From a virus (lineage: Duplodnaviria > Caudoviricetes), in the IMG/VR virus record IMGVR_UViG_3300032030_000005, positions 96,001 through 160,000 of that record: a stretch of DNA of 64,000 nt; one strand, given 5' to 3'. A model generated the notes under the pieces. That model had not been told where the DNA came from. It ran no database searches and was given only the letters and a program-made list of their open reading frames with translations. Below, one piece after another: positions 1 to 64,000 of this stretch. The position numbers and the translations under genes are program-made. Numbering within the stretch: the first letter of the stretch is position 1; the number at the start of each line of letters is the position of its first letter.

Positions 1-16
1 AAAAAATCCATAGCTT

Positions 17-28
17 AACAATCGTTTA
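17..28 (+). promoter_or_regulatory. Putative late promoter AACA-N6-TA (AR9-type non-virion RNAP)
   Basis: AACA ATCGTT TA upstream of ORF 74. The same motif and spacing recur at 19289-19300(-), 24910-24921(-), 25873-25884(+), 54021-54032(-) and 61208-61219(-). Confidence 0.55.
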
Positions 29-73
29 TACTATTTTAGTAAAGATTTTTTATAGAAAGGAAGGTGAAAATAT

Positions 74-3000
74 ATGGCAAATAACTATAAATCTAGTAGA
101 GATATTTTTGCTAGGAGTCAAAATAACTTAAATAAATTAACTTCTAATACTAAAAATATAACAGAAACTGCCGCTAGTATAAATGCAGATAACACTGGAT
201 CTAGCTTACAAATGAAAGTAACACAAGAAACTACGGTATTAAATTCATCTTTACAAAATATGAATAATGTATTAAGTGAATTAAATAATAGTGTAGTTGG
301 CTTACAATCTGCTTTAAAAAATATAGCTGAAAATCATACAACGATTAATAGTTTATTAGCAACTCAGTTAGTTAGTTTAACTCAGATAAATAGTTTAGTT
401 ACAGCGTTTAGATCAGATTATATATTATCTAAAAATGGTAATAAAAATAAAGGTATTAGTTATTATGATAGAAATCTTATATTAAGAGATATATCTAATA
501 TAAAAACGTCTGATAAAACTGTTGATTCTATTTTAAGTAGTTTAAGAAATGCTGCAAATTACGCTAATAGATCTACAAATGCTATTAGATCAAAATTAGG
601 TTCAAGACAAGATTTAGATGATAATAGTATCTTTAATAAAATATTAGGATTAGCGGATCAAGGAAAACAGTTTGCTGGTTTAGGTACATTATTGCCAATG
701 TATAGAAATGGTGGTAAATATTCTAAATTTATTGAAAATGCAATGTCTGCAGATACATCTACAATTGGTAGTTTAATAGAATCATTCTTAGGAGCTAATG
801 GTAAAAGAAAATTTAAAGATATAAAAGGATTAGGTTCTAAATTTTTAGATTCAAATAATCCATTAAAACAAATGTTGGGTGGATTAATGGAAAAAGCTGG
901 TATGACTAATCTTAAAAAGGAAAGAGAAAAAGATCCTGACTTAGTTTATACAGCATTAGCACCTTTTGCAGATGATATTAAAGATATCGTTGAATTAAAA
1001 GTAAAAGGTATACATAGTAGACCAACTAAAGAAGTTATTCCAGAATATGCAACTCCAGTTTGGATAGTAAATAGTCCAGACCAGAAGAACTATATAACTA
1101 GTAATAAAACATTATCAAGATCTCTTAGAGAACAAAGAATTCATGATATAACAAGAGGTATTGCTAATAATTATAAAGATATATATGGTAATGATTTATT
1201 AGAAAAAGATATTGATGAAAAATGGATAGGCTCCGCAACTGAAGGTTTTTCAGAAAACGAAATTAAAAAGATGATAAATAGAGCTAATAGACTTGAAAGA
1301 AGATCACAATATCATGGTGCAACTAAAATAGAAGAATTTTTAGGTAAAAATAAAATATTAAATAAATTATTAGATGATAATAATACTGGTGTGCAAATGA
1401 TTGGTGGTATGGCTGGAAACGCTTTAACTCAAATATTAGGAAGCCATGCTGGTGGTAAAAGAAATAAAGGCTCTAGTGGTGCTTATTTAGCAGGTTTACA
1501 TAATGGTGAAAAAGTATTAGGACCAAATGCATTAGATGAACATGAAAAGATAAATGATATTTCTAAGATAATTGGTTTAACAATTTCTACATTAACTTCA
1601 GCTATTAAATTAGAAAAATATAAAGCTGGATTATTAGTTGCTTATACTAATAAAGATCCTAAAATGGCAGCAAAAGTAAAAGTAGATACTACAATATTAG
1701 CACAGGATGAAATGACTGAATTAGGTGCTGAAAAAGAAAATAAAATAGGTACTAATATAATAAAAATAATTGGTAGTAAATTATTTAAAGCAAATACTAA
1801 AGAAACAACTAAAGAATATTTTGGTTTAAAAGGTAATTCTGAAGCTGATGTAGCACAACAAGCAGAAGCTCAGGCACAACAAGGACAAGAAACAATAGAT
1901 CAATTAGTTAAAGAAAAACAGAGAATGGATGAAGAATTATTCATCAGAAAAATGATAATTGATAGAACTAATAAAGCTAGAATATGGGCAGCTCAAAAAG
2001 CTAATAATGTTAAATTAAGAGCTAAAAAAATGGCTAACAAAGTAAGATTATTTGCTAGAGAAAAAGCAGGTAATTTAAAAAATATAGCTATAAATGCTAA
2101 AAACCATGTAGCATTATTAGGTACAAAAGTTTCTGGTACTGTAAAACGTCTTGGTAAAAAATTAGCTGCTAAAACAGCAAGTATTCTTGATAGAGTAAAG
2201 AATTCTGTGTTAATTCAAAAAGCTAAAATGGTTAAAACAGCTTTATTTGAAAAAATAAAAAGTTTAATATCTACTACAGGTGATATATTAGGAACAGCTG
2301 GTAGTGTTATTGGTAAAATATTAGACACTATACGAATAGCTATTCCAGTAGTGGGTCAAGCTATTACTGCAGTAGCCGGTCCTGCATCTATACTTTTATT
2401 AGGTGGTATAGGATTAGCTGCTTTATTAAAAGCTAAAAAAGGACAGAATTCTAATATTAAATTAGAAAGTGTTATAAAAAAGGTATCTGGTAAAATAAGT
2501 GATGTTAAAAATAAAATACTTAAAAAAGAAGAAAAAGAAGAAAAAGAAGCATCTAAAGCAGAAGTTGCTAAACAAGAAAATGAAAAGAAAGCAGAAGAAA
2601 AAGATACTAATAGAACTATAGCTGAAAATAAATCATTTACATCTCAGGTTAAATATACAGAGAGTAATGTATCTACCGAAAATAAAAATACAAGGCAAAT
2701 AAAAATTGATGAGGAAGAACAATTAGAAGGTCCTGTTAAATATTTAAATAAAATGCAAAGGAAAATGTTACTTAATAATACTACTAAAATGGCTGATTTA
2801 TTTAGTAAAAAGCCTAAACAAGCAGCTAGTATGGCTTGGTTATTAAATGGTGGTTATACTGTATTAGGATTACAAAGTGCATCAACTGATGAATTAGAAT
2901 CATTGAATGAATTAACATCTACATCTAATTCAACATCAGTAACTCCTAAAAAAGAATCTTTATGGACAAGATTAACTAAAAAGTTAACTAAGAAAAAATT

Positions 3001-4867
3001 ATTAGCAGATGATGTTGGTAGTGAAGGATATAGTGAAGATGCAGCTGTTGCTTTAGCACAAAATAAGAATAACTCTATGGCCGCAAAACTCATTAATGCT
3101 TTTGCAAAAGTATATGGACATTTTGCATTTACTGATAGTAATGGAGATCCATTGTATACAACTAATTTAAGAAAACAAGCTCAAGAAGAAAACTTAAGAG
3201 GTGGTCTTACTGGAACATCTTCTAATGGTTCAGCAATCACTGCAGCTCAACGATTATTTGATGGCAGTAGCTATATAGGCTATGACGAAGATGGTACTTG
3301 GGGAAATAGCTCAACAAAAGATGATATTTTTAAAAGTAAATATTTTGCTTCAAACGGTAATGGATCGGCTGAATGTAATTTAGTAACTAATATTATTAAC
3401 AATAACTGGAAAAAATATAAAACTGATAATAATATATCTGATGAAGATGCAGGTACAACAATTAGCAATGGTTCATTAACCTATTTAAATGGATTCTTTA
3501 ATAAAGAATATAAAAAAATGTATGATTCTTTTGTAAAAAGAGTTGCTTTTGCAGATGATACAGCTAAAAATTTTATGCATGAAAGTATTGCTAAATCAAT
3601 TAAAAATTCTACTCCTTGGATTGATATGAAGGATCTATCAAATTCTAGTGACATTAAAAACAGAATAAAGCAAAATATTAATGCACGTTCTCAAATTGAT
3701 TATGGTAATTATGGTTTAGGTCATAGACACAATAGATTTGGTGGAGCTAATACTAAAGATTCTGATTTTATTAATGCTTCTAAATATGCATTAGTTAAAG
3801 GTTATAAAGAACAAAATGGTGGTACTTATCCTCAGTTCTTTAAAGATTATTTAAATAAAAATGGTATCAATGTTAACTATAATTCTAGTGCAAATAATAT
3901 TAAGAGAAGCTTATTACGTGGTAATCCAGTTATTTTAATGGGACAAGATAATGCTGATTCTGGTTTAACGCCATATGGAGATACACCTCACTATATAGTT
4001 GCTACTAATTATGATGGTAAAAATATTAGAGTTATTGACTCTGAAAGTAGAAATGATTATGATATTTATAATGCAGATAATGTATTAAGACATTCTACTA
4101 TTAAAATAAGTACAAATTCTGGTAAAAGTGGTTATGGACGAATTACTGTAAATAGTGGTTCACATAACATATATAATGGAAGGTCTTCAAAAAATCATAC
4201 ACATAAACATATACAATACAATAGAGGTAAATCTTTTAAAACTTCTAATAACTATTTAAAATCTTATAAATCTCATTATGGTAAAGGTGATGAAGTAATA
4301 ACTAATAGTAATGGTAGCAATATTAAATCCAATAGTAATACTGTAACTACACCTACACCTACAATGTCAAGTCAGGCTATTGGTAATATGTATGTAACAT
4401 TACAAGGTTATGTAAATGGTTATGATTTATTATCTAAATATAAAACTGGTCATGATATTTGGGATAAAGTTAATGAAGCTTTAAAAGCAGAACCTAAAGA
4501 GACTGGTGTTACACCAGCTGCTTCATCTACTACAAAACAAGAAACGTCTATTACTCCTACTAAAGAAAAAGAAATTAATGAAGAAGTTAAGACTCAAACA
4601 TCATCCGTTGTTCAACCGGAAGTTAAAAGTGATATATATCAAAAGAATGGAACAATGTATGTTGTTAATAATATTGAATACGGCGTTAAAACTAATATAG
4701 AGAGTATTATAGAAGAATTTAAAGAATTAAATAACGTTCAAGATGATAGTTTAGAAGTATTAAATACTATTTATAGTAAGCTATTAAAACGTAATGGTAA
4801 AAATCCAAATAATATTAAAATAAAAGATTATGATTATTCATTAAAAAATAGAAGATATACTTTTTGA
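74..4867 (+). CDS. Tape-measure-like tail protein (paralog A) with the C-terminal half of a C39-like peptidase
   Basis: 1597 aa, helical and K/A-rich. Has the tape-measure-type motif GSHAGG...LHNGEKVL and the segment GGTYPQFF...GNPVILMG...PHYIVA...VIDS. N-terminal third is homologous to ORF 4886. Confidence 0.65.
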   Translation: MANNYKSSRDIFARSQNNLNKLTSNTKNITETAASINADNTGSSLQMKVTQETTVLNSSLQNMNNVLSELNNSVVGLQSALKNIAENHTTINSLLATQLVSLTQINSLVTAFRSDYILSKNGNKNKGISYYDRNLILRDISNIKTSDKTVDSILSSLRNAANYANRSTNAIRSKLGSRQDLDDNSIFNKILGLADQGKQFAGLGTLLPMYRNGGKYSKFIENAMSADTSTIGSLIESFLGANGKRKFKDIKGLGSKFLDSNNPLKQMLGGLMEKAGMTNLKKEREKDPDLVYTALAPFADDIKDIVELKVKGIHSRPTKEVIPEYATPVWIVNSPDQKNYITSNKTLSRSLREQRIHDITRGIANNYKDIYGNDLLEKDIDEKWIGSATEGFSENEIKKMINRANRLERRSQYHGATKIEEFLGKNKILNKLLDDNNTGVQMIGGMAGNALTQILGSHAGGKRNKGSSGAYLAGLHNGEKVLGPNALDEHEKINDISKIIGLTISTLTSAIKLEKYKAGLLVAYTNKDPKMAAKVKVDTTILAQDEMTELGAEKENKIGTNIIKIIGSKLFKANTKETTKEYFGLKGNSEADVAQQAEAQAQQGQETIDQLVKEKQRMDEELFIRKMIIDRTNKARIWAAQKANNVKLRAKKMANKVRLFAREKAGNLKNIAINAKNHVALLGTKVSGTVKRLGKKLAAKTASILDRVKNSVLIQKAKMVKTALFEKIKSLISTTGDILGTAGSVIGKILDTIRIAIPVVGQAITAVAGPASILLLGGIGLAALLKAKKGQNSNIKLESVIKKVSGKISDVKNKILKKEEKEEKEASKAEVAKQENEKKAEEKDTNRTIAENKSFTSQVKYTESNVSTENKNTRQIKIDEEEQLEGPVKYLNKMQRKMLLNNTTKMADLFSKKPKQAASMAWLLNGGYTVLGLQSASTDELESLNELTSTSNSTSVTPKKESLWTRLTKKLTKKKLLADDVGSEGYSEDAAVALAQNKNNSMAAKLINAFAKVYGHFAFTDSNGDPLYTTNLRKQAQEENLRGGLTGTSSNGSAITAAQRLFDGSSYIGYDEDGTWGNSSTKDDIFKSKYFASNGNGSAECNLVTNIINNNWKKYKTDNNISDEDAGTTISNGSLTYLNGFFNKEYKKMYDSFVKRVAFADDTAKNFMHESIAKSIKNSTPWIDMKDLSNSSDIKNRIKQNINARSQIDYGNYGLGHRHNRFGGANTKDSDFINASKYALVKGYKEQNGGTYPQFFKDYLNKNGINVNYNSSANNIKRSLLRGNPVILMGQDNADSGLTPYGDTPHYIVATNYDGKNIRVIDSESRNDYDIYNADNVLRHSTIKISTNSGKSGYGRITVNSGSHNIYNGRSSKNHTHKHIQYNRGKSFKTSNNYLKSYKSHYGKGDEVITNSNGSNIKSNSNTVTTPTPTMSSQAIGNMYVTLQGYVNGYDLLSKYKTGHDIWDKVNEALKAEPKETGVTPAASSTTKQETSITPTKEKEINEEVKTQTSSVVQPEVKSDIYQKNGTMYVVNNIEYGVKTNIESIIEEFKELNNVQDDSLEVLNTIYSKLLKRNGKNPNNIKIKDYDYSLKNRRYTF

Positions 4868-4885
4868 GATAAGGATGTGATATAA

Positions 4886-7800
4886 ATGGCAGATATGAAA
4901 TCTTCTAAAGATAAACTTAGTCAAGCAGTTAATAATATGGATCCAAATCTTCAAAAAATAGCAGCTAATACTGATGCAATTGTATCTACCTTATCTCAAC
5001 AAAGTAGTGCAATTCAACAATTAAAGGATGCTATTGCTAGAAAAGAACAAACTGAAAATGAAGGAAATAAACAGATCACTTCATCATTAAAACAAACAAA
5101 TTCTACAATATCATTAATAAATAAAAATATATTAAATCTTAATAAAAATGTAACATCATTAACTAAAACAGTATCTAGTTTAAATGAAAGTAGAGGAACT
5201 ACAGTATCCTTATTATGCGGAATTCAAACTAGTTTAATTCAAATTACTAGTGTTCTTGCATCTTTTAGATCAGATTATTTATTATCAACTAACGGTCAAA
5301 GAATTAATGGTAATTCTTTTTATGATATGACTAGTTTAAATAATCTAGTTAATTCATTATCATCACTTAAAGACCCAACAGTTAAACAAAATATTCAAGC
5401 ATTGCATAAAGCTTTAAAATATGCTAATAGCTCTTCAAAGAGTGTCAGAAGCCATTTAGGACAAAATGTAACTAATGAAGATAGTATATTTGAAAAGATA
5501 TTAGGTATTGCAGATACAGGAAAACAATATGCTGGTTTAGGTGCATTATTTAGTCCTTATATTAAAGGTGGCAAATTTAACAGTGTTATTGATAGATACA
5601 TGAATGCAGATACATCATCAATAGCTAATTTATTCTATTCAATGTTAGGCTCTAATGGTAAGAAAACTATTAAAGATATAAAAGGATTAGGTTCTAAATT
5701 TTCTGATTCAAATAATCCTCTTAAGCGTTTAATAGGCAATATGATGGGTCAAGCAGGATTTAAAAATGAAAAGAAAGAACGTGAAAAAGATCCTACTTTA
5801 GTATTAAGTTCATTAGCACCTTTTGCAGATGATATCAAAGATATGGTTAATTTATCATATCAAGGTGTAAAATCAAGACCTAAATCAATACCAATATATG
5901 CAAAGCCAGTTTGGATTGTAAATAGTCCAGATCAAAAAAATTATGTTGGTAATGTAAAAGCTAAAGATACGCATGGTGCAGATTTAAAACGTAAAAGACT
6001 TGAAGATTTATTTGGTGGTAGAGCCAATAATCTTAAAGATATTTATGGTAATGAATTATTATATCAAGATGAAGATGGTCATTGGAAAGGTTCTGCAACT
6101 GAAGGTTTCAATAATAAACAAATAAGAAATATTAGACAAAAACAAGAAAGCCGTAATAGAAAATTAATGTATGGCGAAAATTATAAAGAATTAGAAAATA
6201 AAATATATGGTAGTAAAATATTAAATACTGGAATAGGAATTGGTAATTTTAAATTATCATTAAATGATTTATTATCTGAAGATCCTAATAATGTAATGGG
6301 TAATATGATTAGTAATTTAGCAGCTAATGGATTACAACAAATACCTGGATTATTAGGAAGCCATGCCGGTGGTAAAAAAGGTAAAAAGAGAAGAAAAGGT
6401 CTTGATCCAAATCGTGAAATAAATACTAATGATCATGATGTTAGTTTAATAGATGGTGAAACAACTGTACTTAATGCTTCTCAAACAGATAATCTTAAAG
6501 ATATGGGAGATATTAAATCTGGTATTACCACAATGTCAGGTGCTATTGCATCTCTTGCTAGTATTATATCTCAATCAACTATATTATTTAGCCAAGCGGC
6601 ATCTAGTAAGAAACAAAAGATAGATAGTAAAGTATTAAATAAACTTAGTCCTGATGAATCAGTATTTGATTATTTATTAAAAACTTCGGGTTCTGATGAA
6701 GGTTCTAAGAAAGCTTTAACACAATTTAAGAAATTCTCTAATCTTAAGAAAACCTTAAAAATAACTAGTAAAAGAGAAACAACTTCAGAATACTTTGGAT
6801 TAAATCCAAATGAAGGTAATGGTAAAAAAGGTGTATTAAGCGGTGCTATTGATTCATTAACTACCAAACTTGGTGTAAATAAAGATCTCGTTAAAGACCC
6901 TAAGCGTTTTATTAAAAATAGTATTATAAGAAAAGTTAACAACACGTTTTCATTAAAGGGTACTTCATCGAACGGAACAGCTGATAAAATAGCTGAAGGA
7001 GTATCTGATGATAAGAATAAAAAGAAAATTAAGGGTTTATTTAAGAGCTTTAAGAAGCAACAAGACTTAGAAATTAAAGATAAGATTAAAGAAGGAACAA
7101 CTGGCTTAAAAGATGTGGCTAAAGTATCTGCAACTAATGAAACAGTTACTAATAGTATTAATACTGCAGAAACTGCTGCAGTAGAAGCTAATATTAAAGC
7201 AGATGCTGCAACTAATGCTTCTATTAATAAAATGAAAATGGCAAATGCTAAACAAGAAGAAGCTACAAAAGCAGCAGCTGATAAAACAGAAGTAGCTCAA
7301 CAAATAGCAACTGATAAGTTTGTTAATGCTACAGAAGTTAAAACAGCGGCTCAAGAAGCTATGGTTCAGGAAGCATCTGTAGGAGCTGAAGCAGGAGCAT
7401 CTACAACAAGCTTTTTAGGAAAAATAACGGCTACAATGTGTGGTCTTCCATTACCAGTTAAAATAGGCCTTGGAGCTGCCGGTGTTGCTGCTACAGTTGC
7501 TATTGGTAAGAAAATGTATGATAAAGTTAAACAAGCTGCCAATGGTAAAAAACCGAATTTTGAAGATAGTCAGTCTTCATTAAAAGGTGCAAGTGGAAAA
7601 ACCGAAAAGGAAGCTCAGAAAGAAAAAGAAAAAGCAGAAAAAGCTCAAAAGAGACAAGAAAGATTAGAGAATTTTAAGAAAAGAGCCAAGAGAAGTTTAA
7701 AATCTAGCTTTAATGCTTTAACATTAGGATTATTTGCACAAAAAGTTTATGTTGCTGATAATGGTGATGTATTATATTCTAAAGATAATTCTCCAGTAAA

Positions 7801-10627
7801 GAAATTAGATAAACATGGTAATGAAACTGAAGAAACATTAAATGTTAAAGATACATCAGGAAAGGTACAGTTAGCTAATAGATTAGCTGCTCGTGAATTT
7901 AAATTAGATAAAGTAAAAACTGCTAAATTTATAGCTTCTAAAGTTAAAGATGGTGTATCTAAATTAAAAGATAAGATAAAAGAAAAAGCAGAACAAGTTA
8001 AAAGTTGGGCTGGTAAACATAAAGGTGAAATAGCTGCTTTTGCAGTAGGTGGTATTGCTGGAGTAGGAGCTTATGAAGTTGCTAAAGGTGCTTATAAAGG
8101 TGTAAAAACTCTTAAAGAAAATAAATATGAAAAGATAAATCAGATGTTAACAGTAGCATCTACACCATTCTTATTTATGGATAATAAAATGAAGAAATCT
8201 ATTGAAAAATTACAAAATAGCAAGATTGGTAAACAGATGTTAAATCAGCCAATGAAAGCAGCTAAAACATTATTCCAGACTGCTACGTATAGTATATTCG
8301 GTAGTAGTGAAACTGCCGCTGAAAAATCTGGTCTTAAATCTTTATTAACGAATATTACTAAGAAATTAACAGGCGAAGATGATCATAAAGATAAATTTAC
8401 ATCTAACTTAGAAGATATTGGTGAAGAAAGTGCAACAGTAGCATATTCAAAGTTAAATGAAAATAATCTTAGAAATAGAATATTAAATGCTTTTGCTAAA
8501 GCTACTGGTATTGCTACTGCTAAAAAAGGTGATAATGGTCATGTAATGACAACTTCTCAAATCGTTGATGAAGAAAGAACGAAAAATGCTTCATTACAAA
8601 TTGCAGCAAATGGTACAGCTGGTAATGCTAGTGGTGCTAATATGTCAGGTACTTGGAATTCTGCTGCACAAATGATCAATGGACCAACAAAAGGTCAAAC
8701 TGTTCAAGATTATGTACTTAAAACATTACAAAATAGTAGTATTTCTAGAGGCGTATCAGATGGACATAGAGGTGTTGACTTCGCCGCAGCAATGAACACA
8801 CCAATTTATTCTCCATTTGAAGGTAAAGTTGTAGCCAGTGCATACGATCCAGATAGAATCATATGTACTAATAATGCAGGTGGAAATGATGAAAATGGAT
8901 CAATGGGTAACTTCGTATTAATGCAATTACCAAATGGTAATTATGCAACATTTATGCACATGGTAGAAGGTCCTGCAGTTAGAACTGGCGAACTTGTTAA
9001 AGCTGGACAGTTACTAGGTAAAGTAGGTAATACTGGTGGTAGTTACGGTGCTCACTTACATTTAGAAATAAAAAGTGGTATGTGGGGTGGTACAGTACTT
9101 GATCCGGCATCATATGGTTTAGGAAGAAAAGGTAAAAAATTAGATGGTTTTGATAAAAATAAAAAGACAACCGGATACGGTGCTCATGTATATCAAAGAG
9201 ATTATTCTAATATTATCTTTAATAAAAATGGTGATGAAACATTACAAACATTAGGTGATTCTGGTTGCGGTCCAGCAGCTGCAACTGTTGTTAAAAGATT
9301 ATATACGAATGGTAAAAGTAGATTTGGTAGAGCTGATAATAAAAATAAAGATAATAAAGATAAAAGTACAGCTAAAGCATCTACAGTTCAAAATCCATTA
9401 GGAAAAACAGCTTCATTCTCAGACGATTATGGTAATACATTTGATATTACTATTGAGCAAGAACATATTGATGTATTTAATGCTTGTAAAGAATGTGGAT
9501 GTTCTGATGCGGCTGCTTGTGGTGTATTAGGTAATTTACATCAGGAAACAGGTGGTACTGGTGAAAGATTAAGACATTGGGCTGAAAACCATGGTGAATA
9601 TGGTGGAGGTATCATGCAATGGACTCCTTGGACTAAACATGTTGATTGGGCCAACAGTCATGGTATGAACCCTTGGACTTGGGAAGCAAGTTTAGCACAT
9701 ATGCAAGACGAATTGCTTAATGGTGGTAACTGGTCTAACCCTCAAGATGCTAGTCCTTCTTTAGCAAGTGAAGGTTATCATGCTTGTTCTAATACTCCAG
9801 AATTTATGGCATTAAATGATCCAGCTGATGCAGCAGTAAACTTTGAAAGAGCATTTGAAGTTTCAGGTGACTGGAATGGTAGAAACTCAGAAGGTATTGT
9901 ATATAGTGAAAATCAGCTTAGAGACAGAAAGAGAGTTGGTCCTGCTATTGCATATTATGAATGCTTAGTAGGTACATATAATGGTTCTGTAAGACTTAGA
10001 TCGTCAGTAAATGGAGTTTCTGGAAGTACAGGATTTATTAATATTATTACTGATAGTGTTGTAAGTGGATCTCAGTTAGCTAATTATATGAATGCTAACA
10101 AATCTACTAATAATAGTACTACAGATATAACAGCTAGTAATGGAAGCACTGCTACTACAGGTAATGGTCGTTTTGGTAGGGGTGTAAGTTTTGGTAATAT
10201 TCATTTTGAATCTACTAGTTCACCAAATAATAATAACAATAGTATACAAAGTAATATAACTAAAACTGCAGCTGTTGCTCCTTCAGTAGGTTCTTATATA
10301 AAGAATAATATGTCTATAACAGATACCGATGATAAAGGAAATTCAAAAACAACAACAAGCGTATATACTACTGATAATAAAACAACTTTAACAACAAACG
10401 GTAAATCAACAATTGTTATTTGTAATAACTTTACGGAAAAGACTAAGACGGATTTAAGTGAGATACTTTCTAACTTTAAAAAGTTAAACGGTACTCAAGC
10501 TAATGCTTTAAAAGTATTAAAAGCTATATCTGATTTAATTAAAGAAGAAAATTCAGAAGCATTAGAAAGTCTTTCAAATCTTAAACTTTCTAATGATGGT
10601 CTTGATTATATCCTTAAAGGATTATAA
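4886..10627 (+). CDS. Tape-measure-like lytic tail protein (paralog B): M23 peptidase, N-half of a C39-like peptidase, phage tail lysozyme
   Basis: M23 motifs HRGVDF and GAHLHLE; YQRD...DSGCGPAAA; phage tail lysozyme (Phage_lysozyme2-like) motifs AAACGVLGNLHQET, GGIMQWT and AAVNFERAFE. Confidence 0.8.
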   Translation: MADMKSSKDKLSQAVNNMDPNLQKIAANTDAIVSTLSQQSSAIQQLKDAIARKEQTENEGNKQITSSLKQTNSTISLINKNILNLNKNVTSLTKTVSSLNESRGTTVSLLCGIQTSLIQITSVLASFRSDYLLSTNGQRINGNSFYDMTSLNNLVNSLSSLKDPTVKQNIQALHKALKYANSSSKSVRSHLGQNVTNEDSIFEKILGIADTGKQYAGLGALFSPYIKGGKFNSVIDRYMNADTSSIANLFYSMLGSNGKKTIKDIKGLGSKFSDSNNPLKRLIGNMMGQAGFKNEKKEREKDPTLVLSSLAPFADDIKDMVNLSYQGVKSRPKSIPIYAKPVWIVNSPDQKNYVGNVKAKDTHGADLKRKRLEDLFGGRANNLKDIYGNELLYQDEDGHWKGSATEGFNNKQIRNIRQKQESRNRKLMYGENYKELENKIYGSKILNTGIGIGNFKLSLNDLLSEDPNNVMGNMISNLAANGLQQIPGLLGSHAGGKKGKKRRKGLDPNREINTNDHDVSLIDGETTVLNASQTDNLKDMGDIKSGITTMSGAIASLASIISQSTILFSQAASSKKQKIDSKVLNKLSPDESVFDYLLKTSGSDEGSKKALTQFKKFSNLKKTLKITSKRETTSEYFGLNPNEGNGKKGVLSGAIDSLTTKLGVNKDLVKDPKRFIKNSIIRKVNNTFSLKGTSSNGTADKIAEGVSDDKNKKKIKGLFKSFKKQQDLEIKDKIKEGTTGLKDVAKVSATNETVTNSINTAETAAVEANIKADAATNASINKMKMANAKQEEATKAAADKTEVAQQIATDKFVNATEVKTAAQEAMVQEASVGAEAGASTTSFLGKITATMCGLPLPVKIGLGAAGVAATVAIGKKMYDKVKQAANGKKPNFEDSQSSLKGASGKTEKEAQKEKEKAEKAQKRQERLENFKKRAKRSLKSSFNALTLGLFAQKVYVADNGDVLYSKDNSPVKKLDKHGNETEETLNVKDTSGKVQLANRLAAREFKLDKVKTAKFIASKVKDGVSKLKDKIKEKAEQVKSWAGKHKGEIAAFAVGGIAGVGAYEVAKGAYKGVKTLKENKYEKINQMLTVASTPFLFMDNKMKKSIEKLQNSKIGKQMLNQPMKAAKTLFQTATYSIFGSSETAAEKSGLKSLLTNITKKLTGEDDHKDKFTSNLEDIGEESATVAYSKLNENNLRNRILNAFAKATGIATAKKGDNGHVMTTSQIVDEERTKNASLQIAANGTAGNASGANMSGTWNSAAQMINGPTKGQTVQDYVLKTLQNSSISRGVSDGHRGVDFAAAMNTPIYSPFEGKVVASAYDPDRIICTNNAGGNDENGSMGNFVLMQLPNGNYATFMHMVEGPAVRTGELVKAGQLLGKVGNTGGSYGAHLHLEIKSGMWGGTVLDPASYGLGRKGKKLDGFDKNKKTTGYGAHVYQRDYSNIIFNKNGDETLQTLGDSGCGPAAATVVKRLYTNGKSRFGRADNKNKDNKDKSTAKASTVQNPLGKTASFSDDYGNTFDITIEQEHIDVFNACKECGCSDAAACGVLGNLHQETGGTGERLRHWAENHGEYGGGIMQWTPWTKHVDWANSHGMNPWTWEASLAHMQDELLNGGNWSNPQDASPSLASEGYHACSNTPEFMALNDPADAAVNFERAFEVSGDWNGRNSEGIVYSENQLRDRKRVGPAIAYYECLVGTYNGSVRLRSSVNGVSGSTGFINIITDSVVSGSQLANYMNANKSTNNSTTDITASNGSTATTGNGRFGRGVSFGNIHFESTSSPNNNNNSIQSNITKTAAVAPSVGSYIKNNMSITDTDDKGNSKTTTSVYTTDNKTTLTTNGKSTIVICNNFTEKTKTDLSEILSNFKKLNGTQANALKVLKAISDLIKEENSEALESLSNLKLSNDGLDYILKGL

Positions 10628-10630
10628 AAA

Positions 10631-10668
10631 ATTAGTGTTAAGGAAATTATATTCCTTAACACTAAAAT
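10631..10668 (+). terminator. Intergenic hairpin (TTAAG-stem family)
   Basis: TTAGTGTTAAGGAA...TTCCTTAACACTAA directly after the stop of ORF 4886. Confidence 0.65.
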
Positions 10669-10682
10669 TTATTATATAAGAG

Positions 10683-12236
10683 GTGAAATATATGCCTGAT
10701 AATTTTTTAGAAAGTGCTTCATTAGACTCTGTGGGTTATGAAAACTTCTATACCGAAGGAGAAAATGGTGAAAGTTTAGGAAAAAATTCAGCATTCTTTA
10801 ATTCTAATGAGGTTCAACCATCTGAAGGTGTTACTGTAACTGGTAAACCTATGAGTAGTCACGTTGCTATGGCTATTACCGGTAAAGATGTTAAAAATGG
10901 AATATTCTTTGGTAAAGAAAATAAAGTATTTGGATTACCTTTTAAGTATGGTCCTTTAGCTGATCCTATGGGTAGAGTATTTCAAAGCACATTTGAAACA
11001 GATAGTTCATGTGTAGCTTTTATTAAATTTGGCGTACCAAAAATTAATAGAGCTTTATTTGGTAAAATGTCTGCTGATGCTAGTGATACACCATCATTTG
11101 GTTTAAATATTTATTATGGTTTTAGATCAGCTATTGATCCAACAACTAATACACAAGACCAAAGATTAATTACATTTGAACCTAAAATGAATCAATTTAT
11201 GAAATACGCAAATGCTTCAATTAATGAAGTATATACATTATTAGACTTACCGGGTTTATTTTCTACAGATGGTTATACAGATGAAGAATTTGAAAACGGT
11301 TTTGCATTTTTCTGTACTAAAACAAGCACAATTACTGAAAGCGTAGATAATAATTATACAGAACCAGACATTATTACTAAAATGAACTCAGATGCAGCTT
11401 TACGTAGACAAAATTATCAGATGTATGGTACTTATGGTAGTATTGCTAACGATTCAGGTGGTACTGATGCTATAAGCTGGTTAGAGTCAATAGCTAATAC
11501 TCAATTACAAAAAGTTGCTGAAAATATTGCCGATAGTCCTATTATTGGTTCTGTTGCTTCAGCATTTATGAAATCAAATAAAGGCACTATGGGTTATTAT
11601 GGAGAATTATGGGCTGACTCTAAGACTTCTGATAGCTTTTCATTACAATTTAAATTTAGATCACCATATGGTTCTAAATATGAAATATTCAGAAATTGTT
11701 TCTTCCCATTCTTATTATTACATACAGCCGCTATTCCAAAACAAGATGGTAGATTTAGTTATCAAGAACCATTTATGATAATGATTGATTTTCCGGGTTG
11801 GTTTAGAGTTAATTGTGGAGTTATTCAATCTTTAAGCTGGGTTAAAGGTGGTAGTAATGCATTATTTAATGTAGATGGCTTACCATTAGAAATAGAAGTT
11901 ACTATGAATGTTAAAGATCTCTATCCAGTTCAATTATCTTCAGAAAATGTTACAGTTATGGAATATAACTGGGGTCTTTTAAGTTTCTTAGAAAATATGG
12001 CTGGATTAACAACGGCTCAAGCGGCTTATATAAGTAATGTACAAAGTTTCCAAAATGCAATAAGAACTACAATGGCTCAAAGTGATGGTTCTATTATGGG
12101 CAATACTAAAGCTTATTTTAATGCACATTATCGTGTAGCCGCTAATAAATGGAATGCTGCTGGTGGAACAGTGGGCGGATTGATTACAAATGGAGCAAAA
12201 AGAGAAATACGTTCAAGAAGTTATTTAGGTCGTTAA
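10683..12236 (+). CDS. Putative virion structural (baseplate/tail) protein
   Basis: 517 aa, follows the tail proteins. C-terminal beta-rich segment (GVIQSLSWVKGG...GLPLEIEVTMNVKDLY) resembles tube/baseplate-type proteins. Function inferred. Confidence 0.5.
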   Translation: MKYMPDNFLESASLDSVGYENFYTEGENGESLGKNSAFFNSNEVQPSEGVTVTGKPMSSHVAMAITGKDVKNGIFFGKENKVFGLPFKYGPLADPMGRVFQSTFETDSSCVAFIKFGVPKINRALFGKMSADASDTPSFGLNIYYGFRSAIDPTTNTQDQRLITFEPKMNQFMKYANASINEVYTLLDLPGLFSTDGYTDEEFENGFAFFCTKTSTITESVDNNYTEPDIITKMNSDAALRRQNYQMYGTYGSIANDSGGTDAISWLESIANTQLQKVAENIADSPIIGSVASAFMKSNKGTMGYYGELWADSKTSDSFSLQFKFRSPYGSKYEIFRNCFFPFLLLHTAAIPKQDGRFSYQEPFMIMIDFPGWFRVNCGVIQSLSWVKGGSNALFNVDGLPLEIEVTMNVKDLYPVQLSSENVTVMEYNWGLLSFLENMAGLTTAQAAYISNVQSFQNAIRTTMAQSDGSIMGNTKAYFNAHYRVAANKWNAAGGTVGGLITNGAKREIRSRSYLGR

Positions 12237-12264
12237 ACTTTATATTATTAATATACTGAAAGGT

Positions 12265-12891
12265 GTGAAAATTATGTTTAGAATTCCAGAAAGTGCTTTA
12301 CGCTATGAAAAATATAAAAGATTATTAGAAGCTGCTGAAGAACAAGATCCTAATGCAGTTCCACAGGAAGATCCTAATGCTGCTCAAGATCCAAATGCTA
12401 TGCAGCAAGGAGATCCTAATGCTCAAGATCCTAACGCAGAAATGGATCCAAACGCTCAGGAAGATCCTAATGCTATGCAAGGTGGCCAAGATTCAGGAAT
12501 ATCTCAAGCTCAGACACCAGAAGAAGCTTATGAAGCTGGATTAAAAGAAATTCAGAATACTATTGCAATGACTGGTAGAAAGCGTTATGCTAGATATAAG
12601 ATGAATGGTGGTAAGGATAGTTGGGAAATCTTTAGAAAAAATCTTGAAGATTCATTAAAGCAAGAACTTGAAGAAGATTGCAAAGAGATGTTCGGTTATA
12701 ATCCGGGTAAAACTACTGAAAAAGATTTACTCGTTATGATTAAAAATGGTATTGAACAACTCAATCAGGCTATGCAGCAAGGAATGGCTCAAGAAGCGGC
12801 TCAAGATCCTAACGCACAACAGGCAATGCAAGAAGCTTATGATTTTATCGCAGAAAGAAATTATAGAAGATTAATGGAAAGAAATTTTTAA
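12265..12891 (+). CDS. Hypothetical protein with Q-D-P-N-A repeats (probable head/scaffold-type protein)
   Basis: About 8 DPNA units and acidic xxE motifs (LLEA, AYEA, MQEA). Confidence 0.6.
   Translation: MKIMFRIPESALRYEKYKRLLEAAEEQDPNAVPQEDPNAAQDPNAMQQGDPNAQDPNAEMDPNAQEDPNAMQGGQDSGISQAQTPEEAYEAGLKEIQNTIAMTGRKRYARYKMNGGKDSWEIFRKNLEDSLKQELEEDCKEMFGYNPGKTTEKDLLVMIKNGIEQLNQAMQQGMAQEAAQDPNAQQAMQEAYDFIAERNYRRLMERNF
12343..12480 (+). repeat. Imperfect coding tandem repeat (GATCCWAAYGC, DPNA)
   Basis: Seven copies of gatcc(t/a)aa(t/c)gc in ~140 bp. Confidence 0.85.
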
Positions 12892-12909
12892 GTAAGGAGG
12901 TAAACTAGT

Positions 12910-14130
12910 ATGGTTTATACTACTTACTTAAATGAAGAAATTGCAAATGATGAAATTTATCCAATTTTTATAGCTTTATCTGAAGGCAAATCTTATATTT
13001 CTAAAAAAATAAAAGATGTTACAAAATGTCCATATTCACATTGTATGATAGGATTAGATCCAGAATTAAAGTATTTTTATAGTTTTAATATAATTGATAA
13101 TTTTAATAATGGATTTGTAATTGAAACCCTAGAAAATTTAGCAAAGAAAGCTAATAGTATAAATATATATGTATTTTTTGTAAATAGATCTATATACAAA
13201 AATATAGTTAAATCTATTAAGAGGTACAATGATTTAAAAGATAAAACTAAGTATAGTATTAAAAGATTATTTGAAGCTGCTTTTAATAAAGGTAAAGAAA
13301 CTAATCCTATGCAACAGGTATGTTCATCATTTGTTTATAGTATTTTATCGCATTCAGGAGTACATTTAGCTCCAGATAATATATTATGTGTAAAACCTTC
13401 AGATTTTTACACTACTATAAATAATAATAAAAAATATATCTATCAGATATATGAAGGAAGTCCTCTTGATATAAATATGGATGATATTACTATTGAATTG
13501 AATAAATTAAAAGATAAGAAAAGTACTAAAGAATTTAATCAAGAAAAAATAATACTTACAGAAAGTGAACGTATATATCCAGAAACTGTCGATAGGTCAG
13601 CATATGATAATTTTGTATTATTTAATTTATTTCATGTTTACACAACAGATATGACTTTGAGAAATGATCCACAATTTATATCTAAAATGAAATGGGTTAA
13701 AGATAGAATAACTGAAATATGTGATATGGCTGGATGGACAGTATTTCCTTATGAATTAACTTTATGTGCATCATTTGAAGACCTAGATGAATTTTATAAT
13801 CATCAAGCTCCTAAATGGGTAACTGGTTTTACATATGGTGATAAAGTTTATATGAAAGGACCTGCTATATATCCTGGAGAACTTTATTATAATGTAGTAT
13901 TACATGAATGTATTCATGTTCAAATATATCTTAATGAAAAAGTACAAGGAAAAACTATATCACGAGAAGATGAAGAAGGTATGGCCGTTTTCTTTAGTAC
14001 TCCACTTGATAAATGGCTTAAGGAATTAAATCATGGTCCTAACTGGTATTATTATGAGAGTGCAATAAGAGTTCAAGAAGACTTTTTAAATTATGGAATG
14101 AAAAAAGTAATTCAGAAAAGATTTAAATAA
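12910..14130 (+). CDS. Two-domain protein: permuted papain-like (NlpC/P60-type) domain plus HEXXH zinc peptidase-like domain
   Basis: PYSHCMIG near the N-terminus precedes QVCSSFVY (His-before-Cys order). C-terminal VVLHECIH...DEEGMA. Confidence 0.6.
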   Translation: MVYTTYLNEEIANDEIYPIFIALSEGKSYISKKIKDVTKCPYSHCMIGLDPELKYFYSFNIIDNFNNGFVIETLENLAKKANSINIYVFFVNRSIYKNIVKSIKRYNDLKDKTKYSIKRLFEAAFNKGKETNPMQQVCSSFVYSILSHSGVHLAPDNILCVKPSDFYTTINNNKKYIYQIYEGSPLDINMDDITIELNKLKDKKSTKEFNQEKIILTESERIYPETVDRSAYDNFVLFNLFHVYTTDMTLRNDPQFISKMKWVKDRITEICDMAGWTVFPYELTLCASFEDLDEFYNHQAPKWVTGFTYGDKVYMKGPAIYPGELYYNVVLHECIHVQIYLNEKVQGKTISREDEEGMAVFFSTPLDKWLKELNHGPNWYYYESAIRVQEDFLNYGMKKVIQKRFK

Positions 14131-14173
14131 ATTCAGATACTATTAGACATGATTTATTATAAATTTATATGAG

Positions 14174-14785
14174 GTGATTTTAATGCGTTTTTATAACGAA
14201 GGTAACAAATGTAATTGTGGCAAGAGATCTTGTCCTGAATGCAATCCAAAGATTAGCAAGATTAGTAAGCCAGATGCAAATGGTTTAGTTAATAAGAAAA
14301 CAATTGGTAATCATTATATGAAGTTTGATGAAGCATTTATGCAGGGTTATTATGATGCTTTAAATGAAATGGAAGAATATGATGAATATGAGGAAGAAGA
14401 TGCTTATGAATCTTACAATGAAGAAGATTTAGAAAATGCATATCTTGAAGGTTATTATGCTGCTTTAAATGAAACATCAGCAGCTACTAAAGCTAAACAA
14501 AGATCACTTGGTATGAAAGGCGTTAAAGGTGGAACACATACTCATAATAATGACGATTTTTGGCCTTTATGTAATTCTGGAGCTTTTAAAAAAGATGAAG
14601 CTGTTAGAGATTATAGAAATAAACACAGGTCTGACTATTTAACAGTTAAAAGACAGAGAATGCTTGGTGGTAAGACTGTGGAAATTGCAGATGCTCCAAA
14701 TGGTAAAAGATATAGTATTTGGACTAAAGGACATCAGTATCCAACTTCAGAAAGAATTATTCCTAATAGGAAGCCTAATAAGTGA
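14174..14785 (+). CDS. EGYYDALNE-tagged basic protein (putative internal head protein) with an N-terminal Cys cluster
   Basis: CNCGKRSCPEC, then EAFMQGYYDALNE...AYLEGYYAALNE, then a K/R-rich tail. Probable start ATG at 14183. Confidence 0.65.
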   Translation: MILMRFYNEGNKCNCGKRSCPECNPKISKISKPDANGLVNKKTIGNHYMKFDEAFMQGYYDALNEMEEYDEYEEEDAYESYNEEDLENAYLEGYYAALNETSAATKAKQRSLGMKGVKGGTHTHNNDDFWPLCNSGAFKKDEAVRDYRNKHRSDYLTVKRQRMLGGKTVEIADAPNGKRYSIWTKGHQYPTSERIIPNRKPNK

Positions 14786-14786
14786 T

Positions 14787-14828
14787 AAAATATTCCCTTA
14801 AGACTAATAAGTCTTAAGGGAATATTTT
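14787..14828. terminator. Bidirectional terminator/palindrome, CCCTTAAGAC family
   Basis: AAAATATTCCCTTAAGACT-AATA-AGTCTTAAGGGAATATTTT between convergent genes. Confidence 0.8.
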
Positions 14829-15364
14829 TAATAAAGTTCTGCTAATGCATCATAATATCCTTCTAAAAATGCTTCAGTAAGATAATCTTCTTTAAATCCT
14901 TTAGTATATTTAACAGCTGCGTCATATGTGTTTTTATCCATTTCAGAATAATCACAAGTTTTATGTTTAAAACCTTTTCTGATAATTTCATGATTTTTTA
15001 TTTTTTTACTACCTTTAATAGCACCAACAGTTCCAACAGTAGCAAACATACCACTAGCAACAAGAACTCTTCTTAATCTTTTCATAGTTTGAATATCTTC
15101 TGGTGTTTTATTTTTTTTCGCTTTTAACGCTTTATATTTCTTTAATGCTGCTGCACCATTAGCAACATTTCCTATAGCCATAGCACCATGGATAGCTGTA
15201 TTAGCAATTTCTTTATTTCTATGTTTCTTTGCAACATCAGATAAATATTTATTTTGTACATAATGTGCATCTATTTTTCCATTACTGTCTATATGTTTTA
15301 CAGCTGCAGGATGATTAGTTCCTTTAGTTGACTTGCTATCAACTCTAACCCATTCTTCTGTCAT
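14828..15364 (-). CDS. Basic protein with a C-terminal EAFLEGYYDALAE tag and two hydrophobic Gly/Ala helices
   Basis: Ends in EDYLTEAFLEGYYDALAELY; hydrophobic segments AIHGAMAIGNVANGAAAL and VLVASGMFATVGTVGAI. Confidence 0.65.
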   Translation of the reverse strand: MTEEWVRVDSKSTKGTNHPAAVKHIDSNGKIDAHYVQNKYLSDVAKKHRNKEIANTAIHGAMAIGNVANGAAALKKYKALKAKKNKTPEDIQTMKRLRRVLVASGMFATVGTVGAIKGSKKIKNHEIIRKGFKHKTCDYSEMDKNTYDAAVKYTKGFKEDYLTEAFLEGYYDALAELY

Positions 15365-15389
15365 AATAATAGCCTTCTTTCTAATAATA

Positions 15390-15587
15390 TTATTTATTCA
15401 ATTTTTTAAGAGCTTCTAATGTAGAATCTGGAATAGCCAAGTCTGATTCAATACCTGCACCAAGTAATAATGTATATACAGTATTTAATGATTGTTTCTT
15501 AGAAATATCATTTGGAAGATCTTTTAGATATACATATCCTTGTTTAGAGATCTCTTTATACATAGCAGCCTTAGAATCCATACTATC
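15390..15587 (-). CDS. Exon 2 of the virion RNAP beta-like C-terminal subunit
   Basis: In-frame join ...KEFLGPRA|DSMDSKAAMYKEISKQG... after the terminal G of the intron at 15588. Confidence 0.8.
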   Translation of the reverse strand, partial: DSMDSKAAMYKEISKQGYVYLKDLPNDISKKQSLNTVYTLLLGAGIESDLAIPDSTLEALKKLNK

Positions 15588-16970
15588 CAATAATCTTCAC
15601 ATAGAATCGCTAATTCTATGCAGTTCTCTTATGAACTTCTTCATATTTCTATGAATGTTGAGACTATATCTTCATTTTTATATAAAAATAAAAATGCTTT
15701 TTGTTTCCATTTAAGGGATTTTCACCCACCGCTTGGCCGTACTCTACTTAAATATATAAATTTTCATAATCTCCTTTTTTAATAATAATTTTTCCATTTT
15801 TGATATAAAGGATATTATCAAAATCATTTATTTTTTCGATAGTCGTTGAACTATTTATAAAAAATTCAGCTAAAATTTTATCTAAAATTTTTCTATTTTT
15901 ATAGCTAATTCTAATTAATGAATATTTATTATTATTTATAAAAAAATCAAATTTCTCTTTATCCCTTGCAAGTTGTTCATTAAAGGTTTGTGGAGTATTA
16001 CTAAAAGATAATTCAAAATGTTGTTTTCCATCAAATTCTAGAAATATATTTGATTGTATAACAAAATCAAAAGATTTTGATGTTGAAAATTCATTACAAT
16101 GTTCTTCATCTTCAAAAGAAATATTATTTTTTATTAAAAACTTTTCTATTTCTTTACAATATATTGAATTTTTTATTTTTCTTCCACAATAAGGACATCT
16201 TGCTTTATTACATAAAAATTCTTTTGGAGCTACTTTATATATTTTATTACATTTATTATGTTTAATTTTAAGTGGTTTATCTGTATTTATATATTCTTCT
16301 AAAAAAGTATATTCATCTCCAACGTGATCTTTTACTTCTTTTAAAAATTCATCGTTTGTCCTTTTTGTATTTCTTTTACAGCAAAAAGGACATCTTCTTT
16401 TTGCTCTTACAAAATTATTAGGTGTTACAAAATACACATTACCACACAAATTATGTTTTACTTTTAATTTAGTTTTATCATTTATATATTCTTCTAAAAA
16501 AGTATATTCATCTCCAACTTGATTTTTTATTTCTTTTAAAAATTCATCATTAGATTTTCTTCTATTTTTAGCATTAAATTCCGTGATACATTTCCTACAT
16601 CTACATTTTTTATTTAAAAATGTGTTAGGAGTTACATTATAAATATTACCACACAAATTATGTTTTACTTTTAAAGGTGTATTAGTATTTATATATTCTT
16701 CTAAAAAAGTATATTCATCTCCAACTTGATTTTTTACTTCTTTTAAAAATTCATCGTTAGATTTTTTAATATTTTTTGGCATAACAAATTCTCCTTTTTA
16801 TTAATAAAAAATTTGTTTTGCAATTCACGGAATCTTTTATTTATAAATAGCTGCTGATTGTCCAATCCTTTTGATTTTCAAACATTCACGCTTAGAATTA
16901 CTTCTTACGTTGTAGTTCAAAAGGCTCTAAGGAGTTTCCAGCAATTAAAAAAGTTAAGAACCAATATTTT
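15588..16970 (-). mobile_element. Group I intron (IA-like) in the RNAP beta-like gene, carrying a homing endonuclease
   Basis: P1 AAGAGCU/GGUUCUU with a U.G pair at the 5' splice site. P AAUUGCUGGAA, Q AAUCAGCAG (~16851-16859), R GUUCAACGACUA (15840-15851), S AAGAUAUAGUCU (15661-15672), P9 hairpins and a terminal G. Confidence 0.9.
15748..16782 (-). CDS. Intron-encoded homing endonuclease (3 zinc-ribbon repeats plus Vsr/DUF559-like nuclease)
   Basis: Three NDEFLKE.K..VGDEYTFLEEYIN...KHN.C...C..C repeats; C-terminal FDF...LEFDGKQH. Confidence 0.85.
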   Translation of the reverse strand: MPKNIKKSNDEFLKEVKNQVGDEYTFLEEYINTNTPLKVKHNLCGNIYNVTPNTFLNKKCRCRKCITEFNAKNRRKSNDEFLKEIKNQVGDEYTFLEEYINDKTKLKVKHNLCGNVYFVTPNNFVRAKRRCPFCCKRNTKRTNDEFLKEVKDHVGDEYTFLEEYINTDKPLKIKHNKCNKIYKVAPKEFLCNKARCPYCGRKIKNSIYCKEIEKFLIKNNISFEDEEHCNEFSTSKSFDFVIQSNIFLEFDGKQHFELSFSNTPQTFNEQLARDKEKFDFFINNNKYSLIRISYKNRKILDKILAEFFINSSTTIEKINDFDNILYIKNGKIIIKKGDYENLYI

Positions 16971-19262
16971 AGCTCTTGGACCTAAGAATTCCTTTAATGC
17001 CACATTATCATCTTTATATGTTAATAATGAGAACGTTTCCATATCTGAAATTCTAGCGATTTTATCATCTGCGGTAACTTGACCTGTTTTCATATTACGT
17101 TTACTTATATCAAGTGAATATGTATTCTTTTTACTAAGCATCTGTTGTAATCTTCGGATATCTACATAGAGAACTGGAACTTTATATCTAGTTCTAATAG
17201 GATCATCTTTATGACCATCTTGCTTATAATATACATACTCTTCCGTAGGAACTTTTAAGAAGTCTAACGCATCTTTACAATCTTTAATTCTAGGGCAATT
17301 CTTATTAGGAAGTATTTCTAAATAGAAGTTCTTCTTATCATCTTTTAAGAATTCTTTCATATATTTATCGAATTTGTCATCATTCATAGAACTAAAAAGC
17401 TTCTTATATTTCTGAGTGTTTGCTCCTGTTTTATCAAGTAAGCTTAATGTTTTATAAATCTTTTCTTCAATTTGTTTTCTTTTAGCTGAATTAATAGACT
17501 CATTTAAAATTATATTAGAACTTTCATTAATAGTTTCAAATAATGTAAAAGAAGGATTTGCAATTATCTTAAAGTTATTTAATGCTTTAAGTTGATCTGT
17601 TAATTCAAAGTTTCTACTTTCAATTCTATAATCCTTTAAATCGAACTTCTTTACATAATAATCTAACATTTCTTTCATTAAATTATCAGCTTTGTATTCA
17701 GATGAAGCTTCTATAGCTATAAATGTAGGAATTGTTCTCTTATTAGAATCATCATCCATATTATATATCTTATCTTTGACTATTACATAACCAGCAACAT
17801 TATTATTCTTATCTATAAATAATAAACCATGTTCATCTCCGGCTAATTTCTGATAATTTCTTAATCGATAATGTGTTTTACCATATTTAAATAAATTCTG
17901 TGGAGTCATTTCTAATATAGTAAACTGAGCTAATACACTATTCTTAAAGTCTTCTTCATCTTGTACTGTATTAGTATAACGATAACCATTATCTTTATTA
18001 GTATTTAAATTAATAAGACTTGTTAAGAAATCTTTATTAGTCTTTGAATTATTTAAGATAAATGTTAATACATCTGAAGTTAATCCTTCTACTGTATAGA
18101 ATAAATTATCTTCATTGTATTCATTATAAACTTCATTTAAGATATCTCTCATATCATCAATAGATTCAAATTCATTTATACCCATCATAATATTATTATT
18201 ACATTCTAAGTAATAAGTCTTATTATCTTTTTCAAATGTAGGACATAATGAAGTTTTCTCTCCTAATGAATAGACTTGCATCTTAGGATTATAACCTAAA
18301 TCATAAAGTTTATTAAATACTGCAGAAGATCTTTGAGCTGCAGAACTTAAACCTACTGCATTAGGAGCTACTGCACCTTCTAAGCAAGTACTAAAATAAT
18401 CAAAGATATCTTCATAATTAGTAAGTTCTACACTTTCCATTAAAGGCTTATTATTATTTACATACTTCTCTAAAAATTCTTTAGGAGTCATTCTATTATT
18501 AGCTGATTCTACTGGATTAATAAAGTTCATATCAGTAGCTATCATATTAAATGATAATAATCTAGTCTCATAATCATATACATCTATATTAGGAACTTTT
18601 ATCAATTCAAACAGATGTAATAAATAGTTTACTGAAGCATATTCATAATATGTCTTCTGTTCATTTTGATCATCTAATAAATCCCAATTAATAGTATGAT
18701 ATAATGTAAATAAATCTGAAATATTAAATAATGAATTTATTTCTTCAAAATCTCTTAAGAATTTTTCATAACATTCATCCGGTACTAATTTGTTATAAAT
18801 ATGAATATATTTATTTTCTGATTCATATAACATATTATCAAATGATGCAATATCTATTTTATAATTAGTTATATCTGTAACATCCTGATAAATACCATAT
18901 GCTTTATTCTTAAAATTATTATCCCAAACAATGCATAATTTAATAAGTGTATTTTTATTATTAAAAAATTTAAAGATAGGTACTACACTTAATATATGAT
19001 ATTTCTTAGTTAAATCTCTTGTAAGATAATTTTCTGTATTATTTTTAAGAAATCTAACTGAATTAAACCAACTAGAAGATGGTCTTGTAAAATCTTTAGG
19101 GTCGTTTAATTTAGGAAGACCACTATTAAAATAATTACTAACATTAGCTATTTCTTTATGGCTTAATGTATCTCCACAAAATGGACAAGGCGTTTCTAAC
19201 AATGCTTGTTCAAATACAGAGTTACATGTATTACATTTACAATATGTATTATTTTCACTCAT
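16971..19262 (-). CDS. Exon 1 of the virion RNAP beta-like C-terminal subunit, with a ~590-aa N-terminal extension
   Basis: C-terminal RRLQQMLSKK...RNMKTGQVT.DDK.ARISDME...LKEFLGPRA matches the beta C-terminal region of split phage RNAPs. Spliced product is 829 aa. Late promoter motif upstream. Confidence 0.75.
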
Positions 19263-19288
19263 AGGATATTCACCTCTTTCTTAAAGTA

Positions 19289-19300
19289 TAACAAGATGTT
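19289..19300 (-). promoter_or_regulatory. Putative late promoter AACA-N6-TA
   Basis: Minus strand AACA TCTTGT TA upstream of the GAGGTGA SD of ORF 19262. Confidence 0.55.
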
Positions 19301-19330
19301 GGGATCATATAAAATATTTAAAATGTAAAA

Positions 19331-19358
19331 AAAAAATACTCCCGAAGGAGTATTTTTT
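19331..19358. terminator. Intrinsic terminator
   Basis: AATACTCC-CGAA-GGAGTATT flanked by A and T tracts. Confidence 0.75.
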
Positions 19359-19658
19359 TTAATAATCATATCCTTTTTTAAAATGGTAATCGGCTATCTG
19401 GTAATATAGCCGATATGTGGCTATTATATCTTCGATTGAACCACATCCAAATTCGCCGTCTCGGAGAACAGCTTTTATCAGTTCAATCGTTTTTTGGCAG
19501 ATCGTCCACTGCCAGCCATCATCGGCATCGAAGAGGGTTTGCATGGTGTCTCCATTTACATTACCTCCTTTTTGGGCGAAAGCCCATTCATTAAAACTTT
19601 TAATATTCCCACCTTCTAATTTAGTGAGAATTTCTTCATTAATAATAATTTCCGTCAT
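19359..19658 (-). CDS. Hypothetical early protein
   Basis: 99 aa, AAGGAGG SD, own TATATTAT promoter and terminator; visibly richer in GC than its neighbours. Confidence 0.7.
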   Translation of the reverse strand: MTEIIINEEILTKLEGGNIKSFNEWAFAQKGGNVNGDTMQTLFDADDGWQWTICQKTIELIKAVLRDGEFGCGSIEDIIATYRLYYQIADYHFKKGYDY

Positions 19659-19736
19659 ACTAATTCCTCCTTACATAGATAGTTTATTTATAAGACGTAT
19701 CTAGGTCTTGTTTAATATTTCATATTTTCCATAATT

Positions 19737-19744
19737 ATAATATA
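19737..19744 (-). promoter_or_regulatory. Putative early promoter TATATTAT
   Basis: Minus strand ATATATTATAATT upstream of ORF 19658; recurring intergenic motif. Confidence 0.6.
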
Positions 19745-19779
19745 TATTTGAGTGTATTTTTTATTACAGTTAATAAATA

Positions 19780-19809
19780 TCCCTTAAGACTAATTATAGT
19801 CTTAAGGGA
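19780..19809. terminator. CCCTTAAGAC-family hairpin terminator
   Basis: TCCCTTAAGACTA...TAGTCTTAAGGGA after ORF 24894(-). Confidence 0.75.
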
Positions 19810-19815
19810 AATAAA

Positions 19816-22800
19816 TTAAACAGTTTTATCTAATACTATATCAAGTTCCATAGCATTATTGTTTATAGTTGCTGGTGTATAGAATTTAAAATAACTATCT
19901 CTAAGATCCATTGATGATTGAATTATAAATAATTTATTTACACTAATATTATCAACTGGTTTTAAAGTCATTGTTATTGTACTAGAAGGATTATTTTTAT
20001 AATGGAATAAATAATCATTATTATTGTCTGTACCATCATATATAATAGATGAAAAATAATCTTTAAATGAACGACCATCAACAATATTAGTTTCAGATCT
20101 ATTATTTAAAATAGATCTATTTTCACTATCAATCACTGAACTGTCACTATATATAGGTTTATAAAGTATATCACAATTTTCAGTATCTCTATAATTACCA
20201 ATAACATCATATTTACTATTATTTTTAATATATTTATAAAATTTTTTATTTGTTAATGATACAAATATCATTTTATATTTATATATTTCATCTATTAAAT
20301 CTTCTAATGTTGTAAATGGATTTCCACTTGAATATCCTTTAGAACCACTAATTGGACAACCAACAGTTTCAAATAAATCAAAGACCATATTTAATAAAGC
20401 AGCTTCTGAATAGGTCTGACCATCTTGAGTTTCTCGTAATTCAAGATAGTAATTAGTTTTATTTGTATTATCACCAACTATTTTATAAGTAGTTCCTGTT
20501 GATGTAATATCTTCTGTTAAATTAATACAACTTTGAATTTGCTGTCTTTCATTATCTGTCATTTCATGACCTAAATTAACATACAATATTAATTCTTTAT
20601 TGACAATTCTATTTGCAGGATTTGCAATAGTATCTTTTTCAATATATTTAGCTACATTAAAGAAAGACTCATATGTATACTGAGCGTACATCGAATATGC
20701 TTCATTTAATTCTAATTCTATATTTTCAAGTGAATTACCTTCTAATATATACTTTAAATCATCTATATTATTAGTTGTTTTGTCATTAGTTAAAATATAA
20801 GTTTCTGTAATATCATCATATGTAGGAATATAATATTTATAAGAATTATCTTCATTTATTAAATAATAAATATATTCTTTATTTACTAAATTATTGTCAT
20901 TTAAATAAGTCATATAATCTTCAGAAACTAATGGTACAAGCATAGGATGAATTCGTTTATTATAAGGAATTCTATTGACAATTACACTATTATAACTTCT
21001 TGATGGTCTAATATAGAAGCCTGTAGTTCTTGAAGTATCTTTATTAATACGGTGAGTATTATTATAATACTTAACAAAGAAATCTTTATTTTTTGTCAAT
21101 ACATTAAAATTACCATAATCATATAAGTTATTATAATTTACATCGTATTTATTAAACGAACTTGGATAATTATCAAAAATATTATCTAATGGATCAACAA
21201 TGTAACCATTTACAACACTGCTATATCCACCAAATACATTTGGATCATAGTAAATTTTTACTTCTGTATCCGTTTCCTTATCCATATCATGTGTCATAAC
21301 ATATGGTCTAATATCTCCAATAAACTGATATATTGTTGGTATTGTAAAGACATCTTCAAATGTTCCTGCAGAATAATTATAAATATGTGAATGAGATATA
21401 CCAGTATCATCTACTGTCATATATCCAATATATCTATGTAATACACCTGATATAGTTTGATCATAGTCCTGAGATGTATAATCTAAATAATATAAACCAG
21501 TACGACTATCTCTAGTGTTTTCCCAATAATTTTTAAATTCATTATCATTATCTTTACAATATACTTTATGTAAAGTAGTGTCTATAAAATACATATTATT
21601 TTGGTTCAAATATTGTTTAAGTTTATAAATTTCTGGTTGTGTATCTGGATCTGGATCTGTTGTTAATGCTGTATAAATATCATCTTCTGTTGTTAAATAC
21701 TGTAAATGATAATAGACATCATCATTATCTATTGTTGATTTAAAATAGCAAAATGATAACATTTTAGAGTCTACTGTCTTAATACTTACTTTATCATTAT
21801 TATGATAGAAATCGTAAGACTCCTTAACATATTTAAACTTCTTTTGAGAAAGTCCTAATTTGCTTGGAATAGTTTGATTTTCATATATAGCATTAAACTG
21901 ATCTGGTGTTAAACTTGTAGTACCATAAGGAAGATTATCTTCTTTTTTAAATAACTTAAATTCTACATTACAATATTTTAAATATTTTTCATCCACACCC
22001 GGATCTAAAAAACCATCAACTTTATTGTATACTGATAAACTATAAGCTACATCTAAATCTGCATTTTCTTTTCTTATATCATCTTGGAAATCTATATATT
22101 CATTTTTAGTATGAAATTCTAGATTTTCTATTAATGTTGGATCATCATCAGGACCTATTTCAATTATATCATCAGGTTCTAACTCAGGTTTTCTTCCTGA
22201 TTTATCTCTATTATAACCATCGAATATTTTAATATAGTCATTTGTAGAATCATTAAATTCAATAATATTTTTAGCATATAAAGTATCTAATGTATAAGCT
22301 TTAAATACTTCAATTAATAATCTTGCATAATCTTTAATATCAGAGAATATTATATTGAATGTACTATTATAAACTATATTATCAGTACTATTAATATAAC
22401 TTTCAATAGAAGATGATAATTCTAATAATCTATTTTCTATTTCAGTTCTACGATCGTTATCATTATTAAATTCACCAAAACTTGTTACATATGTATATAA
22501 CTCTTCATCATTAGCAACTAAATATTCTTTAAAACTATCGAATCCTTTATAAGTCTCATAATTAAAATTAGATTTAAACTTATGATTCCATAATTCTCTA
22601 AGACTATTATAAATATCTCTATTAGTAGCTTCTTTGATAAATGTCTCTAATTGTAATCTTATACTTTCATTTTTAGTGTATATATCCATAAATTCAGATA
22701 TTGTAATATCTGACTTTTTATTTTCTATATCTGTTAAACCAGTAATAGACTGACTATCATTTAAATTCTTACTAAATATTTCTTTCTTTAAAGAAGCAAA

Positions 22801-24894
22801 TAATTCTAAGAATACATATGCATTAGGATATTTTAATAAAGAGTCATTCGTAAAGAAAGTACTTTGATGTGTTCTTATAAATTTAATAAAATTCTTAAAG
22901 CCTTCTTCATTTTCATAATTAGAAATAAATTTCTTTAAATTATAATCATCATATCCATATACTTCAAATATATAGTTTACTAAATCTGTATATATTGGAT
23001 TAGCATCTGGATGATCTGTAGTTCTGTTACCTATTATAAAGTTATAGAATATATCATAATCATTATTATAATAAGTAACAAATCTAGGATTTATTACAGT
23101 ACTAGATGTTAATTCTCCATTAATAATTAAATAAGCTAAATATTTCTTGAATAATAATTTGAAATTAGGATATATATTTAAAGCTGCAATAGGCATACTA
23201 TATGAGAAGATTAAATCTAATAAATATTCAAGAGATTCTTTAAGATTATCATGTAATACATTACTATATAGATCAAAAGTTTCTTTAGCTCTCTTATATG
23301 AAATAAACTTATTATGATTATAATATTCTACAGCATTGATATATCTTGCTAAATTTAAGAATTCTTCTTTAATAATATTACCATTTAATTTAACTATTTG
23401 ATAACTATTATTATCATATGTTATATAACTTGGATTCTTATAATAATATGCAATAGTTTCAAAGGTATAGTTATCACTATAATAAAAATCTTTTAAATTA
23501 AAGTCATTATTTAAAAAATTCTTTAATTTATTATTCCATTCTAATGTACTTTCTGTTGTATCAAATCTACTATTTTCTTCATCTATTTCATTGAATATGT
23601 CATTGATAATTCTTTTTGTTTCGTCATCATTTTTATAATTACTATACCCATGAATATTATTAATGTATCCATCTCCATCTCCTTCCGGATCTATCTTATC
23701 AGCAGGTTCTCCTGTAAAATCATCATTCTTAATATATGTATAATATAAAGAGAATATTGCTAACATTGCATCATATAAGTCTATAGCTTTAGATGTAATG
23801 TTTTTATTAAAGAATCTTAATGATGTTTTTAAATTATTATTGGCATCATCTAAGATAGCTTCATTTAACAGATACATAAAGTAAGATAATGATTTACTAT
23901 TTTTAATAATATTTACAATATATTCAATTGAAATATATTTAGTGTCTAAAGAATTAAATCTCTGACATAATATTTCATTTTTAGAAGCTCTCCAGTATGG
24001 ATCATCTTCAGTAATTTCTTCAAAAGTAAAATTAGGGTTTATATCAGTATTAAGCTCTTCATTATATGGAGTCTTATAAAAATATAAATCTCCTTCAGGT
24101 TTATCTTTTGTAGGATTATATTTAACTAAACTATATTTATAAAGATTAATATTGTTAGTCATTAATACTTGTTTAATATAATCAAATACTTTGTCATCAC
24201 CTTTATCTCTTTGAAGATCATTTAGTAATTTAATTAATCTTCGTTGATAATTTAAAGGTAACATATCAAAGTAGTCTACACCATTAGAAATAAAATAGTT
24301 TTTACACTGATATTTACTAAATGTATCTACATTAAACTGGTCTTTCATTCTATTAGTAATATATCTACTAATAGCCATAAATATAAGATATACTTCAGAA
24401 AATTCTCTAAACATATCTTCTGCTTTAAATGACTTAGTTCTAGTTACATTATTCCAATAAAATAAAGCTTCTTTATAACATTTAATAAATAAATCTAACT
24501 GCTGTTCTGTTAATAAACTTTTACCATTATCATCTGTTGTATTAACAGACATTAATATATCAAAATCTTCTGCCAATCTTGATTTTAATGGATCAATATT
24601 ATAAGTCTTTAATAACCAATTATAATACTTATTACTTTCTATATATTTTACTTTAAGATTTTCTCTTTGTGTTTCATTATATTCATCTTGTTTAAGACAA
24701 GCTTTTATGTATATATTACTATTTCTAGCAGATGTTGAAGTCTCATTCTTAGTTGCAAGATCATCGTTTTTAAGTATTAAACCAGAACAATAATCAAATA
24801 AATTCTGTAATTCATCTATATCATTAGTATTTACTAAACCATACGAATATTTTTTAAATAATTCTCTACGACTTAATGTATCCATAAAAAACAC
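19816..24894 (-). CDS. Large putative virion structural (baseplate-like) protein
   Basis: 1692 aa, late promoter motif at 24910-24921, no catalytic motif recognised. Function inferred from size and context. Confidence 0.5.
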   Translation of the reverse strand: MFFMDTLSRRELFKKYSYGLVNTNDIDELQNLFDYCSGLILKNDDLATKNETSTSARNSNIYIKACLKQDEYNETQRENLKVKYIESNKYYNWLLKTYNIDPLKSRLAEDFDILMSVNTTDDNGKSLLTEQQLDLFIKCYKEALFYWNNVTRTKSFKAEDMFREFSEVYLIFMAISRYITNRMKDQFNVDTFSKYQCKNYFISNGVDYFDMLPLNYQRRLIKLLNDLQRDKGDDKVFDYIKQVLMTNNINLYKYSLVKYNPTKDKPEGDLYFYKTPYNEELNTDINPNFTFEEITEDDPYWRASKNEILCQRFNSLDTKYISIEYIVNIIKNSKSLSYFMYLLNEAILDDANNNLKTSLRFFNKNITSKAIDLYDAMLAIFSLYYTYIKNDDFTGEPADKIDPEGDGDGYINNIHGYSNYKNDDETKRIINDIFNEIDEENSRFDTTESTLEWNNKLKNFLNNDFNLKDFYYSDNYTFETIAYYYKNPSYITYDNNSYQIVKLNGNIIKEEFLNLARYINAVEYYNHNKFISYKRAKETFDLYSNVLHDNLKESLEYLLDLIFSYSMPIAALNIYPNFKLLFKKYLAYLIINGELTSSTVINPRFVTYYNNDYDIFYNFIIGNRTTDHPDANPIYTDLVNYIFEVYGYDDYNLKKFISNYENEEGFKNFIKFIRTHQSTFFTNDSLLKYPNAYVFLELFASLKKEIFSKNLNDSQSITGLTDIENKKSDITISEFMDIYTKNESIRLQLETFIKEATNRDIYNSLRELWNHKFKSNFNYETYKGFDSFKEYLVANDEELYTYVTSFGEFNNDNDRRTEIENRLLELSSSIESYINSTDNIVYNSTFNIIFSDIKDYARLLIEVFKAYTLDTLYAKNIIEFNDSTNDYIKIFDGYNRDKSGRKPELEPDDIIEIGPDDDPTLIENLEFHTKNEYIDFQDDIRKENADLDVAYSLSVYNKVDGFLDPGVDEKYLKYCNVEFKLFKKEDNLPYGTTSLTPDQFNAIYENQTIPSKLGLSQKKFKYVKESYDFYHNNDKVSIKTVDSKMLSFCYFKSTIDNDDVYYHLQYLTTEDDIYTALTTDPDPDTQPEIYKLKQYLNQNNMYFIDTTLHKVYCKDNDNEFKNYWENTRDSRTGLYYLDYTSQDYDQTISGVLHRYIGYMTVDDTGISHSHIYNYSAGTFEDVFTIPTIYQFIGDIRPYVMTHDMDKETDTEVKIYYDPNVFGGYSSVVNGYIVDPLDNIFDNYPSSFNKYDVNYNNLYDYGNFNVLTKNKDFFVKYYNNTHRINKDTSRTTGFYIRPSRSYNSVIVNRIPYNKRIHPMLVPLVSEDYMTYLNDNNLVNKEYIYYLINEDNSYKYYIPTYDDITETYILTNDKTTNNIDDLKYILEGNSLENIELELNEAYSMYAQYTYESFFNVAKYIEKDTIANPANRIVNKELILYVNLGHEMTDNERQQIQSCINLTEDITSTGTTYKIVGDNTNKTNYYLELRETQDGQTYSEAALLNMVFDLFETVGCPISGSKGYSSGNPFTTLEDLIDEIYKYKMIFVSLTNKKFYKYIKNNSKYDVIGNYRDTENCDILYKPIYSDSSVIDSENRSILNNRSETNIVDGRSFKDYFSSIIYDGTDNNNDYLFHYKNNPSSTITMTLKPVDNISVNKLFIIQSSMDLRDSYFKFYTPATINNNAMELDIVLDKTV

Positions 24895-24982
24895 CTCACT
24901 TTTATAATTTAAGTTATTGTTAAAATTAAAATTTTTCTTTTATTATATAGAAATTTTCAAATTTTATTTTTAATTTAAATTA

Positions 24983-24990
24983 TATATTAT
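24983..24990 (+). promoter_or_regulatory. Putative early promoter TATATTAT
   Basis: TATATATTATA upstream of ORF 25055. Confidence 0.6.
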
Positions 24991-25054
24991 ATTTATGTAA
25001 ATTAAAAAATAAATTTCTAAAATAATATATAATTATATAGGGGGTTAAAAATGA

Positions 25055-25825
25055 ATGTCTAATTTATATATTAAACATAATTATTTAAACAAAAATATAA
25101 AATATATAAAAAATGCAATAATAAAAGAGTATGATATGAAAAATGGTGGACTATCAATACTCTATAATAAAAATTTTATAACCAAGAAAAAGTATGAATA
25201 TTATTTAAGTTTAGATAAAAATAAAAGAAATATAGAGATTGGTTTATGGCTTAAGAAAAATAAAGAAGCTAATAAAGGATTAATGGAAGGCTTCAAAGAA
25301 GCTAGACAATTATTCTTTGAAGTTAATGAAATAACTGATAAAGATGTATTATCAATTAAAAAAGATGCTATATTTCTAATAGATAAAGAAATTAAAGTAG
25401 AACAGGTTAATGATAATTATCTATTCAGAAATAAAAATGATTATTCTAGTTATATAAATTTAAATGGTAAAGAATTCTATTATTCAATAATGGATGATAT
25501 ATTAGACGTTAAAGGATTTCAAGAAGAAGTTGTTAATATACAAAAAGATTATCTATTTAAATTTATAAAGGAATGTCTAAAATTAGATGCAGATGGTAAT
25601 CAGGAAAAATTATTAATTAAGCTTCTTGAATTTAAAGATGATTTTCTGTCTAAATCTCTAGATTATCATTATTATTATGATATTAATTATAATGGTTATA
25701 TATTTAATATGGATAATAGTTTTTTATCAATGAAAGATATTAATGAAGATATCTTGAAGAATGATTATTTAATTATGAATAATAATTTAAATATCATAAT
25801 AGAACTTATATCAAATATTTATTAA
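25055..25825 (+). CDS. Putative split DNA polymerase subunit (family B-like palm motifs)
   Basis: IKEYDMKNGG (motif A-like) and LSIKKDAIF (motif C-like) in only 256 aa; early promoter upstream. Confidence 0.55.
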   Translation: MSNLYIKHNYLNKNIKYIKNAIIKEYDMKNGGLSILYNKNFITKKKYEYYLSLDKNKRNIEIGLWLKKNKEANKGLMEGFKEARQLFFEVNEITDKDVLSIKKDAIFLIDKEIKVEQVNDNYLFRNKNDYSSYINLNGKEFYYSIMDDILDVKGFQEEVVNIQKDYLFKFIKECLKLDADGNQEKLLIKLLEFKDDFLSKSLDYHYYYDINYNGYIFNMDNSFLSMKDINEDILKNDYLIMNNNLNIIIELISNIY

Positions 25826-25919
25826 GGGATACAATGTATCCCTTTATTTTTTTGGCAAAAATGGCTTATAACAACAAAGAATTATAGCTAAACAAATTAT
25901 AAATTTTTAAATTTAATGT

Positions 25920-26450
25920 ATGTCAAAAAAAGAATTTTATTTGGTTGGGAGGAGAGTGTCTTTACTTATGTCTTTGTCATTACATTTACCACTTCCTCTA
26001 CTTTCGGCTACTACCAATCTAAGTGCATCTGAAATTATTATAAAAATTACGGAATTTATATTATCAGCTGGATTTTTTACATTTTTAGGTGTTATAGTTA
26101 GTAGTAAAAAAGAAAAAGAAATTAATACTCAATTGATAAAAAGCGAAATAGAGAAGAATTATACAAACCACTCTAAAGAATTGATGGATAGCTATCATAA
26201 TTTTACAGAATCTACAATAAAAAGATTAGAAGAAAAAGAAAGTGAAATCGAACATAAAAACGAGTTAATTGAAGAATTGCGTAATAAGGCTGAGAATTTA
26301 ACAGTTGAATTGTCTAAACTTATGTCTCAGAATGAGGTTTTAATACAACAAAATGCAGAACTTAGTTCTATTAATAATCAGTTACGAGAACAGAATAAGG
26401 AATTATTAAATAGATTAAACGAACTTACGAATAATAATGAATTAGATTAA
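25920..26450 (+). CDS. Membrane-anchored coiled-coil protein (holin-like candidate)
   Basis: Hydrophobic FILSAGFFTFLGVIV followed by a long heptad coiled coil. The real start may be downstream (GGGAGGAG SD near 25947). Confidence 0.5.
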   Translation: MSKKEFYLVGRRVSLLMSLSLHLPLPLLSATTNLSASEIIIKITEFILSAGFFTFLGVIVSSKKEKEINTQLIKSEIEKNYTNHSKELMDSYHNFTESTIKRLEEKESEIEHKNELIEELRNKAENLTVELSKLMSQNEVLIQQNAELSSINNQLREQNKELLNRLNELTNNNELD

Positions 26451-26509
26451 ACATATTATGATGGAAAAACATTTTTTAATGTTTTTCCATCTATTTATTA
26501 AATTGTGAG

Positions 26510-29500
26510 GTGAATACCGTGTCAATTCAATTTGAAAATATTCAAATATTATCATCACCATTAGTATTTGATGATGTATCATCATTTGTTATCAATTGTG
26601 ATAGCTTAGATAATTTTAAACCAGGAGATGTAACATCATTACAATATTATTCAAGTGATAATATTTATATCTATAAATATATAGATAATAGTTACTATAT
26701 ATTATTAAATCGTGAAAAAGATAATTATTTCTATAAAAACTTACAAGAATATATTACTATGGGTCAAGCAACTAATATTAGAGGTATACCTATTAAAAGT
26801 TTTTCATTATCTAATAAAAATATTAGAGTATTTTATACAGATGATAATTTTATAGATGATACTGAAGAACATACCAATCTTTCATCACTTAAAACTAATA
26901 TTGTTGGAGATCCATCAACAGAAATATTTGATAAATCAATTATTTTTGATTATGTACCTCTTAATGACAGTATTTTAGATGATAATTTAATATATAATAA
27001 CAAATCAAATGATAATTATATTTTTTTATATGCACCATTAAATGTTAATTATAAAAATCAATTTGATGTAGATGATTATATATATGAATTAAGAATTAAT
27101 ACAATACCAACTGCATTTTTTGAAGTAACTAAGACAAGTATATTAGTAAGTTATACAAATATTCTTACAGTATTACAAGTTAAAATTAATAAAGCTGAAT
27201 TTTGTAGAGTTAATGATATTTCAGATTTAAATAATTTTGTATTAACTATTAAGAATAAGACTATTACGGATATCAAAACATTATCATACTCATATTATTC
27301 ATATTTTATGAAACCATATATATCTTATGATCCTATGACAGAGACTGTTGATGATATCACTATTAATTGTAGATATGACCTTTCTATTAAGACTATTGAT
27401 CGAACAAAGGATATTACATATAATATGAATGATCCTACATTATATAGTCATAGTACGGCCCATGCAGTTAATAAGACTGCCCTTATTGATAATGACATAA
27501 CTATTACAGTAAACGATAGAGATATATGTCTAAGAGCTTTAACTTCAACATATATAGACATTAATTTAATAAATCAGTCAGGTGAATATGTATACTTACT
27601 TAGTAATAATGAAGTTAATAAAACTAATGAGTATTATAAAATGTCTGCTAAAGAAAATAATAAATCTGTATATATTTTAGACATTGATAATCCTAATTTA
27701 AGAATCAATGTAGAAAGTATAAAAGATGTTGATGAAAAAACTACATTTACATTTTCAATTAGTTTTTTAAAAGTAGAAAGTGATAAATTACCAGCTATAA
27801 ATAATAATACATTAAATAGAAATGATATAGTATCTGTTATTACAGTAAACTTTAATTTAATTATCAATGGTGCTGATAAATATGCTTTCAGTAAAGATGA
27901 ATTAGATATACTTCAAAATATATCTTCATTTAATACAAATACATTAAATACAACATTTGGCAATAGTACATTATTTACTATAGCAGCTAATGATAATATT
28001 GTATTAAATGACTCTGAATTAAACTCAGAGGAATTAAAAACTTATATTGAAAATGGTAATAAAGATTTAACATATATCAATAGTTATTTTGAATCTTTTG
28101 ATATTATATGTTATGGTGTATATATCGACCATATGATATTAAAAGATAATAATATTGGTGGTATATTCTTTAATAGGTTAAATAGTATATTAGATAATGA
28201 TGGTGTATTAGAAGATAGAATTAAAGTATGTAATGTGATTGAAAGAAATAATGTTGGTGATTTATGTAATGATGGTTTTAATGAAAAAGCATTAACATAT
28301 CGTATTGATGATGACGAAAAACGTATAGTCATTGTACCGGATGAAATGTTTAAATTATTTAATTTCTTAAATAGTACATCATATTCAGGAAGTTATTACA
28401 TAAATGATGTTACAGATGATATTATTAATGATGATAATACAACAACTGGTAAGATATATAATAGCTCATTAGCATTATATCCTTCTGCAGATTTTTCATT
28501 TGTAGCTGAAGATCAAGGACTCGATACATTTTTAACTTCAGATGCATATATAGACTATTATCCTATTAAATATAGAATAACTAAAAAGAATAATAGCGAA
28601 TTCGTATGGTCTCTTTATATTGGAGAAACATTAAGAGATCTTCAAGTTGAGAAAATTATTCATATAACTGTTAAAGAAGATGAAAATGCTAATACACAGG
28701 AAACTTCTGAAACATCTGATACTACAAATTATATTTATGATACTGATAGTGAAGTAACATTCCCTACTAATGTAATTATTAAAATATTAATGCAAACAGA
28801 TAATGGAGAAGCTATCAGTGTTGATGCAGCTAAATATATTGGTACAATTCATAATGATTCAAATTATCCAGTATTAATTAAAGATATCAGTATTGTTAAT
28901 TTTGCATCAGATGATAAATTATTTAAAGTAAACGGTACTACTTTAGCAGATGATAGCTTCATGAAATATTCTATTGAAGGAGAAACAGATTTTATTCAAT
29001 GTGATTCTCTTAATATTGGTAAATATTTAGATCATAGTGATATAACTACTTTAACTGGTAATATGTTTATATTAAAGCCTAATGGTAAAATTAATGTAAA
29101 TATTTATAATTCAACAGATCCAGAAAATTTACCAGATAATTTTGGTAAAGAAGATTCTATTATTGATTACTCATCGAGTTTAAATTATGAGTTATATTAT
29201 ATTTTAAAAAATGATGATGTTGACAATATTAATGTTCCATATACATTTAGAGAGACCGGAAATACAAATGCTACTAATATGGAAACAACATTAGCTGTAT
29301 TCCCTAAGATACCTAAAAATAATACTGATGATGCATTTTATAGATATGATAATACTGTATTAAATGTATTAAATAAAATAATCATTAAACGTTCTGCAAT
29401 ATTTAGATTAATTTTAAATAAAATGGATATAGCTACATTTTCAGAAGCAGTAAACTATAAAGCTTTTGCAGATAAAGCAATTGATTTACTTGAAAGTGAT

Positions 29501-32500
29501 AATGTAAATAAACATCCATTAGATTTAGATATGTATTGTGGTTATCCGAATATTTCATTCATGGAAATGGAAAATATCAATTACTTAGAAAGTGGTAAAA
29601 ACTTCTTATATACTAAGATATTTGATGAAATAAAGAGAACATATACTAAAAATTTATCAGGTAATGATAAAATTACTAAAGAACAACAGATAAACCAAGC
29701 TATAGGTATTCAAGTTATCGCCAAAACTAAATATAATGGTTCAGATGAATACAATATGGCAATTATTACTAATTATGTAGATTTACAAAATAATCAAAAT
29801 AATTATATGCCTAAATTAAATAGATTAAATGGCAGTTTATATCATATCTTAAAGATAGAAAATAAGCATGAAGATTTATATGATTATAGAATTGAAGTTG
29901 ATGGTAAAGTATATAATGAAGGCGATTTAATATATAATAAATATGCTAATGAAAAAGCTTTACATAAATTCAGATTATATTATAAACCTAAGTATGAAGT
30001 TATTGATAATATGGATAACTTTTATGGAATAGGAACAGCGGTAAATGTTTCATTTACTGATGAATTAGGACATTTACAAAAAGATGTACAATGTTATAGA
30101 GGTAATTTCTTCTTATATTTCAATCAAAATGGTGAAGAAGTAGCATATACAACATCAAATCCAATGTTCAATGGTAGGGATTTTTATGCTAAATCAACTG
30201 CTATATTAACAGATGATAATGCTTTTGATATCGATAAGAAAACATTCGTTGAAATTAATATACAAGAAACAGGCTCTTTAGGTTCTAATCCTGATTATAC
30301 AATGACTAATGTTGGATTTTCAGATGGATTATGCTTAAAAGAATATATTGATTATTTAGTTACACATCCTGGAGTTCAACCAAGTGAAACAGCATTAAAA
30401 TTAGCAGATTTTAACGAAGATGGTAAAATAACATATGAAGATTTAAATATTTTATATTCTGTAATGTGGGAATATGGTTGTTTAATAGGCGATGTTGACA
30501 ATCCTAATCTTGGAGTTATTAATTTAAGTTCATATGGAGTACATGATGTATATATACTGCAAAGATATATAGATGAAGTTTGTAATAATCAAAAAACTTT
30601 TGAAAAATTTATATCTGATTACAACTGTTCTCAATATAGAAAGAATTATAAAGTTTATAAAACACCTACTATGCCAAATCCAACATTACCAAATATGTAT
30701 GACGTGACAAGTCTATATGCAGCTATTCGATATATATTCATGGAAAGAATGATTAAATACAACAATAGTGTTGAAAATATGTCTGCTCATATAGATGGTG
30801 ATAGTGCTTTTTATCCAGTATTCGGTAGAAATACATTAGCTGGTAAGATAGTATTAGAAACACCATTAAATCTTAAGAATATTAATTTAATACAAAATAA
30901 AGACAATTGGATATTAGCTGATAGATTTGAAGGTTGTATTGATGGTACAAAGCCAATAGTTCCTAATTTATTAATTGATAGTGATAATAATAAAGGTCTC
31001 TTACATAAATATTCAACTTTAACAAGAGATCAATTAAAATCAATACTTAATTCTAAGAATATATTGTCAGAAATCTCATATTATGGCAATACGAATATTA
31101 TTGAATATATCTCTGATGATTTAAAATATGAAGTTAAAGGTAATTCTGGAATATCTACATTAAAAGTTCCTCGAATAGAAGAAAATAATAATAAAAACGA
31201 ATATATTGTAACTGCTTCTTCTACAGTAGAAGGTATATTCCAGATAGTTAATAATACTACTGAAAAATTAAATATTGAAATCAATCAGCGTAGACGTAAT
31301 AATACTGATTTAAACGAACCATATACTATAAGAGTTAATGAAACTCAGGTTGACAAATTAATAGTTGATAATTATCAGCCTATATATGTATTACAACCAG
31401 AATCTACATTAGAAGTATATGTACAGTTTAAAGATAATTCCATTATTGGTTCAGACTATTTTACTTTCTTAGATGTTAGAGTTCAGAATAATTATCACAA
31501 GAAATATATAGATAATAATATTAAATGGGACAGCTATTTAATTAAATTAAGAAATATTCAAAATTATGATATTAACTTTAATATTGTTAAAGATTTATTA
31601 CCATATAAATTCTACGAAGAATATGATAATGAAGAAAATAAACATCATATTTCTGAATATTATAACTTAGATACTACTAACTTCTTTAATACAGTAGATA
31701 TTAATAACTTTAATAAGAAATCTTTATATTCAACGTATATGTATTTAGATAAGTTCCTTATTTTTAATTCAGACACTGTTAAAGATAATAATGATTATCA
31801 GTTATTAATACCTGAAAAGATATTAGATAGGAAATTATATATTGGAGATCATACATTAACAATAGTAACTACTAAATTTAATGGTTTAATAAATTATCAG
31901 ACATATTATATTACATTAATAGATCAAAATGTATATGATAAAAATAATAAGATAAATTATTTTAATGATCGTTCGGAATATTATAATAGATACTTTATTA
32001 ATAATGATAGAAAGTCTATTATACCAAGAAATCCTGAATTAAATGATTATAATGATAGACAATATGAAGATGAATTATTCTTGGATTCTAATGGTAATGT
32101 ATCTATGGTTACTAAGGATTATTCTACAAGTAAAGACAATTATTATTTATATAAATTTACTGAAATAATCCAACACTATATGAACTTCTCTGACTACATT
32201 GTAGATAGCGAACAATATTTATTCGAAAAGAACTATCAAGAAGTGTTACATTATTATAATATAACAAAAAATCAATATATTGATTTCTTAACAAATGTTA
32301 ATAATAAATTAAATAAATCTACTGGTGAGATATATAATCTTATTGATAACATTCAGGAAATCTACTTCAAATCATTTGATGCTGAACTAGAAGATATAAA
32401 TGAGTATTTAAATAATGGTGAACAAACTCCATCTTCTCCATCAACACCATCTAACAATTTTAAACGCAGATTATTTAATGATGATGGTATATTATTTGAA

Positions 32501-35032
32501 TATAAAACTTTCAACATAGCCCATGTAACAGATACTACATTAATATCAGATTTTGAACTTCAAATATTCTCTGAAAATGAATTTGATTATAATCGTGATA
32601 AAGATAAACATTATATAGTTACTAATGAATCAATATCTACAGATCCAACTATATATGTAGTACCATTAATTCAGGAAGTCAATAGTGCTAATGTTATAGA
32701 ATTAAAGAATTTATTCGTTAAAGATAATTTAAATAAAAAGTTAGTACTTAAACTAAGAGATATTTTTGACAATCCTCATATATCCTCTGCTGAAAATTAT
32801 GCTATATATGCAAAGGTTAATTGTAATTTGTATTCGTATGTACTTATATTTAATTTATATAATAGTGAAAACTGTTTATCTTTAAATGATACAAGTGATT
32901 TTAAATTATCTTATGCAGATGTATGTGAACGTTCAATAACTAATAATACCAATTCAACAATTACATTTTCTATATCATTTCATAATAATTCTGCTAATAG
33001 AGATACAGATTTAGAACCAGATAAAGTTTATACAACATCAGATTTAGGATTTACATTAGCATCGGGCCAGTTAAATTCTACAATGTGTGTAGAATACCAT
33101 TCAGCTATGGGTATGCATGAAAATAATTCTGAAATAATAACATTACCACCTTATGCATCATGTACTTTTAAAATTTATGGTGGTTTTGCAGATGGTCCAA
33201 TTAAAACAGTAACTCCTAAACCTATAAAATTTGATGATAGTCAAACAACATATGAACAAACATTATTAGAAGTTATTACAAAATATAAATTTATAAGTGG
33301 TACATTAAATATTAAATTACTTTCAATTAATCATGAAGAAGTAGATAATTTATATAATTATAATAATAATGGTGGATTAACAACTATATCGAAAAAATTT
33401 ATTTATATACCTTATCCAACTGTTTTCATTAGTGATTTATATGATGATAATAATCTTTATGATATTATTCAGTATAAAAAAGTTGCTAATTTAACAGATT
33501 CATTATTATTAATTATTAATGATTTAAGTACAAATATTGAAGGTAACTTTACTGTAAATGGTAATCTTAAAAATGTTGAACTTAATTCTGATGAATTTGA
33601 TAGTTATCTACCATTAAGAACGAACCATATATTCTCAACAACAAGACTTCCATCAGATGATAATAACTTTAGTACTAATCCAAATACTTATAATGATAGT
33701 TATAAAATATTATATTCAGATATAACAGCTCTTAATGATACAATTACTTTAGATAGAGTATTTCCGATTATAATATCATCTAATTTAAATACTATTAATA
33801 AACCTTCTTATACTTTCACTATTCATAAAACAGTTTCATTAACAACTAGAACAATATTTAAGAATATTGAAAACTTAACATATCAGACACATGATTTTAA
33901 TAGTCCATACTATCAAACAATATCAGATCTTACAGATATATCTGTATTTGATAATACTAATAATTTATGTGAAGGTTCTATTCATAGTATTCCAGCATCA
34001 CCAGACTTCTATGGTTATAATTCATTATTGAGTAATGCAAATGAATATATTTCAAGTTATATAGAATCTTATCATATTAATGATGAAGATGGTATATTCT
34101 ATATTTATCCAGTAGAAATTTCAACTCTCCCAACACCAAGCTCTAGTACTTTTGAAGGAAATCCAGATACACATGGTACTGTACCAGTTGTAAACTTTAA
34201 TGGCAATGAATATGTAATTATTGATGATCTTGTTACTGGATTATATGACATGCCATTTGATGGAGAACATTTATTAAGAGATCAAATGTTAAACCCTAAT
34301 GGTGATTTTGATAACTTATCAAAAGTTTATAGCTATATTATTGGAAATGTTAATAATTTATATAAAGATCATACTATTGATGTATTAACAGAAAATATTA
34401 GAACTCTTATAAAATCAATTTATAAGATTAAATCTGATTTAGCTACATTACAACAAAATATAAACTATCAAAATACTGAATTAAGTAAAAAAGCTGATGT
34501 TAAAGAATTTAAAGAATGGATAAATGAAAATGTCTTTGCATTAGCAGAATACGAATATAGTATTCAAGAATTATTCGCAGATATTTATTATTTATCCAAT
34601 AAGGGTCTTAAGCCAAGTGAAATAACTAAAGAAATTGATGGTACTATTGATACAACTTTTACAAAAAATATTTCATTACGAGAATCATTACCGTTAATTA
34701 ATGTATATCGTGAATATGCTGATATTAAATATTATTCTGGTGATAATTCTGATAATACAATTATTTTCTATAAAGATAGAATGAGTGGAAGCACAATTTT
34801 TAATACTAATAAAACTAGTCCATTTATTACAACAACCGAACCAGCTAACACTATTCCAATTGGATATACAAATCTTATGGGATATTATTATAAAAAATAT
34901 TGGATTAATTCTATAAGTGATAATGTACATTCAATATGGTATAAGAAAAACTTTATAGAAACTTCAAAATTATATAATATAACACAACCATTACATGAGG
35001 AAAATAATATTAATTATTATAATCATGCTTAA
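26510..35032 (+). CDS. Giant putative tail fibre/receptor-binding protein with a dockerin-like domain
   Basis: 2840 aa, N/D/I/Y-rich. Internal ALKLADFNEDGKITYEDLNIL and LIGDVDN...DVYILQRYI; C-terminal coiled coil. Confidence 0.55.
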   Translation: MNTVSIQFENIQILSSPLVFDDVSSFVINCDSLDNFKPGDVTSLQYYSSDNIYIYKYIDNSYYILLNREKDNYFYKNLQEYITMGQATNIRGIPIKSFSLSNKNIRVFYTDDNFIDDTEEHTNLSSLKTNIVGDPSTEIFDKSIIFDYVPLNDSILDDNLIYNNKSNDNYIFLYAPLNVNYKNQFDVDDYIYELRINTIPTAFFEVTKTSILVSYTNILTVLQVKINKAEFCRVNDISDLNNFVLTIKNKTITDIKTLSYSYYSYFMKPYISYDPMTETVDDITINCRYDLSIKTIDRTKDITYNMNDPTLYSHSTAHAVNKTALIDNDITITVNDRDICLRALTSTYIDINLINQSGEYVYLLSNNEVNKTNEYYKMSAKENNKSVYILDIDNPNLRINVESIKDVDEKTTFTFSISFLKVESDKLPAINNNTLNRNDIVSVITVNFNLIINGADKYAFSKDELDILQNISSFNTNTLNTTFGNSTLFTIAANDNIVLNDSELNSEELKTYIENGNKDLTYINSYFESFDIICYGVYIDHMILKDNNIGGIFFNRLNSILDNDGVLEDRIKVCNVIERNNVGDLCNDGFNEKALTYRIDDDEKRIVIVPDEMFKLFNFLNSTSYSGSYYINDVTDDIINDDNTTTGKIYNSSLALYPSADFSFVAEDQGLDTFLTSDAYIDYYPIKYRITKKNNSEFVWSLYIGETLRDLQVEKIIHITVKEDENANTQETSETSDTTNYIYDTDSEVTFPTNVIIKILMQTDNGEAISVDAAKYIGTIHNDSNYPVLIKDISIVNFASDDKLFKVNGTTLADDSFMKYSIEGETDFIQCDSLNIGKYLDHSDITTLTGNMFILKPNGKINVNIYNSTDPENLPDNFGKEDSIIDYSSSLNYELYYILKNDDVDNINVPYTFRETGNTNATNMETTLAVFPKIPKNNTDDAFYRYDNTVLNVLNKIIIKRSAIFRLILNKMDIATFSEAVNYKAFADKAIDLLESDNVNKHPLDLDMYCGYPNISFMEMENINYLESGKNFLYTKIFDEIKRTYTKNLSGNDKITKEQQINQAIGIQVIAKTKYNGSDEYNMAIITNYVDLQNNQNNYMPKLNRLNGSLYHILKIENKHEDLYDYRIEVDGKVYNEGDLIYNKYANEKALHKFRLYYKPKYEVIDNMDNFYGIGTAVNVSFTDELGHLQKDVQCYRGNFFLYFNQNGEEVAYTTSNPMFNGRDFYAKSTAILTDDNAFDIDKKTFVEINIQETGSLGSNPDYTMTNVGFSDGLCLKEYIDYLVTHPGVQPSETALKLADFNEDGKITYEDLNILYSVMWEYGCLIGDVDNPNLGVINLSSYGVHDVYILQRYIDEVCNNQKTFEKFISDYNCSQYRKNYKVYKTPTMPNPTLPNMYDVTSLYAAIRYIFMERMIKYNNSVENMSAHIDGDSAFYPVFGRNTLAGKIVLETPLNLKNINLIQNKDNWILADRFEGCIDGTKPIVPNLLIDSDNNKGLLHKYSTLTRDQLKSILNSKNILSEISYYGNTNIIEYISDDLKYEVKGNSGISTLKVPRIEENNNKNEYIVTASSTVEGIFQIVNNTTEKLNIEINQRRRNNTDLNEPYTIRVNETQVDKLIVDNYQPIYVLQPESTLEVYVQFKDNSIIGSDYFTFLDVRVQNNYHKKYIDNNIKWDSYLIKLRNIQNYDINFNIVKDLLPYKFYEEYDNEENKHHISEYYNLDTTNFFNTVDINNFNKKSLYSTYMYLDKFLIFNSDTVKDNNDYQLLIPEKILDRKLYIGDHTLTIVTTKFNGLINYQTYYITLIDQNVYDKNNKINYFNDRSEYYNRYFINNDRKSIIPRNPELNDYNDRQYEDELFLDSNGNVSMVTKDYSTSKDNYYLYKFTEIIQHYMNFSDYIVDSEQYLFEKNYQEVLHYYNITKNQYIDFLTNVNNKLNKSTGEIYNLIDNIQEIYFKSFDAELEDINEYLNNGEQTPSSPSTPSNNFKRRLFNDDGILFEYKTFNIAHVTDTTLISDFELQIFSENEFDYNRDKDKHYIVTNESISTDPTIYVVPLIQEVNSANVIELKNLFVKDNLNKKLVLKLRDIFDNPHISSAENYAIYAKVNCNLYSYVLIFNLYNSENCLSLNDTSDFKLSYADVCERSITNNTNSTITFSISFHNNSANRDTDLEPDKVYTTSDLGFTLASGQLNSTMCVEYHSAMGMHENNSEIITLPPYASCTFKIYGGFADGPIKTVTPKPIKFDDSQTTYEQTLLEVITKYKFISGTLNIKLLSINHEEVDNLYNYNNNGGLTTISKKFIYIPYPTVFISDLYDDNNLYDIIQYKKVANLTDSLLLIINDLSTNIEGNFTVNGNLKNVELNSDEFDSYLPLRTNHIFSTTRLPSDDNNFSTNPNTYNDSYKILYSDITALNDTITLDRVFPIIISSNLNTINKPSYTFTIHKTVSLTTRTIFKNIENLTYQTHDFNSPYYQTISDLTDISVFDNTNNLCEGSIHSIPASPDFYGYNSLLSNANEYISSYIESYHINDEDGIFYIYPVEISTLPTPSSSTFEGNPDTHGTVPVVNFNGNEYVIIDDLVTGLYDMPFDGEHLLRDQMLNPNGDFDNLSKVYSYIIGNVNNLYKDHTIDVLTENIRTLIKSIYKIKSDLATLQQNINYQNTELSKKADVKEFKEWINENVFALAEYEYSIQELFADIYYLSNKGLKPSEITKEIDGTIDTTFTKNISLRESLPLINVYREYADIKYYSGDNSDNTIIFYKDRMSGSTIFNTNKTSPFITTTEPANTIPIGYTNLMGYYYKKYWINSISDNVHSIWYKKNFIETSKLYNITQPLHEENNINYYNHA

Positions 35033-35036
35033 AAAT

Positions 35037-35069
35037 AAAGCTTGAACTCTAAATAGGGTTCAAGCTTTA
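35037..35069 (+). terminator. Hairpin terminator
   Basis: TAAAGCTTGAACTCT...AGGGTTCAAGCTTTA followed by a T tract. Confidence 0.7.
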
Positions 35070-35088
35070 GATTTTTTTTTATAAGGAG

Positions 35089-37206
35089 ATGATTTTTATG
35101 TCATTTAGATTAATATCTGTTCCTTTAAATAAACGAACTGAACAAATTGCAAGAAATAATGAATTAATTACTGATACTGTTCATGGTAATGTAGGTATTA
35201 ATATTATTGATGAAAATAATAAATCTGTATATAATTCTGGAACTGAAAAAATTAAAACAGATATAGATTCATTAAAATTAAGAAATGATATGATGATTAA
35301 AAATCTTTCAAAGATTAATTATGGTTCTGAAAATAATGTAGAAGATAAAGATTTTAATATAACTAAAGCTTTAGAAGATAAAGATATATTAGGTAGCCTT
35401 CAATATATAATAAATCAATATTCACCATATGTAAAAGGATTTAATAGTAAGAATAATGTAGTTTTAAATGAAAGAGCTTTTTCATATAAGAATGATTTAA
35501 AGAAAATAATTAATAAGCTTTATGAACCAAATCCAACTAGTTATGAACATCAATTTAAAGATATTATAAAAAATTACACTAACGATATTGATGATAGTAC
35601 TAATTCTAATAATTTTGGAGACAATTTAAAATTACAGAAAATAATAAATGAAGATATTCCTTTATTATATGATTTAGAATCTAAAATCGTTAATATGGAA
35701 AAAACTATATATTCTATAAATAGAGATCTTAATGATAATATTCCAAATATATTAAAAGACTTAGATTCAGATTTAAAATTATTAAAGTATAGAACTAAAT
35801 CTAAGAAATTTAAATCCTTTAAATTTATGGACGAAAATACTAATCCAATTAAATACTATCAAACTGAAAATACAACTGTTGGATATGAAATGCCTGAAGA
35901 ATTAAAGAACTTTGAAAATCTTTCTAACACTTTTGAAGATAACTTTATAACATCTATTCTTGATGATAATTATGATGGAGATATTAATTTACATAAGATA
36001 GATAGTAAATATAATAATCCAACTTTATATAATAGAACTGATATGACTAGAAGTTATAATTTAGATAAACAAAAGTATTTTTATATACCAGATGTTAATA
36101 CACGTTATAGTTTAGTATATGATCCTATTTTAAAAAGACCTATATATAGAACTAAAACGATTGATGATATATATACAACGCCACAAAGCAATCAAAACTA
36201 TAATTCTGATACAGCCATGAATATAAGTTTTTATAATAATGAAAACAATTATATCTTACAAAATATAATGACTAATGATACAGATTTAGTTACATTTGAA
36301 TGTAAAAATATGAAAGATTTAACAAAAATATTTAGATTTCAACCAGATATATCTCATACTATTGGTGTTAATAAATTTGATATCGCTGGATATTATTTTC
36401 CAACAGTATATCATTATTCTGGATTTAATAATTTAGATGTATCAACAGCATTTAATTTTGACTTTAATTCTTATAATTTTGATTATTTTATCGCACCATC
36501 AATAATGACAAATAATATATTATCAGATACTACAAAAATTAATATATTAATTAGAGATACATTAATTGTATATAATGATTCAAGTTCAGATGATGATTTT
36601 GAAATTAATCAAGTATTCTATACAAATAAAAATAATAATCGTTTATCTTTAAATAATAGACGTATTTTAGCTCATAATTATTATTCTGGTGTAAATGTTA
36701 CATCTACTGAATGCACAGGTCTATCGATAGATGATGTTAAAAATGATTTTAATACATATATATCATCATTATCTAATACATTAGATACATTAATAGATGA
36801 TATTGATAATGATGAATATTGTTATCCAAAAATATCTGATACTGATATATTGATAGATGATACTAGTAATTATACGATTATGGGTACAATTGATTATTTA
36901 AGTAATAATTTATCATTATTAGGTATTAGTTATAACTTTGATGATAATATTGATTATGAAAGATTTAATACATCCAGAATATCACAGAATAAAATTGAAC
37001 TTACATATGATGATGTAACTACTAATCCAAGTACAACACATACATTAATATATACATTTACTGATGGGTTTGATGCATCTACTAATTTTACAATTAAAGA
37101 TGCTTTTGTAGATATTATTAATGCATATAATGTAACATCAATACCAATAGATAAATCAACATTAATACTTAATATAAACCATAATTTAAGCACTATAACA
37201 TTTTAA
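35089..37206 (+). CDS. Hypothetical (putative structural) protein
   Basis: 705-aa ORF with AAGGAG SD in the structural cluster. Confidence 0.55.
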   Translation: MIFMSFRLISVPLNKRTEQIARNNELITDTVHGNVGINIIDENNKSVYNSGTEKIKTDIDSLKLRNDMMIKNLSKINYGSENNVEDKDFNITKALEDKDILGSLQYIINQYSPYVKGFNSKNNVVLNERAFSYKNDLKKIINKLYEPNPTSYEHQFKDIIKNYTNDIDDSTNSNNFGDNLKLQKIINEDIPLLYDLESKIVNMEKTIYSINRDLNDNIPNILKDLDSDLKLLKYRTKSKKFKSFKFMDENTNPIKYYQTENTTVGYEMPEELKNFENLSNTFEDNFITSILDDNYDGDINLHKIDSKYNNPTLYNRTDMTRSYNLDKQKYFYIPDVNTRYSLVYDPILKRPIYRTKTIDDIYTTPQSNQNYNSDTAMNISFYNNENNYILQNIMTNDTDLVTFECKNMKDLTKIFRFQPDISHTIGVNKFDIAGYYFPTVYHYSGFNNLDVSTAFNFDFNSYNFDYFIAPSIMTNNILSDTTKINILIRDTLIVYNDSSSDDDFEINQVFYTNKNNNRLSLNNRRILAHNYYSGVNVTSTECTGLSIDDVKNDFNTYISSLSNTLDTLIDDIDNDEYCYPKISDTDILIDDTSNYTIMGTIDYLSNNLSLLGISYNFDDNIDYERFNTSRISQNKIELTYDDVTTNPSTTHTLIYTFTDGFDASTNFTIKDAFVDIINAYNVTSIPIDKSTLILNINHNLSTITF

Positions 37207-37226
37207 TTGAAAGGAGATAATATAAT

Positions 37227-38147
37227 ATGCCTAGATATAGTTATAAACCACTCGTTGGTTATTTTCCGGGTAAAACTCCTGAAGAAACTGAAGCTAGTAA
37301 ATATGACTTTATACAAGCATATAAGGATTCTTTAACTTCTGGTGAATTATTAGTAGACTTATATAATTATGAAATATACGTAGCTAATAATGGATTAGAA
37401 TATCCAGTACCATCCACTCCAGAATTAAAGAAAGAGATTATAGAATGGATAGAAAGTGATAATGGACCACTTGGAGCATTACAAAAGAATGAATTATTAA
37501 ATGAACAGACGGATGATCCTAGTGATAGCACATTAAAAAGAAAAAAGATCAAGTTACAATTAATGATTAATCAAGTTGAAGCTTATAATAAAGCTTGTAA
37601 GGAAGCTATTGATGCTGATTTAAATAAAGTAGAACGTGTTAATAGAGAAATATCAAACTGGTATGAAAATTTAGCATCATTTACTAAAAAATTAGTATAT
37701 TCTAAAAATATGAGTGGTAATGAAGTAGAAAAAGTAGCTTATATGGTAACTGCTAAATATATAGATTTATACAGACGAATGTTAAATATTTTTAATTTTA
37801 TAAAAAGTATGGGTGTTACTACAGAAATAGATCCAGAAGATATTATTGAAAATTATGATAAAACAATTAAAGATATTTTCCATGAATTAGTAAATAATCA
37901 AATATCTATTGAAAGTAAATTGGATATTACTGAGATTAAAGATAAAGATGGCTATAAAGTACCTGATTATCAATTTAATGTAAGATTTAAAGCTCCATAT
38001 ACTACTGCCGAAAATGAATTAGCTAATAAGCTTACTACATTAAAACGTCTTAACGATGATTCTTATACTAATAACAGATTTGAAAATAGTATATCCTCTA
38101 ATAATGATATTATTACTATGAGAATAAAACAGAAGGAGGCGAATTAA
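37227..38147 (+). CDS. Hypothetical coiled-coil (putative tail-associated) protein
   Basis: 306 aa, AAGGAG SD, N-terminal LTSGELLVD motif followed by coiled coil. Confidence 0.55.
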   Translation: MPRYSYKPLVGYFPGKTPEETEASKYDFIQAYKDSLTSGELLVDLYNYEIYVANNGLEYPVPSTPELKKEIIEWIESDNGPLGALQKNELLNEQTDDPSDSTLKRKKIKLQLMINQVEAYNKACKEAIDADLNKVERVNREISNWYENLASFTKKLVYSKNMSGNEVEKVAYMVTAKYIDLYRRMLNIFNFIKSMGVTTEIDPEDIIENYDKTIKDIFHELVNNQISIESKLDITEIKDKDGYKVPDYQFNVRFKAPYTTAENELANKLTTLKRLNDDSYTNNRFENSISSNNDIITMRIKQKEAN

Positions 38148-38149
38148 TA

Positions 38150-39868
38150 ATGGATAATAAAATAAGACAGGTATTATCTAATTCTACTAGAAAATCAATA
38201 ATCGGTCCAAAAATTATATCAAGATCTATTGATTATGAATATGAGCCTTCTAATAAAAATGATCCTAAATTCATAATGATTATTGAAAATAAAATGAATT
38301 TTAATTATAAAGTGGATTATGAAGATACAAATCCTAATTCAATATACAATGTTTTTAATGCTTTTAATTATTATCATTCATTAAAGATTAAAGATATTGT
38401 TGATAACAGCAAAAATGTTAGTGATATAAAAACTAATAACTTTAATTTTGCATATCATTATTTTATAGATAAAAAAGGTAATATTTATGAGGGAAGACCT
38501 TTTGAATTAAAAGCTTTTAATTTAGATTTATATGAATATAATGTAGATTGGTTTAACGATCCAGCTAATAAATCATATGATACTATTGTTATAGATGGAG
38601 TTGAAGAACAAAAAAGACATCTTCCATTATTAAATCAAAATGATCTTTTATTCAACGATTGTATTATTATTGAGTGTGAAGAAGCTACACACTCAATAGA
38701 TACTACAAATGCTACGTATTCAGCATTAAAATCTCTTATAGTATATTTAAAGCAAACTTATAGTTTTAAGAAATTCTATGGATATAATGAATTAATGCAA
38801 ATACCTTTTATACAGACAGATACATCTGTAGAAGATATCTATTATTATAATAATCCGGGACTATTCTTTAAGATTAATGAATTACATTCATCAATTGATA
38901 ATACTTCTATTAAGGGTGCTAGATTAAATACAGATAATGATATTATAATTTATAGCTATGGAAAAAGAAAATTACAATATTACAATATAAATCCAATGTC
39001 TGGTAATGATGTAATAATGCTTCAAAAGATGTTATACAAATTAAAATTAATAAAGAAATATTCATATATAACTGGTATATATGATAAATTTACTGAAGAA
39101 GCTGTAAAAGCTTTTCAGACAAAATATTACATTAAACCCGAAAGTAAATATGGTATTGCTGACATAAATACTTTAAATACCTTAAGAAGTCTTATATATA
39201 ATGAAAAAATGGATAATAGTAAGCTTATTGATGATAAATATAAGCCTAATAGAGTCTTAGAATATAATGAAATAAATCCTATGACTGGTTTTGATATACA
39301 ATTAATACAGAATAAATTAAAGCAAATAATTTATCCTATATTAGAACCTAATGGTATATTTGATGGATACACTAAAGATGCAGTTTCTATGTTCCAAAGC
39401 AAATATGCAATATTTACTGATAGTAATATGATAGATGGTAAAATAGGCCCAGCTACTTGGAGAGCTATTTTAGAATGTAAAGATGTCTTATATATTAACG
39501 ATGGATCAGATTATGATGACATGTATGTTTTATATTCTATAACACCTACGCATTGTGCTGTAAGCAAAACTAATATGATTTATTTACAGAAAGCTCTTAA
39601 TGCTATGCTTAAAAAATATAAGGTTGAAATTCCATTAACTGGCGGATATGATGAGTTAACACAGAAATATATACGTATTATTAATGAAAATGAAAATAAT
39701 AGAAAAATTATTGGTCTTGATAAATATATAAATAGAACTAATAATGAGCCTTTAGATTGGAATGACGATTATACTCTTAAGACCTGTTATCCAGCTGAAT
39801 TTATTTGGTTAATAAAACATTATCTTTTAAATGAAGAAATAGAATTAGAATTAGTTCGTCAGAATTAA
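38150..39868 (+). CDS. Amidase_2-like domain (probably non-catalytic) plus three peptidoglycan-binding repeats
   Basis: AYHYFIDKKGNIYEGRP; PG_binding_1-like repeats G.DV.MLQ..L...TGIYD..TEEAVKAFQ...GIA...T. Confidence 0.75.
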   Translation: MDNKIRQVLSNSTRKSIIGPKIISRSIDYEYEPSNKNDPKFIMIIENKMNFNYKVDYEDTNPNSIYNVFNAFNYYHSLKIKDIVDNSKNVSDIKTNNFNFAYHYFIDKKGNIYEGRPFELKAFNLDLYEYNVDWFNDPANKSYDTIVIDGVEEQKRHLPLLNQNDLLFNDCIIIECEEATHSIDTTNATYSALKSLIVYLKQTYSFKKFYGYNELMQIPFIQTDTSVEDIYYYNNPGLFFKINELHSSIDNTSIKGARLNTDNDIIIYSYGKRKLQYYNINPMSGNDVIMLQKMLYKLKLIKKYSYITGIYDKFTEEAVKAFQTKYYIKPESKYGIADINTLNTLRSLIYNEKMDNSKLIDDKYKPNRVLEYNEINPMTGFDIQLIQNKLKQIIYPILEPNGIFDGYTKDAVSMFQSKYAIFTDSNMIDGKIGPATWRAILECKDVLYINDGSDYDDMYVLYSITPTHCAVSKTNMIYLQKALNAMLKKYKVEIPLTGGYDELTQKYIRIINENENNRKIIGLDKYINRTNNEPLDWNDDYTLKTCYPAEFIWLIKHYLLNEEIELELVRQN

Positions 39869-39892
39869 AATTTTAATTTTTAATTGAAAATA

Positions 39893-39900
39893 TATATTAT
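39893..39900 (+). promoter_or_regulatory. Putative early promoter TATATTAT
   Basis: TATATATTATA 33 bp upstream of the RNAP beta'-like gene. Confidence 0.65.
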
Positions 39901-39932
39901 ATACTTGCATAAAATATAAAGGAGGATAACTT

Positions 39933-41357
39933 ATGCACTTTAATATCTTAAACTTTGATACTATTTTTAATCCCGATTATGTAATTAGTTCTACTGATTA
40001 TATAACAAACATTGGAAAGACTAAAGAAGTCTTTAACGATGATGGATTATTCTCCGAACGAATATTCGGAGAAAATTCAGATGATACACCAATTGATAGA
40101 GTTGGTTGGATTGTATTTGAAAAATTTAAGATAATTAGTCCTCTATTTTATGAGAGAATGAAAAAGGTGTTCACTAACAAACGTTTAAATGCAATGTTAA
40201 CGTTTGAAATCAAAACAGACAAGAATGGTAATTTGATAAGTGATGAAGATTCTTTGTTTGTTAAACCAGACAAGAATGGTGAATATCCAGATACGTTTGA
40301 TCCTCAGAATATTGGACTTCCGGGATTCATTAAACATTTCGAAGAAATACTAGATCTCTATGGTAATAAAGATGTACCAGAGTATGCAGTAGTAAAAAAT
40401 GCTTATGATAATGGATTACTCTTTATTGACAAAATGCCGGTCATATCCTCTAAACTCAGACCGGGTAAAATTATTAAAGGCTCTAAAAATAAAAATAAGA
40501 ACAATCAGAGAGCCACAAAAACAATTGTAAAGTATGATGATATTAACGGTCATTATAACTTCATATTACAGTATAGTAATACAATAAAAGAATTATTAGA
40601 AATGCATTCATTTACATCTATAGATGATTTAAATGATCAGTTTGAAGAAGACAAATTAAATGCAAATGATACTGTATATGGAATTTATAAAATATTATAT
40701 TCTTTACAAGAAGAAGCATATCAAATTATAGTATATATTATCAACAACTTTTTAAAAGATAAAAAGGGTGTACTGAGAAAATTAATAGCTTCTACACGAG
40801 TAAACTATTCAGCCAGAAATGTATTAACTCCTAGACTTAAGGGTAAAATTGACGAAGTTGAATTACCTTATTTAACATTCTTAGAGTTATATAGATTTCC
40901 ATTAACAAATCTTATAGTAAAGGCTGAAGGTATAACATATAATGAAGCTGATGAATACATTCAGAATTGTAAAAGAAGATTTGACAATAAATTATTTAAA
41001 TATATGAGAGAACTTATTGTCAATAGCAAGAAAGTAGAAAATCCTATCTCAATACTTCTTAATCGAAACCCATCCATAGCTATTGGGTCTATTCTTGAAT
41101 TAGAAGTAGCGAGAGTTAAAGATAATTTCAATGACTTAACTATATCTGTAAGTAACAATATTCTTACTAACCTTAATGCCGATTATGACGGTGATGTATT
41201 GAATATATTCGCTCTTTTAACTAAGGAAGAGAAAGAATACTTCAAGAGACTTAAGCCTTCTAATCTTATTATAGATAAGAATAATGGAAAATTTGATAGA
41301 GGATTTAGTATAGGTCATGATGGTCGTATTGGACTTGAAATATTGACTAAGATTTAA
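39933..41357 (+). CDS. Phage RNAP beta'-like subunit, N-terminal/catalytic part (probably non-virion RNAP)
   Basis: GLFSERIFG, KKGVLR...RVNYSARNVL, LLNRNPS and the catalytic NADYDGD. The early promoter suggests the non-virion enzyme. Confidence 0.9.
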   Translation: MHFNILNFDTIFNPDYVISSTDYITNIGKTKEVFNDDGLFSERIFGENSDDTPIDRVGWIVFEKFKIISPLFYERMKKVFTNKRLNAMLTFEIKTDKNGNLISDEDSLFVKPDKNGEYPDTFDPQNIGLPGFIKHFEEILDLYGNKDVPEYAVVKNAYDNGLLFIDKMPVISSKLRPGKIIKGSKNKNKNNQRATKTIVKYDDINGHYNFILQYSNTIKELLEMHSFTSIDDLNDQFEEDKLNANDTVYGIYKILYSLQEEAYQIIVYIINNFLKDKKGVLRKLIASTRVNYSARNVLTPRLKGKIDEVELPYLTFLELYRFPLTNLIVKAEGITYNEADEYIQNCKRRFDNKLFKYMRELIVNSKKVENPISILLNRNPSIAIGSILELEVARVKDNFNDLTISVSNNILTNLNADYDGDVLNIFALLTKEEKEYFKRLKPSNLIIDKNNGKFDRGFSIGHDGRIGLEILTKI

Positions 41358-41363
41358 ATATAA

Positions 41364-41398
41364 TAAAGCTTAAAGACATTATAGTCTTTAAGCTTTAT
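41364..41398 (+). terminator. Hairpin terminator
   Basis: TAAAGCTTAAAGAC...GTCTTTAAGCTTTA plus T tract. Confidence 0.75.
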
Positions 41399-41427
41399 TT
41401 TTTAATTTTTATTCTAATATTTAATTA

Positions 41428-41435
41428 TATATTAT
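41428..41435 (+). promoter_or_regulatory. Putative early promoter TATATTAT
   Basis: Upstream of the 41506-44868 operon. Confidence 0.6.
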
Positions 41436-41505
41436 ATAAATGTGTATATAGAAATATATACTAAGATAAATAATAAAATTTAAAAATGAAAAGGAGTTGA
41501 ATTAA

Positions 41506-42144
41506 ATGCCACGAAGAAACAAAAGAAAGAAGTTGAAGCCCATAAATCTCAATAATATTCCTTTAAGAGAATTAAATAAGATTATTGATGATGATGTTGT
41601 TATTAAACGAGAAATCAGCAATATCAAATCTAATATTGAAAAGGAAAATGAGGAGATATACCAGCTTCGAAAGGAGAAGGTAACTGTTCTCGAAACTTTA
41701 GTTGATAAGATGTTATTGGATAAGGAAATGACTACCCTAATTAGTCAGTATATTGAATTATCAGATAATATTAGAACTAGAGAACTAAAGAACAGTAATC
41801 GTCGTGCTGATCTTAATTTCAAGAAAGAAAAGATTGGTTACGATGATGAAAAGGATGAAATTATTCATCCAGAGAAAAACTTTTTGACTGCTGATGACAG
41901 TTCAGAACATTACATAGGACTATACAATAAAATATGTCATAGTCCTGTAGCTAAATGTCTAAAGAAGAATGTATATCTTTCTGATTTAGATATTAGATGT
42001 AAGAAATGTCTGAAGCAGAGAAACCATCAGATGTGTAAACATCTGGCATTCTTAAAAGATGATGGTTTAATTTCAAATAGTCATTCATCTTATGAGAATG
42101 AAGAAGATTATGAAGAAAATGATGAAAATTACGAGGAGGACTAA
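41506..42144 (+). CDS. Hypothetical protein, coiled coil plus Cys/His cluster
   Basis: C-terminal C..K..YL...D...KKCL......CKH, possibly metal binding; AAGGAG SD. Confidence 0.65.
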   Translation: MPRRNKRKKLKPINLNNIPLRELNKIIDDDVVIKREISNIKSNIEKENEEIYQLRKEKVTVLETLVDKMLLDKEMTTLISQYIELSDNIRTRELKNSNRRADLNFKKEKIGYDDEKDEIIHPEKNFLTADDSSEHYIGLYNKICHSPVAKCLKKNVYLSDLDIRCKKCLKQRNHQMCKHLAFLKDDGLISNSHSSYENEEDYEENDENYEED

Positions 42145-42146
42145 GT

Positions 42147-42695
42147 ATGAAAAAGATTTTAGCCTTATGTGGAGCTACTTCTAGTGGAAAAACTTATATT
42201 AAGGATTTGCTCTGTAATCCAGATAAAGATATTAATTTTGTGTTTCATGCACCAATTCAGGTAACAACTAGACTTAAAAGAGCTAGTGAACCACTATCAA
42301 CATATAGATACGTAACTCAGGAAGAATATGATGAGTTTGAAAGAGATGGAATACTTACAGCTCAGACATATTTTAATGGAAATAGTTATGGTACATTGAT
42401 GTCGAATTTTATTGTGGGCAAAAATGCTTATAATATCATTTTATGCTCCGCAGAAGGGCTAAATAATCTTAAAAAAAGATTCAAGGATGATGTAACAGTT
42501 AGCATTGAAACAGCATTAGTCCTTAGTGACTTTAATGAAAAACTGATCAATGATCATAACAGAACAATGGAATTTGTAAAAGAAGAATTTATTGGATTAG
42601 CTCAGCAAGAATATGATTATTATATTAGGAATTATTCAGACAATAGAGCTACACTTAATAGTGTTCTTCACGATATTGATAAATGGTTTGCATAA
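42147..42695 (+). CDS. Guanylate kinase-like nucleotide kinase
   Basis: P-loop GATSSGKT; VTTRLKR..E...YRYV; FNGNSYGT. Confidence 0.8.
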   Translation: MKKILALCGATSSGKTYIKDLLCNPDKDINFVFHAPIQVTTRLKRASEPLSTYRYVTQEEYDEFERDGILTAQTYFNGNSYGTLMSNFIVGKNAYNIILCSAEGLNNLKKRFKDDVTVSIETALVLSDFNEKLINDHNRTMEFVKEEFIGLAQQEYDYYIRNYSDNRATLNSVLHDIDKWFA

Positions 42696-43285
42696 TGAAA
42701 GAGATATACATATTTTCAGATGGTGGAAGCTTTAACAATGGCTTTAAAGATCCAGATAAGCCAATGTACGGATCTTATGGTTCTATTATTGTTAAGGACA
42801 ATAAGATAGTATATCAGTTCTCAGACTGGTATGAGAATATCACTAATAATCAAGGGGAACTTTATGGATTTATTAAAGCTTATATAGAATTCTTAAAGCA
42901 CTATAAATCTAAAGAACCTTATAAGGTTATAGTAGTATCTGATTCTCAGTATTTAATAAATGGAGTTAATAAATATTTAGAGAATTGGAAAAAGAAAAAC
43001 TGGCATACAGCTTCAGGTGATGATGTTAAAAATTTAGAATTATGGAAAATCATCGATTTCTTAATAAATTTTGAACCAAACATCACTTTAGAATTTGTTT
43101 GGCAGAAAGGTCATAAGGGTAAAAAGGTGACCTTAGAAGAGAATCCATTAATATACTTCAATGAAGTATGTGATTCTTTAGCAACAGATCAAATCAATAA
43201 GGCTGTTAAAGAAGGAGAAAATTATATTCCTCCAGATGTATTTAAGAACCTTATTGATAATTTAATAAAAAAATTTAATCTTTAA
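42683..43285 (+). CDS. rnhA: Ribonuclease HI
   Basis: IFSDG, TNNQGEL, VSDSQY, VKNLELW, WQKGH, NEVCDSLA. Likely start ATG at 42695. Confidence 0.92.
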   Translation: MVCIMKEIYIFSDGGSFNNGFKDPDKPMYGSYGSIIVKDNKIVYQFSDWYENITNNQGELYGFIKAYIEFLKHYKSKEPYKVIVVSDSQYLINGVNKYLENWKKKNWHTASGDDVKNLELWKIIDFLINFEPNITLEFVWQKGHKGKKVTLEENPLIYFNEVCDSLATDQINKAVKEGENYIPPDVFKNLIDNLIKKFNL

Positions 43286-43301
43286 TAACGGGGGAAGAAA
43301 A

Positions 43302-44087
43302 ATGACAGAATTCATGAACTTCAAAAATCAGCCAATGGTAATTTACGGTCATATATATAATGACTGTACTGTAACAACAGTTGCAGATAAGTACATACAG
43401 ATTTTAGTTAATGATTTGAATGATAAGTTTATAGATGATAAGATCATCATAAACTCAACAAAGACATTTAACTTACCGATGACTGATTGTGGTCTTAATC
43501 CAGATGCTAAAATAACTATTTTAAATTATTTTAATTTCTGGATGCCATTAAAGGACTTTATGTCTATTAACTCAAAGAAAGAAGAAAAGAAAGCTGCTCC
43601 AAAGGATGATAAGGATAGCTTATTTAAGACAAAAATAATCGATAGCCATATACCGAATAATATTAAGGGAGAAATCCTTGGAGAACTTGAATCACCTATT
43701 ACAACAGGTAAGTTAAGTTTTAGTACTTCAATTGATTTAATTCTTGTAAGATTTGGTGATCCAGATCCGAAGGAAGTTAATATTGTTGGATTTGATAAGG
43801 AGAAAGAATTACTAATTTTCTCTGATAAGAATGAATTCAAGTATTATAGAGTTAGACTTGATGATTTCGTTACAGGAAAGTCAAAATTAACAGAAAAGAA
43901 AAAGGAAAATAAAGAAGAAACAAGAAAAACAACTCCAACATTAAAGCCTAAGAAGGCAACTGAAAAGAACGTTGTAAATGAGAAATTTAATGATGATGAC
44001 GTTCAGGAAAAGTTTGTCGACGAATTAGCCGACATGATAAAGGAAATATTTGGCGATAATAAAAATATCACTATTAGGAGAATATAA
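43302..44087 (+). CDS. Hypothetical protein
   Basis: 261-aa ORF within the operon. Confidence 0.65.
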   Translation: MTEFMNFKNQPMVIYGHIYNDCTVTTVADKYIQILVNDLNDKFIDDKIIINSTKTFNLPMTDCGLNPDAKITILNYFNFWMPLKDFMSINSKKEEKKAAPKDDKDSLFKTKIIDSHIPNNIKGEILGELESPITTGKLSFSTSIDLILVRFGDPDPKEVNIVGFDKEKELLIFSDKNEFKYYRVRLDDFVTGKSKLTEKKKENKEETRKTTPTLKPKKATEKNVVNEKFNDDDVQEKFVDELADMIKEIFGDNKNITIRRI

Positions 44088-44088
44088 T

Positions 44089-44358
44089 ATGGAATATGAT
44101 GCTTCATCATTTCATATTCCAGAGGAAATAAAGAAAATTTTATTCAAAGGTCAATTTAATATAATAGAAGACAAAAATGGCCTTATTAAATTGACTTTTA
44201 AAACAGACTTTGGATATGAAACTGCTCCAATGATAATGACAAAAACAAATCCCATAATTGAAGAGCTTAGAAACTGTTTAGAATTTAGTAAAGCTCTTGA
44301 AGAAAATAAGAAAATAACCGCTGAGTATGAAGATTTATCTTCTACTGAATGGAGGTAA
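44089..44358 (+). CDS. Hypothetical protein
   Basis: ORF track 44050-44358; the AGGAG SD before ATG 44089 favours that start. Confidence 0.6.
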   Translation: MEYDASSFHIPEEIKKILFKGQFNIIEDKNGLIKLTFKTDFGYETAPMIMTKTNPIIEELRNCLEFSKALEENKKITAEYEDLSSTEWR

Positions 44359-44364
44359 AATAAA

Positions 44365-44868
44365 ATGACTGAAGAATTCTTTAGAATTTCTACTTCAGTC
44401 ATACTTATAATAGTTGTGCTGGTCCTTCTGGCACAACTATTTTTTTCGTATAAGATTGCTAATTTTTTAGTATCTTTTATTGAAAAAGATGATAAAAGTA
44501 TGGCTGAATTAAATTATCAAAAAATTATTGATGATTTAGATAAAATTGTTACTAGAAAATGTTATACAGCTTACAGAAGAGTTTTACAACCATATGTTAG
44601 TAAAGCATTAAAGAATAAACCATTAATTAATGATAAAGTTGTAAATGATATAACGTTACAGATTACAACAGAAATATTAGAAGAAATGTCTGATGATTAT
44701 AAACAGAAATTACTATTAGTATATAAAGAAGATTTACTGGAAGATATTATTCTTGAAATGGTGTATAACACTGTAACTGAAATGTCTTTGACTATTAACA
44801 AAAATTCTATTAAATCAATGAACTTTGTTAAAACTATGAGGCATATGAATAATATAACAGAAGACTAA
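44365..44868 (+). CDS. Hypothetical membrane-anchored protein
   Basis: N-terminal transmembrane segment SVILIIVVLVLLAQLFF; GGAGGT SD. Confidence 0.7.
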   Translation: MTEEFFRISTSVILIIVVLVLLAQLFFSYKIANFLVSFIEKDDKSMAELNYQKIIDDLDKIVTRKCYTAYRRVLQPYVSKALKNKPLINDKVVNDITLQITTEILEEMSDDYKQKLLLVYKEDLLEDIILEMVYNTVTEMSLTINKNSIKSMNFVKTMRHMNNITED

Positions 44869-44871
44869 AAA

Positions 44872-44902
44872 TATCCCTAAAGGTTAATAACCTTTAGGGA
44901 TT
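44872..44902 (+). terminator. Hairpin terminator
   Basis: ATCCCTAAAGGTT...AACCTTTAGGGAT. Confidence 0.75.
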
Positions 44903-44934
44903 TTATTAAACGTATTGAATATATGTATTAAGTA

Positions 44935-45137
44935 TATATTATAATTATGGATTAAAGTATGCTATCCGGAGAATCAATGTAAATCTTTTCACCTCATCAT
45001 GCATTGATATAGATATTTTAATCTAAAAATCGAACAGAATAATAACCAAAAACACACTACTTTAAAAAGGAGATAATGGCTACGGACCATTCGAAAAAAT
45101 AATGTTTCTTCAAATAAGGCCATTATCTCTTTTTTTT
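44935..45137 (+). ncRNA. Candidate early small RNA (two long hairpins)
   Basis: TATATTAT at 44935-44942, no long ORF, hairpin at ~44949-45024 and a terminator hairpin at ~45064-45137. Confidence 0.5.
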
Positions 45138-45895
45138 TATGCTGCAGGAATATCTTCAGTATCTAATTTAACTTTCTCTAAGAAATCTACATCTCCCATA
45201 TCGAGATATACTTTCTTAATTCTAAGCTTATCTAAATCTAATTCAGTATCACCATCAAGAATTTCATTAGTCTTGTTATTAATTAAATTAAGCACTTCCT
45301 TATAATTACCATATTCTTTAGCATTATATTCATCTATAAAATCATGATAATTACCAAATACATATTTATTAGTTAATGGTATAAATAATTCACCAGCATG
45401 GTATAATTCATGAGGAGTTACTGATAAAGGAACTAAGCCAACTTTTCCTTCATAATGAAGTCTTAATACTTCCTTAGAAATAGAAAATGGATTTAAACAT
45501 CTATCAAACAGCTTTTGATTAGATGGATCTTCCATTTGATTCTTCATTCTATTTTGAATAACTATTGAAGTTATATCAAATATAGTAAAAGGATAATGAT
45601 GCATTTCAAATGAAATCTTACAATTATCAGATATGTCTATATTTTTAAAAAAAGCACATTTTGTTAAATCAAATTCAGTTTTTAAAATCTTTATATATTT
45701 TCTATATTCATAACTAGAACGAATCATCTTTACAATCTGTTTTGTATAATCCGAAAGAGATTTTTCATCTTCGAATATATCCATATATAATTCTCTAAAA
45801 TCTGTATAATTGTGAGCATCTACTGAAAGTACTATATGACCATCATCTTCTACTGTATTATTTTTTAAAGTTTCTGATAAATTTGGTACTAACAT
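45137..45895 (-). CDS. Hypothetical protein with an HNH-like His motif
   Basis: C.FF...EMHHYPF...LHY...GLVPLSVTPHELYH. Confidence 0.55.
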   Translation of the reverse strand: MLVPNLSETLKNNTVEDDGHIVLSVDAHNYTDFRELYMDIFEDEKSLSDYTKQIVKMIRSSYEYRKYIKILKTEFDLTKCAFFKNIDISDNCKISFEMHHYPFTIFDITSIVIQNRMKNQMEDPSNQKLFDRCLNPFSISKEVLRLHYEGKVGLVPLSVTPHELYHAGELFIPLTNKYVFGNYHDFIDEYNAKEYGNYKEVLNLINNKTNEILDGDTELDLDKLRIKKVYLDMGDVDFLEKVKLDTEDIPAA

Positions 45896-45984
45896 AGTAT
45901 CACCTTCTTAATAATTAATATAATGTAAAGTTTAAAAAACTAATTATTATATTTTTACACTATAATAGAAAGAAGGACATTGAT

Positions 45985-46452
45985 ATGAATTATGAAGAAT
46001 TATTTTTAGAAGGTTATTATGATGCTTTAAATGAAATAGAAGAAGATTCTTATGATGAATATGAAGCTTATAATGAAGAAGATTTAGAAGAAGCATATCT
46101 TGAAGGTTATTATGCAGCTTTAAATGAAGCTAATAAATACGAACAATATATGGGTATGACTAAAGGTCAAAAGCAACAAGCAAGATATGATAGAAATAGA
46201 GCTGAAGATACAACAAAATATATAACCTTAAAAAATGGAAAAAAAGGTGCTATTGGAAGGGCTTCAAACTTTATGTATCATAATATGAACGGTAGAAAAG
46301 TTGGTTCAGATTATGGTTCAAATTCATACACTGTAATGCAAAAAGGATTTAATAACGCACCTGAAAATAGAGAAAAGAATATAAGTTCAGTTTCTTCTAG
46401 AAATTTAAGAAGAGGTAGTGCATCTAATAGTTGGCATAATATTGATAAATAA
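45985..46452 (+). CDS. EGYYDALNE-leader protein with basic cargo A
   Basis: 46-aa acidic leader identical to that of ORF 47071(-), followed by an unrelated K/R/N-rich tail. Confidence 0.75.
   Translation: MNYEELFLEGYYDALNEIEEDSYDEYEAYNEEDLEEAYLEGYYAALNEANKYEQYMGMTKGQKQQARYDRNRAEDTTKYITLKNGKKGAIGRASNFMYHNMNGRKVGSDYGSNSYTVMQKGFNNAPENREKNISSVSSRNLRRGSASNSWHNIDK
45991..46128 (+). repeat. 138-bp perfect inverted repeat, left copy
   Basis: Identical to the reverse complement of 46919-47056 (checked base by base). Confidence 0.95.
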
Positions 46453-46502
46453 AAATATATCCCTTAAGACTAATTAGTCTTAAGGGATATATTTTTATTT
46501 AT
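46445..46502. terminator. Perfect 58-bp palindrome, bidirectional terminator (CCCTTAAGAC family)
   Basis: ATAAATAAAAATATATCCCTTAAGACTAA|TTAGTCTTAAGGGATATATTTTTATTTAT. Confidence 0.9.
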
Positions 46503-47071
46503 TAAAAATCTTTTTTCTTTAAACCATTTTTAGTTTGTACATATTTACCTTTATTGGTATAATATCTATGCTCAGTACCATCACTAGTGGTAAAAGTTGC
46601 TCTACTTGGCTGACCACCATAGTATTTAACTGATGAACCAAGCATATCATGCATTCCTGCAGAATTTGGATTAACTGATTTTCCATCTATTGTAGCACTA
46701 GTTATATATTTACCTTTAGTTGATGGATTTACACCTTTATTATGAATTAATCTTCCTTTAGTCAGTCCTCTATATGATTTACCTTTTTCTTTAGACATTT
46801 TTCCCGGATGCATAAGTGCTTCTATTTTTCTTCCTTCATGAACATTACCAGCTTTCATTTGTTTTCTCCATTCACGAGCTAAAACTTTATTATGTTCTTG
46901 TTTATTATACTGACTTGTTTCATTTAAAGCTGCATAATAACCTTCAAGATATGCTTCTTCTAAATCTTCTTCATTATAAGCTTCATATTCATCATAAGAA
47001 TCTTCTTCTATTTCATTTAAAGCATCATAATAACCTTCTAAAAATAATTCTTCATATGTCATTATAGACAC
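46502..47071 (-). CDS. EGYYDALNE-leader protein with basic cargo B
   Basis: Same 46-aa leader, different K/G-rich tail. Confidence 0.75.
   Translation of the reverse strand: MSIMTYEELFLEGYYDALNEIEEDSYDEYEAYNEEDLEEAYLEGYYAALNETSQYNKQEHNKVLAREWRKQMKAGNVHEGRKIEALMHPGKMSKEKGKSYRGLTKGRLIHNKGVNPSTKGKYITSATIDGKSVNPNSAGMHDMLGSSVKYYGGQPSRATFTTSDGTEHRYYTNKGKYVQTKNGLKKKDF
46919..47056 (-). repeat. 138-bp perfect inverted repeat, right copy
   Basis: Reverse complement of 45991-46128. Confidence 0.95.
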
Positions 47072-47133
47072 ATCCTTTCTTTAAATTAATAATTTATAGT
47101 TTTATAATTCGTATCAAAATAAAATTATATATA

Positions 47134-47141
47134 TATATTAT
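47134..47141 (+). promoter_or_regulatory. Putative early promoter TATATTAT
   Basis: Directly upstream of the small-ORF array. Confidence 0.6.
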
Positions 47142-47163
47142 AATTGTAGAAAGGAGGAATATT

Positions 47164-47277
47164 ATGATTAAAGATATTCTTAAGGTCTTGGTAAAGACCT
47201 ACTCAGTAGCGTTGGCTGTTACAGGTATAGCGCTTCTGATATTAAATGTCATATCCTCACAAAAAGAAAAAAACTAA
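47164..47277 (+). CDS. Small membrane peptide (37 aa)
   Basis: AAGGAGG SD; MIKDILKVLVKTYSVALAVTGIALLILNVISSQKEKN. Confidence 0.7.
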   Translation: MIKDILKVLVKTYSVALAVTGIALLILNVISSQKEKN

Positions 47278-47312
47278 TAATCTGTTAATCACATGAAAGG
47301 AGGTGATATAGT

Positions 47313-47441
47313 ATGACAGATATTATATTAAACTTTTTTAAAGGTTTACTCTACGCACATGAAGTAGGGTTAGCTATTAGTGTTGCCTGTCTTGCATTGA
47401 TAGTGGTTTGCTGTAGACAGAATAACAAAGAAGATAAATAA
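47313..47441 (+). CDS. Small membrane peptide (42 aa)
   Basis: AAGGAGGTGA SD; MTDIILNFFKGLLYAHEVGLAISVACLALIVVCCRQNNKEDK. Confidence 0.7.
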   Translation: MTDIILNFFKGLLYAHEVGLAISVACLALIVVCCRQNNKEDK

Positions 47442-47489
47442 AAAATGATCGCTGTGAAGCGATCATTGTAAGAAAGAAGGTGATTAAAA

Positions 47490-47555
47490 ATGATTAAAAC
47501 AATTATTTTAAGATTTATTTCTGAAATTATTTACAGGTGTAACAACTTTAGATAA
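47490..47555 (+). CDS. Small peptide (21 aa)
   Basis: GAAGGTGA SD; MIKTIILRFISEIIYRCNNFR. Confidence 0.45.
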   Translation: MIKTIILRFISEIIYRCNNFR

Positions 47556-47592
47556 TATAATTTCAGATAAGATTCAATAAGGAGGTGATAAA

Positions 47593-47682
47593 ATGTATGA
47601 GTACACAATTGTATTCTTAAAAGCAGTAACAACTGCGATTTATCTTATAGAGCTATTGGGGGTATGCTTTAAAGGTAAATAA
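47593..47682 (+). CDS. Small membrane peptide (29 aa)
   Basis: AAGGAGGTGA SD; MYEYTIVFLKAVTTAIYLIELLGVCFKGK. Confidence 0.65.
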   Translation: MYEYTIVFLKAVTTAIYLIELLGVCFKGK

Positions 47683-47718
47683 AAAAATAATGATTGCTGT
47701 GAAGCAAGCGTTATTTTT

Positions 47719-48471
47719 TTAGTTTACAACATCATAAAATACTTCAATGTAACTATTATTTAATTTTTTAATTTTAGTTAAATTAAGAATACCTATATCA
47801 CTTAATTTTTTAACATCACTTCCACCTATTAAAGAAGATGTATTTGTACCACCAACTAATATCGGACATATAACAATATTGACTTTGTCTATTAAATGGT
47901 TTCTTAAAAAGATATTATTTAAAGTTGAACCAGTTTGTATTGTAAGTTCTTTGCATCCATACTTATATAATTCTTCAAGCATATTTTTTGGATTAAATTT
48001 TCCATTATATTCTATAATAGTTAAATTATCTTCGTTAGATAAATATGCTGGATGATTTTTATTACTTGTTACTAAATAAAAATGATTGAATACACTACAT
48101 GTATAAGATACACCATGATCTGTTAAATGATTATTATCTATAATAACAAAATTAACTGGACATCTTTCTTTAGCAAATGGCTTTGAATTATAACCGACTT
48201 TTGCCATTACTCTACCACTATTTAAACTCCATAAATCCGTTTCTTGTTCTGCTTCATAGTATTGATGTAATCCTTGTGCTGGGTTACCTGATAATTTAGG
48301 AATATCTTTATCTACATCAAAATTATCAGTAGGACCTGTACTTATTTTTCCATCTAAGCTTTGTAAAAGAAATAATGTTGTAACAGGTCTATTTGACGGA
48401 TTCTGCTGTTCGTTTAATATTTCATACATATATGCATCGAAATAACCTTCTAAAAAAGCTTTATTTAACAT
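47719..48471 (-). CDS. RibD C-terminal/dihydrofolate reductase-family protein with an N-terminal FLEGYFDA tag
   Basis: RPVTTLFLLQSLDGKIS, LTIQTGSTLN.FL...LIDKV.IVICPILVGG; extra N-terminal MLNKAFLEGYFDAYMYEILNE. Confidence 0.85.
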   Translation of the reverse strand: MLNKAFLEGYFDAYMYEILNEQQNPSNRPVTTLFLLQSLDGKISTGPTDNFDVDKDIPKLSGNPAQGLHQYYEAEQETDLWSLNSGRVMAKVGYNSKPFAKERCPVNFVIIDNNHLTDHGVSYTCSVFNHFYLVTSNKNHPAYLSNEDNLTIIEYNGKFNPKNMLEELYKYGCKELTIQTGSTLNNIFLRNHLIDKVNIVICPILVGGTNTSSLIGGSDVKKLSDIGILNLTKIKKLNNSYIEVFYDVVN

Positions 48472-49217
48472 TATTTCTCCTCCCTCAGATCATTTATTCT
48501 ATCAACTAATTCATCATACTTTTTATCATATATTTTAATATAATGAACTTTCTTATTTTTTATATCATCCTGAACTGCTTCTTCTTTAAGTACTTCTAAC
48601 TGATAATCTCTATCACGATATCCATGACCACTTTGAGTACCTTTAACTTCAATAAGTAAATTAATATCGGCTAAGAAAATATCAGGAATATAAAAATGCT
48701 TCTTTCCTTCATAAGTATAATTATAAATCTGAGGAGCTGGTGCAAATACTTCACAGCTTGGATACTGCATAATCTTATCTAAATACTCTAATAAATCTTT
48801 TTCATATGTTCCTGTATATGTAAACTCTTTTCCATCAGACCATTTGTATTTTCCAGATATTTTTCTATGTTCCAGCATTTGTTTCTGTCTAACTGGATCC
48901 TGTAACTGCGTTAAAGGATCTTTACCTTTAGCCAACATTCTAGCTCTAAATTTAGCCACATAAGCTTCTTTACATTTAGGATTCTTACAAAGTCTATCAT
49001 ATTTTTCAGTTTTTTCATTAAAGAATGTTTCTTTGCCACATTCTGTACATTTCCCTTTATGTGTAGCATTATGATTTCTATAATCAAAATAATAATGTGC
49101 TGCAGATAATCCCAATAATTGATCTTTATGTATATTGTCCATATGATCATATAATGACTGTTTGGATACATATTTTTTATCACATAATGGACATTTAAAT
49201 GATTTAGTATTAATCAT
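48471..49217 (-). CDS. C2H2 zinc finger plus TnsA-like PD-(D/E)XK endonuclease
   Basis: FKCPLCDKKY...LYDHMDNIH, CTEC, GTYE.DLL, FYIPDIFL...LIEVKG. Confidence 0.7.
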   Translation of the reverse strand: MINTKSFKCPLCDKKYVSKQSLYDHMDNIHKDQLLGLSAAHYYFDYRNHNATHKGKCTECGKETFFNEKTEKYDRLCKNPKCKEAYVAKFRARMLAKGKDPLTQLQDPVRQKQMLEHRKISGKYKWSDGKEFTYTGTYEKDLLEYLDKIMQYPSCEVFAPAPQIYNYTYEGKKHFYIPDIFLADINLLIEVKGTQSGHGYRDRDYQLEVLKEEAVQDDIKNKKVHYIKIYDKKYDELVDRINDLREEK

Positions 49218-49325
49218 AATAGTTATTCACTTCCGTTTCTATATTTTAATAATAAATCGTTTAATTAACTTTTTATTTATATATTATCTTTTTGTTTAAT
49301 ATATTTTATTAATGGAGGTATTTTT

Positions 49326-49730
49326 ATGAAATTAGTATTAACAAAAGAAGAATTTAGAAAACTCGAAGACTTTATACATAAAAGAGCTGAATTTGAAGTT
49401 TTCGAGAAATTAGGCCATCCATGCTCAAATAATTGTCCGGGCATGGAAATTTTAAAACACTTGGATGGCGAGAATGATGAATGTATATGTAAATTAATCA
49501 ATGATTGCCACACATATAAAGAATATTGTGAAAAATGTAAAAAATTATATGATATATCGGAAGAAAGCAAACAAAACGTAAATAATATTATTTCTATTGA
49601 AGAAATTGCAATATATGTAAGGAAGGTTATAAATATAGAAAAATCTAAATTAATCATTGATAAAATGGAAAAAGAAAAAACTGCCAATGAAGTTAAAATA
49701 GCAAATTCACATATTATAGAAATAGAATAA
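49326..49730 (+). CDS. Cys-rich hypothetical early protein
   Basis: TATATTAT at 49280-49287, GGAGGT SD, 7 Cys. Confidence 0.65.
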   Translation: MKLVLTKEEFRKLEDFIHKRAEFEVFEKLGHPCSNNCPGMEILKHLDGENDECICKLINDCHTYKEYCEKCKKLYDISEESKQNVNNIISIEEIAIYVRKVINIEKSKLIIDKMEKEKTANEVKIANSHIIEIE

Positions 49731-49736
49731 ATTTAA

Positions 49737-49770
49737 ATGACCTTAAGGAAATATAATCCTTAAGGTCATT
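49737..49770. terminator. Hairpin terminator (CCTTAAGG family)
   Basis: AATGACCTTAAGGA...TCCTTAAGGTCATT plus T tract. Confidence 0.75.
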
Positions 49771-49777
49771 TTTTTTT

Positions 49778-49900
49778 TTAATCATGTAATATATTTGGTT
49801 TTGGAAGATCTTTTACCGCATGAATTCCATCACCTATTACAGTAGTTCCATCCGGTAATGATACTAATTCACCATATTCTGGTATTCTATCTTGATCCAT
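49778..49900 (-). CDS. 40-aa ORF with a tail-fibre N-terminal-like GE...IGDG...LP motif
   Basis: MDQDRIPEYGELVSLPDGTTVIGDGIHAVKDLPKPNILHD. Confidence 0.5.
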   Translation of the reverse strand: MDQDRIPEYGELVSLPDGTTVIGDGIHAVKDLPKPNILHD

Positions 49901-49948
49901 AATTTATACACTTCTTTCTATAGCTGTAATAAACATAATTGTAAAATA

Positions 49949-50180
49949 TATATTATAATTATGAAATATGAGACTTCTATATCCCAGTATAATTAACCAC
50001 AAGGAGGTGATTATAGTGGACTGGGATATAGAATGTGTAGAATAATAAGATAAAAGAATCTTATTACTTACTAAAAAAAAAAAGAAAGGAGGTGGATCGC
50101 CGATGGGCGTTTGTTATATTTTACACCGTAAGGTGATCGAGATCGTGTTATTATTAACCATCCCTTTCTTTTTTTTTTAT
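49949..50180 (+). ncRNA. Candidate early structured RNA with two SD-sequestering hairpins
   Basis: TATATTAT at 49949-49956; stems 49975-49988/50020-50033 and ~50083-50096/50158-50178. Confidence 0.45.
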
Positions 50181-50222
50181 TTTCTCCTAACTATATAGAA
50201 TAGTTAGGAGAAAAATTTATTT

Positions 50223-50378
50223 TTAATAAGTCATACTATAAATAGCTTGTGAACATTCATTTTTAACAGTACGTCTTGTACCACCAGAAACCGTTAATAA
50301 ATAGTTCTTTGTATTAATAATTTCTTCAGCTTCTGCATTAGCTTCCTGAGTATAAACACCTCTTAAAGAAACAGTGTC
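50223..50378 (-). CDS. Exon 2 of the virion RNAP beta'-like subunit (not in the ORF track)
   Basis: DTVSLRGVYTQEANAEAEEII...SMTY*; joining it to exon 1 restores the catalytic GGDFDG|D. Confidence 0.88.
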   Translation of the reverse strand, partial: DTVSLRGVYTQEANAEAEEIINTKNYLLTVSGGTRRTVKNECSQAIYSMTY

Positions 50379-51718
50379 CTTGTGTGGACTATATTTTCAC
50401 TTACGTGCCTTCCGTTTGTGGGCTGTTGGATCACCCTTACTCTACTCCCTTCGTGTATGTATTTCAACTTACCTTATTCTCCATATAGAAGTTACATTTA
50501 TTATTTGGTTTCGATAGTCTCTGAACTCATATCCTATCATTATAGGATACTTCGCTGCATCGATTAAGCAAAAATTTAAGTCTTATAACCATACCTAAGT
50601 CTGTTAAACTTCGCCACTATATATATTACTACTATAGTTTGGTAACTTAAATCGTTTAGCTATTCCTGCAATTAGAAAGGTTTAATGACGGCCACACCGT
50701 TTCAAAAAGAATATTTCTTTAATATATCTTTAATAATATCTTCTAAATCATCATATTTTTTATATGATATTCTATATAAATCAATATTATTTTTATTTTT
50801 ACAATATTCATTTTTAATTTTATCTCTTATTTTTTGTTCTTGTAAGTCTTCTTGTGAGTATGGATTTCTTTCATGAAATTCTCCATCATATTCTATTAAA
50901 ATAATTTTTCCAGTATTACTTTCTATTTTAAAATCAAATTTTAAAGGTTGTTTATAAATACAGTCATTAAATATATAATTCTTTTTAAAAGGTATTTGTT
51001 CTTCTTTTAAAATATATGAAATTTTAGTTTCACCTTTAGATTGCCTACAATAAGGGCATCGATATCCTTGTTGAAAATCATTTGGTCTTACTAAATATTC
51101 TTTATTACAATTTTTATGTAATATTTTATGTTTAATTTTATTATTATTTTTATAATTTTCTAGCCATTTATATTCTATACCATCAATTGATTGATTTAAA
51201 AGATTTTCCAAATAATTTTCTTTTATTGCATATTTACCTCTATTTTTATTAGAACAATAAGGACATCTACTTTTTTTAGAATTTAAAAACATATTTGGAG
51301 AAACATTAAAAGTTTTATTACATATATTATGTTTAAGTAAACATTTATCTTTTGTATTTTTAAACCCAGAAATATAACTATACTCATTTTTTGTTTCTTT
51401 ATTCAATCTCTCTATAAATTCTGTTTCAGTAACTTTTTTAGTAGATTTATGAATAATATTTTTACAATTTTGACATCTAGATTTTCCTTCATTTAAAAAT
51501 CCTTTTAATTTACATTTATAAATATTTCCACAATTATGTTTTAAAGTTACTTCAGTTTTAATTCCTTCTGGAAAAATGTTTGTTAAACATTCATACTCAC
51601 CATTCTCAATATTTTTTACTCTATTTAATAATTCTTCGCTTGTATATTTCATAATAAACACCACCTAACTATAAATAATTTGTTAGATGGCGATTCCAAC
51701 ATTTCTTTTTAAATATTG
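50379..51718 (-). mobile_element. Group I intron in the catalytic DFDGD motif, with a homing endonuclease in loop L1
   Basis: Guide ACGGUGUGGCCGUCA (50700-50686) pairs with exon 1 UGACGGU and exon 2 ACACUGU. P AAUUGCAGGAA, Q GAUGCAGC, R GUUCAGAGACUA, S AAAAUAUAGUCC, terminal G at 50379. Confidence 0.9.
50702..51664 (-). CDS. Intron-encoded homing endonuclease (zinc-ribbon repeats plus Vsr/DUF559-like nuclease)
   Basis: Three KH..C...C..C repeats; SKGE...LKFDF...LIEYDGEFH...D.IKNEYC. Confidence 0.85.
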   Translation of the reverse strand: MVFIMKYTSEELLNRVKNIENGEYECLTNIFPEGIKTEVTLKHNCGNIYKCKLKGFLNEGKSRCQNCKNIIHKSTKKVTETEFIERLNKETKNEYSYISGFKNTKDKCLLKHNICNKTFNVSPNMFLNSKKSRCPYCSNKNRGKYAIKENYLENLLNQSIDGIEYKWLENYKNNNKIKHKILHKNCNKEYLVRPNDFQQGYRCPYCRQSKGETKISYILKEEQIPFKKNYIFNDCIYKQPLKFDFKIESNTGKIILIEYDGEFHERNPYSQEDLQEQKIRDKIKNEYCKNKNNIDLYRISYKKYDDLEDIIKDILKKYSF

Positions 51719-53080
51719 ACCGTCAAAATCCCCTCCCATAGCTTCAAGATAGAAGCTATTAACACGAACGGTATCTACAAAGAAATCATGATTACTATTT
51801 TTATTTTTATCAGGATAATCTTCTAATATTAAAGGATAATCTTCAAAATAATCATTTCCTAATGTCATTGTACATGTTTTCTGTGTTGATAATATCTTAA
51901 TTCTACTAGGATATATATTCTGGAAGTTAGCGATTGGATAACGAGTTACATATACATGTTTAGTTTTTACTACTTCACTAGCTACTATAAATAATAAATC
52001 TGTAATAGTGAAATTTCTATGTAATTCTTCTTGATATAAACCGAGATAATGAATAATTCCTTGGTCATCTTTGAAAGGAACTCTATCAAATCTAGATTCA
52101 TGGTTTTTAATATATGAATTACATAATTTTTTTATATGATCCTCATCAAAATTATCCATAAAATGATTAATTGTACAATTAAAGTTTTTTTCTACATCAT
52201 ATTTAAAATCATCTAATTTTCTTTCAAACCATGCTTGCATTTCATATATTATAAATGGTAAGAATAATACAATTACCTGTGATAAAGGGACACCAGTTTC
52301 TCTAAAGTTTACTTGTGTCTTCTTCCATGTAGGAGCTGTTACCATAGGACAAGAAATAACAGATCTTGTAGAATAGTCTATAGATTTACCTAATAAAGCT
52401 CTATGTATAAGACCTGTTTTCTTAGCTAACTGAGATGTGCAATAATCATATATTTGAACTAATAAATCCTGAATTAAAGAGTCATTTGTGTATGATAAGA
52501 AATTAAAGCTAAAATCATCAGTTGACTGACAATATCTAATAACCTTAGAATACATATCATTTATAGCGTCTACAGAATCAACTCTATCATTATTTTCAGT
52601 AGGCTGAAAGTCCCTAATAAACGGTGGTATTACTAAGAACTTATTAACGAATAAAATATCTTTAGGGGTCTTATTAAGTACTAATATTTTTTCATCTCTG
52701 GTAAATGAATCTGAACTCTTGAATCTAAACTTCTCCCAGTTATCATATAAGAATGATATACCTGTTTGTCCATTTTCATCTTCAATGATTTCACCTTTAC
52801 TATTAACAGAAAAATACTTAGTACCGTTTATGCAACCAGCTAATTTACGATTCATACTAATAAGAATCTTATATGTTAATGGATGTAAAAATCTTTTCTT
52901 TAAATCTATATAACCGAATATTTGTTTTCTATCTTCCGAACCCATTTGTCCAAATAATTCTATAGATAATAAGCCATCAGATGTTGGCTTATTACCAAAA
53001 TTAAAAAGTATAGCATTGGTAACTTCAGGACATTTATTTCTTTTAATGAATTCGTCCATATTTGTTAAATTAATATTCAT
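51719..53080 (-). CDS. Exon 1 of a phage RNAP beta'-like subunit (probably virion RNAP)
   Basis: DGLLSIELFG, FGYIDL, LVIPPFIRD, KTGLIH.ALLGKSIDYSTRSVIS, VTRYP, MGGDFDG. Spliced product is 505 aa; downstream of a late promoter. Confidence 0.88.
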
Positions 53081-53087
53081 ATAGATA

Positions 53088-53993
53088 TCACCTACCTATT
53101 TTTTCAAGAATATTATTTTTATCTGGTACAGCGTATCTGTTTAATTCTATAAATTTATTAATATCAATAGGATCATCTTTACCTGCTAAAATATCATTTA
53201 ATTTATAATAATCTTCTTCATATTTAAATTTATACTTCTTTACAAACTGTGCATAATCATTATAAGAAATTAAATTAGAATAATCTCCTTCTAATCTTGA
53301 AACATAGTTTCTATAAAATTTTTTAATATCCTGATCTGTTAATTTATAAATAAGAACGCCAGCACCTACTAATGTAGCACCAGTTGCTATTGGACCATAT
53401 TTAGGGCCTAAAGCATCTTTAATACCATTAGCAACTATTAATGAACCACCAAGCATTAACCCTTTAGAAGCTATATCTGCAAAATCTTCATTATAAGTAG
53501 TATTTAAAGGATGTTCACATAAAGGCTTTCTAGGTTTTCTCCAATTAGAAATACAACCTTTATTTTCATTCGTACATTTAACACCCTTATCAATCTTTTT
53601 ACCATTCTGATCTAAGATGGTAAAGTTATAATCTTCAGGATTATCACTACCGATAGAATCTGTATCAGCTGTTGATTTTAATCCCATATGATTACGATAT
53701 ATAGCATCAAAATCTACATCGCTTCTGTGATTTTTATTTACATTATTGTTATTAGTAAATATCTTCTTATTATATGTGTTTCTAACATCATCATCGTCTT
53801 TTTTATTATTTATTACAGATGCCGTCATTTTGTTATTATAATTATTATTGCTATCATTATAATCAGATACTCTCTTATTCTGATAATTTGCATTTTGAGT
53901 ATTATTTGTTAAATGACCATGCTTAGAACCTAAGATGATTTGCTTATTTTCTATGCCTTCCGGGAAGTCATCATATATCTTCTTATCTGCCAT
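53088..53993 (-). CDS. Hypothetical late protein with a low-complexity N-terminus and two hydrophobic helices
   Basis: AACA-N6-TA at 54021-54032; N-rich N-half; GLMLGGSLIVANGI and IATGATLVGAGVLIY. Confidence 0.6.
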   Translation of the reverse strand: MADKKIYDDFPEGIENKQIILGSKHGHLTNNTQNANYQNKRVSDYNDSNNNYNNKMTASVINNKKDDDDVRNTYNKKIFTNNNNVNKNHRSDVDFDAIYRNHMGLKSTADTDSIGSDNPEDYNFTILDQNGKKIDKGVKCTNENKGCISNWRKPRKPLCEHPLNTTYNEDFADIASKGLMLGGSLIVANGIKDALGPKYGPIATGATLVGAGVLIYKLTDQDIKKFYRNYVSRLEGDYSNLISYNDYAQFVKKYKFKYEEDYYKLNDILAGKDDPIDINKFIELNRYAVPDKNNILEKIGR

Positions 53994-54057
53994 ATTTAAT
54001 CATTCCTTTCTTAAAAAATATAAATGTTTGTTGAAGGATAAGATTTTTTAATAAAAT

Positions 54058-54330
54058 GAAAAAAAAAATATCCACCCTGCAGTGTGGATATTTAAAAACT
54101 CTCACTCTGCAGCGTGAGAGTTTTTACTTCTTCGGGATCATATAAAGCTCCTTTTCTACTCTCATCGTGGATCCCTACTTCATACACTTTGAGAATAAGG
54201 TTTTTCTTTTTACCAGGATTCGATATTTTATCGAACACAGAAAAACTCTCTAAAGACCTGGACAGTGCTAACTATTGAAGAATAACACACGCACTGTCTA
54301 ATATGTATTATTCTTCACGATTATAATATA
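54058..54330 (-). ncRNA. Candidate highly structured early ncRNA (pseudoknot, tandem CUGCAG-loop hairpins)
   Basis: TATATTAT at 54323-54330, no long ORF, several complementary blocks, ends in a hairpin plus U tract. Confidence 0.55.
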
Positions 54331-54356
54331 TATTTAATATTATAGTTTATTACGGT

Positions 54357-54977
54357 TTATTTATCATCATCGAATAATAATAGTAAACTAATCTCAGCTG
54401 CAGTAGCTTCATCAGTATCTATTTGTAAAGTTCTTGTAAATTTATTATAAGATACTTTACTATATTGTTTAATGATATTAACATCACCAACGCTATCATA
54501 TAAAGATATTTCAAAATAATTTTTTGAATTTCTGGACCAAGACCAACTATCTATTGTTGGTATCAACTTATCATAATTAGTATTATTCACAAATATATGA
54601 TTAATTGGTACTGAACAAAAGCAACAACTTAATAACTCTTTTAAAGTTACATCTATATCTACATATATAATTACTGATGATAGGGATGTATTTTTACATC
54701 CCATTGCAATTATCTCATCAAAGAATGAATTATTTCTTCGATTAAGATAAGGTAATATTAATGTATTTTGAGATGTAGATGGTATAAACGTATCAAGATC
54801 TTCTTCTATTTCAATTTTTTGATTATATAGTAAAATTATATTTAAATTAGCTATTATTTTTGTAATAATATTACCTTTTAATATTAAATCTCTATAAGAA
54901 TTATTATTCCTTTTAATAATATTGTTAAGGCCTATTAACTCATTCACATTCTTTATCTCATAAGTATTATTATTCAT
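54357..54977 (-). CDS. Hypothetical protein
   Basis: 206 aa; C-terminus resembles that of ORF 55537. Confidence 0.6.
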   Translation of the reverse strand: MNNNTYEIKNVNELIGLNNIIKRNNNSYRDLILKGNIITKIIANLNIILLYNQKIEIEEDLDTFIPSTSQNTLILPYLNRRNNSFFDEIIAMGCKNTSLSSVIIYVDIDVTLKELLSCCFCSVPINHIFVNNTNYDKLIPTIDSWSWSRNSKNYFEISLYDSVGDVNIIKQYSKVSYNKFTRTLQIDTDEATAAEISLLLLFDDDK

Positions 54978-54985
54978 ATGATCAC

Positions 54986-55537
54986 CTATAAATTAGCTTG
55001 AAGTAATAATAAGGCTTCAAATTTTTTACTTTCATTTTCAATATACAATGTTTTATCTTGAATGCTATAAGATACCAAACTACCTCTTGGTATGCAAATA
55101 TCTTTAAATTTTGTATGAGATAAAAGACTATATACTGATACAAAAGTAGATGTAGTTTCATGGATAATAGAATTATTAACCATAAATTTTCTCACTATCC
55201 CTTCAGCCGGTAATACTCTAACTATATCTTTACATGTTACAGCATCCATGTTTATAGTAAAAATTATTTTATTAAAGCTTTTATTACAGCAACGTATTCT
55301 TCCTATAGTTTGTTTATACGCATTTATATTTGTACTAGTTACAATAATTGAGAACGGAGCATATAAATTTTCAACAACTTTATCCTTAATCTTGATTATA
55401 GTTTTTGAGTCATATTTTTTACTAGTTAAATACTTATACATAACATATAAGTCACTAACACCTTCTATTAAGAAGGTGTTATTTGGACTTACTTCTAGAT
55501 TATAGAAAGTGTGAAATTTAATTTCTACATCATCCAT
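54986..55537 (-). CDS. Hypothetical protein
   Basis: 183 aa, in an early operon. Confidence 0.6.
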   Translation of the reverse strand: MDDVEIKFHTFYNLEVSPNNTFLIEGVSDLYVMYKYLTSKKYDSKTIIKIKDKVVENLYAPFSIIVTSTNINAYKQTIGRIRCCNKSFNKIIFTINMDAVTCKDIVRVLPAEGIVRKFMVNNSIIHETTSTFVSVYSLLSHTKFKDICIPRGSLVSYSIQDKTLYIENESKKFEALLLLQANL

Positions 55538-55710
55538 GTTTCATTATTCTCCTTGTCTTCTTTTGTAAGATCTATTTTTTCCTCTTTAGGATAAAGATAA
55601 GATCTTACCTCTTCGACCATATTTGTAATGGTAACTGCAATATAGATAGTTCCTATTACTGCGACCAATAACAACGCGATAAAGATTGCATTAATAAATG
55701 ACTGGTTCAT
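55525..55710 (-). CDS. Small membrane protein
   Basis: Transmembrane segment AIFIALLLVAVIGTIYIAV. Confidence 0.65.
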   Translation of the reverse strand: MNQSFINAIFIALLLVAVIGTIYIAVTITNMVEEVRSYLYPKEEKIDLTKEDKENNETWMM

Positions 55711-55823
55711 TTCCTAGACTTCCTTTCATTAATATAAATTGTATATACTTTAATACCAATTAATATGGTAAATAAAATATTCAATAATAAAATGATTAAT
55801 CCAATTGTTTTTAATATAGCCAT
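55707..55823 (-). CDS. Small membrane peptide (38 aa)
   Basis: AAGGAG SD after TATATTAT (55837-55844); MAILKTIGLIILLLNILFTILIGIKVYTIYINERKSRK; ATGA overlap with the next gene. Confidence 0.6.
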   Translation of the reverse strand: MAILKTIGLIILLLNILFTILIGIKVYTIYINERKSRK

Positions 55824-55886
55824 GATATACTCCTTTATAATATATAAATAAAACCCTTAAGAGACTTTATATCTCTTAATATATAT

Positions 55887-56834
55887 TTATAAAATTTTAT
55901 TTTCTATTAAAATATTTTTTATTTCATCTTCAATATTTTTAAATTTAGTATAAGGAATTCTATACAATTTAATATTATTTTCTTTACAATATGTATCTTT
56001 AACAAAATCTCTTTTATTCTGAATCATATCTTTATTATATAAGCATTCATGGAAATGTTGTTTCCCATCACATTCAATTAGTAAAAAAGAATTATCATAG
56101 TTTATCTTAAAATCAAATCTTAATAATTTAATATATTTACAATCATTAAAAATAGCATTATGTATAAAATCAATATTCAAAGACTTTAAATATTCAATTA
56201 CTCTTAATTCACTGTTAGAGATTCGTTTACTGCACATTGAACATCTGTATCCTTGTTGAAAATTATTAAATTTTATTTCAAAAATATTGCCACAAGTTTC
56301 ATGTAATATTTTAAGTTTGTCTTTATTACCATTGTAAACATCAGATATTAATTTATAACCATTAACAGATTCAATCATATTTTTTATATCATTTATATCA
56401 TACTTTTTATTATTAGAATATTCTCGTAAATTATTTATTTTACAAGTAGGACAACTCTTTAAACTTTTTATATTACTTGGTTTAATATCCCAAGTAGTAT
56501 TACATTTTAAATGCTTAATTTTTAATGGTGACTTACTATTATAAGTATCAGATATTATTTTGTATTCATTTTTACCAAATGTATCATCTAAATATTTTTG
56601 ATATTTTTCAATACTACCAGTTCTAGCACTACAATATGTACATTTTTCATCTCTTAATAAACCATGAAAACTTTTTTCAAATATAGTATTGCATTTTAAA
56701 TGTTTAATTTTAATTTTACTATGAGAATTTAAATTTTCATATTCTTCATTTGTTGTTAATACCAAATATTCATTTGGATATTTAGCTTCTAATTGCTTTA
56801 TATAAAAATCTAATGATTTTTTCATTTTAATCAT
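55887..56834 (-). CDS. Free-standing homing endonuclease (zinc-ribbon repeats plus Vsr/DUF559-like nuclease)
   Basis: KHLKC...C..C repeats; LRFDF...LIECDGKQH...D.VKDTYC...LYRIPY. Confidence 0.8.
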   Translation of the reverse strand: MIKMKKSLDFYIKQLEAKYPNEYLVLTTNEEYENLNSHSKIKIKHLKCNTIFEKSFHGLLRDEKCTYCSARTGSIEKYQKYLDDTFGKNEYKIISDTYNSKSPLKIKHLKCNTTWDIKPSNIKSLKSCPTCKINNLREYSNNKKYDINDIKNMIESVNGYKLISDVYNGNKDKLKILHETCGNIFEIKFNNFQQGYRCSMCSKRISNSELRVIEYLKSLNIDFIHNAIFNDCKYIKLLRFDFKINYDNSFLLIECDGKQHFHECLYNKDMIQNKRDFVKDTYCKENNIKLYRIPYTKFKNIEDEIKNILIENKIL

Positions 56835-56848
56835 TCCTTTGTTAAAAA

Positions 56849-56880
56849 AACCCTTAAGAGATATTGATCTCTTAAGGGTT
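56849..56880. terminator. CCCTTAAG-family hairpin after nrdD
   Basis: AACCCTTAAGAGAT...ATCTCTTAAGGGTT. Confidence 0.75.
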
Positions 56881-56886
56881 AATTTA

Positions 56887-59217
56887 TTAATAGTGAACTA
56901 CTCTGTTATCAATTTCTGTCTTTTTACCTTTATTAATAGGTCTTGAAGAAGCATCTGTCAAATAACCGCTAATTCTACGAATTACTTGCTGATATTTAGG
57001 ATCTGTGTTACCACAATTAGGACACTTATATCCATTATTTGTTGGTTGATGTTCTCCAACATATCCACATTTAAAGCAAGTATCTTCTTTAACATTTATA
57101 GACATATAAGGAACATTTGACTCATAGCAATAATCCCATAATGGTTCAAGAGCCATATAATTATCTTTAAGGCTATTACAATCAATCATACAGGTAATAC
57201 CGCCAGATGAATATTTTGAAAAATTACCTTCAAAATCAATTTTCTCAAATCCAGTAGCTTCTTGAGTTACATCTAAGTGAGAACTGTTAGTATACCAATT
57301 TTTATCAGTAATGCCTTCTATTTCACCAAATAAAGATCTATCATGTTCAAGAAATCTTCCAGCCAAGCTTTCAGATGGTGTACCATATACACTATATGCC
57401 CATGTTTCTTTCTCAGACCATGATTTAGTAGCACCATATAAAACTTTCATAATGTTTTTACCTTTTTCAATCATTTCCGGATTTTTAAACATTTTCTTTC
57501 CATATATAGCCAATATGGTTTCATGTAAACCAATAAAGCCTAATGAAACTGATGCTCTTTTATTAATAAAGGCTTTACCAACTTCTTCATCTGGGTGGAA
57601 GCTAAAACCTGTTGCACCATAAGCATTAACTGTTGAATCTCCATATAATGTTGGTGCAACTGTAGCTTTAACATGTACAAGACTTTCAGCTCTATATTTT
57701 AATCCTTCATGTGCTACATCTAATACTTCGTTAAGCTTTTCGAAGAAGTACTGTTCTCTACCCTTAACAGTTATAGAATGATTTTTAGCTTCTAAAGCTA
57801 TTTTAACTAAATTAACACTAATAACTCCCATATTATTTCTTCCATCATATACTTCTTTACCAGTTTCAGGATCTTTCCATATATGTAAGAAAGAACGACA
57901 ACCCATACAGGCTTTAAATCCAGATGATTTTTCAATATCTACTATCTTATGTTCTTTATCTTTATATTTTACTTCACCTTTTGCAACTTTACAAATATTT
58001 TCATAACAAAGAATATCTGGATACATTCTTTGTGAAGAGCATTTCATAGCTAAACATTTTATATCATAATTAGGATCATCTTTATAGAAGTTAATTCCTT
58101 TACATAATATAAATAATAATTTAGGGAATACTGGAGTTATTTTATTTTTACCCATACCATTAATACGCATTTCTAATATTGACTGCTGTATAAATCTAGA
58201 TGCCATTGAAGTTCCTAATCCAAAAGAAATTGATACAAATGGCGCTTGGCCGTTTGTTGTATATAATGAATTAATTTGATATTCTAAACATTGTATTCCA
58301 TCATATATATCTTTAGATATTCTTTTAAGGCATCTTTCAATAAATTTCTTTAAACCTTTTACATTTAATTCATCTTCAAGTTTATTATTAATCTTTTCAA
58401 TAGAATCAAGACCAGAGATATCAATCGGAAGTTTTTCGTCATATCTATCTTCAAACTTTTCTTCTACTATTTTAATATAACTCTTAATTACATAAGGTTC
58501 TAAACCCTCATCAAGACGATTTAATGTTTGACCTCCATACTGACTAGATGCTACAGCTTGTACTATCTGACTTAATAAAGTGCATGCAACACCAAATGAC
58601 TTAGGACTTTCTACAACTGCATTACCAATAATAAAATTATTTTTAAGCATTGTCTGATAATCAACAAGCATACAGTTATACATTTGGAATAAAGGCGAAT
58701 AGTCCAAGTCGTGCCAATGGATATAATTAAGATCCATATACTTTTGTACTCTAGCCGGTATTAAATAAATATCTTTAGTAATTTCTTTAGCTACTGTACC
58801 GGCAAGTAAGTCTCTCTGGACATAAAGCTTATCGGCTGCCTTATTTGCATTTTCAGCTATAATATCTGGATCAGTATAGTCTAACAGTCCATGAATCTTC
58901 TTAACAAGCTTTGAACTTCTCATTCGTGAAGCATCTCTTGCTCCTCTATAAGAAGTGTATTCTCTTGCAATATCTGTTGAATATGTCATTAAAACACTTT
59001 CAACAGTCTTTTCAATATCAGATATATCAATCTTATCTGTATAGTTAAGAGCAATAATATCTGTGACATCATTTGTTATTTCATAGACAATATCTAATTC
59101 ATCAATCTTATTGATTTTAGTCATTGCCTTGATAATTGCATTTGTGATTTTGTTTGGATCGAAATCTTCAATTCTTCCATCACGTTTAATTACTTTTAAA
59201 TTTTCCATATACAACAC
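56887..59217 (-). CDS. nrdD: Anaerobic (class III) ribonucleoside-triphosphate reductase with ATP cone
   Basis: VIKRDG cone, ENANK, IHWHDLDY, MYNC, SSQYGGQT, MGCRSFL, GRNNMGVISVNL, TPSESL, CxxC/CxxC and the glycyl-radical loop RRISGYL. Confidence 0.96.
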   Translation of the reverse strand: MLYMENLKVIKRDGRIEDFDPNKITNAIIKAMTKINKIDELDIVYEITNDVTDIIALNYTDKIDISDIEKTVESVLMTYSTDIAREYTSYRGARDASRMRSSKLVKKIHGLLDYTDPDIIAENANKAADKLYVQRDLLAGTVAKEITKDIYLIPARVQKYMDLNYIHWHDLDYSPLFQMYNCMLVDYQTMLKNNFIIGNAVVESPKSFGVACTLLSQIVQAVASSQYGGQTLNRLDEGLEPYVIKSYIKIVEEKFEDRYDEKLPIDISGLDSIEKINNKLEDELNVKGLKKFIERCLKRISKDIYDGIQCLEYQINSLYTTNGQAPFVSISFGLGTSMASRFIQQSILEMRINGMGKNKITPVFPKLLFILCKGINFYKDDPNYDIKCLAMKCSSQRMYPDILCYENICKVAKGEVKYKDKEHKIVDIEKSSGFKACMGCRSFLHIWKDPETGKEVYDGRNNMGVISVNLVKIALEAKNHSITVKGREQYFFEKLNEVLDVAHEGLKYRAESLVHVKATVAPTLYGDSTVNAYGATGFSFHPDEEVGKAFINKRASVSLGFIGLHETILAIYGKKMFKNPEMIEKGKNIMKVLYGATKSWSEKETWAYSVYGTPSESLAGRFLEHDRSLFGEIEGITDKNWYTNSSHLDVTQEATGFEKIDFEGNFSKYSSGGITCMIDCNSLKDNYMALEPLWDYCYESNVPYMSINVKEDTCFKCGYVGEHQPTNNGYKCPNCGNTDPKYQQVIRRISGYLTDASSRPINKGKKTEIDNRVVHY

Positions 59218-59427
59218 TCCTCTTGACTAATTTTAGGGATATATTCATGTTTCCATCCAAATTAATCAAAAATTCCGAGGTTGAACCTAGGAAAACTGAT
59301 GCCTTGAATATTCTATAAATATTCGCAATGTTTTTAATTTTTAATATAAATTTATTAAAACTCATTTTCATCACAAAATATTATAGAAATATCAAGACTA
59401 GTGAATTCCTAGGATTGACCTAAGAAT

Positions 59428-61182
59428 TTATATTAATTCGTTAGCCTGATCATCTTCATCAAGCTTTATTTCATCACTCTTAAACTTCTTATCCTTGAAG
59501 TTTAAAATCTTCTTAGGTTTATTATTGACTATAGATTTAAGCTTTCCTGGAGAATTCTCAATCTGTATAGTATCATCTATATCAGGTTCATCAGATAACC
59601 TAAGCATACCTAATGCCTGTTTATTATCAATATCTGTGGCAATTCGAAAACCATGATATTTTGGATCAGGATCAAAAGGCTGTGCGAAATATTCTACACC
59701 GCTAGCACCCCTCGCCATAATACATTTAAATGTAACGAATTTGTCACCAGATTCAGTTGTTTCTGTGTTTAATATTATTGAATAGTCTGCATTTTCATAG
59801 ACTAATGATGACTCACCAACCTGTGAACCACCAAGTTTTCTCGCTATATCCTTTTTACGTTCGGATTTTGCATTTTCTACAACTCGAAGAGCTTCTCTAT
59901 TTAACTGTGATGCAGTTAATACAGGAATATTTTTAGATTTTGCAAAGTTACAAAATTCATTAACTACTTCACCAAGTTCATCTCTTTTTTGTTCTGTTTT
60001 ATATGTTCTCTGTGAGTGAATTCTCTTTATGTAGTCCTGTACCACACAAATTATTTCCTGATTATCTAATGTAAGATAGTCATCGTATAATTTATCTAAT
60101 ATACCTGTATCAACAGACATATGTGTTTTAAATTCTATACGAAGTGCAACACCTGTTTTCTGTATTGTTTCTCTTTCAATAGTGTCTAAGATATTGTCAA
60201 TATCTTCATCAGTTATTTTATATTTCTTTTTCTGTTTACCACTCTTTGTTGTTACAAGATCAAAATCAAAATCAAATGATAATCCAAGATAGTTATATAT
60301 TCTTTCAAATGTTTCTATCATAGAATTTTCCATTGTAAAATATAATACTGCTGGAGTCTTATCTTTATATTTTAACTCATAATCATCATAGTAACATGCA
60401 ACATTCATTGCTATATTTAACAGTGTACCTGATTTAAATGATTTTGCTACACCTAATAAAAGATAACAGCGTGAACCCTGCATACCACCACCCATCATCT
60501 GATCCAACAGTTGATATCCAGTAGTAATCTTATTGCCCGGATTTAATATAGCATTTATTGATTTTTTAATAATTTTTCTTGCTGTTTTTCTGTCCGCTAT
60601 ATTAAAACTATCCATTTTACTATCAGTGCTATTTTTATTAGAATTGAAGATTTTATTTATTTCCTGTAATGTTTCTTTAGAATCTGCTACATTTTCATCT
60701 AAAGTTTCAAAGTCAGGATTTTCAAACATATCTATGATCTTCTTTAATGAAGGAAGATATTTATTGATAGTAAACATGTTTAATTGTGTTTCCACAAAGT
60801 TATTCCATCTTTCAATTTTTTCTCTACCAAATTCCTTATTTTCTGCATTATTAAAGACGTCTTCGATAATATTGGATGGAACACTTTTATTTAAAGTATC
60901 CTTGGCTAACTGTTTTAAGTCTTCATAATCAAAGTCATCAATGAGTACATTGTCAACTAAGAATTTTAACAGTTTAAGTCTCTGGATTGTAGGTAGTTCT
61001 TTTTCTTCATTATACCTACTGACATCTATTGTATTTAATAATTTCTGAAGATTGAATAGGTTACTTTTAGTTATATTCTCATCTCCAGATAATGTATAAA
61101 AAGTTAAATTTGTAATAGTAGATATGGATAATTTTAAAAATCCTTTATCTACTTTTTTAGATTTTTTATCGATATATGACAT
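59428..61182 (-). CDS. DnaB-like replicative helicase
   Basis: TGYQLLD.MMGGG, Walker A-like GVAKSFKS, FTMEN, VVQDYIKRI, TASQLNR, ENADY. Confidence 0.88.
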   Translation of the reverse strand: MSYIDKKSKKVDKGFLKLSISTITNLTFYTLSGDENITKSNLFNLQKLLNTIDVSRYNEEKELPTIQRLKLLKFLVDNVLIDDFDYEDLKQLAKDTLNKSVPSNIIEDVFNNAENKEFGREKIERWNNFVETQLNMFTINKYLPSLKKIIDMFENPDFETLDENVADSKETLQEINKIFNSNKNSTDSKMDSFNIADRKTARKIIKKSINAILNPGNKITTGYQLLDQMMGGGMQGSRCYLLLGVAKSFKSGTLLNIAMNVACYYDDYELKYKDKTPAVLYFTMENSMIETFERIYNYLGLSFDFDFDLVTTKSGKQKKKYKITDEDIDNILDTIERETIQKTGVALRIEFKTHMSVDTGILDKLYDDYLTLDNQEIICVVQDYIKRIHSQRTYKTEQKRDELGEVVNEFCNFAKSKNIPVLTASQLNREALRVVENAKSERKKDIARKLGGSQVGESSLVYENADYSIILNTETTESGDKFVTFKCIMARGASGVEYFAQPFDPDPKYHGFRIATDIDNKQALGMLRLSDEPDIDDTIQIENSPGKLKSIVNNKPKKILNFKDKKFKSDEIKLDEDDQANELI

Positions 61183-61239
61183 ATTATTCCCCTCTCTGTC
61201 AAATTGATATATATCTGTTTTTTACAAATTTTTTAAAAA

Positions 61240-61270
61240 ATGGCATAAAACATCAAAGTTTTATGCCATT
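61240..61270. terminator. Hairpin between the SbcD-like and helicase genes
   Basis: AATGGCATAAAAC...GTTTTATGCCATT. Confidence 0.6.
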
Positions 61271-61283
61271 TCTCTTTTTATAT

Positions 61284-62417
61284 TTAATTATTTCCAGATA
61301 TCATTTTATTAATAACCTCTAATGGTACTGTTTCATTATCGGTTATTGAAATATACTTTGCTATAGATTTATCCATAGGAAGTTCTTTATTAATAAGGAA
61401 CATTAATCTAGGATCGATAACTTCTTCATCCGGCAGCTTGTTCTTGATTTCTACCTTAACTTCATCGTTTATTACACCTTTTAATAAGTCCTTATTATTT
61501 TCATTGTTATCTATTATGATCTTCACAAAATCATAATTCTTCTTCTCTTTCTCGATAAACTTTAATATTTCATCAGATGTCTTAAAGTTATATTCTGAAA
61601 GATTTAATATCTTATAACTGGAAGCATTTTTATTTTCATAGAATATAGCTTCTGTTTCATCAGTTTCAGGATCAACTCTAGTTAATAAATAACCCTTATC
61701 TTCCTGATCTAAAAAGCTAAATCTCTCAAAACTTCCTGTATAAAATACCTTATCTTGGTCCTTATAGTTTTTAAAATCATGTATGTGACCAAATACAATA
61801 TGATAATTACATAATGATAGTAATTTCTCAACGGAATGAACTGCTTCACTCCTTTTTAATTTTTTAATATCTTCGTCATTTCCGGTAAATGAAATAAAAT
61901 CCATCATACCATGACCAAATATCATATCGTAATTATTTTCATGATTGAAATATTCATGATAATATTTATCATACTTTTCTGGATATTCTTCTGGTAAATA
62001 GAGTATATTATATTCATATTCACCAAGAGCAATAGTTTCAGAGTTTACACTCTTATACATTTTAAATAATGGGTATTTTATTTCAAGATGATCAAAATTA
62101 TTTAATTGATTTGCATCATGCGATTTAGTACCTTTTATCAGTCTAATATAAAAATTAAACCGCTTTGACATTTCACATAATTCACTTATGAATTTTAAGA
62201 CATAATTTGCTGATACCTCATTCATCTTAATGACTCTATCATATAAGTCACCTTCAATGACAACCATATCAAGATGGTCATATTCTTTTATGATGTTAGG
62301 TATCTCGTTTAAAAAACCTTCTTTTAAATCTTTATAGAGTTTTTCATCATTTTTCTTGCCAAAATGTATATCTGCAATATTTAATACATTTAAAGCTCTT
62401 TTAAGACTATTTTTCAT
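61284..62417 (-). CDS. SbcD/Mre11-like metallophosphoesterase nuclease
   Basis: IADIHFG, GDLYD, GTKSHD, FGHG, FGHIH, YTGSFERFSF..E.KGY. Confidence 0.88.
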   Translation of the reverse strand: MKNSLKRALNVLNIADIHFGKKNDEKLYKDLKEGFLNEIPNIIKEYDHLDMVVIEGDLYDRVIKMNEVSANYVLKFISELCEMSKRFNFYIRLIKGTKSHDANQLNNFDHLEIKYPLFKMYKSVNSETIALGEYEYNILYLPEEYPEKYDKYYHEYFNHENNYDMIFGHGMMDFISFTGNDEDIKKLKRSEAVHSVEKLLSLCNYHIVFGHIHDFKNYKDQDKVFYTGSFERFSFLDQEDKGYLLTRVDPETDETEAIFYENKNASSYKILNLSEYNFKTSDEILKFIEKEKKNYDFVKIIIDNNENNKDLLKGVINDEVKVEIKNKLPDEEVIDPRLMFLINKELPMDKSIAKYISITDNETVPLEVINKMISGNN

Positions 62418-63354
62418 TATTAACCTCCAATATATTTTTATTTAATATATTATTAATATTATTATTTTCTGTATAAGGAATTCTTAATAAAGAAATATTA
62501 TTCTTTTTACAATATTCATTTTTAATATTATCTCTTTTTATTCTTTTCAAATAATCATCTTCTGTATAATCATACCACATTTTTTTAAAATGTTGTATAC
62601 CATCACATTCTATACATAAATTATATTCTTCCAAATAAAAATCAAACTCTAAAGTTTGTTTATATTTGCAATCTTTAAAGTCTGTACAATGCCATATATA
62701 TTTTATTTTATTATCTTCTAACCACTTAGCAACTTTTTCTTCACCTATAGATCTTTTACAATATGGACATAAATGCCCGTCATATAAAATATGCTTAGGT
62801 GTTATTTTAAATTCTTTATTGCATATATTACATCTAACTAAAATTTTATTTCTACAACCAGTATATTTTTCTAAAAATGTAAATTGTGTTATATTAAGTT
62901 CCTTTATTTTATTTAAAAATTCTTCATTTGTTAAAAGTTTGTCAATACCAATTTTTTTATTAGCACATACTGGACATCTATGTCCATTCTTTAAAAAATC
63001 ATGAGCTCTCATCTCAAAAATATTTTTACAGTTAGTATGTAAAAATTTAATTTTATCAGGTTTTTTAGTTCCATCTGATTTATAAGTGTTTAAAACTGTA
63101 TATTCATCACCTACTAAATCATAAACTTCTTTTAGAAAATCTTCATGAGTTCTCTTATATTTTCCAGAACATCTTGGACATCTTGTATTATTGTTTAAAA
63201 AGTTATGTGGTGTAACATCGTATATATTATTGCAAGTATTATGTTTTATTTTAATCTTTGTTTTATTATTTACATATTCTCCTAAAACTATATATTCGTC
63301 TTTAACTAAATCATATACTTCTTTTTTAAATTGATCAGTGGTTTTGTCATTCAT
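62407..63354 (-). CDS. Free-standing homing endonuclease (zinc-ribbon repeats plus Vsr/DUF559-like nuclease)
   Basis: F.KEVYDLV.DEY repeats with CP.C; SIGE...FDFYL...IECDGIQH...D.IKNEYC. Confidence 0.82.
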   Translation of the reverse strand: MNDKTTDQFKKEVYDLVKDEYIVLGEYVNNKTKIKIKHNTCNNIYDVTPHNFLNNNTRCPRCSGKYKRTHEDFLKEVYDLVGDEYTVLNTYKSDGTKKPDKIKFLHTNCKNIFEMRAHDFLKNGHRCPVCANKKIGIDKLLTNEEFLNKIKELNITQFTFLEKYTGCRNKILVRCNICNKEFKITPKHILYDGHLCPYCKRSIGEEKVAKWLEDNKIKYIWHCTDFKDCKYKQTLEFDFYLEEYNLCIECDGIQHFKKMWYDYTEDDYLKRIKRDNIKNEYCKKNNISLLRIPYTENNNINNILNKNILEVNNEK

Positions 63355-63359
63355 ACATT

Positions 63360-63980
63360 CTATTCCTTTCCAACTTCAAAATTTCCAAAAAACTCATTTA
63401 CCATACTAGGTATATCGAATTTTTTTACTTCATTCGTTATTGTAAGAGTGTATATTGGATCTAATGCATTTTTAACTATCCAGTGTAAAGGCATTTTATC
63501 AACATGCTCTTCATCCAGAGATCCTAATAAAATTCTATCAAATAAAGCTCTATTATTTTTAATAATCGATAAATCACAATTATCTCTCTGAATAAGTTCA
63601 ATCCAAGTTTTGTTATTCATACAGTAGATAAAACTCAATAATGAACTTATTGAAAATTTACCATCTCTCCATGGATATAAGTCTTTTAAATCTTGAGACG
63701 CTTCTGAAAAGTAGAGATCTATTATTTCCATTAATCCCTGCCTTGAAGCACTTGCAAAATCACCAAGATAACATTTTTCAATATTATATGGATCACCTTT
63801 AAATAGTTTGTCCATATAATATATATAGTAATCATATTTTATACATTTGTCATAAACATCATAATGTTGTTCATGTGTAAGATCATATGATCTTAGATAT
63901 ATAATATCCATTACATGTTTTTCCTTTGCTTCAATTTCTGCAACATTTTTTAAAATACCATCCATATATTTACTTGCCAT
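63360..63980 (-). CDS. Hypothetical protein
   Basis: 206-aa ORF with GAAAGGAAG SD. Confidence 0.65.
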   Translation of the reverse strand: MASKYMDGILKNVAEIEAKEKHVMDIIYLRSYDLTHEQHYDVYDKCIKYDYYIYYMDKLFKGDPYNIEKCYLGDFASASRQGLMEIIDLYFSEASQDLKDLYPWRDGKFSISSLLSFIYCMNNKTWIELIQRDNCDLSIIKNNRALFDRILLGSLDEEHVDKMPLHWIVKNALDPIYTLTITNEVKKFDIPSMVNEFFGNFEVGKE

Positions 63981-64000
63981 AATTTAACTTCCTTTCTGTT

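Follow-up and report, generated by a model that had tools for sequence, protein, structure and literature searches.

In bacteriophage T4 the capsid-targeting sequence (CTS) is MKTYQEFIAE, in which residues 4 and 7 (Y and F) are responsible for targeting and residues 8 and 10 (I and E) direct processing (PMC8442874, PMC9026906). Proteases of the gp21 family recognize [LI]-x-E and cleave behind the Glu; in T4, Alt undergoes processing at its two ends, and the same is expected of gp21 (PMC9026906, PMC5694885). The jumbo phages phiKZ, 201phi2-1 and SPN3US are related to the phage studied here through two multisubunit RNA polymerases. In these phages a gp21-like protease (gp175 or gp245) cleaves many proteins of the head interior behind a Glu residue, and paralogous inner-body or ejection proteins share conserved N-termini, their pro-peptides being inferred to target the prohead (PMC5694885, PMC10052503). 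The pro-peptides known from phiKZ and SPN3US are all long and idiosyncratic, and neither phage has an identified scaffold (PMC5694885); descriptions of these phages include no short, portable consensus tag. Encapsulin cargo-loading peptides, which are short, N- or C-terminal and load diverse enzymes into an HK97-fold shell, are comparable to the role proposed here for a phage tag, but they are unrelated in sequence, remain uncleaved and need neither a protease nor a scaffold.

The window analysed here is a stretch of 64,000 nucleotides from the genome (305,865 bp) of an uncultured rumen jumbo phage, which is AR9-like and unlike T4, and in which the tag is known from sequence alone. The motif [ED][ED]-h-[FY]-[LM]-E-G-Y-Y-[DA]-A-[LI]-x-E occurs eight times in the window, compared with 0.00 expected when the back-translated core was scored on 100 dinucleotide-preserving shuffles. 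All eight copies lie where an earlier note on this DNA had placed them: two each in ORFs 14174, 45985 and 47071, one at the C-terminus of the protein encoded at 14828-15364 and one at the N-terminus of a RibD_C protein (Table 1). As the note had also claimed, LNE closes the tag region in four of the five proteins. The profile scan that it proposed, run against a six-frame translation of the whole genome, returned 14 strong copies and one weak copy and nothing else; the 14 copies are spread over 11 ORFs, and a complete 265-kb relative has 14 copies as well. The motif is absent from AR9 and Staphylococcus phage SA1 (both searched) and has zero copies across 596 Gb of prokaryote genomes. Among 1.84 billion protein representatives just 29 contain it, and every one of these is a small multi-tag phage protein. 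The tag is a 15-residue acidic module carried by at least 11 otherwise unrelated late proteins of the 306-kb phage.

Table 1. Features of the tagged genes in the window
Feature	Position	Strand	Remarks
Late-type promoter	12236..12248	+	Heads unit 12265-12891 / 12910-14130 / 14174-14785
Tagged late gene (ORF 14174)	14174..14785	+	Cys-knuckle N-terminal module, two tags, acidic Tyr-rich linker, 103-aa basic tail
Tag copy FDEAFMQGYYDALNE	14324..14368	+	
Tag copy LENAYLEGYYAALNE	14429..14473	+	
178-aa basic protein	14828..15364	-	One Gly/Ala-rich hydrophobic segment, C-terminal tag
C-terminal tag copy LTEAFLEGYYDALAE	14837..14881	-	Only LY and the stop codon come after it
Late-type promoter motif AACTAATTATTAT	45938..45950	+	35 nt upstream of ORF 45985
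155-aa protein (ORF 45985)	45985..46452	+	48-aa double-tag acidic pro-region (net -18), 107-aa basic cargo (net +12)
138-nt tag cassette	45991..46128	+	Codon 3 through the Glu codon of LNE, ORF 45985
Protein with the same double tag as ORF 45985 (ORF 47071)	46502..47071	-	138-aa basic cargo (net +18); ATG at 47062
Second copy of the 138-nt tag cassette	46919..47056	-	ORF 47071
Late-type promoter motif AACTATAAATTAT	47089..47101	-	18 nt upstream of ORF 47071
RibD_C / dihydrofolate-reductase-family enzyme	47719..48471	-	26-residue N-terminal extension with tag
Degenerate tag copy LNKAFLEGYFDAYMY	48424..48468	-	Followed by EILNE
One-off variant of late motif (AACGATTTATTAT)	49249..49261	-	32 nt upstream of Zn-finger endonuclease gene

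The tag can be read as a tandem pair of heptads, each fitting Y/h-x-[ED]-h-h-x-E, namely [YEELFLE]-G-[YYDALNE], and is an acidic, aromatic and probably helical module. The YQEFIAE segment of the T4 CTS shares the Y-x-E-h-h-x-E spacing with both halves, a pattern-level match over 7-10 residues from which homology is undemonstrable. Starts that fit Y-x-[ED]-h-h-x-E are found at nine of 268 gene N-termini, compared with seven of 1686 internal Met residues. The tag also resembles the leader of the T4 internal proteins IPI-III and Alt in being short and common to unrelated, mostly basic and fast-evolving cargos. In other respects it differs from the CTS: it is a duplicated unit in which two heptads are joined by Gly; it has an invariant G-Y-Y-x-A core (at least 90% conserved over 43 tag copies) that the CTS lacks; it often occurs twice per protein with an acidic Tyr-rich linker in between; and it is found at N-terminal, internal and C-terminal positions and at module junctions. 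Of 80 tags, 76 have L or I at P3, whereas the cleavage motif of phiKZ, 201phi2-1 and SPN3US is [S/A/G]-x-E (PMC10052503); in the first heptad P3 is F or Y, compared with the canonical L or I. The pro-peptides of phiKZ and SPN3US are exclusively N-terminal and mostly 111-254 residues long, in contrast to pro-regions of 17-100 aa here. By P3 and by pro-region length, the tag falls outside this pro-peptide class.

The phage encodes a prohead protease of the T4 gp21 family, as judged from profile matches: the protein at L012:7025-7543 matches Pfam Peptidase_S77 (PF03420; 37.4 bits, cut-off 27) and PHROG 207, head maturation protease, and its His79, Ser138 and Asp165 are invariant among 40 homologues. 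The proteases of T4 and the present phage are from this one Pfam family (S77), and in T4 it is gp21 that removes the CTS. Immediately downstream of the protease gene lie three genes that begin MNYRDLILE, MTYNEYLNE and MNYEELFLEGYYDALEE; the diverging gene past these begins MNNIDILLE, and the polyprotein gene upstream of the protease begins MDYIDFFNE. The MCP-adjacent gene begins MYDFYNEDYLLEGS and matches PHROG 172, head scaffolding protein, and the tagged ORF at 70229 comes directly after a gene homologous to AR9 g112, a virion protein by annotation. In relatives with 82-87% identical proteases, three tagged genes adjoin the protease in differing order and orientation. AR9 and SA1 have homologous proteases but no tag, and the tag is therefore not required by the protease family.

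The tagged genes also belong to the late programme. The late motif AAC[AT]-N5-TTAT occurs 75 times, with 42 copies lying 0-90 nt upstream of gene starts compared with about three expected, and it stands ahead of protease, virion and tagged genes (AR9 promoter consensus sequences were taken from PMC5312081). No tag or CTS-like start was found among 132 early-unit genes, whereas 12 of 81 late-unit genes have one (p = 5e-6). As in T4, diverse and mostly basic cargos are expressed late, together with the head genes. Circumstantial evidence suggests that the tag may load proteins into the phage head and may then be removed by the head protease, as is the T4 CTS. Four MCP pro-regions hold a conserved [IL]-x-E|S junction, and a conserved MCP pro-region segment, Y-x3-L-x-E-G-[FL]-[DE] in the present phage, AR9 and SA1, is similar to the leading half of the tag (Y-x3-h-x-E-G-[FY]). 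T4 pro-peptides are credited not only with targeting the core but also with recruiting a chaperonin (PMC10052503), and the tag could instead route late proteins to a folding helper or chaperonin, in the way that the N-terminus of T4 gp23 sends proteins to GroEL, and not to the head. We consider this very improbable, as the MCP likeness is partial and is lost in a fourth MCP (TEDLD), and basic proteins that are small and probably disordered make unlikely clients of a chaperonin.

The cargos of ORFs 45985 and 47071 are unrelated to each other. Their tag cassettes are identical at 138 of 138 bases, compared with 34-38% identity in the flanks, and the identity stops exactly at the Glu codon of LNE. 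In orthologues of ORF 45985 both tags are invariant and indels fall in the linker. ORF 14174 is the third gene of the late unit that follows the promoter at 12236, and the DNA of its second tag is approximately 95% identical to that of the corresponding tag in ORFs 45985 and 47071. The two tags described earlier for ORF 14174 were recovered, but the start assigned at 14174 was not: the most likely start is the ATG at 14183, which is preceded by a GAGGTG ribosome-binding site, and because of this start a Cys-knuckle module precedes the tags. This module is found again in other tagged proteins. The pro-region of ORF 14174 has a net charge of -12 and the rest of the protein +13, with the switch at the ALNE/TSAA junction. 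The protein encoded at 14828-15364 has a pI of 9.6, contains the hydrophobic segment VLVASGMFATVGTVGAI and ends in AFLEGYYDALAELY immediately before the stop codon.

The enzyme encoded at 47719-48471 has a full-length RibD_C domain (Pfam PF01872, 64.5 bits compared with a cut-off of 24.1, residues 32-233) and the N-terminus MLNKAFLEGYFDAYMYEILNE. More than 1000 homologues with 53-73% identity begin M-x-RP[IV]TTLFLL without the extension, and the tag is present only in the copy from the present phage. On this comparison the RibD-family enzyme acquired its tag by grafting; the targeting of foreign enzymes to the T4 capsid provides a precedent. The Zn-finger endonuclease gene is translationally coupled to the RibD-like gene, and we infer that the variant late motif upstream of it might act as a promoter for the RibD-like unit.

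When the tags are masked, 43 tagged clade proteins fall into 23 clusters, so that the description of the cargos as unrelated holds at the BLAST level; it is limited by the Gly/Ala-rich hydrophobic segments that many cargos share and by a handful of small modules that recur. In the clade proteins the tags stand among modules that have been shuffled. The cargos were also said to be usually very basic, and this is borne out: pro-regions have net charges of -4 to -18 and the parts that follow +5 to +18, and the charge turns from acidic to basic at the [LI]-x-E Glu. The near balance of charges (for example -18 against +12 or +18), the homogenization of tag DNA between paralogues and the invariance of the tags while linker length varies are consistent with a tag and linker that mainly neutralize or chaperone toxic, strongly basic nucleic-acid-binding domains, with spread by gene conversion confined to a fast-evolving paralogous family and no targeting at all. 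Such a role would need neither the invariant core nor clustering around the protease, however, and strong basicity is lacking, or the tag is C-terminal, in the RibD_C enzyme and several of the Gly/Ala-zipper carriers. We regard pure neutralization as decidedly unlikely.

Among 96 tags, 16 are C-terminal and many are internal, often joining modules, and the tag is thus not a strictly N-terminal leader of the T4 type. A cut after L-x-E in the C-terminal tags would take off only 1-6 residues. The tag-final Glu is conserved in 81% of C-terminal tags compared with 76% of N-terminal and internal tags; because it is equally conserved at the C-terminus, it would belong to the binding motif, whatever else it does. 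No depletion of [LI]-x-E was seen in 46 basic cargo segments (38 observed compared with 34 expected), and no cargo homologues were found in cultured phages with a virion proteome. Unlike the T4 internal proteins, most clade cargos carry Gly/Ala-zipper hydrophobic segments, one or two each, and these members are often tagged at both the N- and the C-terminus. The tag could on these grounds be a helix through which late membrane-anchored Gly/Ala-zipper proteins, together with a small number of soluble clients, associate into a membrane complex, either a prohead-nucleating platform or a lysis or exclusion complex, with no packaging and with cutting unnecessary. Tags at both termini of one protein would then lie on the same side of a two-helix hairpin, and C-terminal tags, which make poor sense as cleavage sites, would be accommodated; T4 proheads do nucleate on the inner membrane and are freed after proteolysis (PMC5694885, PMC9026906). 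However, there is no hydrophobic segment in the double-tagged proteins of the window or in the RibD_C enzyme, and the acidic-to-basic switch, the cassette boundary at the L-x-E Glu and the T4-CTS likeness of the N-terminal starts are left unexplained. Other phages, moreover, have fusions of a Gly-zipper segment with the S77 prohead protease itself, and these fusions direct attention to the prohead core. A membrane complex is an unlikely explanation, although the least unlikely of the three alternatives.

On balance, we lean towards the tag being a clade-specific, elaborated T4 capsid-targeting sequence with a docking and processing mechanism, in which docking, cleavage, residence in the virion and ejection are all steps that we infer. 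Late in infection, the tag would dock its carrier protein onto the assembling prohead core, and the gp21-family serine protease would process the carrier after the hydrophobic-x-Glu that closes each heptad. In small basic proteins, processing would strip the strongly acidic pro-region that neutralizes the basic cargo during assembly; in multi-module proteins, the tags would serve as junctions at which the chain is cut into pieces. The cargos (small basic proteins, Gly/Ala-zipper membrane-active proteins and at least one enzyme) would remain in the head and would probably be delivered with the DNA. The tag would be portable because its coding DNA is exchanged between genes as a cassette. The head-targeting reading put forward in the earlier note is consistent with the protease, the synteny, the late units, the CTS pattern, the charge switch, the cassette and the RibD graft; its simple picture of an N-terminal leader cut at LNE sits poorly with the C-terminal tags, the Gly/Ala-zipper cargos, the inter-module tags and the undepleted [LI]-x-E. 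Also weighing against head targeting are the F or Y at P3 of the first heptad, the tagless AR9 and SA1 with their homologous proteases, and the one-off form of the late motif at the RibD-like unit. More tentatively, and as something possible rather than probable, the tag may be a position-independent, cassette-exchanged 'pack and cut' module, the carriers of which enter the prohead core and are trimmed by the head protease.

A compact consensus tag, present in about 14 copies per genome, exchanged as a cassette and found on an ordinary enzyme, would render directly testable how jumbo phages choose internal and ejection proteins for the head. The tag would also supply a list of candidate injected proteins for an uncultured clade of rumen phages and could become a second handle, after the T4 CTS, for packaging proteins into phage capsids. 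If the 'pack and cut' module is real, it would exceed the T4 CTS in its rules, which are a heptad in tandem, a GYYxA core that is invariant and use at both ends, and the clade would re-equip its capsid through short-homology recombination at the tag DNA with injectable cargo such as DNA-binding proteins, membrane-channel formers and metabolic enzymes, for example a DHFR-family reductase. This would amount to natural, programmable protein delivery by a jumbo phage of Gram-positive gut bacteria.

The eight tag copies that the earlier note had placed in the window were all found at their positions, and the back-translated core (SAR-GGN-TAY-TWY-GMN-GCN) matched eight times there against 0.00 in 100 shuffles. 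The source genome is a 305,865-bp IMG/VR viral record that is rated complete by CheckV (GC ~25%), with Bacillus phage AR9/PBS1 and Staphylococcus jumbo phages as distant relatives; the window spans its bases 96,001-160,000. Across this whole genome 11 ORFs carry 14 strong copies between them; ORF 196307 has a weak one, and a further copy, in ORF 236351 (AYLEGYYYALE), was missed by the first regular expression. Full-text search of 8.4 million papers did not find the motif. A 43-row tag profile searched against 1.84 billion protein representatives returned 29 significant proteins, all of them small and multi-tagged. Nearly all matches in IMG/VR and metagenomes belonged to one small clade of jumbo-phage contigs of rumen type, and counts over whole records gave 14 cores in a complete 265-kb relative and none in AR9, SA1 or a more distant AR9-type contig. 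Some loci matched in the DNA-pattern scan (L009, L030, L032, L035, L041, L042, L059, L061 and L067) were judged to be chance hits in unrelated proteins and were excluded. An origin of the tag by chance or low complexity is ruled out by the expectation of 0.00 and by a reversed-pattern control, which had 0 matches; a common bacterial motif is likewise ruled out, as the strict DNA pattern had 0 matches in 596 Gb of prokaryote genomes.

The promoters place the tagged genes late. The AR9 consensus sequences are AAATATATATTAT-N6-G (early) and AACA-N6-TA/G (late; PMC5312081). Sites of the form ATATATATTAT-N5-TG, of which there are ~45 in the whole genome, are nearly identical to the former, and a simple walk upstream assigns 132 genes to early units. 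An initial guess at the late promoter, CTATAAATTATTA, failed to generalise and AAC[AT]-N5-TTAT was used instead. This motif, the counterpart of the AR9 late consensus, has 75 copies in the whole genome, 42 of which are followed, 0-90 nt downstream, by the start of a gene on the same strand (~3 expected). Late sites lie ahead of the protease gene, of virion genes and of tagged genes; those tagged genes without such a site are downstream within late units, and for the RibD-like pair the late motif is present only as a one-off variant. With expression timing read from promoters only, tags or starts resembling the T4 capsid-targeting sequence (CTS) occur in none of the 132 early-unit genes versus 12 of the 81 late-unit genes (Fisher p = 5e-6). 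Another late protein, of 781 aa, matches hydrolase and RNA polymerase beta subunit PHROGs in its C-terminal 170 residues.

Features of the source phage (window or whole-genome coordinates; L012 and L078 are stretches of the same genome)
Feature	Position	Strand	Remarks
Early-type promoter	window 19745	-	ATATATATTAT-N5-TG
Early-type promoter	window 44934	+	ATATATATTAT-N5-TG
Early-type promoter	window 47133	+	ATATATATTAT-N5-TG
Late-type promoter	window 12236-12248	+	AAC[AT]-N5-TTAT
Late-type promoter	window 19288-19300	-	AAC[AT]-N5-TTAT
Late-type promoter	window 45938-45950	+	AAC[AT]-N5-TTAT
Late-type promoter	window 47089-47101	-	AAC[AT]-N5-TTAT
406-aa protein	window 12910-14130	+	directly upstream of ORF 14174
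HNH endonuclease	window 15748-16782	-	PHROG 559
781-aa late protein	window 16917-19262	-	
Zn-finger endonuclease	window 48471-49217	-	PHROG 15137
gp21-family prohead protease	genome 235,025-236,225		score above Pfam S77 cut-off
Interruption of protease ORF	genome ~235,540-235,930		L012:7540-7930
Hyper-acidic 347-aa protein	genome 245,082-246,125	+	L012:17082-18125
Major capsid protein (MCP)	genome 289,966-291,765	-	L078:966-2765
639-aa HEVGH protein	genome 293,303-295,222	-	L078:4303-6222

The proteins that carry the tag are diverse. ORFs 45985 and 47071 each begin with a double-tag pro-region of 48-51 aa (net charge -18), followed by basic domains of net +12 and +18, respectively, that are unrelated to each other. 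ORF 14174 combines a Cys-knuckle module with two tags and a tail of +13, and ORF 15364 encodes a basic protein that bears the tag at its C-terminus and contains a single Gly/Ala-rich hydrophobic segment. ORF 48471 encodes an enzyme of the Pfam RibD_C family and has more than 1000 homologues (53-73% identity), every one of which starts M-x-RP[IV]TTLFLL; only the ORF 48471 copy has the 26-residue extension, which has a strong ribosome-binding site upstream and contains no internal Met. With the tags masked, 43 tagged proteins form 23 BLAST clusters. In the wider set, modules recur around the tags in highly varied orders: a module of ~70 aa that ORF 70229 has as well, the ORF 14174 Cys-knuckle, Gly/Ala segments and basic tails. 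RibD_C was the only family that the tagged proteins matched in Pfam and PHROG scans, tblastn against 50,697 phage records gave no match for ORF 45985, the cargo domains of ORFs 196307 and 238422 or module X, and no proteome-backed homologues of the cargos were found. The 406-aa protein encoded next to ORF 14174 has a CTS-like start (MVYTTYLNEE) and a weak PHROG match to crotonase/enoyl-CoA-hydratase-like proteins (E 1.5e-6).

From codon 3 through the LNE Glu codon, ORFs 45985 and 47071 are identical at 138 of 138 bases, compared with 34-38% identity in the flanks. The second tag of ORF 14174, 32 kb distant, is ~95% identical in DNA, and the other tag copies have synonymous differences. Taken together, the cassette identity and the synonymous differences elsewhere indicate protein-level selection on the motif and exchange of the cassette as a unit, the 3' edge of which is the putative cleavage codon. 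A mobile element acting at the DNA level is ruled out, since every copy is in one reading frame inside an ORF and varies synonymously. The genes for the HNH and Zn-finger endonucleases are each the direct upstream neighbour of a tagged gene, and such homing-type nucleases adjoining the cassettes might promote their exchange.

The phage encodes a prohead protease of the T4 gp21 family in which the His/Ser/Asp triad is invariant. The gene is split in the source phage and unsplit in the related contig L070: the source ORF stops just past ...ICYDWV and restarts ~390 nt on, and the L070 orthologue (87% identical) reads through uninterrupted (...AYDWVTIPSHDK...), an arrangement that would fit an intron. 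An unsplit orthologue is encoded by contig IMGVR_UViG_3300028591_000203. CTS-like starts are present in four genes adjoining the protease, two of which have a full tag, and an 899-aa Metallophos polyprotein upstream of it starts MDYIDFFNE. Three tagged genes still adjoin the protease in relatives (proteases 82-87% identical), in differing order and orientation. In three protease homologues from other phages (P0234, P0235 and P0241), a Gly-zipper hydrophobic segment (Pfam PF13488/PF13441) and a helical tail follow the S77 protease as C-terminal fusions. Depletion of [LI]-x-E, the proposed cleavage motif, was not found within the cargos (38 observed versus 34 expected).

Among the virion genes, [IL]-x-E|S is conserved in the MCP pro-region of four phages. 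Residues ~53-67 of this region read Y-x3-L-x-E-G-[FL]-[DE]-x-x-E in the source phage, AR9 and SA1 and bear a resemblance to the tag's first half that is weak because the fourth MCP has D for G. A neighbour of the MCP starts MYDFYNEDYLLEGS, has Gly/Ala segments and matches PHROG 172 (head scaffolding protein). A 639-aa protein encoded two genes away from the MCP, at the position of AR9 g118 (an annotated zincin protease), has Gly/Ala-rich segments and the zincin motif HEVGH. The gene that precedes ORF 70229 is homologous to that of the AR9 virion protein g112. The hyper-acidic 347-aa protein, encoded beside the head-tail joining gene, is conserved in relatives and contains DDEGYYEEDYDEYEDYY and ...EAMLNESDD; with its tag-like composition it is a candidate scaffold or core protein. 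A further scaffold candidate is encoded at genome 291,893-293,257.

Structure prediction gave low-confidence models for an N- and C-tagged Gly/Ala-zipper protein (alignment A1, mean pLDDT 47) and ORF 45985 (A2, 44); the tags are helical in both, in models too poor for use. The predicted complex of the unsplit L070 protease (40-row alignment) with ORF 45985 residues 1-62 scored 0.00, a result that speaks for neither binding nor its absence.

The logo from 96 tags in 59 non-redundant family members is [ED][ED]-[AIL]-[FY]-[LM]-E-G-Y-Y-[DA]-A-[LI]-x-E. The tag can be parsed as two tandem heptads, [Y-E-E-L-F-L-E]-G-[Y-Y-D-A-L-N-E], of the form aromatic-x-acidic-h-h-x-Glu. The T4 CTS is MKTYQEFIAE (PMC8442874), and the spacing of its YQEFIAE is that of the tag heptads. 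In the T4 sequence, targeting is the role of residues 4 and 7 and processing that of residues 8 and 10 (PMC9026906). Of 268 gene N-termini, 9 have a CTS-like start, compared with 7 of 1686 internal Met residues. The tag is C-terminal in 16 of the 96 cases, with only 1-6 residues after it. T4 offers a parallel for pro-peptides at either end of a protein: Alt is cleaved at ITE-6 and LTE-619, and gp21 itself is expected to be cleaved at its two ends (PMC5694885, PMC9026906). The best-supported interpretation is that the tag is a putative CTS-like module for targeting to, and processing in, the prohead core.

What the first reader, a model, noticed from the sequence alone, without database searches (positions are those of the whole stretch)
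45985..47071. Symmetric cassette: 138-bp perfect inverted repeat, two different cargos and a central 58-bp perfect palindrome
Seen: two convergent genes start with identical 138 bp (45991-46128 and 47056-46919). Identity covers the acidic leader and stops at the LNE codon. The cargos are unrelated and meet at a perfect 58-bp palindrome (46445-46502). No synonymous differences means very recent duplication or ongoing gene conversion. Inference: leader DNA serves as a recombination handle. Crossover would invert the ~790-bp interior and swap the cargos between two promoters/RBSs, and leader plus terminator homology would allow cargo exchange between loci or phages. No recombinase is visible in the window.
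Basis: partly seen in the sequence, partly recalled or inferred. Interest (0 to 1): 0.78.

Follow-up and report, generated by a model that had tools for sequence, protein, structure and literature searches.

The report
Mirror-image phage cargo gene pair
Two small genes of an uncultivated giant phage face each other, begin with the same 138 bases and share one two-way stop signal; they most likely encode small basic proteins that are loaded into the phage head by a cut-off acidic tag, and comparison with relatives shows that this kind of pair gets homogenised, flipped and re-loaded with new cargo by ordinary recombination, not by a dedicated switch.

Summary
Observation confirmed. The arms 45991-46128 and 47056-46919 are identical and are the longest exact repeat in the 305,865-bp genome; the 58-bp perfect palindrome 46445-46502 is the second longest.

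The repeat encodes a 48-residue acidic leader with two copies of a tag, FLEGYYDAL-x-E. The tag occurs on 11 genes of this phage and at least 13 of a 265-kb relative. The genome encodes a T4 gp21-type head protease, which in T4 cuts after L/I-x-E. I read the leader as a removable head-loading propeptide on two unrelated basic cargos. This is inferred, not shown.

The palindrome is one of 29 hairpins of the phage's standard two-way terminator.

Relatives show three things:
- Leaders evolve in concert within a genome.
- One relative carries a different cargo between terminator and leader.
- One relative has the cassette inverted relative to its flank.

No serine or tyrosine recombinase is encoded. 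Both genes carry the same late-promoter variant. Orientation is constant within each strain (3, 3 and 4 assemblies). So this is recombination-driven plasticity, not a switch.

The scan has found T4-like leader tags on other phages, but no look-alike of this cassette. I rate it a new variant of a known kind, of moderate interest.

The parts
45938..45949 (+). Late-promoter-like box AACT-N6-TA, 47 nt upstream of the gene 1 ATG
   Evidence: AACA-N6-TA, the AR9 late consensus (PMC5312081), is 11-fold enriched upstream of genes in this genome. The AACT variant is 4-fold enriched and sits 34-56 nt from start codons.
45973..45977 (+). Ribosome-binding site AAGGA of gene 1
   Evidence: Read from the sequence, 7 nt before the ATG.
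45985..46452 (+). Gene 1: leader plus cargo 1 (155 aa)
   Evidence: ORF. Intact orthologues P0009 (87% identical in the cargo) and P0006 (60%).
45985..46128 (+). Leader of gene 1: 48 aa, two FLEGYY-x-ALNE tags joined by an acidic linker, net charge -18.5, no Lys or Arg
45991..46128 (+). Left arm of the perfect 138-nt inverted repeat
46129..46449 (+). Cargo 1: 107 aa, pI 10.2, net charge +12
   Evidence: dN/dS about 1.2 against orthologues.
46445..46502 (.). Perfect 58-nt palindrome: two-way intrinsic terminator shared by both genes. It overlaps the last 8 nt of gene 1 (stop codon included) and 1 nt of the gene 2 stop codon.
   Evidence: Folds as a hairpin on both strands, -37.3 and -34.0 kcal/mol, z about -9.8. 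Called a terminator on both strands. Member of a 29-copy CCCTWWAG...CTWWAGGG hairpin family. Relatives keep the hairpin through paired changes.
46502..47062 (-). Gene 2: leader plus cargo 2 (186 aa)
   Evidence: ORF. A partial orthologue of the cargo lies in L003.
46505..46918 (-). Cargo 2: 138 aa, pI 10.15, net charge +18, no known family
46919..47056 (-). Right arm of the perfect 138-nt inverted repeat, inside the gene 2 leader (46919-47062)
47073..47079 (-). Ribosome-binding site GAAAGGA of gene 2
   Evidence: Read from the sequence, 10 nt before the ATG at 47062.
47090..47101 (-). Late-promoter-like box AACT-N6-TA, 39 nt upstream of the gene 2 ATG
14184..14785 (+). Third gene with the same double-tag acidic leader and a third basic cargo; it is followed by a hairpin of the same terminator family
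   Evidence: Its leader DNA is 84% identical to that of gene 1.
47719..48471 (-). RibD_C-family enzyme with a single N-terminal tag ending in LNE. It shows that the tag is portable.

Best explanation
The cassette is two independently promoted, convergent late genes. Each encodes a precursor made of a 48-residue acidic leader and a small, very basic cargo. The leader carries two copies of a clade-specific tag, [FY]-L-E-G-Y-Y-D-A-L-x-E.

Inferred function: the tag docks the precursor into the assembling prohead, and the phage's gp21-type (S77) head protease cuts after the L-x-E sites. This releases the basic cargo inside the capsid, probably on the DNA and probably ejected with it. The acidic leader neutralises the cargo until then.

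The central palindrome is the phage's standard two-way intrinsic terminator. It stops both transcripts before they run into each other's antisense.

The perfect 138-nt identity is the product of recent gene conversion between two close, inverted copies of the leader, carried out by general homologous recombination.

The same homology patches (promoter and leader at one end, terminator hairpin at the other) make such loci hot spots. Over evolutionary time cargos are replaced, whole modules are inserted, and the interior is occasionally inverted. A flip has no evident functional consequence, so inversion is a by-product, not a regulatory device.
For: Shown:
- The geometry and the exactness of the repeats.
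- The tag occurs on 11 genes of this genome, mostly N-terminal, also internal and C-terminal. At least 13 genes of the 265-kb relative G001 carry it; the DNA pattern occurs 14 times there and 0 times in the reversed-pattern control.
- In the N-terminal and internal tags L and E are invariant in L-x-E while x varies (N, E, S, M, C, L).
- The genome encodes a Peptidase_S77 / head maturation protease, with tagged genes just downstream.
- T4 gp21 cuts after L/I-X-E, and the T4 capsid targeting sequence is a short shared N-terminal propeptide on unrelated, mostly basic internal proteins (PMC9026906, PMC5694885, PMC3012670).
- The leader has net charge -18.5; the three cargos behind the long leader have +12 to +18.
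- Terminator: hairpin on both strands; a 29-member family, 12 of them between convergent genes; paired changes in relatives.
- Concerted evolution: window leaders are 100% identical over 138 nt and the L002 pair is 94% identical, but the leaders of orthologous genes are only 81% identical. Leader dS is 0.48 against 0.06 for the cargo and 0.14 for the flank.
- A second, independent perfect inverted repeat of 93 nt (promoter, ribosome-binding site and 14 codons) lies in a convergent tagged pair of G001.
- Cargo replacement in L002, module insertion in L004, inversion in L003.
- Both genes have AACT-N6-TA boxes.
- No serine or tyrosine recombinase; a weak RecA-like gene is present.
Against: - No virion proteomics or transcript data exist for this uncultivated clade, so packaging, cleavage and late timing are inferences.
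- The tag is absent from the cultivated relatives AR9 and Staphylococcus phage SA1, so nothing can be borrowed from them.
- phiKZ-type giant phages use S/A/G-x-E rather than L-x-E, and the specificity of this protease is unknown.
- C-terminal tags also mostly keep L-x-E, where a cut would remove only a few residues. L-x-E may therefore be part of a helix motif rather than a cut site.
- The AACT-N6-TA box is an enriched variant, not a demonstrated promoter. A stricter pattern that adds bases shared by the two genes' boxes is not enriched genome-wide (11 hits against 13-26 in simulated controls).
- The AlphaFold model is of low confidence (mean pLDDT 49.7).
- Only three strain types carry cargo 1, so the inversion rests on one lineage (three assemblies of it).
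Confidence: 0.6

Rival explanations
1. Programmed invertible switch, in the manner of Gin/Hin segments or shufflons. The leader repeats would be crossover sites, and flipping would swap which cargo is driven by which promoter, producing mixed phage populations.
For: The inverted repeats flank a segment with two alternative cargos. The cassette is found in the opposite orientation relative to the endonuclease flank in L003. A second perfect inverted repeat exists in a relative.
Against: - No serine or tyrosine recombinase in the complete genome, with positive controls.
- The repeats are 138 nt of coding DNA rather than short recombinase sites.
- Both promoters belong to the same variant class.
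- After a flip both proteins would still be made and would differ only at residue 2.
- Orientation is constant in 3 assemblies of the window type, 3 of the L003 type and 4 of the G001 cassette.
- Each 90%-identity protein cluster holds a single sequence.
Confidence: 0.05
2. One-off recent inverted duplication of the leader, or recent insertion of a second module. The identity would be a snapshot that will decay, with no ongoing conversion.
For: The identity is perfect and sharply bounded at codon 3 and at LNE. Modules do insert next to terminators.
Against: - The same pattern recurs independently: the L002 pair is 94% identical with its own leader variant, and the G001 pair has 93 nt of perfect identity at a different locus with different boundaries.
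- The leader's synonymous divergence between orthologues is 3-8 times that of adjoining DNA. That requires replacement of leader DNA after the lineages split.
Confidence: 0.15
3. The leader is not a head-loading propeptide. It could be an intramolecular inhibitor or chaperone of a toxic basic protein, an assembly adaptor for another virion part, or a signal processed by the C39-like cysteine peptidase carried by the giant virion proteins of this window.
For: - The charge match between leader and cargo fits a neutralising pro-region on its own.
- The tag also occurs at C-termini and internally.
Against: - The tag sits on unrelated cargos, including an ordinary RibD_C enzyme that needs no neutralising.
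- The junction is L-x-E, not the Gly-Gly that C39 peptidases cut (Gly-Gly specificity is from my own knowledge, not checked here).
- An S77 protease is encoded, with tagged genes beside it.
Confidence: 0.15
4. Assembly artefact: the repeat or the orientation was created by the assembler.
For: An exact inverted repeat of 138 nt may be hard for a short-read assembler to orient (my own knowledge of assemblers, not tested here).
Against: Three contigs carry the identical gene 2 protein with the same neighbours. Both copies run into unique sequence on both sides. Relatives carry the same architecture with diverged sequence.
Confidence: 0.02

Closest known systems
Capsid targeting sequence (CTS) and internal proteins IPI, IPII and IPIII of phage T4, processed by the prohead protease gp21 (PMC9026906, PMC3012670, PMC5694885)
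   Same: A short N-terminal peptide is shared by unrelated, mostly small and basic proteins. It ends in L/I-x-E. A gp21-family protease is encoded. The cargo genes are poorly conserved between relatives. The IPII and IPIII propeptides are identical, as the two leaders are here.
   Different: - No sequence similarity to the T4 tag was detected, and the tag family is in neither Pfam nor PHROGs.
- The leader is 48 residues with two tags and an acidic linker, against 10-20 residues in T4.
- The tag also occurs internally and at C-termini.
- The host phage is AR9-like, not T4-like.
- The genes are convergent and mirror-imaged.
- Packaging and cleavage are untested.
Long propeptides of head and ejection proteins of giant phages phiKZ, 201phi2-1 and SPN3US, including the paralogues gp53 and gp54 with 15 identical N-terminal residues (PMC5694885)
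   Same: Giant phage with a diverged gp21-type protease. Long propeptides with several candidate cut sites. Paralogues keep identical N-termini while the mature parts diverge.
   Different: The cut motif there is S/A/G-x-E, here L-x-E. There the paralogues are homologous throughout; here the cargos are unrelated. No inverted-repeat architecture is described there.
PeSL cassettes (promoter-early stem-loop) that mediate modular shuffling in T4-type genomes (PMC2839356, PMC4122927)
   Same: Repeated regulatory motifs (promoter and terminator hairpin) flank orphan genes. They act as patches of homology for insertion, deletion and replacement by the phage's general recombination system, with no dedicated recombinase known.
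   Different: - The homology here includes coding DNA (the leader).
- The promoter is of the AR9 late type, not sigma-70 early.
- The hairpin family has another sequence.
- Inversion and concerted evolution of an inverted pair are seen here.
- Mini-circles were not looked for.
Site-specific DNA inversion systems (Gin of Mu, Cin of P1, Hin, shufflons); description from my own knowledge, no paper read here
   Same: Inverted repeats flank a segment with alternative coding ends.
   Different: No recombinase gene, long coding repeats, no change in the set of products after a flip, and no mixed orientations within a strain.

Membership tests
T4-type capsid-targeting propeptide with internal-protein cargo | The same short peptide on several otherwise unrelated proteins of one phage | tested here: met
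   11 genes in this genome and at least 13 in G001. The cargos of genes 1 and 2 are unrelated.
T4-type capsid-targeting propeptide with internal-protein cargo | The peptide ends in the cut motif of the head protease (L/I-x-E for gp21) | tested here: met
   At sequence level only. A-L-x-E has L and E invariant and x variable in the N-terminal and internal tags, and conservation ends at the E. Motif from PMC9026906.
T4-type capsid-targeting propeptide with internal-protein cargo | The phage encodes a gp21-family prohead protease | tested here: met
   PF03420 at 36.1 bits, over the cut-off of 27. PHROG head maturation protease families, E 7e-20. The gene carries a group I intron.
T4-type capsid-targeting propeptide with internal-protein cargo | The mature cargo is present in the virion and the leader is removed | not testable with these tools
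   Uncultivated phage with no proteome. The cultivated relatives AR9 and SA1 lack the tag.
T4-type capsid-targeting propeptide with internal-protein cargo | Sequence homology of the tag or the cargo to the T4 CTS or IP proteins | tested here: not met
   No Pfam or PHROG family matches either protein at E up to 0.1. tblastn against 50,697 phage records finds nothing. The likeness is functional, not homology.
Site-specific invertible DNA segment | A serine or tyrosine recombinase encoded in or near the element | tested here: not met
   PF00239 and PF00589 give no match in the complete 305,865-bp genome, while the controls match.
Site-specific invertible DNA segment | Both orientations coexist within one strain | tested here: inconclusive
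   Assemblies only: 3, 3 and 4 contigs of each strain type agree with each other. The opposite orientation is seen only between diverged lineages. No reads were available.
Site-specific invertible DNA segment | Inversion changes which product is expressed | tested here: not met
   Both genes keep a promoter box of the same variant, a ribosome-binding site and a start codon. A crossover in the repeat would change only residue 2.
Two-way intrinsic terminator | A stable hairpin with an A-tract before and a T-tract after, between convergent genes, readable on both strands | tested here: met
   -37.3 and -34.0 kcal/mol, z about -9.8, no shuffle as good. Called on both strands.
Two-way intrinsic terminator | Belongs to a recurrent class at gene ends whose stems covary | tested here: met
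   29 hairpins with conserved outer stems and varying but complementary inner stems, 12 of them between convergent genes. L002 and L003 keep the pairing with other bases. Termination itself is not testable here.
PeSL-like modular shuffling | Differences between close relatives end at the repeated promoter or terminator motifs | tested here: met
   The L002 replacement is bounded by the terminator (window 46509) and the leader (about 46893-46919). The L004 insertion is bounded by the terminator on one side and by the stop of the neighbouring gene on the other.
PeSL-like modular shuffling | The motif is a sigma-70 early promoter plus a G/C-tract stem-loop | tested here: not met
   The boxes are of the AR9 late type (AACT/AACA-N6-TA) and the hairpin core is CCCTWWAG. 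This is an analogue, not a member.

The most novel reading that the evidence does not exclude
The mirror-image layout may be a recurring, self-renewing design of this phage clade rather than an accident. A palindromic terminator can recombine in either orientation, and inverted promoter-leader repeats are kept identical by conversion. Together they would let head-loaded cargo genes be captured, flipped and exchanged between loci and co-infecting phages at high frequency. A population would then carry a shifting set of injected, possibly anti-defence, proteins. On this reading the two longest exact repeats of the genome lie in one cassette because the cassette was rebuilt very recently.
Probability: 0.12. 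Interest if true: 0.75.

Novelty: new variant of a known kind. Interest (0 to 1): 0.5.

Why it matters
If the reading holds, an uncultivated branch of AR9-like giant phages has its own head-loading tag, unrelated in sequence to the T4 tag. The tag sits on small basic proteins and on at least one enzyme.

The cassette gives an unusually clean view of how such cargo sets evolve. Concerted evolution of the tag DNA, cargo replacement bounded by tag and terminator, module insertion and a natural inversion are all visible in a handful of related sequences.

It also gives a practical handle. The tag plus L-x-E could be tested as a packaging signal, and the cargos are candidates for injected DNA-binding or anti-defence proteins.

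It does not reveal a new kind of genetic switch.

Tried and rejected
- tblastn of both proteins against 50,697 phage records found nothing.
- IMG/VR scans with both proteins found no relatives.
- The single metagenome scan returned only the contig already in hand.
- A second homology search with cargo 1 found only P0009.
- An exhaustive HMMER search with cargo 2 gave three weak repeat-like hits without informative Pfam domains.
- Pfam and PHROGs had no family for either protein.
- The AlphaFold2 model of gene 2 had mean pLDDT 49.7. I used it only as a weak hint that the leader is helical, and ran no fold search on it.
- I suspected that cargo 2 is related to the 337-aa acidic-tagged protein next to the protease. 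BLASTP E was 2.4, so I dropped the idea.
- A stricter promoter pattern (AACTA-N3-WTTAT) was not enriched over simulated sequence. I replaced it with an unbiased gapped-motif count.
- Cumulative GC and AT skew show only the local strand switch, with no origin or terminus signal at the cassette.
- Repoila et al. 1994 on T-even internal-protein polymorphism is not held in the library. It is cited only through PMC3012670.
- I did not run complex prediction, because no specific binding partner of the leader could be named.
- My endonuclease dN/dS value used a wrong frame and is discarded.

Full report
**1. What is there**

The window is bases 96001-160000 of a single 305,865-bp virus record with 27% G+C, rated complete by CheckV. 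Its few DNA matches in the phage collection are to the AR9/PBS1 group and to Staphylococcus and Listeria jumbo phages, at 65-74% identity over an endonuclease gene.

Gene 1 (45985-46452, +) and gene 2 (47062-46502, -) converge. Both have a ribosome-binding site at normal spacing from an ATG.

The two genes are identical for 138 nt, from codon 3 to the GAA of the second L-N-E (45991-46128 against 47056-46919). After that they share nothing. The interval 46445-46502 is a perfect palindrome. It overlaps the last 8 nt of gene 1, stop codon included, and one base of the gene 2 stop codon.

A search for all exact repeats of 30 nt or more in the genome ranks the 138-nt inverted repeat first and the palindrome second. 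The next is 50 nt.

**2. The leader is a portable tag**

The 48-residue leader holds two copies of F/Y-L-E-G-Y-Y-D/A-A-L-N-E joined by an acidic linker. It has 18 Asp or Glu, no Lys or Arg, and a net charge of -18.5.

A six-frame scan finds the motif on 11 genes of this genome. It lies mostly right after the start codon, but also internally and at C-termini. Examples:
- a third gene with the same double-tag leader and another basic cargo (14184-14785; start fixed by a GAGGTG site);
- an ordinary RibD_C enzyme with a single tag (47719-48471);
- two genes just downstream of the head protease.

A 265-kb relative, G001, has the DNA pattern 14 times against 0 for the reversed control. AR9 and Staphylococcus phage SA1 have none. 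In IMG/VR the commonest DNA form of the tag occurs in 17 stretches on 11 contigs.

In the N-terminal and internal tags of G001 the tag reads Y-L-E-G-Y-Y-D-A-L-x-E, with x being N, E, S, M, C or L while L and E stay fixed. C-terminal tags mostly keep L-x-E as well, with exceptions.

**3. Why I read the tag as a head-loading propeptide**

The genome encodes a gp21-type protease. Peptidase_S77 scores 36.1 bits against a cut-off of 27, and PHROG head maturation protease families match with E down to 7e-20. T4 gp21 cuts after Glu in L/I-X-E. The T4 capsid targeting sequence is a 10-residue N-terminal peptide, identical in IPII and IPIII, that loads unrelated and mostly basic proteins into the prohead core and is then removed (PMC9026906, PMC3012670). 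Giant phages have longer propeptides with several cut sites, and the paralogues gp53 and gp54 of SPN3US keep 15 identical N-terminal residues (PMC5694885).

Here the sequence conservation among paralogues and orthologues stops exactly at the E of L-x-E. The three cargos behind the long acidic leader have pI about 10.2 and net charges of +12 to +18, so each precursor is near neutral.

All of this fits the T4 logic. None of it is shown: there is no proteome, the protease's specificity is unknown, and the tag has no detectable homology to the T4 tag.

**4. The palindrome is an ordinary terminator of this phage**

The palindrome folds as a long hairpin on both strands (-37.3 and -34.0 kcal/mol, z about -9.8, no shuffle as good). 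The consensus scan calls it a terminator on both strands.

Its core, CCCTTAAG...CTTAAGGG, belongs to a family of 29 hairpins spread over the genome. They are flanked by A-rich and T-rich runs. Their inner stems vary but stay complementary. Twelve lie between convergent genes and several follow other tagged genes. This copy has the longest stem, with 29-bp arms against 11-21 for the others. Another copy is a 42-nt perfect palindrome.

In the relatives L002 and L003 the hairpin is kept with different paired bases, but it is not a perfect palindrome. Perfection is therefore not a conserved property.

**5. Promoters**

An unbiased count of gapped motifs upstream of 151 genes puts AACA-N6-TA far ahead: 46 observed against 4.1 expected. 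This is the AR9 late-promoter consensus (PMC5312081). The variant AACT-N6-TA is enriched four-fold and lies 34-56 nt from start codons.

Gene 1 has the variant at -47, gene 2 at -39, and the divergent 252-aa gene at -37. The small ORF that diverges from gene 2 has an AR9-type early box (ATATATATATTAT, at 47131). Both cargo genes therefore appear to be driven by the same promoter class. This is an inference from motif and position.

**6. What relatives show**

The 5.8-billion-protein index holds only a few relatives.

- **L002** (1,345 bp) has the 252-aa gene, a cargo 1 orthologue and a convergent partner. The partner's cargo is different. Homology to the window runs from the flank through the terminator (to 46509), stops, and resumes in the leader. 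The two L002 leaders are 94% identical to each other from at least 23 nt upstream of the ATG to the L-x-E codon, but only 81-82% identical to the window leaders.
- **Divergence between the window and L002.** Synonymous divergence is 0.48 in the leader, 0.06 in cargo 1 and 0.14 in the 252-aa gene. dN/dS is 0.1-0.2 for the leader, 0.09 for the flank and about 1.2 for cargo 1 (small samples). Leader DNA has therefore been overwritten from paralogues after the lineages split. That is concerted evolution.
- **L003** (2,072 bp, with the same layout in three assemblies) carries the endonuclease, small ORFs on the opposite strand, and then cargo 1 facing cargo 2. Relative to the endonuclease flank the cassette is inverted compared with the window. 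About 55 nt of gene 1-type promoter travel with cargo 1. Since L002 has that promoter on both sides, the ancestral repeat probably covered promoter plus leader. The crossover point cannot be located.
- **L004** shows a leader-cargo gene inserted between the terminator and the stop of the neighbouring gene, at the locus orthologous to genome 238422-239133. This makes another convergent tagged pair.
- **More distant relatives** (L005-L008) have, in the same slot between the endonuclease and the 252-aa gene, a single gene with a C-terminal tag.
- **G001** has two further convergent tagged pairs. One has a 93-nt perfect inverted repeat covering promoter box, ribosome-binding site and 14 codons, with a family-type hairpin in between.

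**7. Switch or by-product?**

The complete genome has no serine or tyrosine recombinase, with positive controls. A weak RecA-like gene exists. A crossover within the 138 nt would leave both proteins expressed and change only residue 2.

Orientation is uniform in three contigs of the window type, three of the L003 type and four of the G001 cassette, which are 100% identical and collinear. The 90%-identity clusters of both proteins hold one sequence each.

I conclude that general recombination between close inverted copies keeps the leaders identical and occasionally flips or reloads the cassette. This resembles PeSL-mediated shuffling in T4-type phages (PMC2839356). Nothing points to a programmed switch. 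Reads were not available, so low-level flipping within a population cannot be excluded.

**8. Comparison with the known, and verdict**

In function the nearest model is the T4 CTS and internal-protein system, together with the propeptides of giant phages. In genome dynamics the nearest model is PeSL shuffling. Membership in the T4 family by homology fails. The features of a site-specific inversion system fail.

What is new:
- the tag family itself, in a clade of AR9-like phages;
- the long double-tag acidic leader matched to basic cargos;
- the recurrent mirror-image layout with exact inverted repeats;
- direct comparative evidence for conversion, replacement, insertion and inversion at such loci.

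Earlier notes of this scan had already flagged the tag in this genome and T4-like tags in many other phages. No look-alike of this cassette was on record.

Noticed in passing
L010:7482-7850 (G000:C1 about 235481-235849, outside the window): The head maturation protease gene is interrupted by a group I intron (Rfam RF00028, 75 bits, E 7.7e-19). Exon 1 is L010 7026-7544; a second ORF at 7933-8226 probably carries exon 2.
   Followed up: partly
window 47719-48471 (-): A RibD_C-family reductase (Pfam E 1.5e-17) carries one N-terminal copy of the tag ending in LNE. An ordinary enzyme may therefore be loaded into the head. The gene is absent from the same slot in L003 and L005-L008.
   Followed up: partly
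window 47131-47441 (+): An AR9-type early promoter box (ATATATATATTAT, one of about 40 in the genome) sits before two tiny hydrophobic ORFs (37 and 42 aa), back to back with the late gene 2.
   Followed up: no
whole genome (G000): The AR9 late-promoter consensus AACA-N6-TA is conserved in this distant uncultivated relative (46 of 151 upstream regions against 4.1 expected). A variant, AACT-N6-TA, is also enriched and positioned.
   Followed up: partly
window 14184-14785 (+) and 14828-15364 (-): The third double-tag gene has a 46-residue N-terminal extension with a CxC...CxxC knuckle ahead of the tag. Its convergent neighbour carries the tag at its C-terminus, directly preceded by L-T-E.
   Followed up: partly
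window 16283-16736 (genome 112283-112736): Three direct repeats of 39-50 exact bases spaced about 200 nt apart lie inside the HNH endonuclease ORF 15748-16782. They are the next longest exact repeats in the genome.
   Followed up: no
window 48471-49217 (-): A zinc-finger plus DUF7487 endonuclease is conserved in AR9, PBS1 and Staphylococcus jumbo phages. It gives a weak PHROG hit to a Holliday junction resolvase (E 9e-4) and lies 1.4 kb from the cassette. I found no specific link to the cassette.
   Followed up: no
L010:8352-9365 (G000:C1 236351-237364): The 337-aa protein just after the protease has a very acidic N-terminus ending in the tag, a basic middle part and a tag-like acidic C-terminus. 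It is a candidate scaffold or core protein, with no family match.
   Followed up: partly
window 12910-14130 (+): A 406-aa protein with a weak PHROG match to the ClpP/crotonase-like fold (E 1.5e-6) sits between a virion structural protein gene and the third tagged gene.
   Followed up: no

Follow-up and report, generated by a model that had tools for sequence, protein, structure and literature searches.

The locus studied here raises the question of what is made from an early promoter that is followed by two terminators and by no protein gene. It was analysed within a window of 64,000 nt, which corresponds to bases 96001-160000 of the 305,865-bp IMG/VR record (~25% GC) of an uncultured giant phage; positions below are those of the window unless they are marked as genome positions. 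The locus lies on the minus strand, in a 363-nt gap between a 206-aa ORF (54357-54977) and a 301-aa ORF (53088-53993), and neither of these flanking ORFs matched a family. The genes around it include a split RNA polymerase beta' piece, two HNH homing endonucleases, NrdD and a DnaB-type helicase. The beta' piece shared 46-48% identity with its counterparts in the Bacillus phages BpSp, Goe21, AR9 and PBS1, indicating that the phage is a distant member of the AR9-like group, whose members encode two multisubunit RNA polymerases. A sequence-only reading of the gap had proposed a structured early RNA of ~265 nt with a pseudoknot, twin self-complementary loops and a 5-codon minigene. Its coordinates and motif strings were all exact on checking, and the features are collected in Table 1.

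Table 1. Features of the early unit, of the insert that carries it and of comparable loci in the genome (window positions unless marked as genome).
Feature	Position	Strand	Description
Upstream promoter box	54346..54358	minus	AAACCGTAATAAA, core CCGTAATAAA at 54355-54346; overlaps the stop codon of the 206-aa ORF
Early promoter core	54323..54335	minus	AAATATATATTAT; 13/13 match to the AR9 early consensus
Hairpin H1	54277..54316	minus	5'-terminal, 14 bp (arms 54316-54303 / 54290-54277), 12-nt loop AUUAGACAGUGC
Candidate pseudoknot stem 2	54261..54268	minus	GCACUGUC, perfect complement of loop bases 54298-54291
CCAGG/CCUGG helix	54213..54261	minus	Closes two small hairpins, one a perfect 7-bp UUCGAUA/UAUCGAA (54235-54219)
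SD and 5-codon ORF	54124..54155	minus	SD AAAAGGAG (54155-54148), 6-nt spacer, ATG ATC CCG AAG AAG TAA (54141-54124, MIPKK)
Terminator T1	54094..54125	minus	A5, CUCUCAC, loop GCUGCAGA, GUGAGAG, U5; pairing probability ~1.0, -15.4 kcal/mol
Terminator T2	54059..54093	minus	AAAUAUCCAC, loop ACUGCAGG, GUGGAUAUUU, U run; also found by terminator scan
Late promoter AACA-N6-TA	54021..54032	minus	For the 301-aa gene (53088-53993); late start A54021; outside the RNA
Insert absent from L003	54000-56880		~2.9 kb; HNH endonuclease, four small orphan ORFs, RNA unit
HNH endonuclease in insert	55887-56834		
Hydrophobic micro-ORF in insert	55707-55823		38 aa
Hydrophobic micro-ORF in insert	55525-55710		61 aa
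Further ORF-less early units	window 44949-45140 (+), 49963-50210 (+); genome 53055 (-), 52717 (-), 44757 (-), 56086 (-), 239735 (+)	as marked	
Early 5'-leader motif sites	window 19730 (-); genome 68869, 228021, 239735, 286248, 298094 (+); also 229665	as marked	

In AR9, differential RNA-seq and primer extension gave the early-promoter consensus AAATATATATTAT-(6N)-G+1, and nine mapped early promoters carry CCGTAT(T/C)AAA 10 nt 5' of the AT-rich core (PMC5312081, Table S2); those of g048, g069, g108, g120 and g234 are the ones to compare for this upstream box. The locus has the identical core, and its CCGTAATAAA box stands at the same 10-nt spacing. Six bases, AATCGT (54322-54317), separate the core from G54316, the predicted +1, with which the 14-bp hairpin H1 also begins. 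The sequence-only reading had called the RNA early, a label that agrees with our finding: judged by its match to mapped AR9 promoters, TATATTAT is part of a predicted early (virion RNA polymerase) promoter of perfect AR9 type. Genome-wide, the core is present 64 times when one mismatch is allowed; most copies have a strong SD and start codon 16-120 nt downstream, and the upstream box was found at ~14 early promoters.

At the other end of the unit stand two hairpins in tandem. T1 has a 7-bp core stem (12 bp with the A/U-tract pairs) and U5, is bidirectional in form and is among 75 terminator-like hairpins of the genome. T2 has 8-10 bp and U10, and it occupies the position of the single terminator of the closest relative, L003 (IMGVR_UViG_3300028591_000390). 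Both are stable, GC-containing hairpins with an immediate U tract, the form of intrinsic terminators, and jointly they folded at -25.8 kcal/mol (z -6.56). RNA-seq of AR9 revealed strong termination at predicted terminators at operon ends. With a start at G54316, the two strong terminators predict an RNA of ~223 nt if it ends at T1 and of ~255 nt if it ends at T2. No terminator lies between the 206-aa ORF and the early promoter; T1 and T2 would therefore also end the upstream early operon, which consists of orphan ORFs of 38, 61, 183 and 206 aa, and would shield the late-promoter gene downstream.

The late promoter of that gene follows directly after T2, 27 nt 5' of the 301-aa start codon, and matches the AR9 late consensus AACA-(6N)-TA/G. 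Together with its leader it is kept in L003 and ahead of another gene in this genome. As a module (window 54001-54032, genome ~55700 (-)), it consists of AACA-N6-TA and then TATTTTTTAAnAGAAAGGAATGA, near-identical at both loci and similar in L003.

We searched the transcript for coding potential. The SD and the MIPKK minigene singled out by the sequence-only reading were confirmed as the sole ORF of at least four codons with an SD on the transcript, and MIPKK is one of 23 SD-led ATG ORFs of ≤15 codons genome-wide. As for the surroundings of the unit, in L003 NrdD and one terminator are followed directly by the 301-aa gene, which indicates that the ~2.9 kb found here are an insertion specific to this phage's lineage. 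The 206-aa neighbour protein is an orphan, with zero relatives among 5.8 billion proteins; atlas searches with the 183-aa and 206-aa proteins gave low-confidence models only and nothing usable on function.

Building on what is directly established, namely the promoter match, the strength of the hairpin and of the terminators, the absence of a coding gene and the genomic layout, we give about an even chance to the explanation that the locus is an orphan, lineage-specific early small-RNA unit without a protein gene, which doubles as a terminator/insulator before the late gene. We infer that the unit is transcribed and that its RNA is stable and acts as a small RNA, as a riboregulator or a minigene carrier, and is not inert. 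In the mechanism that we propose, the injected virion RNA polymerase would initiate at G54316 from the two-box early promoter and would halt at the tandem intrinsic terminators, giving an RNA of one or the other predicted length. Because of its +1 hairpin and its 3' terminator hairpins, the RNA should resist 5'- and 3'-end-dependent decay and should build up early. Ribosomes would enter solely at the exposed AAAAGGAG-N6-AUG of the 5-codon ORF, whose stop codon is at the foot of T1.

We then considered how the RNA is folded. The whole region gave a folding z of -4.85. H1 alone reached -13.7 kcal/mol (z -4.58), with 0 of 300 shuffles as good and pairing probabilities of 0.85-0.99, whereas the 157 nt between H1 and T1 (54276-54120) had a z of -0.61, and 77 of 300 shuffles folded equally well. 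The folding signal thus comes nearly all from H1 and the terminators, so that the 'structured ~265-nt RNA' of the sequence-only reading, which holds for the two ends but not for the interior, is really a 5' hairpin plus two terminators. Within the interior, the CCAGG/CCUGG pairing was predicted with good probability (0.87-0.89 and 0.77-1.0 in the domain), but the sub-domain had a z of only -1.8. A GGGAUC/GAUCCC stem, also drawn in that reading, was given up: its pairing probability was 0.07, and it competes with the minimum-energy helix.

Hairpins of at least -12 kcal/mol in strength began at +1 to +3 at 4 of 55 early start sites, compared with 0.5% of random positions. This enrichment indicates that H1 is a recurrent feature of this phage's early transcripts. 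In Bacillus, 5' stabilisers are found in the ermC and aprE leaders, the STAB-SD of cryIIIA and the SP82 polypurine element. They have a strong +1 hairpin and an SD without a real gene, as at this locus, and by analogy with what is known of Bacillus mRNA decay H1 may act as a 5' stabiliser. In contrast to the Bacillus SD stabilisers, the SD here is near the 3' end of the RNA and thus cannot protect the RNA body.

The unit has counterparts in the same genome. At least six further early units have a consensus early promoter, then 150-400 nt and a terminator, without an SD-led ORF of more than ~31 codons. When seven ORF-less early units were compared, T-tracts were the sole common sequence, and Rfam gave no match for the other ORF-less early units. 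In the unit at genome 53055, a 13-bp hairpin that starts 2 nt past the predicted start is followed by C-rich and CCUCC (anti-SD-like) single-stranded motifs.

A unit of the same layout is present in AR9, where a mapped early start at 181724 is followed by ~260 nt with an SD and a tiny ORF, a terminator, AACA-N6-TA and the virion gene g214. This ~260-nt stretch had a folding z of -4.47, its 15-codon ORF is unannotated, and the g214 leader stretch is identical in PBS1, Goe21 and Internexus. It has no sequence similarity to the locus studied here, and it has one terminator whereas there are two here. The AR9 authors described the stretch before g214 as a 340-nt 5' UTR, not as a small RNA (PMC5312081); it may instead be a separate early small RNA. 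In KU878088.1 (181724-182000), the SD-led 15-codon ORF reads MFKALRTVLSIIGLQ, and a hairpin and U tract stand before the AACA-N6-TA late promoter.

Small RNAs have also been reported for other giant phages. In 201phi2-1, 11 small RNAs of <250 nt were each delimited by a start site with a termination site shortly after it (PMC11512511). The small RNAs of 201phi2-1 and phiKZ are likewise short (<~250 nt), noncoding, intergenic or 5' of a gene, and made by early termination (PMC11512511), and the RNA of 223 or 255 nt predicted here falls within the same size class (<~250-260 nt, without coding sequence). They differ in that they were detected by cap-selected long-read RNA-seq and that one is conserved across genera, whereas the present RNA is predicted from sequence, is without relatives and belongs to a Firmicute-type AR9-like phage. 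By analogy, the recurrence of ORF-less early units, with at least six others in this genome, the AR9 analogue and the 201phi2-1 precedent, would support the small-RNA reading. Transcriptomes have revealed small RNAs of giant phages only lately, and no function is known for any of them. At least seven gene-less early-promoter units appear to be present in this phage, and one of the same layout occurs in AR9, a phage that grows in laboratory culture; provided that the RNAs are real and have a function, AR9-like phages would lend themselves well to the study of early RNAs made by a virion polymerase. This locus alone is an unconserved prediction.

Several searches for relatives bear on that point. 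The RNA family had not been recognised in the sequence-only reading, and Rfam 15 gave the same outcome for the window: nothing reached the gathering threshold, the best sub-threshold match had 23.6 bits against a threshold of 55, and nothing was credible to E 10. A blastn search against GenBank phages gave no match to the unit. Exact and gapped pattern scans of IMG/VR (H1 loop/3' arm, pseudoknot inverted repeat, twin apex) yielded chance matches only; of two scans of JGI metagenomes, one with a 31-mer found nothing and one with the twin apex found only satellites. When 291 translation-start regions of the phage were screened as antisense targets, the strongest duplex had -37.6 kcal/mol, within the shuffled null of -33.7 +/- 2.6 kcal/mol (minimum -39.9). 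Against the small-RNA reading stand the lack of a homologue in the databases searched, the orphan status of the 206-aa neighbour, the interior folded at chance level and the lack of a significant antisense target among the phage translation-start regions.

The main rival is that the locus is the scar of a lost early gene, in which promoter, leader, SD, ATG and terminators were left after the body of a small orphan gene had been deleted, and that the RNA is inert. We consider this possible but rather unlikely. The unit sits inside the insertion missing from L003, the ORFs of this insertion are without family matches, and the interior of the unit folds at chance level. Five codons is roughly the ORF length to be expected after an ATG in random sequence of 25% GC, and the gene may have left a trace in a 59-codon frame free of stops, whose codon score is intermediate. 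PeSL-mediated indels are documented in T4-like phages (PMC2839356, PMC4122927). Here, too, a repeated early-promoter module and stem-loops border lineage-specific orphan genes at an indel; a PeSL, however, is a terminator and then a promoter in one compact repeat, whereas here the terminators are ~200 nt downstream of the promoter. Because copies of the promoter module, upstream box included, are scattered over the genome, two of them could recombine and a gene be lost, in the manner of T4 PeSL cassettes. Both the promoter (13/13 plus box) and the two terminators are flawless, which speaks against a scar, but a perfect promoter and terminators would also persist for a while around a recently deleted gene. 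The distance from the start to the MIPKK SD is 175 nt, beyond the usual 16-120 nt, also a point against the scar. Furthermore, the same layout in several other ORF-less units and in the AR9 g214 unit argues against a one-off accident.

The model of the sequence-only reading was a folded ncRNA with a 5' H-type pseudoknot and with twin CUGCAG loops that kiss in cis or dimerise two molecules. As a whole this model is doubtful, and its parts fared differently. The loop complementarity was borne out: GACAGUGC (54298-54291) and GCACUGUC (54268-54261) form 8 of 8 Watson-Crick pairs at -13.6 kcal/mol, a duplex rich in G and C for a genome of 25% GC. By the k-mer frequencies of the genome, chance would supply an 8-nt complement of the H1 loop 0.006 times per 100 nt, and ~3% of generic hairpins in the genome have some 8-nt loop complement within 100 nt; because it was picked after the fact, the match is moderately unlikely, not extreme. 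Part of the geometry would fit the classical form: stem 2 would directly adjoin the 3' arm of stem 1, and a loop 1 of 4 nt would be acceptable over the 8-bp stem. The 8-nt linker (54276-54269), on the other hand, would have to reach across the 14-bp stem, which appears sterically borderline if H1 does not fray at its base. Viewed as simple hairpins, H1 (-15.4 kcal/mol) and GACAGUGC/GCACUGUC (-12.5 kcal/mol) are alternatives of comparable stability. In five related jumbo-phage records, neither blastn nor a covariance model of the 5' domain found anything; in its own genome, the sole match of the model was the locus itself.

The CUGCAG hairpin loops are real as well: among 59 CTGCAG sites genome-wide, these two alone are in hairpins. 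T1 and T2 have in common the apex CAC-R-CUGCAG-R-GUG; its 14-nt sequence CACNCTGCAGNGTG occurs in two copies 30 bp apart and at no other place in the 306 kb. Purines flank each hexamer, which lies in an 8-nt loop, a form 1.3 kcal/mol better than the extended one, and a CUGCAG/CUGCAG duplex had an energy of -10.2 kcal/mol. HIV-1 DIS-type kissing-loop hairpins have a purine-flanked 6-nt palindrome in an 8-9-nt loop. The twin loops have the same form, but here the palindrome is the centre of a terminator and is not conserved. T1 and T2, bidirectional in form, are near-perfect palindromes, so that a palindromic loop centre is automatic. The only other tandem terminator pair (genome 250058 and 250106, +) also has a common stem sequence, TTAAGGAT/ATCCTTAA. 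This suggests that tandem terminators arise through local duplication, which is the simplest reading of the twin apex. In IMG/VR and JGI metagenomes, the twin-apex pattern was met only as chance matches in GC-rich DNA and as satellites. With the interior at chance level and the palindromic loops explained by terminators with a shared apex, the specially structured ncRNA with kissing loops or dimers was not supported.

Translation of the 5-codon ORF might itself be the function, acting through peptidyl-tRNA(Lys) release, as in lambda bar, or through ribosome loading that modulates T1 or the stability of the RNA; we regard this as improbable. The bar minigenes of lambda are 2-codon ORFs ending in AUA. 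Like them, MIPKK is early-transcribed (by prediction), strongly SD-led and too short for a protein, but it has five codons and ends Lys-Lys. From the background SD rate, a strong SD and ATG would arise by chance with a probability of roughly 0.01. In each of three early units, an SD-led ORF 5-10 codons long finishes with Lys-Lys(-Lys)-TAA next to a terminator (MIPKK, MATDHSKK and MENINISKKK), the MIPKK stop codon is 3 nt from the T1 core stem, and the phage encodes a tRNA-Lys(UUU). The Lys codons, however, are largely the A-tracts of bidirectional terminators, the three geometries differ, and in the MATDHSKK unit a 12-bp stem sequesters the SD and AUG. In addition, T2 would still terminate transcription after read-through of T1, and no peptidyl-tRNA hydrolase gene was found in the phage. 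It is quite improbable that the RNA folds as drawn, with a 5' pseudoknot and kissing twin loops, or else belongs to a set of early Lys-ending minigene RNAs of AR9-like phages. Either, if true, would establish a new kind of early RNA effector in jumbo phages; the proposed minigene set, made from virion-polymerase promoters, would disturb host translation or RNA decay within the first minutes after infection.

Very improbable is a small protein gene, either the 48-aa GTG ORF at 54238-54095 or a longer ancestral frame: the 59-codon stop-free frame is mildly unusual at 25% GC and the codon score is near the median of the genome's small SD-led ORFs, but the ORF starts with GTG, has no SD in a genome whose genes have strong SDs, would cross the entire T1 hairpin and had no tblastn match, and its codon score, between those of spurious frames and real genes, favours a spurious frame by ~2:1 under a fair null, with coding odds of ~0.4:1. 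An element acting at the DNA level, in which the CACNCTGCAGNGTG palindromes, centred ~58 and ~88 bp 5' of the late start, bind a dimeric protein or mark a recombination joint, has a similarly slim chance: the two sites are indeed just 5' of the late promoter, but each lies in a full-length hairpin that pairs also in its lower stem, although the two lower stems differ, and that runs into a U tract, as a terminator should, there is no known candidate binding protein, and the motif is not conserved elsewhere (IMG/VR, JGI metagenomes).

Two known RNA types were also weighed and rejected. A 6S-like RNA does not agree with the fold, which is without a rod-like closing stem. A group I intron was considered since homing endonucleases are nearby; nothing in Rfam pointed to one, and the ORFs on either side come with a stop, a promoter and an RBS of their own. 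Kinship of the RNA to a conserved early-leader hairpin motif was rejected too, as UAGACAG, which the RNA has in common with two leaders, was too weak to claim.

Outside the window, the genome has a cluster of eight tRNA genes (genome 193209-196230) for Lys-UUU, Tyr, Asp, Met, Glu, Asn, Leu-UAA and Gln. The early 5'-leader motif consists of GAAACAU, a 5-bp hairpin with an 8-nt loop (stem ..[G/C]AC/GU[C/G]..) and UAAAUAAACUGUU, and lies ~10 nt 5' of the SD. One copy stands between cistrons, without a promoter, and the motif may be the unexplained early-UTR motif mentioned for AR9.
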